In this document: positions 1-33,469 of the stretch, one piece after another
How the letters are laid out: each line of letters opens with the position of its first letter
How positions within the stretch are numbered: the stretch's first letter is position 1
Origin: Chiloscyllium plagiosum
Taxonomy: Eukaryota
Direction: 5' to 3'
Assembly: GCF_004010195.1 (NCBI RefSeq)
Contig: NC_057755.1
Location: 7,516,501-7,549,969 of the forward strand
Length of the DNA: 33,469 nt
Notes under the pieces: model-generated
Databases searched by the model: none
The model's input: only the letters and a program-made list of their open reading frames with translations
What the model was told of the DNA's origin: nothing
Translations under genes and position numbers: made by a program

Positions 1-436
1 GTGGCTGATCATACAATCTCAGTATCCCACTCCCGCCCTCTCCCCACCTTGACACCCAGGTCTTGTTGACCCTCATCTTTACCTAAACTGCCATTATTCA
101 GTAGATCATCTCACATTTATCCATATTTTCTTGCATTTGCAGGTGTTTGCTCTCTCAGCCAGTCTGCTCCAGTCACCCTGCAGCCAGTCAGCATCCTCCA
201 CATAGCACACACTGCCACCCAGCTTCGTGTCATCTGCAAATTTAGAGACATTGCATTCAATTCAATTAATCCAAATCTTTAATGCATATTGTGAGCAGCT
301 GAGGTACCTGCGGTACCCCACTTGTCACTGCCTGCTACTCTGAAAAGGAACCTTTTATTCCAACTCACTGTTTCTTGCCTGCTAACCTGATTTCTATCCA
401 CGTCAATTACCTCTGATGCCATGACTTCTAACTTTA
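1..436 (-). mobile_element. Old CR1-clade LINE (copy A), 3' portion with internal deletion
   Basis: Minus strand at ~208-241 reads FADDTKLGGSV (RT catalytic motif). Positions 1-50 resemble a CR1 3' end. The element resumes at 2041 after the inserted copy B. Confidence 0.75.
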
Positions 437-1238
437 GATCATAGAACATAGAACAATCCAGCGCAGAACAGGTCCTTCGGCCCTCGATGTTGTGCTGACC
501 TGTGAACTATTCTCAGCTCTTCCACCTACGCAAACTCAAAATCATCCTTGTGCTTATCTAAGGATTGTGTAAATCTCCCTAATGTGGCTGAGTTGACTGC
601 ATTGGCAGGTAGGGCATTCCATGCCCTTACCACTCTCTGCATAAAGAACCTGACTCTGACATCTGTCTTAAATATATCACCCCTCAATTTGTAGTTATGC
701 CCCCTTGTACAAGCTGACGCCATCATCCTAGGAAAAAGACTTTCACTGTCTACCCTATCTAATCCCTTTGTATGTCTGCATCAAACCCCCTCTGAGCCTT
801 CTTCTTTCCACTGAAAACAGACCCAAGTCTCTCAGCCTTTCCTCATAAGACCTCCCCTCCAGACCAGGCAATATTCTGGTAAGTCTCCTCTGAATCTTTG
901 CCAATGCTTCCAAACCTTCCTGAAATATGGGGCCCAGAACTGTACACAATATTCCAAGTGTGGACGCACTAGCATTTTGTATAGCGACAGCATGATATTG
1001 CGGCTCCGGAACTCAATCCCTCTCCAAATGAAAACTAACACACCGTATGCCTCCTTAACAGCACTATCCACCTGGGTGGCAACTTTCAGGGATCTATGTG
1101 CATGAACTCCAAGATTGCTCTGCATATCCATACTACTAAGAATCTTTCCATTGACCTAGTACTCTGCCTTCCTGTTATTCTTCCCAAAGTGCAGCACTTC
1201 ACATTTAGCTTCATTGAACTTGATTTGCCACCTCTCAG

Positions 1239-1452
1239 GAGGAGAAAGTGAGGTCTGCAGATGCTGGAAATCAGAGCTGAAAATGTGTTGCTGGAACAGC
1301 GCAGCAGGTCAGGCAGCATCCAGGGAACAAGAGAATCGACGTTTCGGGCATAAGGCCTTCCTGAAGAAGGGCTTATGCCCGAAACGTCGATTCTCTTGTT
1401 CCCTGGATGCTTCCTGACCTGCTGCACTGTTCCAGCAACACATTTTCAGCTC
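1239..1452. mobile_element. Foldback PLE-derived short element with hammerhead core and 14-bp TSD
   Basis: Inverted arms ~1273-1360 and ~1366-1453. TSD ttgccacctctcag at 1225-1238 and 1453-1466. Interrupts ORF2 of LINE B. Confidence 0.85.
1361..1388 (+). ncRNA. Minimal type I hammerhead ribozyme core (family A)
   Basis: CTGAAGA-A-GGGC-TTAT-GCCC-GAAA-CG-TC matches CUGANGA, stem II, GAAA and a UH site; ACGT palindrome in place of stem III. Confidence 0.75.
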
Positions 1453-3662
1453 TTGCCACCTCTCAGCCCAACTCTGCAGTTTATCCATGTCCCCCTGCAA
1501 CCTGTACATTCTTCCACATTGTCCACTACTCTACCAACTTTCGTGTCGTCTGCAAATGTAATTATCCATCCACCTATGCCTGCGTCTAAGAGATTTATAA
1601 AAAATGGCAGCCAGCAATGTTTCCCAAAACAGATCCTTGTGGCACACCATTAGTAACTGGACTCCAGACTGAATATTTTCCATCAAGCACTACTTTCTGC
1701 CTTCTTTCAGAAAGACAGTTTCTAATCCAAACTGCTAAATCACCCTCAATTCCATGCCTCTGCATTTTCTCCAATAGCCTACCATGTTGAACCTTATCAA
1801 AGGCTTTACTGAAGTCCATGTAGACCATATCAACTGCCCCACCCTCATTTACATGCTTGGTTATCTTCTCAAAAAACTCAATAAGGTTTATGAGACATGA
1901 CCTGCCCTTGATGAAACCATGTTGACTATCTGAAATCAAATTGTTGCTTGCTTGATGATTATAAATCTTATCTCTTATAATCCTTTCCAAAACCATTCCT
2001 GTAACAGAAGAAAGGCTCACTGGTGTATAATTACCTGGATTAACATTCCTTAATAATCTGTTGTGTGGAACTTTGTCAAATGTCCAGAAACACAACAGCC
2101 ACTGATTCAATCTTTTCCATGCTACTGGTTACATCCTCAAAAAAGAACACAAGATTTGTCAGGCATGATTTCCTCTCAGTGAAACCATGCAGACTTCTTC
2201 TGACCCTGACACCGCTTTCCAGTTCCTCTGTTATTACATCTGTAATCTTCGACTCCAACATTTTCCCCATCACCGATATCAGGCTAACCTGTCTGTAATT
2301 GCTTGTGTTCTCCTCTTTTTTTGAACAATGGGCCTTTACATAGTCTGGGATACAGTGCGTCAGACTCTTGGGGACATATTGGGTTTTAATTCCATCAATT
2401 CCCCAATACCATTTCCTGACAGTTAAGGATTTCCTTTAATTCCTCCTTCATGCTTGGTCCTCTATCCCATAGCATTTCTGGAAGATTATTTGCTTCGTCC
2501 TTGGTGAAGACTGGCCCAAAGTAGTTGATCCAACGGTATGTCATCTCTTTGATTTCCATTATAAATCCACATGACTCTAACGGCAAGGGACCCATACGTG
2601 TCTTCACCAGCCTTTTTCTTTTCACATATCGACAGAAACTTGTGCAGTCAGTTTTTTTTAATGTTTTACACAAGCTTACACTTGCATTCTATTTTCTCTT
2701 TCAGAATTAAATCCTTTGTACTCATCTGCTGGAATTTAAATTTCTCCAAGTCCTCAGTTTTGCTGATAACTTTTCTGAACACTTTGTACGCCTCCTCATT
2801 TTCTTTAACACGATCTGTGATTCCCTTGTTAGCCATGGTTGAGCCATGTTCCCAGATTTATGCTTTTCAACATAGGGGTGCGCAATCGTTGAGTTTCATC
2901 GACATGTTCTACAACTGTTTGCCATTGCCTATCCACCATCAAACTCTTAAGTATCCTTGGCCAGTTGATCCCAGCCAATCCATGCCTCATACCATCAAAG
3001 TTAGATCTCTTTAAGTTCAAAAGTCCAGTCCCAGATGTAACTGTGTCACTCTCTGTCTTAATGAAGAATTCTACCATAGTATGACCATGCTTACCCAAAG
3101 GATCTCCCATCACAAAGTTGCTAATTAATCCCCTCTCCTTAAACCACACCCAGTCTCGGATGGCTTCGTCTCTCATTGGTTCTCAACATATGAGACGAGA
3201 ACACCATCCCCTCTATATTCCAAGAAATCTTCCACCATCTCATTGCTACCAGTTTGATTAGATTGAAATTCCCTATAACTGCCACACCCTTATTTCAATA
3301 CCTGTAATATTCTGTTTTATGCAATCCCCATATGCACAACTATTGTTTGATGGTTTGTACACAATTCCCACAAATGTCTTTTCTTATCCACAGCTCCACG
3401 CATACTGATTCTACATCGTCCAGACCAATGTCCTTCTTTAGAATTGTGTTAACCTCTTTCTTAACCAACAACCTTCCACTGACCTCCTTTCATTTCCATC
3501 GATCTTTCCTGATGATTGAATGTTTGTGGATGTCGAGTTCCCATCCTTTGTCAGCCTGGAGCCCGGTCTCTGTGATCCCAATTACTCGAAATCATTAATA
3601 ACTGTTTGTGCAGTAAAATCTTCCACCTTATTAAAAATTATCATTGAAACACAGGGACTTCA

Positions 3663-3891
3663 GAGCTTAAAAATGTGTTGCTGGAAAAGCGCAGCAGGTC
3701 AGGCAGCGTCAAAAGAGCAGAAGAATCGATGTTTCGGGCATAAGCCCTTCTTCAGGGCTTCTTCCTGATGAAGGGCTTATGCCCGAAACGTCGATTCTCC
3801 TGCTCCTTTGATGCTGCCTGACCTGCTACGCTTTTCCAGCAACACATTTTTAAGCTCTGATCTTCAGCATCTGCAGTCCTCACTTTCTCCT
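3663..3891. mobile_element. Foldback PLE-derived short element with hammerhead cores on both strands and 14-bp TSD
   Basis: Arms ~3661-3755 and ~3765-3859. TSD acacagggacttca at 3649-3662 and 3892-3905. Same family as 1239-1452, opposite orientation. Confidence 0.85.
3765..3792 (+). ncRNA. Minimal type I hammerhead ribozyme core (family A)
   Basis: CTGATGA-A-GGGC-TTAT-GCCC-GAAA-CG-TC. Mirror copy on minus at 3728-3755 (CTGAAGAAGGGCTTATGCCCGAAACATC). Confidence 0.78.
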
Positions 3892-4847
3892 ACACAGGGA
3901 CTTCAACCACGTTTCCTTTTTGACTTCTATTGCTCTTTTAGAGTAATGTTGTAATATGACCCTTTTTGGATTTTATCTTTTATCGCTCTGCCTTCCATTT
4001 TCACCGTTCCCATACTGCCTTTGGTTTATGTTACCGCGTTCCTTCCCTCCGACTTCCTGAGCTGGTTTCCCTCCCCCTGCCGTATTTGCTAAAACCACCT
4101 TCAGACCTCCTCAAAGAGCCAAGATGAAGCTTTGCTGAGGTGTACAGTCTCCTTTGCTGAGGTGTACAACATCCAGCTCCTCCTACTCCCCGCTACCAAA
4201 CAGCCAAAAATAACCTGTGTCTACCAAGAGCAGTTGAGTCACCTGGAACAACATGGAACAGAATAGTTTGAAAGAAAATCAACAGTGAGGAGCAGCAAAG
4301 GGGAGAGCTCCAGTGCTGCAGAGATGGAGAATCGACAAAGATCTGTTATTTTACTGTTGCTTATTTCAGTCAACTTCCTTATATCATGTGCAATGTTAAT
4401 GTTTTATTGCATATGGAACCAGATGTGGTTCATTTGTATATCATTTTGGGTTTTTTGGTTTGAGTTGGAACTAAGTTTCATGCTGCAGCTCCTCAGTTGC
4501 TATATGAGCACTGGGATTTATACCATGACCCAGACAAAGTTCAGAGAGCAGCTGTAGATTATCTGGTTACTCTAATTCTCCATTTAATTCGTCAATGACT
4601 AGCACTGAGTCAGGAAGTCCAATGTTGTTCCAGCAGCAGGACGTGTGATAGCGTTGAGCAGGAGGTTGGTCACAAGGTTACATATTTGGCGGTTGCTTTA
4701 CCTGAAACACTACTCGGGTAGTGTCCCTCACCCATCCTCCTCCTTTAACCAAAATAAGAGTTCTGTGCGTCAGTTGGTAAGGTGGTAAGTGTTTTCTTTT
4801 GTGTTTCATTTTTACAGCGGATTGTTTGGGAATTTAAAATAGTGGGA

Positions 4848-5775
4848 ATGGAGGTTAGGACCGTTGAATGTTCCTCCTGCAGTATGTGGGAGGTAAGGGT
4901 CACCTATAGTGTCCCTGCTGATCTCATTTGTGCGAAGTGCACCCAACCTGTGCTCCACAACAACTACATTATGGAACTGGAACTGGAGTTGGATGATCTC
5001 CGGATCATTCAGAAGGTGGAAGGGGTTATTGAGTGGAGTTACAAGCAGGTAGTTACTCCACAGCCACATGACAAAGGCAGATGTGTTACCGTCAGGAGTA
5101 GGAAATGGAACCGGCAGGCAGTGCAGGGATCTCCTGTGGTGGTTCCCTTCAACAACAAGTATAGCATTTTGGATACTGTTGGGGAAGACACACCAGGGGT
5201 AAGCAATGTGGCACAGGTCTCTGAGGCAGAGTCTGGAGCTGCTGCTCAGAAGGGAAGGAGGGAAGTGGTGCAGATCTTTAGTCATTGGGGACTCCATAGT
5301 TACAGGGACAGATAGAAGGTTTTGTGGGAATCAGAGGGACTCATGATTAGTTTGTTGCCAGTTACCAGTGCTTGTATTTTCTCTGATCATGGTTTTAGGG
5401 ATTGCTGAAGAGGAGGGAGAGCGGCCCCAAGTTGTGGTCCACGTAAGCACCAATGACAGTTAGAAAGAAAGGGGGTGGGTATCTAAGGCAGGAATTCGGG
5501 GAGCTGGGGTGGAAGCTTAGAGCTAGACAAAACAGAGTTGTTGTATGTGGCTTGTTGCCCGAGCATGTGCTTGTGAAGCGAGGAATAGAGAGAGGAGTTG
5601 AACACATGGCTACAGGGAAGGTGCAGGAGGAAGGGTTTTGGATTCTTGGATAATTGGAGCTCTTTCTGGGGAATATTGGACCTCTACAAACTGGATGTTC
5701 TTCACCTGAACCATACCGGAACAATATTTGGGGGGAGGGGTTGGAATTTGCTAATGCTCTTCGAGGGGTTTAAAT
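4848..5775 (+). pseudogene. CR1 ORF1 (CxxC..CxxC zinc finger, coiled coil, SGNH/GDSL esterase), frameshifted
   Basis: VECSSCSMWEV...CAKC, ELELELDDLR, VIGDSIV (5281-5301), VVVHVSTND (~5431), LDVLHLN. Confidence 0.85.
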
Positions 5776-6196
5776 TAATGCTGCAGGCGGGTGTGATCCT
5801 GAATTGCAGTTCCATTGTACCGGAGGTTGAGGGTAGTGAGCTCAGGGATAGGTTTACAAGGTCGCGAGAGGGCACCGGCAATCAGCATGTTGGTGTCAAA
5901 TGTGTGTACTTCAATGTCAGGAGCATCCGGGGTAAGACTGGGGATTTTGCAGCATGGGTTGGTACCTGAGATTTCGATGTTGTTGCCATGTCAGAGACAT
6001 GGCTAGAGCAGGGACAGGAATGGTTGATACAGGTTCTGGGATTTACAAGTTTCAGCAAGAACATAGAAAATGGTAAAAGGCGGGGTGTGGCGTTGTTAGT
6101 CAAGCATAGTATTACAACAGCTGAGGACTCATCCACTGAGGTAGCACGGGCTGAAGGCAGAAACAGGACAGGAGAGGTCACCCTGCTGAGAGGTTC

Positions 6197-6867
6197 CTAT
6201 AGGCCTCCGAATGTTTCCAGAGATGTAGAGGAAAGGATAGCAAAGATGATTCTCGATAGGAGCGAGAGTAACAGGGAGTTGTTATGGGGGACTTTAACCT
6301 CCCCAATATTGACTGGGATTTCTATAGTTGAAGTAGTTAAGATGGGTCATATTTTGTCCAAGGTGTGCAGGCAGTGTTCCTGACACAGTATGTAGACAGG
6401 CCAACAAGGAGTGAGGCCACCTTGGATTTGGTACTGGGGAATTAACTCGGCTAGCTGTTAGACTTGGAGATGGTGAGCACTTTGGCGACAGTGACCATAA
6501 TTCGGTTATGTTTACAATAGCGATAGGTACATACAGCAAGGAAAGAGGTATAACTGGGGTAAGGGCAATTATGATGGCATTAGGCAAGATTTAGGATGCA
6601 TAGGATGGGGAAGGAAACTACAGGGAATGGACACACTTGAAATGTGTATCTTATTCAAGGAACAGCTCCTGCAAATCCTTGATAAGTATAGGGCAGCACG
6701 GTGGCTCAGTGGTTAGCACTTCTGCCTCACAGCACCAGGGCCCCAGGTTCCATTCTGACCTCGGGCGACTGTCTGTGGGGAGTTTGCAAATTCTCCCCGC
6801 GTCTGTGTGGGTTTCCTCCAGGTGCTCCGGTTTCCTCCCACAGTCCAAAGATGTGCAGGTCAGGTAA
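6197..6867 (+). repeat. Donor copy of ~670-bp direct duplication
   Basis: Matches 7757-8425 apart from about 3 substitutions and a 2-bp indel. Confidence 0.95.
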
Positions 6868-7007
6868 ATTGGTCATGCTAAGTTGCCCATAGTGATAGAT
6901 GCATCGTTTCAGAGGGAAATGGTACTGGGTGGGTTACTCTTCGGAGGGTCGGTGTGGACTTGTTTGGCCAAAGGGCCTGTTTCCACACTGTAGGGAACCT
7001 AATCTAA
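6691..7007 (+). mobile_element. tRNA-derived V-SINE (HE1-like)
   Basis: A box TGGCTCAGTGG, B-box-like GGTTCCATTC, V-domain core ctccccgcgtctgtgtgggtttcctccaggtgctccggtttcctccca, CR1-like 3' tail gggcctgtttccacactgta. Confidence 0.9.
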
Positions 7008-7756
7008 TATGTCTACCAGGCAGGGAGTTAGTTGTTGTGAGAAGGAGCCATGGTTTACTAAAGAAGTTGCAGGTATTGTCAAGAGGAAGAAGGCGGCTGA
7101 GGTGAGATTGAGGCATGAAGGCTCAGTCAGCATGAGAGTAATAAGTTAGCCCGAAAAGATCTAAGAAGAGCCAAGAGGGGACATGAGAGGGTGTTGGTGG
7201 ATAGGATTAAGGAAAATCCTAATGCCTTCTATCAGGTATATCAGGAATAAAAGAATGACTCGATTAAGATTACGGCAAATCAAAGATAGTAGTGGAAACT
7301 TGTATGTGGAATATGAGCACTTAATGAATACTTTTCGTCAGTGTTCACATTGGAAAAGGGCAATGTTAGTGAGAATACAGAGATACAGGCACTAGATTAG
7401 ATGGGATTGCATTCGACAAAAAGGAGGTTTTAGCAATTTTCGAAGGTCTGAAAATAGATAAGTCCGCTGGGCCGGATGTGGTTTTTCCTCGGATTCTCTA
7501 GGAAGCCATGGAAGAGATTTCAGTCTTTGGCTTCAGTCTTTATTTCCTCATTGTCTGCAGGAGTAGTACCAGGGGGCTTCGGATAGCAAATGTTCCGATG
7601 TTTAAGAAGGGGAGTCGGACAACCCTGGAAATTATAGGCCAGAGAGCTTTACTTTGGTTGTGGTTAAAGTGTTGGAAAATGGCTATGAAAGATAGGATTT
7701 ATAATCACCTGGAAAGGAATAATTTGACTTGGGATTGTTAACTTAATGAAAACATT

Positions 7757-8425
7757 CTATAGGCCTCCGAATGTTTCCAGAGATGTAGAAAAGGATAGCA
7801 AAGATGAATCTCGATAGGAGCGAGAGTAACAGGGAGTTGTTATGGGGGACTTTAACCTCCCCAATATTGACTGGGATTTCTATAGTTGAAGTAGTTAAGA
7901 TGGGTCATATTTTGTCCAAGGTGTGCAGGCGGTGTTCCTGACACAGTATGTAGACAGGCCAACAAGGAGTGAGGCCACCTTGGATTTGGTACTGGGGAAT
8001 TAACTCGGCTAGCTGTTAGACTTGGAGATGGTGAGCACTTTGGCGACAGTGACCATAATTCGGTTATGTTTACAATAGCGATAGGTACATACAGCAAGGA
8101 AAGAGGTATAACTGGGGTAAGGGCAATTATGATGGCATTAGGCAAGATTTAGGATGCATAGGATGGGGAAGGAAACTACAGGGAATGGACACACTTGAAA
8201 TGTGTATCTTATTCAAGGAACAGCTCCTGCAAATCCTTGATAAGTATAGGGCAGCACGGTGGCTCAGTGGTTAGCACTTCTGCCTCACAGCACCAGGGCC
8301 CCAGGTTCCATTCTGACCTCGGGCGACTGTCTGTGGGGAGTTTGCAAATTCTCCCCGTGTCTGTGTGGGTTTCCTCCAGGTGCTCCGGTTTCCTCCCACA
8401 GTCCAAAGATGTGCAGGTCAGGTAA
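7757..8425 (+). repeat. Inserted copy of 6197-6867 (LINE endonuclease segment plus 5' half of SINE)
   Basis: Direct comparison. The copy interrupts the SQHGF region of LINE C ORF2. Confidence 0.95.
8249..8425 (+). mobile_element. 3'-truncated HE1-like SINE carried by the duplication
   Basis: Near-identical to 6691-6867. Confidence 0.9.
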
Positions 8426-9565
8426 TGTTCTGTTAATGATAAATCATGCCTCACTAACCTAATTGTGTTCTTCGAGAAGATGACAAAACAGGTGGATGAA
8501 GGCAAAGCGGTTGATGTGGTGTCTGTGGACTTCATTAAGGTGTTTAATCAGGTTCCACACAGTAGGCTAGTGCGCAAAATATAGAGTTATGAGATTGAGG
8601 GTGATTTAGTGGTTTGGATCAGAAATTTGTGAGTTGAAAGAAGACAGAGAATGGTTTTCTTTTGAGAAATATTCATTCTGGAGTTGAGATACCAGCAGTG
8701 TGTTGCAAGGATCTGTTTTCGGGCCACTGCTGTTTTTGCCATTTTCATAAATGATCTGGATGTCTGCGTCGTAGCATGGGTTAGTAAAATTGCAAAAGAC
8801 AATAAGGTAGGCAGAGTTCTCAATAATGCCACAGAATGTTGTGGGTTGCAGAGGGACAGAGATAAGATGCAGAGTTGAGCAGAAAACTGGCAAATGGAGT
8901 TTATTGTGGAAAAGTTTGAGGTAGTTCACATTGGAAGAAGTAATAGGAATGCAGAGTACTGGGCTAATGGTAAAATTCGTGAGAGTATAGATGAACAGAG
9001 GCATCTTGGCGTCCTGGTGCATAAATCCCTGAAAGTAGCCACCCAGGTTGATAGGGTTGATAAGAAAGCATTTGGTGTGTTAATGTTTATTGTAGGGGAA
9101 TTGCGTTTCTGAGATACAAGATACTGGTAAGGTCGCACCTGGAGTATTATGTGCAGTTCTGGTCACCACATTATGGAAAGGATGTGGAAGCTTTGGAAAG
9201 GTTTCAGAAGAGATTTGTGAGAATGTTACCTGGTATGGAAGGAAGTTCGTATGGGGAAAGGCTGAGGGAACTGGGGCTGTTTTTGTTGGAGAGAAGTTTG
9301 AGAGTTGACTTTATCAAGACGTATCAGATAGTTAGATTGGGTGAACAGTGAAAGCCTTTTCCCTTGAATGGTGAAGGCTAAGACGACGGGACATAACATT
9401 AAATGAGGGGTGATAGATTTAGGACAGATATTAGGAGTAGTTTCTTCACTGAGAGAGTATTAGGGGTGTGGAACAACCTGCCTGCAACAGTCGTAGTCTT
9501 GCTGACGTTAAGTGAATTTAAATGGGTATTGGACACGCATATGTATAATAACGGATCGGTGTAAA

Positions 9566-9765
9566 TCATTGTCACCGAGTACAGTGGGGGACAGAAAGTT
9601 AAATGTCTTCAAAGCAGACATGGATAAATTCATAAACTCACAAGGAATTAAGGGATATGGGGAGAGTACGGGTTAGTGACATTGAAATGCCCATCAGCCA
9701 TGATTGAATGGTGGAGTGGACCCATGGGCCAAAGGGCCTTACTTCCACTTCTATGTCTTATGTGT
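9566..9765 (+). mobile_element. Short CR1 3'-end fragment of another subfamily inserted in the 3' UTR of LINE C
   Basis: atcagccatgattgaatggtggagtggac...gggccaaagggcc...tatgtcttatg tail; gtgta present on both sides. Confidence 0.65.
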
Positions 9766-9859
9766 ATATTAGATGGGCATCAGATTATTTTCAAAGGTCA
9801 GCGCAACATCGAGGGCTGAGTGGCTGAATGGCTGTACTGCACTGTAAGGTTCTATGTTC

Positions 9860-11555
9860 ATTGTAAACAGCCTGTCTACCACCATAATGCTGTCCTTGAC
9901 TAACAATGCCTCACCTCCCCCTCTATTACCATCTTTTCTGTTCTTTTGAAGCATCTACTTCCCGGAAACTTTAACAACCATTCTTGTCCCTGCTCTATCC
10001 ATGTCTCTGAAATGGCCACAATGTCGAGGTTCCAGGTACCAACCCATCCTGCAAGTTCACACACCTTATTCCGAATGCTCCAGGCATTGAAGTAGGCACA
10101 CTTCAAACTACCTTCCTGCTTGTCACTGAACTCTTGCGATCTTGCAACCATATTTCTGACCTCACTTCTCTCAACCTCCTGGACAATGGAACTACAATTT
10201 AGGTTCGCATACCCGTGCTGAATTAATTTCATTCATCCTGAATTGCATTCACAAACTTTGCTCTCAGGATAATGACACCCCTCTGGCTCTTTTGGCGATA
10301 ATCCTGTTTGAACGAATCCCACATAACCAAGAATGAGCACCAATTGTCTAGGTATCCAAAACCCTCATCCCTTTAGCCAATGTTGTTCCTCTCTCTCTCC
10401 CTATTCCTTGCCTCACTAGCACATGGCATGGGCAAAAAGCCAGAGATAACAACTGTGTTTTTACTATCACTAAACTTCCACCCTAGCTCCCTGAATTTCT
10501 GACTTAAATACCTTTTCCTACCTCTGTCATTGGTGCCTCAGTGGTCTACGACTTGGGGCTGCTCCTCATCACCCTCAAAGATCCAGAAAACACGATCTGC
10601 GATATCATGACCCTTGGCACCTGGGAGGCCAACTGTGAGTCTCTCTTGTTCCCAAGGAACTTCCTATCTGTTTTCCTAACTATGGAGTCCACAATGACTA
10701 ATGCTCTGCTCATCTCCCCTCTTCCCTTCTGAGCAACAGGGACAGAATCAGTGCCAGAGATCTGTGCCCCATGGCTTACACCTGTAAGTCGCTTCCCCCT
10801 TCAATCAGTATCCAAAACAATATACTTGTTATTGAGGGTAATGGCCACAGGGTTTCCTTGCACTGCCTGCCGGTTCCCTTTCTATCCCCTGCCAGCAATC
10901 CATCTGCTTGTTTCTTGCCCCTGAGGTGTGACTACCACTCTGTAACTCCTCTCAATAAACTCCTCCGTACATTATACAAAGTTAATCCAGCTCCAGTTCT
11001 TGAGGAGCTGGAGTTGGGTGCACTTCCCGCAGATGAAGTCAGCAGGGACAGTAGTAGTGACCTTTACCTCCCACATGCTGCGGGAAGAACATCAAATGTC
11101 CTAACTGCCATTCCCACTATTCTAAATTCCCAAAGAGACTGTAGAAAAATGAAATAAAATAACTAGTTACCTTACTAATTCGCACACAGAAACTTTTTCT
11201 TTGGTAAATGGAGGAGGATGGGTGGGAGACACTACTTAAGTAGGTTTTTGGCTAACACAACCAGCCAAATATATTACATCACATACTCAGTATACCCATG
11301 TCTGCTCCTGCTCAGTGTGTGCTCTGACTATTCAGGAGATACATTTATATAATTGGGAAAATGGAGAGTGCTTAAATCTCGAAACAAGTTAATATCATAT
11401 AAATTTATCTTTCTGGAAAGACCCTGGTCCTCACTGTCACTCTGCTCATTAATGCTGCTACTGGAAATAGTAAATTTATAGAATTTTAACTTTACATTCC
11501 AGGCAGGCGTCTGTTCCTTGCTGTCGCTCCGCACACTACTGCTGCTACTGGAAAA
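9860..11555 (-). mobile_element. 3'-truncated CR1 LINE (copy D): 5' UTR, ORF1, start of ORF2
   Basis: ORF1 ATG at 11111 (minus); ALVIVDSIV esterase block at ~10678-10704; ORF2 CAYFNAWSIRNK..ISETW. A 34-bp imperfect repeat (11434-11467 and 11521-11554) lies in the presumed 5' UTR. Confidence 0.85.
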
Positions 11556-11559
11556 CTGG

Positions 11560-11915
11560 ACCATTCTCGATGTCTCCGTTATGGTCACAATATCATAGTT
11601 CCACGTACTGATCCATGCTCTAAGTTCTTCACTCATATTCCTAATGCTCCTTGCATTGAAACAAATACACTGTAAAACATCCTTTTGTCTTATCAAAAAT
11701 GTATCCTTCCTGGCAGACACTCTGCATTCTATGTCCTCTCATTTAACAATGAAATCTCCTCTCATCTGTAGCTCTCGTTCTCATCCCTCTACCAATCTAC
11801 TTTAAACCCTCCCAACATGCTCGAGCAAATCTCCCGCCTAGGACATTGGTTCCTCTCCAGTTTAAGTGCAAGTCACGACTTCCCCAGAAGGTACACCAAA
11901 GATCTGCATATCTGT
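11560..11915 (-). mobile_element. CR1 LINE (copy E), ORF1 end and ORF2 start
   Basis: DLHLNWRGTNVLGGRFARA and CICFNARSIRN..WNYDIVTITET. Joins 13900-14760 across the insertion of copy F. Confidence 0.8.
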
Positions 11916-13897
11916 GAAAGGAAAGACTGGTAGCTACGGGGAATGCTGGATGACTGAAGAAATTGAGGTTTTGGTTAAGAAAAAGAAGGAAGCATATGTC
12001 AGTTGAAGACAGATAGATCGAGTGAATCCTTAGAAGAGTATAAAGGCAGTAGGAGTACACTTAAGAGAAAAATCAGGAGGGCAAAAATTGGACATGAGAT
12101 AGCTTTGGCAAATAGAGTTAAGGAGAATCGAAAGGGTTTTAAACATACATTAAGCAACTAGAGAGAGAAGAGAGCCCCTCAAAGATCAGCAAGGCAGCCT
12201 TTGAGTGGAGCCGCATGAGATGACATGTTTACAAGTATTTTGCATCAGTATTTACTGTGGAAGAAGATATGGAAGATTCAAAATGTAAGGAAATAGATGG
12301 TGACATCTTGCAAAATGTCCATATTACAGAGGAGGAAGTGTTGGATGTCTTGAAACACAAAGGTAGATAAATCCCCAGGACCGGACAAGGAGTGCCCTAG
12401 AACTCTGTGGGAAGCTAGGGAAATGATTGCTGGGCATCTTGCTGAGATATTTGCATCATTGATAGTCATAGCTGAGGTGCCGGAAGACTGGAGGTTGGTG
12501 AATGTGGTGCCATTGTTTAAGAAAGGTGGTAAGGACAAGCCAGGCAACTATGGACCAGAGAGCCTGACGTCAGTGGTGGGCAAGTTGTTGGAGGGAATCC
12601 TGAGGGACAGGATGCAGATGTATTTGGAAAGGCAAGGACTGATTAGGGAGAGTCAACATGGCTTTGTGTGTGGGAAATCATGTCTCACAAATTTGATTGA
12701 TGAGGGAAGAATGGTGGATGCAATCGTTATGGACATCAGTAATGCATTCGACAAGTTTCCCCTTGGGAGACTGGTTAGCAAGGTGAGATCTCATGGAATA
12801 CCAGGAGAATTCACAGTTTGGATACAGAACTGGCTCAAAGGTAGACGACCGAGGGTGGTGGTGTAGCGTTGTTTTTCATACTGGAGGCCTGTGAGCAGTG
12901 GAGTACAGCAAAGATCGGTGCCGGCTCCACTACTTTTCATCATCTACATAAATGATTTGTATGTAGTATAAGAGGTATAGTAAATACGTTTGCAGATGAC
13001 ACCAAAATTGGAGGTGTTGTGGACAGCGAAGAAGGTTACCTCAGAATCCAATGTGATCTTGACCAGATGGGCCAATGGGCTGAGAAGTGGCAGATGGAGT
13101 TTAATTCAGATAAATGTGAGTTGCTGCATTTTGGGAAAACAAATCTTAGCAGGACTTATACACTTAATAGTAAGGTCCTAGGGTGAGTTGCTGAATAAAG
13201 AGACCTTGGAGTGCAGGTTCATAGCTCCATGAAAGTGGAGTCGCAGGTAGATAGTATAGTGAAAAATATGTTTTCCTTTATTGGTCAGAGTGTTGAGTAC
13301 AGGAGTTGGGCGGTCATCTTGTGACTATAAAGGACATTGGTTAGGCCACTGTTGGAATACTGCGTGCAATTCTGGTCTCCTTCCTATCGGAAAGGTTCAG
13401 TGAAACTTGAAAGGGTGCAGAAAGATTTACAAGGATGTTGCCAGAGCTGGAGGATTTGAGCTGTAGGGAGAGGTTGAATAGGCTAAGTCTGTTATCCCTG
13501 GAGCGTTGGAGGCTGAGGGGTGACCTTACAGAGATTTCCAAAATCATGAGGGGCATGGATAGGATAAGCATACAAAGTATTTTCCCTGGCGTGGGGGGAG
13601 TCCAGAACTAGAGGGCATAGGTTTAGGGTAAGAGGGAAAAGATATAAATGAGACCTAAGAGGCATATTTTTCACGCAGAGGATGATATGTGCATGGAATG
13701 AGCTGCCAGAGGAAGTGGTGGAGGCTATTACAGTTAAAACATTTAAAAGGCATCGAGATGTCTTTATGAACAGGAAGGATTTGGAGGGATGTGTGCCAGG
13801 TGCTGGCAGGTGGGATTAGATCGGGTTGGGATATCTGGTCGGCATGGATGAGTTGGAACGAATGGTCTGTTTCCGTGTTGTACATCTCTATGACTCG
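11916..13897 (+). mobile_element. 5'-truncated CR1 LINE (copy F) with 3' end, inserted into ORF1 of copy E
   Basis: PEDWRLVNVVPLFKKG, SQHGFVCGKSCLTNL, FADDTK (~12989), RPLLEYCVQFWSP. 3' UTR ends ctctatgactc. Confidence 0.9.
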
Positions 13898-13899
13898 AT

Positions 13900-14760
13900 G
13901 ACGCCCTCCCTCCTGCAGCCACCTGTTCAGATCCACTCGCTACCTGTTCCTCGTGTCACTAGCACGTGGCACCAGTAGTATGTGTGAGATTACTACTCTG
14001 ATCGTCCTCCATTTTTGCTTCCAACCCAACTCCCTGAAATTACCTTTTAGATCCTCATTCCTTTTCCGAGCTATGTAATTGGTGCCAACGTGCACCACCA
14101 CAACTTCTGTTCACCCTCTCCCTTCAGAATCTTGTAGACTCGATCAGAGACATCCCAGACCCTGGCACCAGGGAGGCAACATACCTTCTCGGAGTTCTTT
14201 TTGTCATACAGAATCTCCTGTCCGTTCTGCTAAAATTTGAGCCTCCTATCACTAGTGCTTTGGATTCTCCCCCCTTCTGATTCACTATGGCTTTCTCCAC
14301 GAGGTTGTTCCTGCCAACTTTATCCAAAACTGTATACTTATTATTGAAAGGAACGGCCACAGGCGACCCTGCACTTTCTGCCTGTTCCCTTTTCTTCCAC
14401 TGACTGCAACTAATTGCAACCAATCTACCATTTTCCTGTACCTGAGGTAAGACTCCATCCATGTAACTCCTGTGTATTACCGCCCTTAGGTTCCCAGATG
14501 ATCTGATGTTCATCCAGCTCCAGCGACAATTACCTGACGTGGTGTCTGATGTGATGGATTTGGGTGCACTTCCCACAGATGCAGTCAATGGGGACGCTAG
14601 CAGTCACCGTTACATCCCAAATCCTACAGGAGGAGCATGCAACTGCCCTCACATCCATTCCCACTGTTTCAAATTCCCAAAGAGACTATTGAAAAAAACA
14701 GAAGAACCTCACCAAATCCAAAAACCATTTTTGCTGGAGGAGCTGGATGAATGGTTTGAA
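13900..14760 (-). mobile_element. CR1 LINE (copy E), 5' UTR end and ORF1
   Basis: ORF1 ATG at 14658 (minus); SPVAVPFNNKYTVL, ALVIGGSNF (decayed GDS block). Confidence 0.85.
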
Positions 14761-14761
14761 C

Positions 14762-15460
14762 TGTCGTAACGGCTCACAGCGTTGTTAATAAGATGACCCT
14801 TGGGGCATGTTTATCTAACTCAAGATGACCGAAAGAATTTGACAGTTACATTCAGCAGATGTTCGCAACCACATTCGTCTCAATGTCGATACACTGGATA
14901 AGATGAGATTCACTAGAGAAAGAAACATGAGGAAATTAATCAGGTTTGTGTGAACAAACGGTTCTAAACTTATAAGCAATCAAATTAAGGACATTTTATT
15001 TAGCCACACCTCCAACCTAGTTCTTCAGTCAAAAGTAGAAACAAAAGTCTGATCTAACACCATTCTGAACTATTTAAATAATTGTAGAAATCAAAAGTGT
15101 CTGGGAGCACAGGGTGTATCCAAGTGGTTCGTTTGGATTTGGTTAAATATTGTTAAGAGAAGACTCGACAACAGCAGTTTTTTAAGTGTGCGTGTTAATT
15201 AAGTAATAATAATGATAATAGTAAGAGCAGTAAATGGAAAAGAAAAGGATAAAAGGCAACAAGTCTCACACCCTGCTGCCCGTTGGGGTCCCCTCGTTTG
15301 ATAGCACATCTGGAGAATTAGGTTCGTTGGTGATCCTGGAACGAGGTGATTTTCAACTCTTGAAAATAAAATCTCTCCGTCTCTTATAGCATAAAGCAAA
15401 CAGCCAACACAGGAAACAGCTACAGAATAAAAACAAGCTGCCAGTAAATGAATGCTCACA
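14762..15460 (-). repeat. Possible 3' LTR of the ERV
   Basis: Minus strand ends ...gttacgaCA at 14762; AATAAA on minus at 14995-15000; lies downstream of integrase. No partner LTR in the window and the inner boundary is uncertain. Confidence 0.35.
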
Positions 15461-15494
15461 TGAATAATTCAAGCTGTAGAATAGCATCATTATC

Positions 15495-15625
15495 TTTCCC
15501 AGCCTCTTCCCAAGTTTTGCCCCTTCCCAAGTAGAACCCTCTGCGTACTGCTTGAGGAAAGTTTCCTGAATGCACTTAACAAACTTCACTCCATCTAAGT
15601 CTTGAACACAATTGCACCCTTGATA
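15495..15625 (-). mobile_element. Small CR1 ORF2 endonuclease fragment
   Basis: DLDGVKFVKCIQETFLKQYAEGSTWEGAKL. Confidence 0.7.
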
Positions 15626-16283
15626 ATATTTGACAGCGCATGTTACAATTGCTAATGCAGGCACAAATCAGTGATAGCTGCACGAGAACGTATAGTAAGA
15701 TTATGTAACCGACACCAGAAAATTAAAAACTGCAATAAAAATAACCATCATCTGTATGAATAATGTAAGAATAAGGAGTATCATCAAATTAATGAGCACA
15801 GTGGCCTATTTCGTGAGGTACAGCAGCTGCCATCTGATGAATCATCTGCAACAGCTTCCACCCGTAATAAATTGACATTGTTCTGTGAAGAAATCATATC
15901 GTATCAGTGTACAATCTTTGATAACTGGCTTTCTTTTGTTAAGTTTCCTCTGTCTCTGTACTCTGTCGCTTCCTGCCCCGTTATCAATACCCAATAAGTA
16001 TCACCTTGTCCAGGGGCAAGATTCTCGCTTGGCTCAGACAGGTCTTGTGGGTCGTGCACCAACATTTTTCCGCTGTACAAAGGTGCTGTAGGTATATTGG
16101 GAGGATGTAACTGGCTACCCACTTTAAACATTCGACTCATGAATTGTCCCTCCTTTCAGGGGCTGGTTAATCGGATTATGCAATGCACTTTGAGCCACTG
16201 CTGTAACGTATGATTAGGGGTCAATAACTTAATTTCTTGTTTTAATAACCCATTGCTTCATTAACCAAGGCCAGCTGATTGAC

Positions 16284-16308
16284 AAGAAAGAAAGAAAGAA
16301 AGAAAGAA
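16284..16308 (+). repeat. (AAAG)n microsatellite inside the integrase remnant
   Basis: aagaaagaaagaaagaaagaaagaa. Confidence 0.9.
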
Positions 16309-17383
16309 TGTGGAACATCCAATGGATCCCATTGTTGCACCTGTTGATCTTTCATGTGTGATCTGTTGTTCGATTGTATTTCTGATGCTTCAGTATTCTG
16401 GGACATCGACTATTCTAGTCCCTTAATAGAGGTACTCTGATCTGCTTTCATTGTCGGGAAAGCTAAGATTAGCCTGCTCTAAGGGTCCACCATGGTTAAC
16501 AGATATGTATATTGTTGTTGCAATGGTAATGGGTGAACGCAGTTAATCTGCCAGATTTGAACAGGATAATCTCGTTTGATTCGTGTATTTGATTTTTGTG
16601 GCAGTGATGCGGGTTTTGCCTTTTAACACATCTCACATTTGCCAGTGAAATCTTCACCAGATAGGCGGGTAAGTGCTAACCCTAATTACTTGCCCATTGC
16701 ACAATGCTGTGATAGCCTAAATTTCCTGATATTCAAGAGCCCAATTTTCAGCGTAATTATCTTCAGATGCATCGTCAGATTCATTTTCTGACTTTTATTA
16801 TTCAATCTACAGCATTGCTGTGATCAGCAGATTCCAAAACATCTTTCACTTGGGCATCAATATGGTACACAGTAATTTTCATGCGCTGTGCCGTCACCCA
16901 TATTTGTTTCAAAGTTTTGTTGCCTATGGGGCTTTCCAGTAATTTTCCAGTCATGTGACCACCAGGTTGGCATTCATATAGCTATTCCATTGGCCACCAC
17001 CCACCAGGCAGTATAAATGCGCAGACACAGAATCTCTTCTCTCAGTTCTAGGACCACAGCTGCTAACTTGGCAAACTGGCTCGATCCCCCATCTGCTTCA
17101 CTGTGGATAATTATCTGTGTGGCACGATTAAACAGCCACTCGCCACCACCTTCGACCATTCTTCCAGGTGGCTGATAGATCAGTGAAGTAGGTTCAGTGG
17201 CGAGTATATTCTGGCAGTCGTTCAAGCAGAACACCCCTTTAAAGGGAGATGCAAATATATTCTAGTCAGAGCTCGGAGTTTGTTCACCTGGTGGGTTTTA
17301 AGCGATTTGATCATGGAGTTTGGTAATCCCTTCCTTTCAATTTTTTGTTCAATCAACTATGTGACATTTCTATTTTGCAATGG

Positions 17384-17587
17384 AAAAGCACATCAGTTCA
17401 GGCAGAATACGAGGAGCAGGAAAATCGACGTTTCGGGCAAATGTCTTTCATCAGGATTCCTGATGAACGGCTTTTGCCTGAAACGTCGATTTTCCTGCTC
17501 CTCGGATGCTGCCTGAATTGCTTTGCTTTTCCAGCAACTTTCTACTCCAGTATCTGATTTCCAGCATCTGCAAGTCATGATTTTTAC
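17384..17587. mobile_element. Foldback PLE-derived short element with hammerhead core, inserted in ERV pol
   Basis: Centre ttcatcaggattcctgatgaa. Plus core CTGATGA-A-CGGC-TTTT-GCCT-GAAA-CGTC from 17460. TSD ctattttgca(a/t)tgg at 17370-17383 and 17588-17601 (14 bp, 1 mismatch). Confidence 0.8.
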
Positions 17588-18902
17588 CTATTTTGCATTG
17601 GGGTTTTGTTGCGCTTTCCTGAACTAATGGATTGCAATGTCAAATAACTGTGACATCAAAATTTGTAACTCAAGTCACACGAGAACTTTGTCCTCACCCA
17701 TCTGTCCGTCAGTTTCCACTAAGGCACAGTCGCAGGCCAGTTGTGATTTTTCAAATGGTGTATAACGTGCAACTGGTTCAGTCAGTTTTCTGGTCCAGAA
17801 GCCCAAAAGAATTGATTTCCCCCTTTATCTCTACTGTAAGTTCGATGTGACTACATCTTTTGTTACTAATACTTGAATTTCAAAGGGTAAGCTAGTTATC
17901 CCAGAAGCCAGGTGCAGCGCAAGAGCTATGGCCTCTTTATCAACCAGAAATGCTATCTGCTTTTCACCGCACCGTTCAAACTGAGGTTTCTTTCATGTCA
18001 TAGCATATAAAGGTCTGAGTAACGTGGTCAAGTGAGGTATATGTCTCTGTCAATGTCCAAGTAGACGTATAAATTTCTGTGCTTCAGCCTTCCTAGTTTG
18101 AACTGCCATCACTTGTATTATATTATTTTATTTTCGCGATTACCCTATCCCGTTTTGTCCACTGGATTTCTGAGCACCGATTGTGCTCGTCTCTGTATCT
18201 TTTTTGGGGTTTACTTCACAGCCTTTGTTTTGCATTTTTACCTGTGTGTCTAGAACTTCCAACACCATGCTTTCTGTTGCTTCACAGATCAAAATGTCAT
18301 AAATACAATGTGCAATATGATTATCTGGTGATAGTGTAGACATATCTAAATCCTTTTCCAGTAGCCCAGGGCACGAGGTTGGGCTATGTAGATATCATTG
18401 TGGTAGTTGGCAGAAGGCATATTGATGATCCTCCCATGTAAAAGCAACCTGAGCTTGTCATTCCAGAGCTATCGGATTTGCTTCATAAATAATGACGTAG
18501 CAGTCATCTGGCCTCTGATGAATTTTCTATAACAGTGACCATACTAGACACAGCCGCTGAGAGTGGAAAAGCATCTGTGTTCACTTGGTGATAAATCAAC
18601 TGTCATTCACCAACATCCATCAGGCTGGTTTCCAGGCTATACCGGGCCATAGCATGCGGACACTACGTATACCACAATCCCCAGAGCTAACAGGCCATGT
18701 ATAGTATCCCCAATTTCTATGTGTAATCCTGAAATATGATACTGTTTCTCAAAACCACCTATGTGGGTGGAGGGGTAATGAGGCCCCCCACTTTGCCTTA
18801 CCAACAGTAACCATCTCAGCTCATACAGCAAAAGAATATTTGCCCATTGGGGTTTGAAAAGTGGGACCTCTCAACACATTCATGTCAATAATATTTTCTG
18901 AC

Positions 18903-19058
18903 AGTTTGGATATCAATGCCAGGACTGCCCATGGGCGTCCATTCTCCAAGGCCAATCTAATATTCGAACTGTTGCTGATATCACCCCACCAAATCCATTA
19001 ATATTTATTCTGGGCCCCTACGTCTATGGGGGGTTGCCATGTATAAACGTAAAAGCCT
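18903..19058 (+). repeat. 156-bp segment duplicated at 19478-19633
   Basis: Direct comparison; 1 mismatch seen. Confidence 0.95.
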
Positions 19059-19064
19059 TTGCCA

Positions 19065-19210
19065 NNNNNNNNNNNNNNNNNNNNNNNNNNNNNNNNNNNN
19101 NNNNNNNNNNNNNNNNNNNNNNNNNNNNNNNNNNNNNNNNNNNNNNNNNNNNNNNNNNNNNNNNNNNNNNNNNNNNNNNNNNNNNNNNNNNNNNNNNNNN
19201 NNNNNNNNNN
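19065..19210. other. Assembly gap (146 N)
   Basis: Run of N. Confidence 1.
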
Positions 19211-19467
19211 TCCGCTGTAGTGGGCGGTATATTGGGTCCAGGTCTATGTGTTTGTTGATGGAGTTTGTGGATGAGTGCCATGCTTCTAGGAATTCCCTGG
19301 CTGTTCTTTGTTTGGCTTGCCCTATAATGGTAGTGTTGTCCCAGTCAAATTCATGTTGCTTGTCATCTGCGTGTGTGGCAACTAGGGATAGCTGGTCGTG
19401 TCGTTTCGTGGCTAGTTGATGTTCGTGGATGTGGATCGTTAGCTGTCTTCCTGTTTGTCCTATATAG
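19211..19467 (-). mobile_element. Penelope-like element GIY-YIG fragment, inverted copy
   Basis: Reverse complement of 19632-19888 with scattered substitutions; runs into the gap. Confidence 0.9.
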
Positions 19468-19632
19468 TGTATCTGGTAGTTTGGATATCAATGCCAGGAC
19501 TGCCCATGGGCGTCCATTCTCCAAGGCCAATCTAATATTCGAACTGTTGCTGATATCACCCCACCAAATCCATTAATATTTATTCTGGGCCCCTACGTCT
19601 ATGAGGGGTTGCCATGTATAAACGTAAAAGCC

Positions 19633-19998
19633 TATATAGGACAAACGGGAAGACGGCTAACGATCCGCATCCACGAACATCAACTAGCCACGAAACGACG
19701 CGACCAGCTATCCTTAGTAGCCACACACGCAGACGACAAGCAACATGAATTTGACTGGGACAACACTACCATTATAGGGCAAGCGAAACAAAGAACAGCC
19801 AGGGAATTCATAGAAGCTTGGCACTCATCCACAAATTCCATCAACAAACACATCGACTTGGAGCCAATATACCGGCCACTACAGCGGACAGCTGAAGCTG
19901 ACAACCGGAAGTGGCAGGGACAGGCCACTATAAATGCCGGAGGAAACACCACAGAAGCGCTTCACAGGAGGCTCCCAAGCACTGAGGATGTCACCTAG
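19633..19998 (+). pseudogene. GIY-YIG endonuclease fragment of a PLE (open frame, but lacks the GIY half and RT)
   Basis: YIG motif and conserved R, EH, E and N. The first 8 aa of ORF 19609 derive from unrelated duplicated ERV sequence. Confidence 0.85.
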
Positions 19999-20018
19999 AC
20001 AGGCGACGAAACGTTTGC
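19979..20018 (+). ncRNA. Minimal type I hammerhead ribozyme (family B)
   Basis: Stem I GCA/TGC; CTGAGGA; T; stem II GTCACCT-AGAC-AGGCGAC (6 of 7 pairs); GAAA; CG; TT (GUU site). Confidence 0.85.
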
Positions 20019-20096
20019 AACAAAAACTTCCAGCTCGGCGAACAGAACCACAGCAACAAGCACCCGAGCTACAAATCTTCTCACAAACTTTGAAAT

Positions 20097-20440
20097 AAGG
20101 TGAATCTCTAAGACCTTTTCTGTGATGTGGAGGAGTTCAACACCAGGGGGCATATGTTTAAGGTGGAAGGACAAAGATTTAAAAAGGAAATGAGGGCAAT
20201 TTTAAACAAGGGATGATTAGTCTGCTTATGATGCAGATACAGGTTCAAAGTTTAAAATACATTTAGAAACGCCCATGAATAGGAGAGTCTCAGAGGGATA
20301 TGGGCCAAATGCAGGCAGATTGGAGTGTGTATGTGTCCGTATGTATGTGTGCGCACGTGTGTGTGTGTGTGTGTGTGCGTGTGGACTAGTTGGATCGAAG
20401 GTTCTGCTTCGATGTTGTTTGCTGCTATAACTGTATGATT
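20097..20440 (+). mobile_element. Old CR1 3'-end fragment containing a (TG)n tract
   Basis: TRGHMFKVEGQRFK-like sequence and CR1 3' UTR. TG repeat at ~20325-20382. Confidence 0.75.
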
Positions 20441-20454
20441 ATAATTCAAATCCA

Positions 20455-22652
20455 TTGTATAGCATCCAGAATGCCAGGAAACATCAGAATGGTTTTATCA
20501 AACAATAAAGACTCCGTTGTGGACCTACAGGCAATTCAATCCAGAGAATTTGGATAAAGGAATGCCATTTTTCCATTTTACTCAGTTTTTACGTATGCCC
20601 CGTATCAATCAACCACATTCAGTCCATTTGAAGTTCTCAAAACTTGGAATAAATTGTTGAGTTACGTTCCAAAGGAAACTCAACATGACCAGAGATAGTA
20701 CAATCGCATGGGGAGATATGTGGCACTAAACTGGGAAGTACTAAACTGATTGTGCATGATGTAGATATAGGAAGCGCTTTTCAAATTAAACAACATCTTT
20801 ACAGGCTTAACACACTTTGGATACCTCGTGGGGAGCTCCATCCAACGGCTATGTATGTACTGTAGAAAAATCAAAGCTGTTGCAAAATCCACTTTGTAAC
20901 CTATTACACAATGAAAAAAATGTATTTAGATAGGAGGACAAGCGACTTACATTTCTAAATGTTGACTTAATCTAAAGGATAATAACAGGTAACTTTATCT
21001 GAAAAAGTGAATGAAATTCCATCATTCATGCTCACCAAATGGACTTTAGCAATTTAAAATCAAGCAATTTGATATGAAAAATGCGCAAGTCACATTTCAA
21101 AGATTAACTATTAAGGTAATTCTGGAAATATTCAATTATGTGGTGTACAAAGACAAAGATAATCTGGTGATTTTCAATCATGGATGGAAAGAAAAATTTG
21201 GAGTATCCAGCGGAATTGTTCAATTAACGTCAGGAGACAAGTTTGCTGATAGACCTGACAAAGAGTCAGTTTGCAAATACCCAAGTCACATTTCTAGACT
21301 GTACCATTGGGCATCGATTCATAGCTCTCCAGGACTTGAGAACAACACTTATTAAAGAGTTCCCCACACCGATCATAAAGGTGTGAGTACTACAATTCCT
21401 GGAAATGAGTTACTGTTTTTACTGGAAATTTATTCTTAATTTTAACAGTACGGTTGCTCCACTGACTGTGGTTTTGAAGAAGTGCAGACATTTTCAGTGG
21501 ATGAATAAACATGAGGATGAATTTGAAAGCCTAAAATCTTATTTCCCACTGCCCTGAGTGAGCAACACCCAATTATGCAAAGCCATTCAAGATTACCATT
21601 GATGTGCATGACATGGGTGTTGTTATTATAATCTTACAAGAATATGGCAAAAAAGCATAGAGAAACCTATTGGCTATCTTTCCAAAAAAATTGAAATTTA
21701 TTAAAAGAAATATTCCACCATTGATAAAGAGACCTTATGTTGCCAGTGATGCATCGGAGTTGATTGTGTACCCTGATCATAACCTCTTAACAATTTTGTA
21801 TATATTAAGAACAAGGAAACCTGACTATTTAGATGAAGTTTTTTCTTTGTCACAGACATTCATTTTGATATATATTGCAGAATGGAAAATAATTACTGTC
21901 ACATCATGAGGACTTTAATGAAAGAATGCAGATGTGTTCAGTGACAGCAGGTATGGACTGATCAGTATGAACTATTTAACGTTTACATGCTTGGAGTTAG
22001 GGCTATATGCATTTTGCGTTGTTTCACTTGCAGGAAGGTGTAATCACAGTGGTGCCAAACTTTCTCCTTCGGACAGGCAATTAGCAAACAGCCCTCAAGT
22101 ACTTTTTTTCACACAATAACACTAATGATCCATTAATAGCTGGGCTCAGGGTTCAAACAAATCCAGGAAGGTGTTTTTAGTTTGGTAGTTAGCGAGAAAG
22201 TATCAGTGGGCTGCTGAGCCTTTGTCCCCGTTTGCTAGTGCAAAGTCGTTAACAGTGAGAATTCATCACAAAAATCAAAAAGGTTACATTGTAGCTTCCA
22301 TTTCGACTGGAGAGAGACAATACATGAGACCATTAACCATATTGATGAATTGTATTCCTGGCAAAAGTTGTGTTCAAAGGATGCACCCTTTCTTGCAACG
22401 GTTGAGGACCGGTAGTTTAATAATTCATTATCTTGTTAATCTCTTGCAGAGAGTACAATTCTTCTGAATCATTCTTTTCTTGTGTTTGAACATTGATATA
22501 GGAATCAAGCACGTTTTATTTAAAGCTTAATGGTGGAGCAATTGAATCATATCTGGAACAGAATACCTTATCTTTGTCTTTTAAAAATATGCAAATGAAT
22601 GTTTACAATATCTCCATAATATACTTTGGTGAGTCTTCTCTAACCCATAACA
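20455..22652 (+). mobile_element. Decayed Gmr1-like Ty3/gypsy LTR retrotransposon (IN-RT-RH order) with probable 3' LTR
   Basis: Integrase HPECQ..FYQTIK and STTFSPFEV (~20460-20635) precede RT RLCMYCRKIK, MKNAQVTFQRL..VY..DNLVIF (~21074) and RNase H KPFKITID, KPIGYLSKK, KYSTIDKE, VYPDHNLL (~21580-21790). Confidence 0.75.
22039..22652 (+). repeat. Probable 3' LTR of the Gmr1-like element
   Basis: TGTAAT...ATAACA termini, preceded by the purine run AGGAAGG (22032-22038). Confidence 0.5.
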
Positions 22653-22899
22653 CTCGACTCAGCGTCACATGATTCAGATGACCCCACCAGTATCTGATTT
22701 TTATTTTTTCTCTACTAGGTCATTTCAAGCTAATAGTCACAGTCTCAAGTTCCCTCAGTTTACCTTGTTTTCTTGTGAAATTTTATTTCTAGTCTTTTGA
22801 TTTCTATGTCCTAAGCTATCTTCATTTCCTTATTTAATTATAATTATACCTGAGTCTTTTTTTCTTCCCACGAATCTCTGTGCTCGGCCACTAAGAATG

Positions 22900-25800
22900 G
22901 CTACTAGGGAAAAGCCACTGTGGCGTGGATTATGGCTCAGAAGGGAAGAAGAGAAAATAGGAGAGTGATAGGAGATTCAATGGTGAGAGGAAGAAACAGA
23001 AGATTCTATGGTCGTGAACAAGACTTCCAGATGATATGTTGCCTCCCGGGTTCCAAGGTAAGAGATAAGTCAGATAGCGTCTACAGGATTCTTTGGGGAG
23101 TGGGGCGGGGGGAGGGGGGAGTTGGGTGGGGATGCGGGAGCAGCCAGAAAACATGTTACACTTTAGTTCCAATGACACAGCAAGGAAAACGGATTAGGGC
23201 ATTAAAAGAGAACATAGGGAATTAGTTTGGAAGCTAGAAGGAGGACAAGAAGAAGAAGAATCTCAGGATTGTTACCAGTGCCACGGGATAAGTGAGGCGT
23301 GGAACAGAGAGCAAATGCAATTGAACACGTTGCTGCTGGGCTGGTGGAGGAGTGAGAGCTTCAGATATGTGGATGTTTGGAATGACGTCTGGGGAAGGTG
23401 GGACCTGTAAAAGAAGGACGAGTTGCACATGAACTGGAGGGGCACCAATATCGTGGGCAGGCGGGTTGGTCGAGCTCATTGGCAGTAATTGAACGGAATT
23501 GGCAGTGTGGTGGTACGGATTTGGCAGAACCGGAGGTACGGAGCAGTGGAATGAATAGGAATTGTTCAGCCAGATGCAGCATGCAGAGGGTCTGTGATGG
23601 AGAGATAACATTTGACAGGACAAATTTGCAGTCAGTATGATGGGCTGAAATGAGTCTATTTTAACGCAAGTAGTATCAGGAATAAGGGTGACGAGTTCAG
23701 ATCATGGAGCAGTACTTGGAACCATGATGCTGTGGCCATTATGGAGACTTGATATCACAAGTGGGGAGCGGCATTGCTAATCAGGTATTGTATCACAGCT
23801 ACAGAAAGGAATGTTACCAAGGAGGGTTTGTCTGCAGAGTCTGCATGAATGGCAGTCAGAAACCTGAAAGGAGCAGTCATTTTATGGGGAGATTTCTGCA
23901 GACCACCCAAAAACAACAAAAACACGGAGGAGTGGAGTGGGAGGCAGATTTTGGAAAGTTGCAGAAGTAACAGGATTGTTGTCATGGGCGTTTTTAACTT
24001 CCCAGTTATTGATTGGAATCTTCTTAGTTCAAATGATCTGGTACCCCTCCAGTGCTTGTAACGTGTGTCCATGAAGGGTTCTTGACTCAACAGGTAGATA
24101 GCCCAACTCCAAGGGAGGCCATATTTGATTTGGTGTATGGCAACGAACCAGGCCAGGTGTCAAATCTTCGATTGGAGAACTTTTCGATGATAGGGATCAC
24201 AATTCCCTGACCTTTACCACACTCATGGAGAGGGATACGAGCAGACCATATTGGACAGTATTTAATTGGGAAAGGGGAATTAAATCGCTATTCGACAGGA
24301 ATTGGGGCACCAAATTGGGAACAGATGTTCGCCATAAAATGCATAACAAAAATATGGTATCGATTACTTACAGTGTGGAAACAGGCCCTTCAGCCCAACA
24401 AGTCCACACTGACCCGCCAAAGCACAACCCAATCAAACCCATTCCCCTACACTTACCCCTTCACCTAACACTATGGGCAATTTAGCTTGGCCAATTTACC
24501 TAACCTGCACATTTTTTGGACTGTGGGAGGAGACCAGAGCTCCCAGACGAAACCCACGCAGACACGGAGAGAATGTGCAAACTCCACACAATCAGTCACC
24601 TGAGGCGGCAATTGAACCTGGGTCTCTGGTGCTGTGAGGCAGCAGTGCTAACCACTGTGCCACTTGCTGGTAGTGCTTGATAGGTTTGTCCCACTGAGGT
24701 AAGGAAGGCATGTTCGGGTGAAGGAACATTGAGTGACAAGAAATGTAGAACTTCTGGTAAAGAGGAAGAAGGCAGCTTACTCAAGGCTGAGGAGGCAAGG
24801 ATCAGGCAGGGCTTTAGTGGGATAAAAGGTGGCAGGGAAGATATTGAAGAATTGCCTTAGGCGACACACACAGAGGCAAAAAAAAATGATTTGGTAGAGT
24901 GGATTGAGGAGAATCCCAAAGAATTCTACACTTATGTGAGGAGCAGGGGGATAGCCAGAGTAAAGATAGCGCCATTCAGGGACAGTGGTTGGAACTTGTG
25001 CCTGGAGTCAGAAGAGGTAAGTGATGTCCTTTGGGAATACTTTGGCTTCAGTATTCACGACTGAGAGGGGGGTATTGTTTATAAGGACAGCGTGAAACCG
25101 GCTGATAATCTCGAACAGGTTGTTCATAAGAACGATCATGTGCTGAAAAGTTTGAACCATATAAGGATAGATACGCCTCCTTGGTCAGACGGGATATACC
25201 CTGGATTACGACAGGAAGCAAAAGAAGTTATTTCTGTGCCTTTGGCGAGGATCTTTGCATCATCAGTGTCCACTGGATTAGTGCCAGATGATTTGTGTGT
25301 GTCAAATATTATTCCTTTGTTCAAGAAACGGAATCTGGACAATGCTGAGAATGTCAGACCAGTCAGTCTTAAGTCTGGGACAGGTAAAGCATTGGAAAGG
25401 ATTTATGATTATTTGAAAAACGGGAGTTTGATTAGACATAGTCAGAATGGGTTTTTGAGGAGGACGCCAGGTCTCACAAAACTTACTGAATTCTTTGAGG
25501 ATGTGACAAAAGATATTGATGAAGAAAAAGCAGTGGATGTGGCATGCAAGGATTTCAGCAAAGCTTTTGATAAAGTTCCCCATAGCAGGCTCATTCAGAG
25601 GTAAGGAGGCACAGGATACAGGGAAATCTGGCTGTCTCAAGACAGAATTGATTGTTTCATAAAAGACAGAGAGTGGTCTTAAATGGATACTATTCTGCTT
25701 GGAGCTTGGTAAACAGGGGTGTTTCTTTGGTATCTCTTCTGGGACATCGTCTCTTAATTTTTATGAATGATCTAGATTAAAAAGTGGACGTGTGGGCAAG

Positions 25801-26306
25801 TACTTTTGCCGATGACACAACATTTGGAGAAGTTGTCGATAGCGCAGAGGGTTGTTGTCATTTGGAATGTGATGTTGACAGGATACAGATCTGGGCTGAT
25901 AAGTGGCAGATGGAGTTCAACGTAGAAAAGTGTCAAGTGAAGGTCGAATTTGAATGCAGAATACAGGGTTAACGGCAGGATTTTTTGCAGCATTAAGGAA
26001 CACATGGATCTTGGATTCCATGTCCATAGATCCCACAAAGTTGGCACTCAAATTGATTGGGTTGTAAAGGCAGCATATGGTCTGTTGGATTTCATAGCAG
26101 CGGACTGAATTTTGGAGCCATGAGGTTATGCTGCAGCTCTATAGAGCCCTGGTTAGAAAACACTTAGAATATTGCATTCAGTCCTGGTAGCAACAATATA
26201 GAAAAGATTTGGAAGATTTAGAGAAGGTGCAGAGGAACTTTACTAGGATGTTGCCAGGACTGGAGGGCATGTCTTATGAAGAAGAGTTGAGGGAGCTAGG
26301 ACAGTT
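22900..26306 (+). mobile_element. Decayed CR1 LINE (copy G): ORF1 esterase half and most of ORF2
   Basis: VIGDSMVRG..CCLPG, VVMGVFNFP, SQNGFLR..LTEFFEDVT..DFSKAFDKVPH, FADDTT. Confidence 0.85.
24362..24663 (-). mobile_element. HE1-like V-SINE
   Basis: Reverse complement has GTGGCACAGTGGTTAGCACT A box, GGTTCAATT B box, V core and tail. Confidence 0.9.
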
Positions 26307-26319
26307 CTCACTGAAAGAT

Positions 26320-26466
26320 CTTTTTTTGGATTAGTGGTGCTGGAAGAGCACAGCAGTTCAGGCAGCATCCGAGGAGCAGCTCCTCGGATGCTGCCTGAAC
26401 TGCTGTGCTCTTCCAGCACCACTAATCCAAAATCTGGTTTCCAGCATCTGCAGTCATTGCTTTTAC
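26320..26466. mobile_element. Foldback element with perfect 54-bp arms and deleted hammerhead core
   Basis: Arms 26324-26377 and 26379-26432 with a 1-nt spacer. Flanked by ctcact(g/c)aaagat at 26307-26319 and 26467-26479. Confidence 0.85.
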
Positions 26467-26474
26467 CTCACTCA

Positions 26475-26810
26475 AAGATTAGACTGGTGCTGGAAAAGCA
26501 CAACAGGTTAGACAGCATTTGAGAAGCAGGAAAATCGACGTTTTGGACAAAAGCCCTTCATCAAGAATGGAGGCAGGGAGACTCCAGGGTGGAGAGATGA
26601 ATGGGAGGGTGTGGGGCTGGGGAGAAGGTAGCAAACAGTAGAATAGATGGATAGGTGTCAGGATGAAGGTGATGTGTCAGAAAGGAGGGTGGAGCGGATA
26701 GGGGGAAGGACGATTGGCAGGTAGGACTGGTCCTGAGGATGGTGCTGAGCTGTAAGTTTGGAACTGGGGTAAGATGGGGGAGGGGAATGAGGAAACTGGT
26801 GAAGTCCCCT
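26475..26810 (-). mobile_element. Longer non-palindromic 3' end of the family A PLE with degenerate hammerhead
   Basis: Minus strand TTGATGAAGGGCTTTTGTCCAAAACGTC at 26537-26564; same downstream tail as the foldbacks; ~245 bp of upstream pyrimidine-rich sequence. Confidence 0.7.
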
Positions 26811-26814
26811 CTAT

Positions 26815-28620
26815 CTCTACTGTCCACCTTATTACAGGACAGTGTGCGATATTTTCTACAGCCAAATGGAGAGGGGAAGGATTCTTGAATATCTAAATCT
26901 GGATTTTATAAGTGATTTCCCTTGCTGAGCCTTCATACCCAAAGTTCATACTCTTTCTTCTGCTCTAAACATGTGAAAAATTTCTCTTCCAAAGTCTTTG
27001 TTTCCAAAAGCTGCTCATTCTGCTCTCTGGCAGCCCCCTGTTCGTAATTGTTGCCTGAAAAGTTTTTCTCAATCTCCCCTACAATTCCAGCCGTAACATT
27101 TCTACCTCCTGTTCTCTCCTCAATACTGTTAGGATTTACCCTTAGGTCTGTAATTCTTAATTAACCTTCACACATTTATATCAAAAGTACCCTCCGATGA
27201 CCTTTGAGTTAATAAATCCTGATATTCTTTCCAATTTTTCAGAAATTTTTTACAAACTCCCGTTTTACTACTGGAAAATCCTTAACAAAAATTCCAACTG
27301 CACCCCCATCATTCCTGACATATATTTCAATCCATCTAATCTATTACTTTTGGTCTCACAATTCACTCCCTTATGCCATACAAGTCCAGTCACGCTTCTT
27401 ATAAATAAACCTTACTCTACAACTCGCAATCGTCCCGGACCAATCTAACATTCCCAAAACTTGCTAAATATTAACTAATTAACAAAAACAATCTATTCTC
27501 AATCATTTTGCCGAATCCATTCTAAGACTGCATCTGCAGAATGCACTAATCACTGATAGTTTTTTTGAAACGTTTTTCAAGGAATTCTTAACGTGCAAAA
27601 CAAAACACCCCCAGATTTTGAACTTCAGGGAGAGAAAACAAACATTTAATCAACAAACAATTATGCATACAAACCAGGTCAAATGGTTAAACCAGAGTCT
27701 CTCTCTCTCACACACACAGAGCCTTGCCTAAACAGATGCTTTGTTCTTTTCTACAAAAAAATACAATCTAATTGTCATAAAGGCCTTGTCTTAAACTTTC
27801 AACAGTCGAGTTATACTTTTACACTGACAATTCACTACTATTTAAATTTTAGTCATCAGCTGCCGGCTTTTAATTTCATCCAAAATCACTCACACGACAC
27901 AGCCCTGTCCGAGCAGATCGCCACGCAATCGGCAACACCCATGCATGACTCGTGAATTGATAAACAAGGGATTTACTAACACGACCTGGAATTTTGTCTC
28001 AATCTCTTTATTCCATACTACTCACACCCTGTGCAATTCTCATCAACAAACCTTTGCGTCCCCTCAAACTTTAGTTTACCATCAAACTTTCTGGTTCTTT
28101 GGATCAGACAGACCCAACAGCAGCTTTCTTTGCACTTCTGTGCTCCCGAGAATCTCCCTTATTTGACAGAATTAGCTGCAAACCGCTTACCTTCCTTTTG
28201 TGGGTGGCCGGCCCTTTTATTCCCTCTGTGTCAGGAGAGCATTCGGTTCAACTGGGAAGTGCCCTGCAGCTGCTTTCCAGAGAAAAAGGTCTCTTCCCGG
28301 TCTCATCTGGGGTGCCACATCTGTTGGGGAAGAAGCACTCGACGTTAAAAGAAAATACAAGGAGAAACAGAAAATCCTTCACGAAGTCAAAATTTAATCT
28401 TGCAAAATCAAAACTGTGGGAAGCAGCAAAATGTCTTTCCTAGTTCCCCACAAAATCAATATTCTCCTGTAACTTATACAGTTGCTCTTATCTGATATCA
28501 TTAGCATAGCTAATCATGCTGGCTTGTTTTGGCTTTCTAAACTAATCATCGTCTGCCACATTGGTTCCCTCCATTACACTTAACCTTTCACATTCCAACA
28601 CCATAATCTTCAGCATTAGC
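26815..28620 (-). mobile_element. Possible LTR element: non-coding 3' internal region, PPT and start of 3' LTR
   Basis: Minus strand GAGGAGAGAACAGGAGGTAGAAA followed immediately by TGTTACGG at 27098. No coding motifs recognised. Confidence 0.35.
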
Positions 28621-28655
28621 TCACCTCCTGGTGATTTAATTCACCTATCACAATA

Positions 28656-28750
28656 GAAGTTGGTGGGAAGATTTGTAGCTCGAGTGCTGGTTGTTGTGGT
28701 TCTGTTCGCCGAGCTGGGAATTTGTGTTGCAGACGTTTCAATCCCTGTCT
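28656..28750 (-). mobile_element. ~95-bp PLE 3' tail (family B) truncated within hammerhead stem II
   Basis: Reverse complement agacagggattgaaacgtctgcaacacaaattcccagctcggcgaacagaaccac...gagctacaaatctt aligns with 19997-20090. Confidence 0.85.
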
Positions 28751-28783
28751 CCTGTCAGATGTGGCGCCTCTGACATCCCCTCT

Positions 28784-30235
28784 CTACTTTCCGCCAAACA
28801 GGTTAAAACTATGACCCCTCGTGTTAACAATTTCTGCCCTGGGAAAAAGTTTCTGGTTATCAACTCTATCTATGCCTCTCATTATCTTGTACACCTCAAT
28901 TTGGTCCCCTCTCTTCCTTCTTTTTTCCAATGATAAACTTCTGAGCTCAGTCAACCTCTCTTTGTAAGAAAAGCCCTTCTTTCCAGGCAGCATCCTGGTA
29001 AACCTCCCCTGAACCCTCTCCAAAGCATTCACATCTTTCCTGTAATAGGGCGACCAGAACTGGACACAATATTCCAAGTGCGGTCTAACCAAAGTTTTAT
29101 GGAGCTGCAACAAGATCTTACGGCTCTTAAACGCAATCCCCCTGTTAATGAAAGCCAAAACACCATATGCTTTCTTAACAACCCTGTCAAATTGAATGGC
29201 AATTTTAAGGGATCTATGTGCCTGCACACGAAGATCCCTCTGTTCCTCCACACTGCCAAGAATCCTATCCTTAATCCTGTACTCAACTTTCAAGTTCGAC
29301 CTTCCAAAATACATCACCTCGCATTTATCCAGGTTTAACTCCATCTGCCACCTCTCAGCCCATCTCTGCATCCTGTCAATGTCATGCTGCAGCTGACAAC
29401 AGTCCTGTATACTGTCAACTACACCTCCAACCTTTGTGTCGTCTGCAAACCTGCTGACCCATCCTTCAATCTCCTCACCCAAGACATTAATAAAAATTAC
29501 AAACAGTAGAGACCCAAGAACAGAGCCCTGTGGAACACCACTCACTACAGACTTCCAGGCAGAATACTTTCCTTCCACTACCACTCGCTGTCTTCTGTCA
29601 ACCAGCCAATTCTGTATCCAGACTGCTACATTCCCTGTATCCCATTCCTCCTAACCTTCTGAATGAGCCTACCATGGAGAACCTTATCAAATGACGTTCT
29701 GAAGTCCTTATTCACAACATCCACTGCTCGACCCTCATCAACTTTTCTGGTAACATCCTCAAAGAACTCGATAAGGTTTGTGAGGCATTACCTGCTCCTC
29801 ACAAAGCCGTGTTGACTTCCTTTAATCAAGCCATGCTCTTCCAGATCGTCATAAATTCTATCCCTCACAATCCTTTCTAACACCTTGCAGATGAAAGACG
29901 TGAGACTGACTGGTCTGTAATTGCTGGGGATTCCTCTATTTCCTTTCTTGAAGAGAGGAATTACATTTGCCTCCCTCCAGTCCTGAGGTATGACTCCGGT
30001 AGAGAGCGATGATGCAAAGATCTTCACAAGCGGCGAAGCAATCACATTTCTCGCTTCCCAAAGCAGCCGAAGACAAATCTGGTCTGACTCTGGCAACTTG
30101 TCAATCTTAATGTTTGTCAAACTTTTCAACACATCAACTTCCTCAATCTCAATCTGTTCCAGCATGCACACCTGCTCCTCAATGGTTTCATTCACTACCA
30201 GGTTCTTTACTTTAGTAAAGACAGATGCAAAAAAA
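28784..30235 (-). mobile_element. CR1 LINE ORF2 fragment (copy H), best-preserved RT in the window
   Basis: ORF 28784-29584 (266 aa) GVPQGSVLG..FADDTK..RPHLEYCVQFWSP..TRGH; ORF 29788-30195 NYRPVSLTS..SQHGF. Confidence 0.92.
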
Positions 30236-30239
30236 AACT

Positions 30240-32190
30240 CATTTAGGGCTTCCCCTACCTCCTCATACCTCTCATGACTTTGTAGGTACCCCCTTCAACC
30301 TCTGTCTTTCTAATGAAATGAATGAATCTACACAGTGTCTCTTCATAGATAGCACCCTCCATACCAGGCAACATCCTGGTGAACCGCCTCTGCACCCTCT
30401 CCAAAGGATCCACATCCTTTTGGTAATGTGGCGACCAGAACTGTACACAGTATTCCAAATGTGGTCAAACCAAAGTCTCATACAACTGTAATATGACCTG
30501 CTACCTCTTGTACTAAAATCCCTGTCCGATGAAGGACAGCATACTGTATGCCTTCTTGACCACTCTACTGACCTGATTTGCTACGTTCAGGGAAAAATGG
30601 ACCTTGAACATCCAGATTTCTCTGTACATCAATCTTACACAGGACTTTTCCATTTACTGTAAAGTAGCTTTTGAATTAAATCTTCCAAAATACATCACCT
30701 CGCTTTTGCCCGGACACTCTGACAGATCCCTTCACAATCTGCTACTCCACCAACCTTAGTGACATCTGCAAACTTGCTAATCAGGGCACCTACACCTTCC
30801 TTCAAATCATTTATGTGTATCACAAACGACAGTGCTGCCATCACAGATCCTTGTGGTCTCCATTTTGAGAAACTCTCTTCCACTGCTACTGTCTGTCTCC
30901 TGTTGTCGAGCAAGCTCTGGACCCCATGCAACATCACCTTTTCATCAGACTACCGTGGGGAACCTTATCTAACACCTTACCAAAGACCATGTATATGACA
31001 TCTATAGCCCATCCCTCATGAATCAACTTCGTCACTCCTTCTAAGAATTCTATTAGGTTGGTAAAGCATGACCTTCCCTGCACAAAGTCATCTTGCCTAC
31101 CACTGATAAGTTCATTTTCTTCCAAATGGGAATAGATGCTATCCTTCAGTATCTTCTCCAGCAGGTTTCCTACCACTGACGTCATCCTCACCGGTCTATA
31201 ATTACCTGGATTATCCCTGCTACACTTCTTAAACAAGGGGACAACATCAGTAAATCAGCTGCACTGTGGCTCAGTGGTTAGCACTGCAGCCCCACAGCAT
31301 CAGGATCCCAGGTTCGATTCCAGCTTCAGGCGACTGTCTGTGTGGAGTTTGCACATTCTCCCCGTGTCTGCGTGGGTTTCCTCCGGGCGCTCCGGTTTCC
31401 TCCCACAGTTCAAAATGTGTAGGTCTGGTGAATTGGTCATGGTAAATTGCCCACTGTGTTAGGTATATTCGTCAGAGGGAAATGGGTCTGGGTGGGTTGC
31501 GCTTCGTAGGGTCGGTGTGGACTGGTTGGGCTGAAGGGCCTGTTTCCACACTGTAAGGAATCTAATCCAGTCCTGCGGGACCTCCCCTGTGTTTAAGTAT
31601 GCTGCAAATTTTTCTGTTAATTCCCCCAGCTATTTCCTGTCTCACTTCCCTTAGTAACCTGGGATAGATCCCATTGGGATCTTGGGACTTTAATACCTTT
31701 TAGAATACCTAACACCTCCCCACTCCTTTTGCTGACTTGACCTACAGTAATCAAATATCTGTCACTAACCTCAACATCCCTCGCCTCGGTGAACACCGTT
31801 ACAAAGTACTCATTCAGAATCTTGCCCATTTTCTCTGAATCGACAAATAACTTTTCTCCTTTGTCCTTCAGTGGGCCAACTCTTTTTCTAGTTCCTCTTG
31901 CTCCATATATATGAATCAAAGGCTTTGGGCTTTTCATTTACCCGGTTTGCGAAAGATATCTCATGACCCCCTTTCTCCCTCTTAGTTCCACGTTTCAGTG
32001 TGGTCCTACATTCCTGACATTCTTCCGAAGCTTCGTCTGTCTTCATTCGCCTAGACCTTATGCATGCCTCACTTTTCCTCTTTGCTAGTCTCACAATGTC
32101 ACCTGTCATCCATGGTCCCTAATCTTGCAATTTCTATTTCTCATTTTCACAGGAACATGTCTCTCCTGAACTCTAATCAACCTCTCTTTA
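30240..32190 (-). mobile_element. CR1 LINE ORF2 fragment (copy I), interrupted by a SINE
   Basis: EYCVQFWSPHY, PQGSV..FADVTK, NPGNYRPVRMTSVVG, RVGPLKDK. Confidence 0.88.
31258..31567 (+). mobile_element. HE1-like V-SINE
   Basis: TGGCTCAGTGG A box, GGTTCGATTCC B box, V core, gggcctgtttccacactgta tail. Confidence 0.92.
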
Positions 32191-32191
32191 A

Positions 32192-32400
32192 AAGCAATAA
32201 CAGAAATTGCTGGAAAAGCTTCACAAGTCCGTCAGCATTTATGGAGAGAAATCAGGTTTAACGTTTGGAGTTGAGTGACCCTTCCTCAGTGGTTTCTTTG
32301 CACAGTTTATTTTCCCACCGATGCCGTCTGTCCAACTGAGATTTCCCAGAAATGTCTGTTTTTGTGTCTGATTTACTGCACTTGCACTTCTTTCGATTTC
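32192..32400. mobile_element. Old degenerate foldback element with hammerhead remnant (family C)
   Basis: Arms acagaaattgctggaaaagct..cagcat and gatgccg..agatttcccagaaatgtctgt. Minus core CTGAGGA-A-GGGTCACTCAACTCC-AAA-CGTT at 32260-32289. Confidence 0.6.
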
Positions 32401-32634
32401 TACAAGATACCAACTTCAGATACTGAGGTCAAAGAGGGAAAGTAAGTTGCTACTCATAGACTTTGTGTCTCCTTCAGAGGAACAGGTTTATCGATTACTG
32501 CGGAGAGGCCAGATAAATTGAATGTGCTCTAGTTAAGAAAGCGACCATTGTGCATTGGGGTCGAGTGGGATTGTTAAGGGCGGGTGGAGGAGGAGTGGGA
32601 GATCTGGTGATGATTGCCCCACAGTGGCTTACGG

Positions 32635-33350
32635 TGATTTGGAGATGCTGGTGTTGGAATGGGGTGTATAAAGTTAAAAATTACACAATACCAGGTTAGA
32701 GTCCAACAGGTTTAATTGGAAGCACACTAGCTTTCGGAGCGTCGTTCCTTCATCAGGTGGTTGTGGAGGACACAGTTGTAAGACACAGAATTTACAGCAA
32801 AAACTTACAGTGTGAAGTAACTGAAATTATACATTGAAAATACCTTGATTATTTGTTGAGTCTTTCATCTGTCAGAAAACCATGAAAGCTTCATTTCTTT
32901 CATCTGTAAATCACAAAACTTTTTTTAAAGGTTACGTTCTCAGGTTAAATGTAACAATTGGTGTCAGACAGATATGTTGAAGGTGTTCGCCCCCTGTGTT
33001 CCCTGTCTGTGCCATAATGTTTAGATTGATTCTAATCTAAAATGTGAGTTAACAGAGTCTTACATGGATTCATTCATTTTTTGAGCAAAGTACAATGTAA
33101 CTCTGCAAGTACAAATTCACCCCAGAAACATATATATCTATGTGTGCTAGTGGGTTTGTGTGTGTCTGTGTCTGTCTGTGTGTCTGTCTGTCTGTCTGGG
33201 GTTGGGGATTGTGAGAATGAGAAAAAGTGCATATGTGTGTGTATGAGATTGTAGAGTGTCCAGCTGTGTGAGAGGGTGCATGTGTGTGTGTTGTAGGAGT
33301 GTGTGGGTGAGAGTTGGGGAGGGGTAAGGGATTGTGATTGTCAGTGAGAG
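32635..33350 (-). mobile_element. PLE-type 3' terminal region with hammerhead (family D) and TG/CA-rich tract
   Basis: Hammerhead ~90 nt from the presumed 3' end; tail ccaacaccagcatctcca resembles the ccagcatctgca tail of family A; TG-rich at 33158-33310. Confidence 0.6.
32725..32759 (-). ncRNA. Minimal type I hammerhead ribozyme (family D)
   Basis: Stem I CAC/GTG; CTGATGA; A; stem II GGAAC-GAC-GCTCC (4 of 5 pairs); GAAA; GC; TA; AGCT palindrome. Confidence 0.8.
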
Positions 33351-33357
33351 AGAGTAT

Positions 33358-33469
33358 TGTTAAGACGGACCCGGAGGGTCCCGTCTTTGCGTGTTCTTTT
33401 GGAAGGAGAGACTCACACTGGCAACTATGATTAGACGCAGACAGCAGTTTATTCACAGAATCTTAACTG
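33358..33469 (-). repeat. Possible LTR U5 end, running off the window
   Basis: Minus strand ends ...gtcttaaCA at 33358; AATAAA on minus at 33448-33453; terminal hairpin aagacggaccc-gga-gggtcccgtctt. Confidence 0.35.

Follow-up and report, generated by a model that had tools for sequence, protein, structure and literature searches.

Penelope-like elements (PLEs) are already known to leave truncated copies in inverted orientation, tails on one side only and palindromic junctions, and in the available text of PMC3846280 and PMC8557442 an EN+ PLE insertion unit consists of a 5'-truncated copy, an adjacent inverted pLTR and a 30-40-bp tail on one side. The route by which PLEs reach tandem, inverted and tailed insertions is termed 'still undefined' in the latter source, as far as its accessible sections go. 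A minimal type I hammerhead of PLEs was defined by Cervera and De la Pena (PMC4209133), and the parts of that 2014 paper at hand describe paired motifs on opposite strands, separated by 100-700 bp, as well as solo motifs from truncated PLEs; its results and discussion, in the same parts, leave sharks unmentioned. In vitro, the anole Poseidon protein, predicted to be a dimer, cuts and extends both strands, with two internal starts bounding the tail (Frangieh et al., PMC11167929).

Here, we describe an insert in a window of 33,469 nucleotides from the shark Chiloscyllium plagiosum (the window being the whole stretch of DNA analysed), together with the genome-wide family to which it belongs. The insert is very probably a coding-free stub of an endonuclease-bearing PLE, put together at insertion. 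As for the route, we consider it reasonably probable that two nick-primed cDNAs were made on the 5' leader of the element RNA, ran off at its capped end and were joined by microhomology. The single insert is ordinary as an object, and it is the family statistics that bear on how PLEs insert.

Architecture of the insert

The insert measures 214 bp (1239-1452) and lies inside a LINE ORF2, with an exact 14-bp repeat, TTGCCACCTCTCAG, on either side (1225..1238 and 1453..1466), the left copy being part of host LINE codons. The host is a decayed ORF2 on the minus strand (832..2128), which we take to be CR1-type from its motifs, and its frame at 1598-2128 matches RVT_1 at 1e-18. Since the minus-strand translations of the two flanks, ...LQSWAERWQ and ERWQIKFNEAKCEVLHFG..., are two halves of a single LINE ORF2 frame that the insert interrupts at the duplicated codons, the 14-mer represents a genuine target-site duplication (TSD).

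Within the insert, inverted arms at 1273-1360 and 1366-1453, 88 nt each, are 97% complementary. Refined limits place the arms at 1239-1360 and 1358-1452, sharing a 3-nt TTC microhomology at the fold (1358..1360), a type of junction that recurs elsewhere. We number the element from +1, the A of TCATTCC, 4 nt before CTGA. The tailed arm (1239..1360, minus strand) then runs from +131 to +10 and is identical to a natural copy, L303, at 118/122 positions, while the tail-less arm (1358..1452, plus strand) covers +2..+96 and is identical to L303 at 91/95. The tail itself (1239..1272, minus strand) comprises 34 unpaired nucleotides, +98..+131, on one arm only; its outer end is start site B, and the outer end of the tail-less arm is start site A. 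Only the tail-less arm has +2..+9 and only the tailed arm has +97..+131, so neither arm is a plain copy of the other, each containing sequence that its partner is missing. The hairpin is calculated at -185.3 kcal/mol (z -21), a value equalled by 0/200 shuffles. These coordinates agree with the initial annotation, which had described a 214-bp insert with arms of about 88 bp, a one-sided tail of about 34 bp, a perfect 14-bp TSD and a hammerhead core.

The string reported at the fold, CTGAAGA-A-GGGC-TTAT-GCCC-GAAA-CGTC, is present on the plus strand at 1361..1388 and reads as a putative minimal type I hammerhead, with CUGAAGA, an unpaired A (A1368), stem II GGGC/GCCC, GAAA and a palindromic ACGU (ACGT in the DNA); cleavage is predicted after C1388 (element +32/33). 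Only the plus strand holds an intact core, the minus arm ending at +10 without CTGA. Helix I, which spans 4-5 bp in this hammerhead type, is AUUC/GAUU and forms three of four pairs in this subfamily and four of four in a related subfamily with GAAU; in the insert, which lacks +1, two pairs are left. Among 67 arms of a random genome sample, core positions are 93-100% conserved (the CpG-adjacent G, 90%), and the free positions stand at 55% (N7) and 60-91% (loop II). Stem II has changed on both sides in single copies, to GAGC/GCTC and to GGTC/GACC. The descriptor search that had been recommended returned 33 motifs and 0 in the reversed sequence; an Rfam scan of the insert matched no hammerhead family, giving only miRNA-hairpin matches below gathering scores. 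Judged by its sequence, the motif fits the minimal PLE-type hammerhead, with a weak helix I. In the stub it would be a passenger, as a read-through transcript would bury it in an 88-bp hairpin.

The window holds further relatives. A second foldback of the same family (3649..3905, plus strand) has both cores intact, a different junction and an exact 14-bp TSD; the segment around it (window 3500-3960) recurs with the same flanks in at least three other places (L032, L033 and L054), and the foldback thus predates a duplication. A third, older foldback, of a related subfamily, occupies 17370..17597 (plus strand) with a 10-bp exact direct repeat at its ends. A related subfamily is also found at 26320..26800, where a small, perfect fold (about 26320-26470) that turns at about +40 and has no hammerhead core lies beside a single arm (26485 to about 26800, minus strand) extending into a pyrimidine-rich 3' UTR.

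Other hammerhead-bearing repeats are distinct. A GIY-YIG fragment at 18904-20095 was considered as the parent and rejected, with a different hammerhead, a different tail and zero Pfam matches; it is a separate PLE copy whose 5' part is inverted, with an N gap between; its ORF end is GIY-YIG-like, outside a Zn-finger context, and a hammerhead of its own lies at 19982. A third repeat family with a hammerhead, its stem II being GGAGC/GCTCC, is found at about 32640-32790 of the window (minus strand) and in L035, L099, L231, L286 and L302, and it too makes foldbacks, in L035 and L302. A second hammerhead family yielded 7 copies, too few for a boundary count.

The parent element

Thirty longer copies, found via the single-armed neighbour, carry the same hammerhead. 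In the sense direction they present a C-x4-C-x2-C linker, GIY-YIG, a pyrimidine-rich 3' UTR and the hammerhead, and they end at site A in 24/30 cases, the tail being kept in 6/30. In L063 the GIY-YIG domain (PF01541, 23.4 bits with a cut-off of 22.6) is contiguous with hammerhead and tail. In L065, reverse transcriptase (RT) motifs run through the linker upstream of the hammerhead on the same strand, with an N gap and a rearrangement between; RVT_1 scores under the curated cut-off here (E 0.062) and in L192 (7.9e-5), RT motifs being present in both. L065 overlaps L075, L089 and L063 over the linker at 75-89% identity, and its protein has 139 long homologues that carry RT and thumb domains and in many cases GIY-YIG; among those with a name, uncharacterised shark proteins (75-78%) are the best.

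The same segment also precedes an ORF. The tail continuation has 1,106 exact matches, and 5 of the first 30 listed extend into a common sequence; this sequence 3' of the tail opens an ORF about 167 nt after +1, starting MPSLKKLSS.... The N-terminus read from L307 (first 160 residues) matches 59/120 of the RT homologues, the best ones at their own N-termini, and the L063 GIY-YIG piece matches 111/120; one homologue, P0022, is matched by both, at 1-155 and at 766-902, respectively. As it follows the GIY-YIG ORF and also precedes the ORF start, the hammerhead-plus-tail segment is the pLTR/5' leader of a PLE with a Zn-finger linker. Among the ORF-bearing copies that retain the 5' core, 8/9 start at the +1 region where the stubs also stop, which is what full-length 5' ends should show. 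The ORF-bearing copies are mostly of the TCT haplotype (15/16), one step from the TCG of the insert.

The parent was tiled from overlapping copies at 75-96% identity, no single gap-free full-length element being recovered; as many long copies (L061-L090) break at N gaps, the assembly under-represents full-length elements. On the tiled copies, a single-ORF element with RT and GIY-YIG ends in the same repeat. The motif before GIY-YIG, CNRKKCKTC or CNRRRCNTC, is Zn-finger-like, and a motif of this kind between RT and EN is given, in the text available of PMC8557442, as a criterion common to the Neptune and Nematis clades; from its linker motif, the parent would accordingly be placed in Neptune or Nematis. 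The PLE derivation first put forward from the hammerhead is in this way supported by copies that share hammerhead, tail and ORF N-terminus, and the RT plus GIY-YIG element with the same tail that had been predicted is found in L063 (endonuclease) and L065 (RT upstream). Two observations named beforehand as fatal to that derivation, fixed terminal inverted repeats and a fixed TSD with no PLE sharing the tail, or a core CTGANGA/GAAA without family-wide conservation, are not what the family displays: TSD length varies, a PLE shares the tail and the core is conserved.

Family-wide architecture

The family is large. A 26-letter core pattern has 47,131 exact matches in the 3.56-Gb genome, and a short-fold pattern has 13,779, counting both strands. 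A random sample of 80 arbitrary 10-kb stretches (761,782 non-N bases) contained 97 wider-family elements, among which 19 are foldbacks; extrapolation from 19 in 762 kb gives roughly 9 x 10^4 foldbacks genome-wide, related subfamilies included. Solo stubs with TSDs and tandem pairs also exist, the joints of the latter being variable.

For a closer tabulation, we assembled 135 foldbacks whose two arms each match the reference copy at 88% or more, a mixture of selected and unselected loci from which 8 duplicate or segmentally duplicated loci had been dropped. A TSD was detected in 107/135, measuring 14-16 bp in 78 of these; a control with mismatched flanks gave 3/135, all of 7 bp. In the unselected subset, 31/42 have a TSD of 12-17 bp or, in one case, 21 bp. 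The tabulation of junctions and TSDs suggested by the initial annotation hence yields variable junctions with TSDs mostly of 14-16 bp.

Fold junctions are indeed diverse: by hand count of the first 100 fold-pattern matches listed, 61 loci display 37 junction types, the commonest in 8/61, and the recurrent types join short shared words (CC, TTC). One junction is seen on as many as three haplotypes and may have its tail at either end, and the stub haplotypes are those of the long and the ORF-bearing copies. A single junction dominated the 30 best matches, a selection effect, as that junction amounts to 131 exact copies genome-wide. At three loci (L180:7450-7483, L238 and L090) filler that belongs to neither arm sits at the junction. 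A fixed non-autonomous family copied as a unit was rejected on the variety of junctions and on the recurrence of the same junction on several haplotypes and in both polarities. Of the two options left by the initial annotation, a non-autonomous family or a recurrent extreme truncation product, the recurrent product is therefore favoured by the variable junctions and the family is less favoured; the wording 'extreme truncation' is probably wrong, the arms stopping at a defined site and not randomly.

These junctions also bear on an alternative that we regard as unlikely, namely that the PLE protein mobilises, in trans, a SINE- or retrozyme-like RNA that is short and non-coding, begins at +1 and is driven by an internal promoter, in which case foldbacks would either form at insertion or spread as units from a few masters. 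Stubs do outnumber long copies, some 70% of exact cores are without the upstream parent bases, solo stubs carry TSDs of their own and one junction has reached 131 exact copies; moreover, the D. virilis Penelope promoter is described as internal in the available part of PMC2377424, and animal retrozymes are proposed to be pLTR-derived in the accessible text of bioRxiv 10.64898/2026.07.22.740005. However, 131 copies are few against 13,779 strand matches, and 37 junction types at 61 loci among the first 100 matches listed (commonest 8/61), one of them shared by up to three haplotypes and by both tail orientations, speak against this alternative. Stubs share their haplotypes with long and ORF-bearing copies, and ORF-bearing copies have the +1 end as well. 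The anole RNA, in addition, needs about 55 nt past the start site (PMC11167929), a stretch that the stubs do not have, should this requirement hold in the shark.

Outer ends and arm pairing

The outer ends of the arms form two clusters, at +92..+96 (site A, about +94) and at +128..+131 (site B, about +130). With ends so classified, the 135 foldbacks comprise 102 AB, 2 BB and 0 AA pairs with 31 unclassified, and the 42 unselected ones 36 AB and 1 BB with 5 unclassified; the tail is thus on exactly one arm in 102/104 classifiable foldbacks. Such strict one-tail pairing would follow from one start site per strand. At 28/40 unselected outer ends the target matches the next 1-4 nt of the template, about 30% being expected by chance. 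We judge it likely that both arms were primed.

Arms agree with each other at polymorphic sites in 331/346 comparisons (216 expected), which also fits self-copying or conversion. Of the rare variants, 15 are shared between arms and 114 single; the shared ones are concentrated in a small number of copies from other subfamilies and fail to discriminate between the insertion models. Self-copying is the core of a further alternative, an improbable one in our estimate: a single B-primed cDNA would fold back and copy itself as far as A, the bases at the hairpin tip being lost later. Such self-priming is proposed for PLE palindromic junctions in the part of PMC3846280 at hand, and the arms of the insert at 1239-1452 share variants (T at +40, G at +73). 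Against this stand the eight positions +2..+9 in its tail-less arm, absent from the tailed one, and the template matches at both outer ends (28/40 unselected, about 30% expected). Site A also ends 24/30 long direct copies and solo copies, which makes A a start site and not the stop of self-copying.

The inner boundary

The inner ends of the arms cluster at +1 or just inside it. Among 45 arms at 88% identity or more in the random sample, 18 start at -4..+6, 1 at -14..-5, 9 further upstream and 17 at +7 or later. In a core-anchored sample (the first 97 exact cores on one chromosome), the arm stops 0-6 nt before CTGA in 64/97 cases, 7-16 nt before it in 8 and more than 20 nt before it in 25. This set misses arms cut inside the core; one of its loci is duplicated, some of its arms border N gaps, and other subfamilies, whose upstream sequence differs, contribute a few copies. 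The eight bases upstream of +1 in the parent are kept by 13,993/47,131 exact cores.

Several origins of this boundary were examined. Hammerhead cleavage was rejected, no pile-up being seen at the predicted cut (1/110 arms of the random sample at +31..+36). A splice acceptor at +1 was likewise rejected, the parent having CCTC and not AG before it; nor do arm ends pile up at the upstream pyrimidine tract, which terminates in TTAG at about -21. The initiator consensus is YYANWYY, and TCATTCC at +1 fits it as far as sequence can tell; a TTTATCT word lies about 30 nt further upstream. Transcription starts within the pLTR in D. virilis Penelope, according to the available text of PMC2377424 and PMC8557442. 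In raw single-cell RNA reads of one run the stub segment is deep and the ORF part has a depth of 0-7; these reads are dominated by stubs inside host transcripts, and no start pile-up is seen in them at +1.

The base preceding arms that begin at the +1 A is G in 2,909 and T in 775 cases genome-wide, on a genomic background of 0.208 for G and 0.292 for T; copies with G at -2 are left out of this count so that the commonest opposite-arm junction does not contribute. Bases of the target or of the opposite arm can account for part of the G excess. At several loci the G falls within the TSD, as fits pairing with a cap-templated C, and L1 and a retroviral RT are described as adding an extra G when the cap is reverse-transcribed (in the available portion of PMC4038843, citing Gilbert 2005 and Volloch 1995). 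We lean towards the view that the boundary arises where cDNAs run off a capped start.

A boundary set by the hammerhead, through polymerase stalling or cleavage, on templates whose arms were all primed on the 3' repeat and with +1 not being an RNA 5' end, has a low probability in our view. The boundary does fall at the 5' edge of helix I, and since about 30% of cores continue upstream, priming on the 3' repeat does occur. Nevertheless, the arms stop after crossing the whole motif and not before it, the predicted cut site (+32/33) has no pile-up and a stall leaves the G excess unexplained. Finally, a MITE moved by a DNA transposase, which small size, hairpin shape and high copy number might bring to mind, can practically be dismissed, as the initial annotation had anticipated, since the inverted repeats miss one terminus (the one-sided tail), the TSD varies from 12 to 17 bp, the fold centre varies, the same sequence ends RT/GIY-YIG elements, and solo and tandem forms exist.

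Proposed insertion mechanism

With the alternatives weighed, the two-cDNA route can be set out in steps. An RT/GIY-YIG protein, probably a dimer, would nick both target strands 14-16 bp apart, and each 3' end would prime internal reverse transcription, one at A and one at B. With +1 as the presumed capped transcription start, priming on the 5' leader would give run-off cDNAs of 95 and 130 nt ('strong-stop-like'), which may often gain a cap-templated extra base. The two cDNA 3' ends would then be trimmed and joined by microhomology (TTC in the insert at 1239-1452), with repair filling the gaps. The insert, as a stub, was probably dead on arrival.

In 8/30 ORF-bearing loci (L281, L289, L290, L291, L293, L295, L297 and L307), an arm starting at most 6 nt from the core is fused to a variable point at the ORF 5' part of another copy, in some cases with a G at the joint. 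These fusions look like a run-off cDNA jumping onto a second template.

More tentatively, and with somewhat less than even confidence, PLEs may make target-primed 'strong-stop' cDNA routinely: a dimer would prime both nicked strands at two 5'-leader sites of a capped transcript, and the cDNAs could join each other, join the target or jump elsewhere on RNA, fates that would yield foldback or solo stubs, tandem pairs and perhaps the pseudo-LTR. If so, the stubs would constitute a genome-wide record of tens of thousands of PLE insertion events.

The family counts give in vivo support to the two-start-site result obtained in vitro, and they add predictions: the two strands should be nicked 14-16 bp apart, each should have a single start site, and the cDNAs should run off at a capped +1. 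For annotation, the stubs resemble MITEs or miRNA hairpins and are neither. In the open literature, which excludes Repbase, Dfam and subscription journals, we found neither a description of run-off foldback stubs of PLEs nor a run-off boundary with an extra G, nor one-tail pairing read as twin priming.

Comparison with known systems

The stub resembles the EN+ PLE insertion units, as depicted in the available text of PMC3846280 and PMC8557442, in its head-to-head arms, its 34-nt tail at one end, its TSD and its palindromic junction, and differs from them in that both arms consist of the leader segment only, without an ORF. The TSDs of shark stubs are 14-16 bp, compared to 8-10 bp for rotifer PLEs. 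Endonuclease resolution (for the tail) or self-priming (for the fold) is the explanation given in the same sections of these sources; the shark counts, by contrast, indicate two primed starts.

With the PLE pLTR hammerheads of PMC4209133, as presented in its accessible parts, the motif shares the core, the unpaired base before stem II, the G-C first pair, the palindromic 15.2-16.2 and the lack of helix III. It deviates in a stem II of 4 bp, a helix I of 3/4 pairs and motif pairs that are fused at the motif itself. Non-LTR retrozymes, going by the available text of PMC7229834 and bioRxiv 10.64898/2026.07.22.740005, are likewise short, non-coding, PLE-related and equipped with a type I hammerhead. 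They are head-to-tail tandem units, while the insert at 1239-1452 is a head-to-head pair with a variable junction and one intact core; identity with retrozymes was rejected on these grounds, the occasional tandem pairs having variable joints.

As in anole Poseidon (PMC11167929), two putative internal RT starts bound a tail downstream of the hammerhead and both strands appear to be cut and extended; a further likeness is that hammerhead cleavage is not needed by Poseidon in vitro. Foldback stubs and the run-off boundary are not described in that study, and the ORF, which in Poseidon starts inside the hammerhead, starts at about +167, after the tail, in the shark element. The latter is moreover of another clade, with a Zn-finger linker, and its priming ends show short template matches.

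Two more distant systems offer partial parallels. In L1 twin priming, two target nicks prime two cDNAs that are joined by microhomology, which inverts an upstream, non-overlapping segment; both shark cDNAs, in contrast, would copy the same segment. Retroviral minus-strand strong-stop DNA is a short, tRNA-primed cDNA that runs off the RNA 5' end, and the shark cDNAs, proposed here to be target-primed instead, would likewise run off the 5' end of their RNA.

Follow-up and report, generated by a model that had tools for sequence, protein, structure and literature searches.

Minimal hammerhead ribozymes (min-HHRs) carried in the pLTRs of metazoan Penelope-like elements (PLEs) were described in 2014 (Cervera and De la Pena, PMC4209133), and the portions of that survey drawn on here give counts of about 4,000 in coelacanth and about 9,000 in Xenopus tropicalis. 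For PAc, a Poseidon element of Anolis carolinensis, the relevant portions of Frangieh et al. (2024, PMC11167929) demonstrate in vitro that reverse transcription can start inside the RNA at two sites that bound a tail, and find no RNA ending at the hammerhead cut site. Penelope insertions with an inverted pLTR have also been described (Arkhipova et al. 2013, PMC3846280; Craig et al. 2021, PMC8557442), as have non-LTR retrozymes, which are by definition tandem repeats whose every unit holds a hammerhead (bioRxiv 10.64898/2026.07.22.740005). By their sequence, the loci considered here, from a window of 33,469 nucleotides of Chiloscyllium plagiosum (NC_057755.1, positions 7,516,501 to 7,549,969) and from the rest of the genome, are dispersed PLE end modules, or pLTRs, each with a minimal type I hammerhead motif. 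Their kind is already known, and what this genome offers is scale and mechanistic detail.

Loci of the window and their lineages

All eight loci listed in a preliminary description of the window are present, and an independent repeat search recovered the same eight, one per 4.2 kb. A strict pattern (CTGANGA, a stem II of at least 3 bp, GAAA, a palindromic tetramer and H) matches at 1361 (+), 3765 (+), 19982 (+) and 32756 (-), and these four matches stand above the background of 300 dinucleotide shuffles of the window (mean 0.04, maximum 1). Besides the four loci with an intact minimal core, those flagged earlier as remnants or partial are indeed decayed.

Family A1 is represented by a head-to-head foldback at 1239..1453, with its tail-bearing arm on the minus and its tail-less arm on the plus strand, an intact core at 1361 (+) and a 14-bp target-site duplication on both sides, and by a second foldback at 3660..3891, also with a 14-bp duplication, whose tail-bearing arm holds the intact core 3765 (+) and whose second core, 3755 (-), has a CpG-decayed tetramer. 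The family A2 foldback at 17381..17587 (14-bp duplication, one mismatch) keeps the core letters at 17454 (-) and 17460 (+) with stem II broken; a coreless A2 foldback at 26324..26469 has two arms that both begin at about +35 and a 13-bp duplication with one mismatch, and an older A2 end at 26477..26761 (-) comprises about 200 nt of element body and a dead core at 26564 (-) that reads TTGATGA, with C3 changed and G12 lost. Family B, of Poseidon type, supplies a 3' end at 19633..20090 (+) with a GIY-YIG endonuclease frame, a TATAAA box, the intact core 19982 and a tail, beside which lies an inverted copy of the coding part (19211-19467), as well as a fragment at 28659..28750 (-) that begins within stem II and is without CUGANGA. 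An old family C foldback at 32195..32395 has a core at 32289 (-) that has lost G12, and its relatives in the genome are 71-89% alike; the Neptune-type family D 3' end at 32635..33140 (-) consists of a long CA-rich untranslated part, the intact core 32756 with an AGCT tetramer, and a tail.

The PLE origin proposed earlier for these loci is supported by their link to reverse transcriptase (RT) and GIY-YIG coding sequence: endonuclease motifs lie upstream of A, B and D ends, and RT motifs occur in D loci. Pfam matches in the coding parts are weak, below gathering cut-offs, and the window's own endonuclease piece has no Pfam match. A CX2-5CxxC linker before the endonuclease is diagnostic of Neptune (PMC8557442); it is found as C-x4-C-x2-C in A and D loci and is lacking from those B loci whose sequence extends far enough upstream (L060, L152, L154, L156, L177). 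Placement by this linker motif rather than by a tree suggests two Neptune-type lineages (A and D) and one Poseidon-type lineage (B), plus old relatives. The preliminary description had counted four families, and several families do exist, with stem II differing between them as it stated; but family C resembles family A downstream of the core and in its foldback form, and because C and A share that downstream sequence, the four are probably three lineages plus old relatives. A whole ORF between two pLTRs was found in none of 14 candidate loci. In these candidates the long frames come down to stretches of N or, in L170, to a tandemly repeated endonuclease piece.

Structure, number and decay of the hammerhead motif

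The core elements of a minimal type I hammerhead, CUGANGA, GAAA and NUH, are all present. Among seven representatives, not all of them independent, 18 of 21 stem I positions are paired as against 10.0 when permuted, and 27 of 28 in stem II as against 17.9, with compensatory, coordinated change between families in both stems; pairs were counted by motif position (a MAFFT alignment of 15 cores put family D one column off). Stem III is palindromic, its tetramer being ACGT or AGCT. Rfam covariance models returned no hammerhead family in the window at E up to 1. The sole Rfam matches were spurious microRNA hairpins. A type III reading, with the cut just before ATTC, was rejected by inspection, there being neither a stem I hairpin nor a matching stem III.

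The density of the window, which the preliminary description extrapolated to the genome, proves typical: random samples hold 310 loci in 1.14 Mb (1,139 kb), one per 3.7 kb, from which about 0.9 million loci are extrapolated for the genome, and exact hammerhead cores number 163,922 genome-wide, as against 47 for reversed patterns. An assembly artefact was considered and rejected in view of target-site duplications and of the same ends in independent contigs. The count also carries a warning, namely that in genomes of this kind dead copies overwhelm a motif scan for ribozymes.

Very many ribozyme-motif ends do exist, as had been suggested, but a reservoir of working ribozymes is not supported. 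An intact core with stems is found in 53 of 310 loci, 18 of these within foldbacks, where opening the core has a predicted cost of 24-34 kcal/mol; most copies are either broken or, by prediction, locked in a closed fold, and the loci would not form an active ribozyme reservoir. We give very little credence to a functional reservoir maintained by the host, although about 11% of loci (35/310) are intact outside foldbacks and polyA RNA reads contain copies, on both strands. In the dispersed copies the cores decay at the rate of neighbouring bases, as expected of neutral sequence (79 copies; A/T sites, 3.8% core mismatches vs 5.2% in neighbours, p 0.18; G/C sites, 7.6% vs 7.0%, p 0.69), and minimal hammerheads showed no monomer activity in vitro (PMC4209133). 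A first test, which chose copies by their core edge, had made cores appear better kept than flanks; this apparent selection vanished once the count was limited to copies whose core lay well within the alignment. Single copies may still have been exapted.

Ends, foldbacks and a proposed route of insertion

Short copies begin 1-8 nt upstream of CUGANGA rather than at the cut site. In family A arms, the 5' end falls at -8..+3 in 101/230, at -32..-13 in 1/230 and at the cut site (+28..+31) in 7/230; among arms whose likeness to the reference is 90% or more it falls at -6..+1 in 50/120, at +26..+30 in 3/120, inside the core in 20/120 and further downstream in 23, with the proviso that in old subfamilies without a matching reference an alignment may break off at -4. 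Single A copies with both a 5' end at -6..0 and a verified duplication number only 9. Six templated bases continue to -9 in only 14,460 of 40,484 A1 cores genome-wide, and the same edge recurs at -3/-4 in public contigs and RNA reads, where depth falls tenfold beyond it. Read ends do not pile up at the cut site, though a fragmented polyA library cannot reveal ends of that sort. The 5' edge matches an initiator consensus. Promoter-like boxes lie upstream in long copies (TTATCT at -34 or -36 in 23/31 of family A, ATAAA at -35..-39 in 6/7 of family D) and are missing from short ones. Family D has a broad 5'-end peak; family B has a TATA box, yet no such peak, and 19/40 of its arms run past -60.

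Taken together, these findings suggest, with fair confidence, that the loci are PLE end modules and that the short ones are run-off copies of the first 90-130 or so bases of uncut RNA. Transcription would start 4-6 nt upstream of CUGANGA, so that the 5' end of the RNA would hold the hammerhead; the element protein would nick the target and start reverse transcription inside the RNA at either tail-bounding site, and copying would run off the RNA 5' end and so yield a short copy in which the cut site stays intact. Selection would keep the hammerhead in active master elements, where it would act as a dimer or with the aid of protein, and not in dispersed copies. The tail-to-ORF link rests on a single family A locus, in which the tail is followed, 36 nt on, by an ATG and a Penelope-like N-terminus. 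An extra G at -5 might be expected of a capped end, and its lack (G in 4/21 single copies) counts against run-off copying.

The edge could instead mark structure and not an RNA start, if reverse transcription from the 3' pLTR stalled or switched template at the hammerhead fold. Ordinary 5' truncation of this sort is typical of PLE insertions (PMC8557442), fits the young arms that end in or downstream of the core, and leaves no cap-derived G to be explained. It seems unlikely all the same: the peak is found beyond the fold, on its 5' side, and the fold is weak (z -1.8 to +0.6), the next 30 nt upstream are nearly free of ends, and the boxes stand about 30 nt upstream of the edge.

Hairpin-forming inserts, also anticipated by the preliminary description, are abundant, with 77 head-to-head and 1 tail-to-tail foldback in 310 loci, most consisting of two pLTR heads only (about 200-230 bp). 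The 3' ends have two modes, differing by an optional 30-40 nt tail, and exactly one arm is tailed in 62/67 foldbacks, where 49% is expected for independent arms; the 34 foldbacks with a verified duplication all pair one tailed with one tail-less arm. Target-site duplications flank 52/310 loci as against 0/310 chimeric controls, and measure 13-15 bp in 31/52. The optional tail, the inverted 5' copy and the variable duplication are together PLE traits. Under run-off copying, a foldback would arise from priming on both target strands, each strand using a different start site, followed by head-to-head joining of the two cDNAs. For Penelope elements of rotifers, self-priming on an antisense template has been proposed; this would account for the head-to-head polarity (PMC3846280) and agrees with the short palindromes at some junctions. 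It is nevertheless a doubtful alternative, since alone it leaves the one-tailed rule unexplained and since, in the part of PMC11167929 concerned, sense RNA was seen in vitro to prime on each of the two target strands.

Uniform size, very high copy number and target-site duplications could also betray self-propagating non-autonomous elements, retrozyme- or MITE-like, with master copies of their own, and tandem retrozymes do derive from pLTRs (bioRxiv 10.64898/2026.07.22.740005). We hold this improbable: foldback centres vary from copy to copy, short copies lack the upstream box and share their subfamily letters with long ones, and tandem arrays of the module are absent from the window, with direct pairs numbering 9 in 310 loci.

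Carried further, run-off copying with paired priming leads to a proposition that we regard as evenly poised: that the Penelope mRNA 5' leader, and not a cut-down 3' end, was copied into most of the 0.9 million or so inserts, that the hammerhead sits uncut at the transcription start, and that every foldback preserves, as a fossil, an insertion made from two ends, with a paired reverse transcriptase priming both target strands at different internal start sites. If this is true, no vertebrate would have been reported with a heavier load of hammerheads; the genome would also preserve, across its whole length, a record of how Penelope elements integrate, a mechanism still unsolved, and would contain about 200,000 near-perfect hairpins from which double-stranded RNA could form. 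This genome supplies hundreds of thousands of insertions that are dated and can be read at both ends, and these speak for integration of uncut RNA and for foldbacks in which the two start sites are paired in a constant manner.

Comparison with described elements

The preliminary description left undecided whether these families were already catalogued. Their kind, genome-wide dispersal and inverted tailed insertions are in print (PMC4209133, PMC3846280, PMC8557442), while the observation itself stands; the families may well be listed in Dfam/Repbase or in the whale shark repeat library (supplement 20, PMC8455134), and a search of 12 of 24 other supplements gave no match to the motif. As far as the portions of PMC4209133 used here extend, the loci share with min-HHRs the type I core, the extra base between A9 and G10.1, the G10.1-C11.1 pair, the palindromic 15.2-16.2 without loop III, the short stem I, and the occurrence of many families per genome, mostly as single dispersed copies. 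They differ in a stem I of only 2-4 bp, perfect over 4 bp in A3, and in number, about 18 times the largest count given there, a rough ratio as the descriptors differ; cartilaginous fishes are not named in those portions.

Non-LTR retrozymes are likewise non-coding, hammerhead-bearing and pLTR-derived, whereas the loci here are single or in inverted pairs; tandem units with a hammerhead in each were not seen. Inverted-pLTR Penelope insertions (PMC3846280, PMC8557442) show the same inverted 5' copy, one-sided tail and target-site duplication, and a pLTR with TATA and initiator-like motifs; the foldbacks here, 77/310 loci, differ in being mostly two bare pLTR heads. The portions of the PAc study (PMC11167929) considered here fix the 3' ends and do not give the sharp 5' edge or the strict one-tail foldback rule, and there the ORF begins in stem II rather than, as in the one family A locus, 36 nt past the tail. 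As in PAc, two internal RT start sites would bound a 30-40 nt tail, both target strands would be cut and extended, and insertion would proceed from uncut RNA.

Hammerhead cores in the window and across the genome

A strict motif scan of the window found four minimal hammerhead cores that are intact, three on the plus strand (1361, 3765 and 19982) and one on the minus strand (32756), against a mean of 0.04 and a maximum of 1 in 300 dinucleotide shuffles, a window-scale form of the check that the preliminary description had put forward for the genome. When the palindrome rule is dropped, the window yields six matches versus 0.21 in shuffles, including non-palindromic matches on the minus strand at 3755, a decayed copy, and at 28613, a chance match by its look. 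The remaining sites named earlier are remnants, in which stem II is broken, a core base is changed or the 5' half is missing. The cores and remnants claimed for the window are real, with four intact. No Rfam hammerhead model matching the window sequence was found.

Genome-wide, two exact patterns (core, G10.1-C11.1 and tetramer ACGT or AGCT) matched 132,571 and 31,351 times and their reversed counterparts 38 and 9 times. Exact cores thus number one per 21.7 kb; the window holds four versus 1.5 expected, a difference that is not significant (p 0.07). A random sample of 120 stretches of 10 kb was also drawn from contigs C1-C48 (1,139 kb without N), with positions inside lower bounds of contig extents and small contigs left out. 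The first 100 stretches contained 98 strict cores, 66 palindromic, versus 3 and 0 in reversed sequence. Searched with 11 reference ends, all 120 yielded 407 arms (single module copies), which group into 310 loci spaced at one per 3.67 kb, with none in the reversed control. Locus density is 272 per Mb (bootstrap 238-307), and 4.1% of the bases sampled fall within matched parts. The window, with 8 loci or one per 4.2 kb, is typical of the genome, as had been supposed, and extrapolation gives a genome total of about 0.9 million. The best core was intact and palindromic at 71 of the 310 loci, intact and non-palindromic at 49, mutated at 118 and absent at 72. The very large reservoir proposed earlier therefore stands in scale but not as working ribozymes, since only 35 of 310 loci lie outside foldbacks and complex loci and also keep both an intact core and its stems. 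The loci are real, genome-typical, unusual in scale and mostly dead.

Repeats make up nearly all of the window, which spans 33,469 bases of a 3.56 Gb genome, to judge by its repeats that of a cartilaginous fish. A pol region of retrovirus or LTR type, decayed and broken by many stops, occupies 14700-19000 on the minus strand, with putative RT, RNase H and integrase-like motifs, and a foldback (inverted pair) of subfamily A2 is inserted within it at 17381-17587. Four copies of what is presumably a tRNA-like SINE (6693-6849, 8251-8407, 24509-24663 and 31258-31414) lie amid many fragments that we assign to CR1-like LINEs. A CR1-like local duplication, 99% identical with a SINE inside (6229-6849 and 7787-8407), is either recent or an assembly artefact. 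The stretch at 32190-33140, matched at 95-97% identity about 200 kb off on the same contig and partly on small contigs, is likely a segmental duplication. A 162-nt direct repeat (18897-19058 and 19472-19633, 98%) adjoins a run of N, one copy sitting between two inverted family B coding halves; it looks like neighbouring DNA captured at a foldback centre, or misassembly.

Element families, selection and age

Reverse transcriptase or endonuclease frames upstream of the A, B and D ends bear out, family by family, the Penelope-like origin proposed for these loci. Upstream of the family A ends is a GIY-YIG frame that includes a C-x4-C-x2-C linker. Family D ends are preceded by frames for RT and endonuclease, again with this linker, and by an untranslated part rich in CA, whereas the family B end within the window lies downstream of an endonuclease that lacks the linker. 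The linker is described as diagnostic of Neptune versus Penelope/Poseidon type in PMC8557442, by which families A and D would be Neptune-type and family B Penelope/Poseidon-type. Pfam matches, all under cut-off, lend weak support (RVT_1, E 4e-4; GIY-YIG, E 8e-4 and 3e-4), with no match for the window's own endonuclease piece. Families C and E, which are older, have downstream sequence in common with family A. No whole element was found among 14 candidate loci. Independent mini-elements are a rival explanation of the short copies. At one sampled locus (L170:3080-5455, minus strand), the family A endonuclease coding piece stands in about a dozen tandem repeats, all three frames being open for >760 codons.

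Stem I and stem II pairs co-vary between families, the first stem I pair being C-G, A-U or U-A, as does the 15.2-16.2 pair (C-G or G-C). Among seven representatives, 18 of 21 stem I positions are paired versus 10.0 with permuted partners, and 27 of 28 stem II positions versus 17.9 (each p about 0.002), with independence overstated because families A, C and E are related. This covariation points to selection in what would be the master lineages. Among 79 dispersed copies aligned well past both edges of the core, mismatch rates in the core did not differ from those in its flanks, giving no sign of selection there, a result that counts against the rival idea of host use of the motifs. Better-kept cores in a first test were rejected, copy choice having biased it.

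The families differ in median non-CpG divergence, from 0.6% in A3 up to 8.8% in D, and several waves of insertion therefore occurred. The youngest subfamily, A3 (L044, L054, L075, L078, L125 and L129), has 11 of 12 cores intact and, alone among A subfamilies, a perfect 4-bp stem I; it is the best test case for cleavage. Opening the core in the window's three core-bearing family A foldbacks is predicted to cost 24-34 kcal/mol.

Foldbacks and the ends of copies

The hairpin-forming inserts that had been proposed are common: 77 of 310 sampled loci are head-to-head pairs and one is tail-to-tail. Target-site duplications scoring at least 10 flank 52 of 310 loci versus 0 of 310 chimeric controls, and each foldback is therefore one event. 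Foldback centres vary between copies. One tailed and one tail-less arm were present in 62 of 67 same-family A, B and D foldbacks, and in every one of the 34 whose duplication was verified; of the single copies, 94 of 166 carry a tail, from which 49% mixed-arm pairs would be expected. Antisense self-priming (PMC3846280) is a rival account of such pairs.

The 3' ends form two modes about 35 nt apart, matching the known tail. With positions counted from the C of CUGANGA (the family A cut site comes after +27), family A 5' ends have their peak immediately before the core, with 101 of 230 arms ending at -8..+3, one at -32..-13, seven at +28..+31 and 36 past -60. The 120 young arms, those matching a reference at 90% or more, end at -6..+1 in 50 cases, at -40..-7 in three, at +26..+30 in three, past -40 in 21 and elsewhere downstream in 43. 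Genome-wide, 14,460 of 40,484 A1 cores (36%) extend to -9; had all of them continued, a divergence of 4% would leave about 78%. Loose ends at -3/-4 also mark the contigs of run X17 and the RNA reads of run X21, both from one organism that may or may not be the window's species, and upstream of these ends depth is about tenfold lower. Module-matching X21 reads extend into other sequence in 93% of cases, as expected for read-through of inserted copies.

The family A edge agrees with an initiator consensus. Of the long A copies, 23 of 31 carry TTATCT at -34 or -36. ATAAA is present in 6 of 7 D copies, at -35..-39, and in 14 of 17 B copies, at -47..-52. Against an RNA start count the absent 5' peak in family B, the broad one in family D and the lack of an extra G at -5. 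Stalling at the hammerhead fold is a rival explanation of the edge. At one locus (L008) the tail continues into an ATG and N-terminal reading frame, Penelope-like, we presume, by its motif. The A1 tail there closes with a pyrimidine run then AG, splice-acceptor-like, 36 nt before the ATG; no splice donor site was seen in the module.

A possible route and comparison with known elements

In the anole element, according to PMC11167929 (Frangieh et al.), reverse transcription begins at two internal sites that bound the tail, cutting and extension take place on both target strands, and hammerhead cleavage is dispensable. Joined with the ends seen here, these data suggest an RNA start just upstream of the hammerhead. 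Priming within the leader would give short run-off copies, and foldbacks would arise when both strands are primed, each at a different one of the two sites. Because the hammerhead would lie between the RNA start and the sites of priming, no short insertion would lack one, which would explain the high count. For Drosophila Penelope, a promoter within the pLTR is on record (PMC2377424; reviewed in PMC6765202).

Searches of the open literature turned up neither a hammerhead count for a cartilaginous fish nor any account of the 5' edge; the families may stand in subscription papers, bioRxiv supplements, Dfam, Repbase or the whale shark repeat library. In their available portions, a whale shark study describes Penelope expansion in introns with ribozymes unmentioned (10.1101/443036), another lists Penelope among shark repeats (PMC8455134), and a retrozyme preprint (bioRxiv 10.64898/2026.07.22.740005) covers one cartilaginous fish, in tandem forms only. 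The motifs, family diversity and genome-wide spread were already described by Cervera and De la Pena (PMC4209133), who counted about 4,000 hammerheads in coelacanth and 9,000 in Xenopus. What is new is an unbiased genome-wide measure of hammerhead-bearing loci.

Follow-up and report, generated by a model that had tools for sequence, protein, structure and literature searches.

A foldback insert with hammerhead motifs in Chiloscyllium plagiosum, probably a dead, truncated Penelope-like element with a mirror half built on landing

INTRODUCTION

What kind of element leaves a short insert made of two inverted arms with a hammerhead-shaped core on each strand, how did its mirror half arise, and does its RNA do anything? 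These questions are raised by a locus of Chiloscyllium plagiosum on contig NC_057755.1. The window, that is the whole stretch of DNA analyzed, comprises 33,469 nt (positions 7,516,501 to 7,549,969, forward strand), and all coordinates below are counted from its first letter. The locus lies at 3649–3905, and its insert is called c2.

Insertions of Penelope-like elements (PLEs) often carry an inverted, 5′-truncated copy at the 5′ end and a 30–40-bp tail on one end (PMC8557442, PMC8969392; for the 30–40-nt tail also PMC3846280 and PMC11167929; these and the following papers are cited from the parts available). Rotifer examples have a 31-bp tail, target-site duplications (TSDs) of 8–10 bp, and palindromes at the head-to-head junctions (PMC3846280), and Penelope of D. 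virilis has a 34-bp repeat together with inverted terminal repeats (PMC2377424). How the inverted copies and tails arise has been described as an unsolved question (PMC8557442). The PLE protein of Anolis, a predicted dimer, nicks both strands and extends them; its two adjacent start sites define the tail, and mutants of the hammerhead left insertion unchanged (PMC11167929).

RESULTS

Anatomy of the insert

The features of c2 are as follows (coordinates, strand, description).

3649..3662, no strand: left TSD, 14 bp, identical to 3892–3905; it overlaps the first motif of a LINE endonuclease, decayed and encoded on the minus strand
3663..3756, minus: short arm, an inverted copy without tail, equal to 3764–3857 of the long arm; its end shares at most 3 nt of microhomology with the TSD
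3728..3755, minus: minimal hammerhead core, damaged (CUGAAGA-A, helix II of 4 bp, GAAAC-AUC)
3757..3763, plus: spacer of 7 nt at the fold center, resembling the family sequence in front of the core
3764..3891, plus: long arm with tail, the last ~130 nt of a PLE-type terminal repeat; bounded by family depth in runs X1, X14, and X21
3765..3792, plus: minimal type I hammerhead core, intact in sequence (C3 at 3765, extra A at 3772, helix II at 3773–3784, ACGU at 3788–3791)
3858..3891, plus: tail of 34 nt (31 without microhomology), on one arm only; the same asymmetry and the same short-arm end occur in foldback c1 (below)
3892..3905, no strand: right TSD, identical to the left one; one contig of organism B crosses the junction

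The 229-bp insert is thus enclosed by an exact 14-bp direct repeat, ACACAGGGACTTCA, which has no third occurrence in the window (~3e-9 per site by composition). A sequence-only reading of this DNA had described at this place a foldback with a 14-bp TSD and cores 9 nt apart, and its coordinates are all borne out. The inverted arms, 3660–3756 and 3764–3860, are 97 nt each with 7 nt between them, and they are 94% complementary: 6 of the 97 positions are unlike, five of them by transitions. The same reading held that a read-through RNA would carry the ribozyme and its perfect antisense, which these six differences contradict. The two halves are also unequal, with the right arm extending 31–34 nt past the inverted repeat. 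The spacer probably represents what naturally precedes the long arm, apart from two changes, judging from its similarity to the end of the loose-end consensus ahead of 3762 (runs X1 and X14) and to the sequence upstream of the single arm c5 at 26565–26575.

One contig of organism B (run X14) covers 3865–3955, with tail, TSD, and flank, and differs at nine letters. The insertion is therefore probably older than the split of the two organisms. An assembly artefact as the source of c2 is ruled out by the exact TSD, the 6% divergence and unequal length of the arms, the empty-site context, and this contig.

The insertion site

The flanks of c2 belong to a decayed LINE on the minus strand, with an RVT_1 match at 1595–2128. 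Once the TSD is counted a single time, the LINE peptide W-L-K-S-L-C-F-N is readable across the site. We take this peptide to be the start of the LINE endonuclease; a similar motif, the likeness being judged by eye, lies near 5895. For c1, the empty-site check gave an intact LINE paralog near 29345–29359 that carries the c1 TSD once. With regard to the AT-rich target preference of endonuclease-bearing (EN+) PLEs, the AT content of the 12 nt to the left of the TSD is 75%, 83%, 75%, and 50% for c1 to c4, on one side and at four sites only.

Other copies and abundance of the family

The long arm of c2 matches ten pieces in the window, itself included (886 bp, 2.6%). Among these are four head-to-head foldbacks (c1 to c4), a single arm (c5), and a 40-bp fragment. 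Besides c2, the main copies are the following.

1239..1452, minus: foldback c1, in the opposite orientation; TSD 1225–1238 = 1453–1466; one whole core and a 5-nt loop at the center
17384..17587, plus: foldback c3, of a more diverged subfamily; two cores; 14-bp TSD with one mismatch
26320..26466, plus: foldback c4, folded downstream from the core and hence without hammerhead; 13-bp TSD with one mismatch
26480..26812, minus: single arm c5, with ~250 nt extra upstream, probably the natural terminal repeat; upstream boundary judged by eye

A tail on one arm and a TSD of 13–14 bp are found in all four foldbacks, and the TSD is exact in c1 and c2. The c1 tail has 34 nt (31 without microhomology), as in c2. 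No TSD was found around c5.

For abundance, public runs were compared with 3757–3960 at 85% likeness. Family contigs number 74,185 in run X1 and 82,190 in X14, a depth that is not equal to copy number, and family RNA accounts for 3,358 of 12,955,460 records in X21. In the two DNA-type runs (X1 and X14) and in the RNA run (X21), the family depth climbs at 3762–3770 and drops at 3891/3892. Mixed, non-family letters precede 3762 in 1,433 contigs of X1 and in 1,451 of X14, and the contigs of X1 indicate that many family copies are not foldbacks. No joint at the head-to-head center occurs among the 15 of 56 joints listed. Since palindromes can be expected to drop out of contig graphs and short-read libraries, the true share of foldbacks genome-wide is not readable from these joints. 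Head-to-tail-like joints from 3890 to 3762 are present in 11 contigs of X1 and seven of X14. Joints at 3792/3793 coincide with the predicted cut of the hammerhead; they were discarded as a sign of cleavage, since 3762–3792 is one 31-letter word of the contig graph.

The hammerhead cores

The signature of the minimal hammerheads (min-HHRs) of PLEs consists of the core boxes, an extra base between 9 and 10.1, the pair G10.1–C11.1, and a palindromic ACGU that replaces helix III (Cervera and de la Pena 2014, PMC4209133). The plus core of c2 has the whole of it: CUGANGA, GAAA, and UH boxes, the extra base 9–10.1, G10.1–C11.1, and the palindromic 15.1–16.1. Its predicted cut falls after 3792. Helix I has only two contiguous base pairs, followed by U–U and C–U, and falls short of the 4–5 bp of metazoan PLE min-HHRs; helix II has 4 bp, compared with 7–8 in S. 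mansoni (PMC4209133). The minus core has lost G16.2 (to A, at 3730), unlike the min-HHRs of the same paper, and its ACGU palindrome is broken. Each strand of c2 carries one core, and the two are separated by 9 nt, whereas the opposite-strand pairs of minimal hammerheads reported in S. mansoni lie 100–700 bp apart (PMC4209133). The earlier claim of hammerhead cores on both strands stands, then, for the plus strand as far as sequence goes; on the minus strand only a core damaged at G16.2 is left.

A degenerate core pattern (at most three mismatches) matches the window six times, whereas each of 100 shuffles gave no match. The covariance models of Rfam gave no hammerhead match in the window (E ≤ 1) nor on 3750–3840 (E ≤ 10), and the 27-nt core pattern has no exact match among the viral, metagenome, and prokaryote genome contigs searched. 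A microRNA reading of c2 was dropped, with Rfam giving only subthreshold hairpins (for example mir-680, 41.4 bits against a gathering score of 104).

The loss of G16.2 is also a frequent CpG decay in the family (16% of the depth in X1), and the CpG positions of the core, G12 included, are changed in 8%–16% of that depth, a rate as expected under neutral decay. In vitro, minimal PLE hammerheads gave no monomer cleavage and low dimer cleavage (PMC4209133). Cleavage of c2 would be improbable even for an unmasked core, which is minimal and of the dimer type, with a 2-bp helix I and no partner on the same strand of the insert. The motif is better classed as a core remnant, unlikely to work as a ribozyme.

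Folding, transcription, and editing of the RNA

For the plus strand of c2, the predicted fold has an energy of −185.7 kcal/mol (z −24.4) and comprises helices of 32, 21, 6, 29, and 6 pairs; forcing the hammerhead-shaped plus core within the full c2 RNA costs 44.8 kcal/mol. A read-through RNA is thus predicted to form a hairpin of ~94 bp that buries the hammerhead; the masking of the ribozyme, proposed earlier, agrees with these folding energies.

In run X21, family RNA reads occur on both strands. No pile-up of RNA ends over the family was seen in the ~2% of the run covered, from a fragmented poly(A) library that is a poor test of cleavage, and in the same ~2% no RNA depth was seen on the right flank of c2 past 3903.

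The mapping of A-to-I editing onto these repeats, suggested with the sequence-only reading, drew on 36 variant rows, namely the 40 listed (of 67) less four from the flank; seven more rows in an indel-rich zone and three majority variants were then dropped. Among the X21 family reads, three A>G rows tilt to the strand expected for editing (log2 odds 1.4, 2.3, and 2.2), and five T>C rows barely do so (−0.3 to 0.9); the 18 other variant rows range from −2.0 to 1.2. The A>G strand bias has a one-sided p of 0.012, post hoc, and two of the three dropped T>C rows tilt the wrong way. The outcome is mixed, a weak A>G signal and hardly any bias in T>C, and gives a weak hint of A-to-I editing of family RNA, at the level of the family and not of the c2 locus. 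A few expressed loci, in RNA without matched DNA, could yield the A>G signal as well. In Xenopus, the family with the most editing is a palindromic repeat (PMC5625713, in the part available), so that editing of foldbacks would be no new principle.

These data bear on a reading as an active ribozyme switch, in which the hairpin would have been retained for the control of self-cleavage or as a supply of substrate for ADAR or Dicer. The great stability of the hairpin, the enrichment of the three A>G rows on one RNA strand, and the Xenopus precedent speak for it. The insert lies, however, within a decayed LINE, helix I has 2 bp, the minus core is damaged, min-HHRs cleave at best poorly in vitro, and X21, for the share covered, has neither a pile of RNA ends nor depth past 3903. 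We regard such a switch as very improbable.

Assignment to Penelope-like elements

PLE membership of the c2 family is assigned by anatomy and motif: c2 has a head-to-head, inverted, 5′-truncated copy, a tail on one side, a short TSD, and a hammerhead motif in the terminal repeat. It is probably a dead, 5′-truncated PLE insertion, with a mirror half that was probably built on landing. This layout is already described for PLEs, and c2 adds another example of a known anatomy. No ORF with reverse transcriptase (RT) or GIY-YIG domain was linked to the family by two homolog searches (0 of 112 and 0 of 1 candidates). At 19211–20090, the window contains a second PLE family, one piece of which is inverted. 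Its peptide at 19621–19920 has 14 homologs among 57 candidates, the best match being an RT-bearing protein of Chiloscyllium punctatum (88% identity), with 59% to a GIY-YIG protein. Judging from these homologs, the host is carpet-shark-like and has PLEs; that element is of a family different from that of c2. No account of the c2 family was found in the published work within reach of the search, which lay outside the repeat databases and most subscription journals.

MITEs and palindromic DNA transposons are bounded on both sides by symmetric terminal inverted repeats, and their interior is constant. In c2, one arm is 34 nt longer than the other, and the centers differ in all four foldbacks, which sets this class aside. 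Non-LTR retrozymes consist of at least two head-to-tail units with a hammerhead each, and no such tandem array was found in the window.

Origin of the palindrome

The four foldbacks are joined differently. At the center, c1 has a 5-bp stem with a 5-nt loop, c2 a 7-nt spacer, and c3 a 3-nt loop immediately ahead of its two cores; the fold of c4 lies ~10 nt beyond the predicted cut site, with a 1-nt loop. The fold junction of c2 had been said to differ from that of the copy at 1239, and so it does, c1 having only one whole core. In three of the four foldbacks, the short arms start at the equivalent of 3762–3764. In c1 and c2, the outer ends are fixed: the short arms stop at the equivalent of 3857 and the long arms at 3891/3892. 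Both 3′ ends of the c2 arms face the target DNA, one per end point.

Among the four arms of c1 and c2, the six informative sites all group by locus, none by arm type and none crosswise, for these two loci. Over 70 columns, the arms differ by 3 and 5 within a locus and by 7–11 between loci. The grouping by locus suggests that the palindromes were probably built at each insertion, which, with the four unlike centers, upholds the earlier proposal that they formed independently. Construction at insertion, supported by these comparisons, would still leave room for several palindromic masters or for gene conversion between arms.

One alternative is a nonautonomous palindromic element with palindromic masters of its own, moved whole. 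The identical outer ends and similar lengths of c1 and c2 (214 and 229 bp) would follow, and both short arms have A at core position 7. Yet the four centers are unlike, c4 folds downstream from the core, none of the six sites groups by arm type, and the single arm c5 and the many contigs with unrelated letters ahead of the core do not fit; this origin appears improbable. The arms might also have been homogenized by gene conversion after insertion, or the palindrome might result from a later DNA repair at a single-arm insert. The sharing of private variants within a locus fits this as well, and the arms of c3 (10 differences in 69 columns) are about as far apart as the left arms of c3 and c2 (10 in 70). 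As the TSD borders the pair of arms precisely and both of their outer ends are end points of the whole family, later conversion or repair has only a slight chance of being the explanation.

DISCUSSION

How the mirror half may have been built

If the palindrome was built on landing, two routes can be compared. In the first, a PLE protein acting in trans would nick both target strands 14 bp apart, and both nicks would serve as primers for reverse transcription, either of one and the same RNA or of two RNAs with a common source. One copy would start at the tail end (3891/3892) and the other ~34 nt inside (3857). The two would end close to the front of the hammerhead, and their cDNA 3′ ends would be joined with 0–5 nt of microhomology. 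The hammerhead would be a passenger under neutral decay. For the mirror half, we give this two-primer route an even chance. In the second route, a single cDNA would fold back at its 3′ end and copy itself, and an endonuclease would trim the tail from one arm. Such self-priming has been proposed from palindromes at inverted junctions (PMC3846280), and it agrees with the small centers of c1 (5-bp stem, 5-nt loop) and c4 (1-nt loop) and with the private variants common to both arms. In c1, however, it is the short arm whose 5′ end is fuller, so that the copied arm would have to exceed its template, and a simple snap-back could not extend the short arm into the tail. Nor does snap-back explain the arms of c2 at core position 7, with A in one and T in the other (the position is 46% A in X1), a mismatch that counts against a single template. 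Priming from two nicks would cover all four foldbacks and snap-back three of them; snap-back is possible but doubtful.

With two primers, the stop at the front of the core rather than at the cut site (3792/3793) possibly reflects an RNA start or a stop of the RT. A joint reading can be framed in which an RNA of ~130 nt, beginning at the hammerhead front, would be the true template; a dimeric PLE protein would prime from both nicks at two fixed sites and join the products head to head, and the resulting ~95-bp hairpins would be a main A-to-I substrate in sharks. Taken as a whole, this is unlikely. A special case, in which the two start sites would be the branch point and the 3′ splice site of an intron, is highly improbable: it was lowered by the start of the Anolis element at two sites without splicing (PMC11167929, in the part available), by the G of c4 at the A concerned, and by the end of the second PLE family, which is without such features.

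Comparison with known systems

The insertions of EN+ PLEs (Arkhipova et al. 2013, PMC3846280; Craig et al. 2021, PMC8557442; as far as the available text goes) resemble c2 in the inverted copy, the tail, the TSD, and the near-palindromic junction. The foldback copies of the c2 family differ in being cut to 94–135 nt, with no ORF between, and their TSDs have 13–14 bp in c1 to c4, against the 8–10 bp of rotifer PLEs (PMC3846280). With Poseidon of Anolis carolinensis (PAc; Frangieh et al. 2024, PMC11167929), the family shares a pair of fixed 3′ end points, which lie downstream from the hammerhead motif and are separated by roughly the length of a tail. PAc was tested in vitro, and the available text on it describes no short double-ended foldbacks; the c2 family is known from its sequences and, with no ORF linked to it, is placed in no clade (Poseidon or Neptune).

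In the available text on non-LTR retrozymes (Li et al. 2026, bioRxiv 10.64898/2026.07.22.740005), these are likewise noncoding and PLE-derived, with a type I hammerhead motif, but they are defined as head-to-tail tandems; c2 is head to head, with one core per strand. The palindromic Harbinger repeats of Xenopus tropicalis, which are ADAR targets (PMC5625713, in the part available), are also self-folding, ~200 bp long, and of high copy number. There, the repeat is that of a DNA transposon and editing is shown; c2 is the product of a retroelement, with a hint of editing for its family.

Meaning for the family

The c2 locus in itself is ordinary, a decaying retroelement stump within a dead LINE. 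Short double-ended inserts of this kind, with both ends and the center within 230 bp, make priming from two nicks and snap-back testable from an assembly alone. Transcription of many of the copies, if it occurs, would also provide much self-folding double-stranded RNA. If the joint reading were true, shark genomes would hold a huge natural record of the unsolved step of PLE integration.

The arms of the foldback and its tail

The two arms of the foldback at 3663-3891 disagree at core position 7, with T at 3769 and A at 3751, despite other private variants being common to both. In the public sequencing run X1, this position is 46% A. A single template does not explain the T/A difference.

The tail of the long arm (3857-3893) has a branch-point-like CTGAT at its start and a pyrimidine tract at its end. 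In other copies of the family, AG is apparently next after the tail. From sequence, the CTGAT, the pyrimidine tract and this AG together look like a 3′ splice site. Such a pattern is not general across the PLE families compared, and PAc, the Poseidon PLE of Anolis carolinensis, has no need for it in vitro (PMC11167929).

Other repeats and head-to-tail joints

A sister foldback, c4, directly abuts the 3′ end of the single arm c5 (the two together span 26320-26812), which suggests that c4 landed beside an older family copy. Another PLE family, distinct from that of the foldback at 3663-3891, occurs at 19211-20090, with an assembly gap adjoining its inverted piece. Its features and a further core are:

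19211-19467 / 19632-19888, arms of the inverted piece (257 nt)
19621-19920, end of a GIY-YIG-like ORF
19982-20015, the family's own minimal hammerhead
28657-28750, additional copy of the family's end
32728-32756 (-), one more hammerhead-like core, its sequence being of a third type

LINE sequence holds 99% identical repeats (6229-6849 and 7787-8407, 1,558 bp apart). The pair stems either from a local duplication that happened recently or from overlap in the assembly. Among the public runs, X1 has 11 contigs and X14, a second run, has 7 in which the ~130-nt unit of the family at 3663-3891 meets itself in a head-to-tail-like joint (3890 to 3762); these could be retrozyme-like tandems providing same-strand hammerhead pairs.
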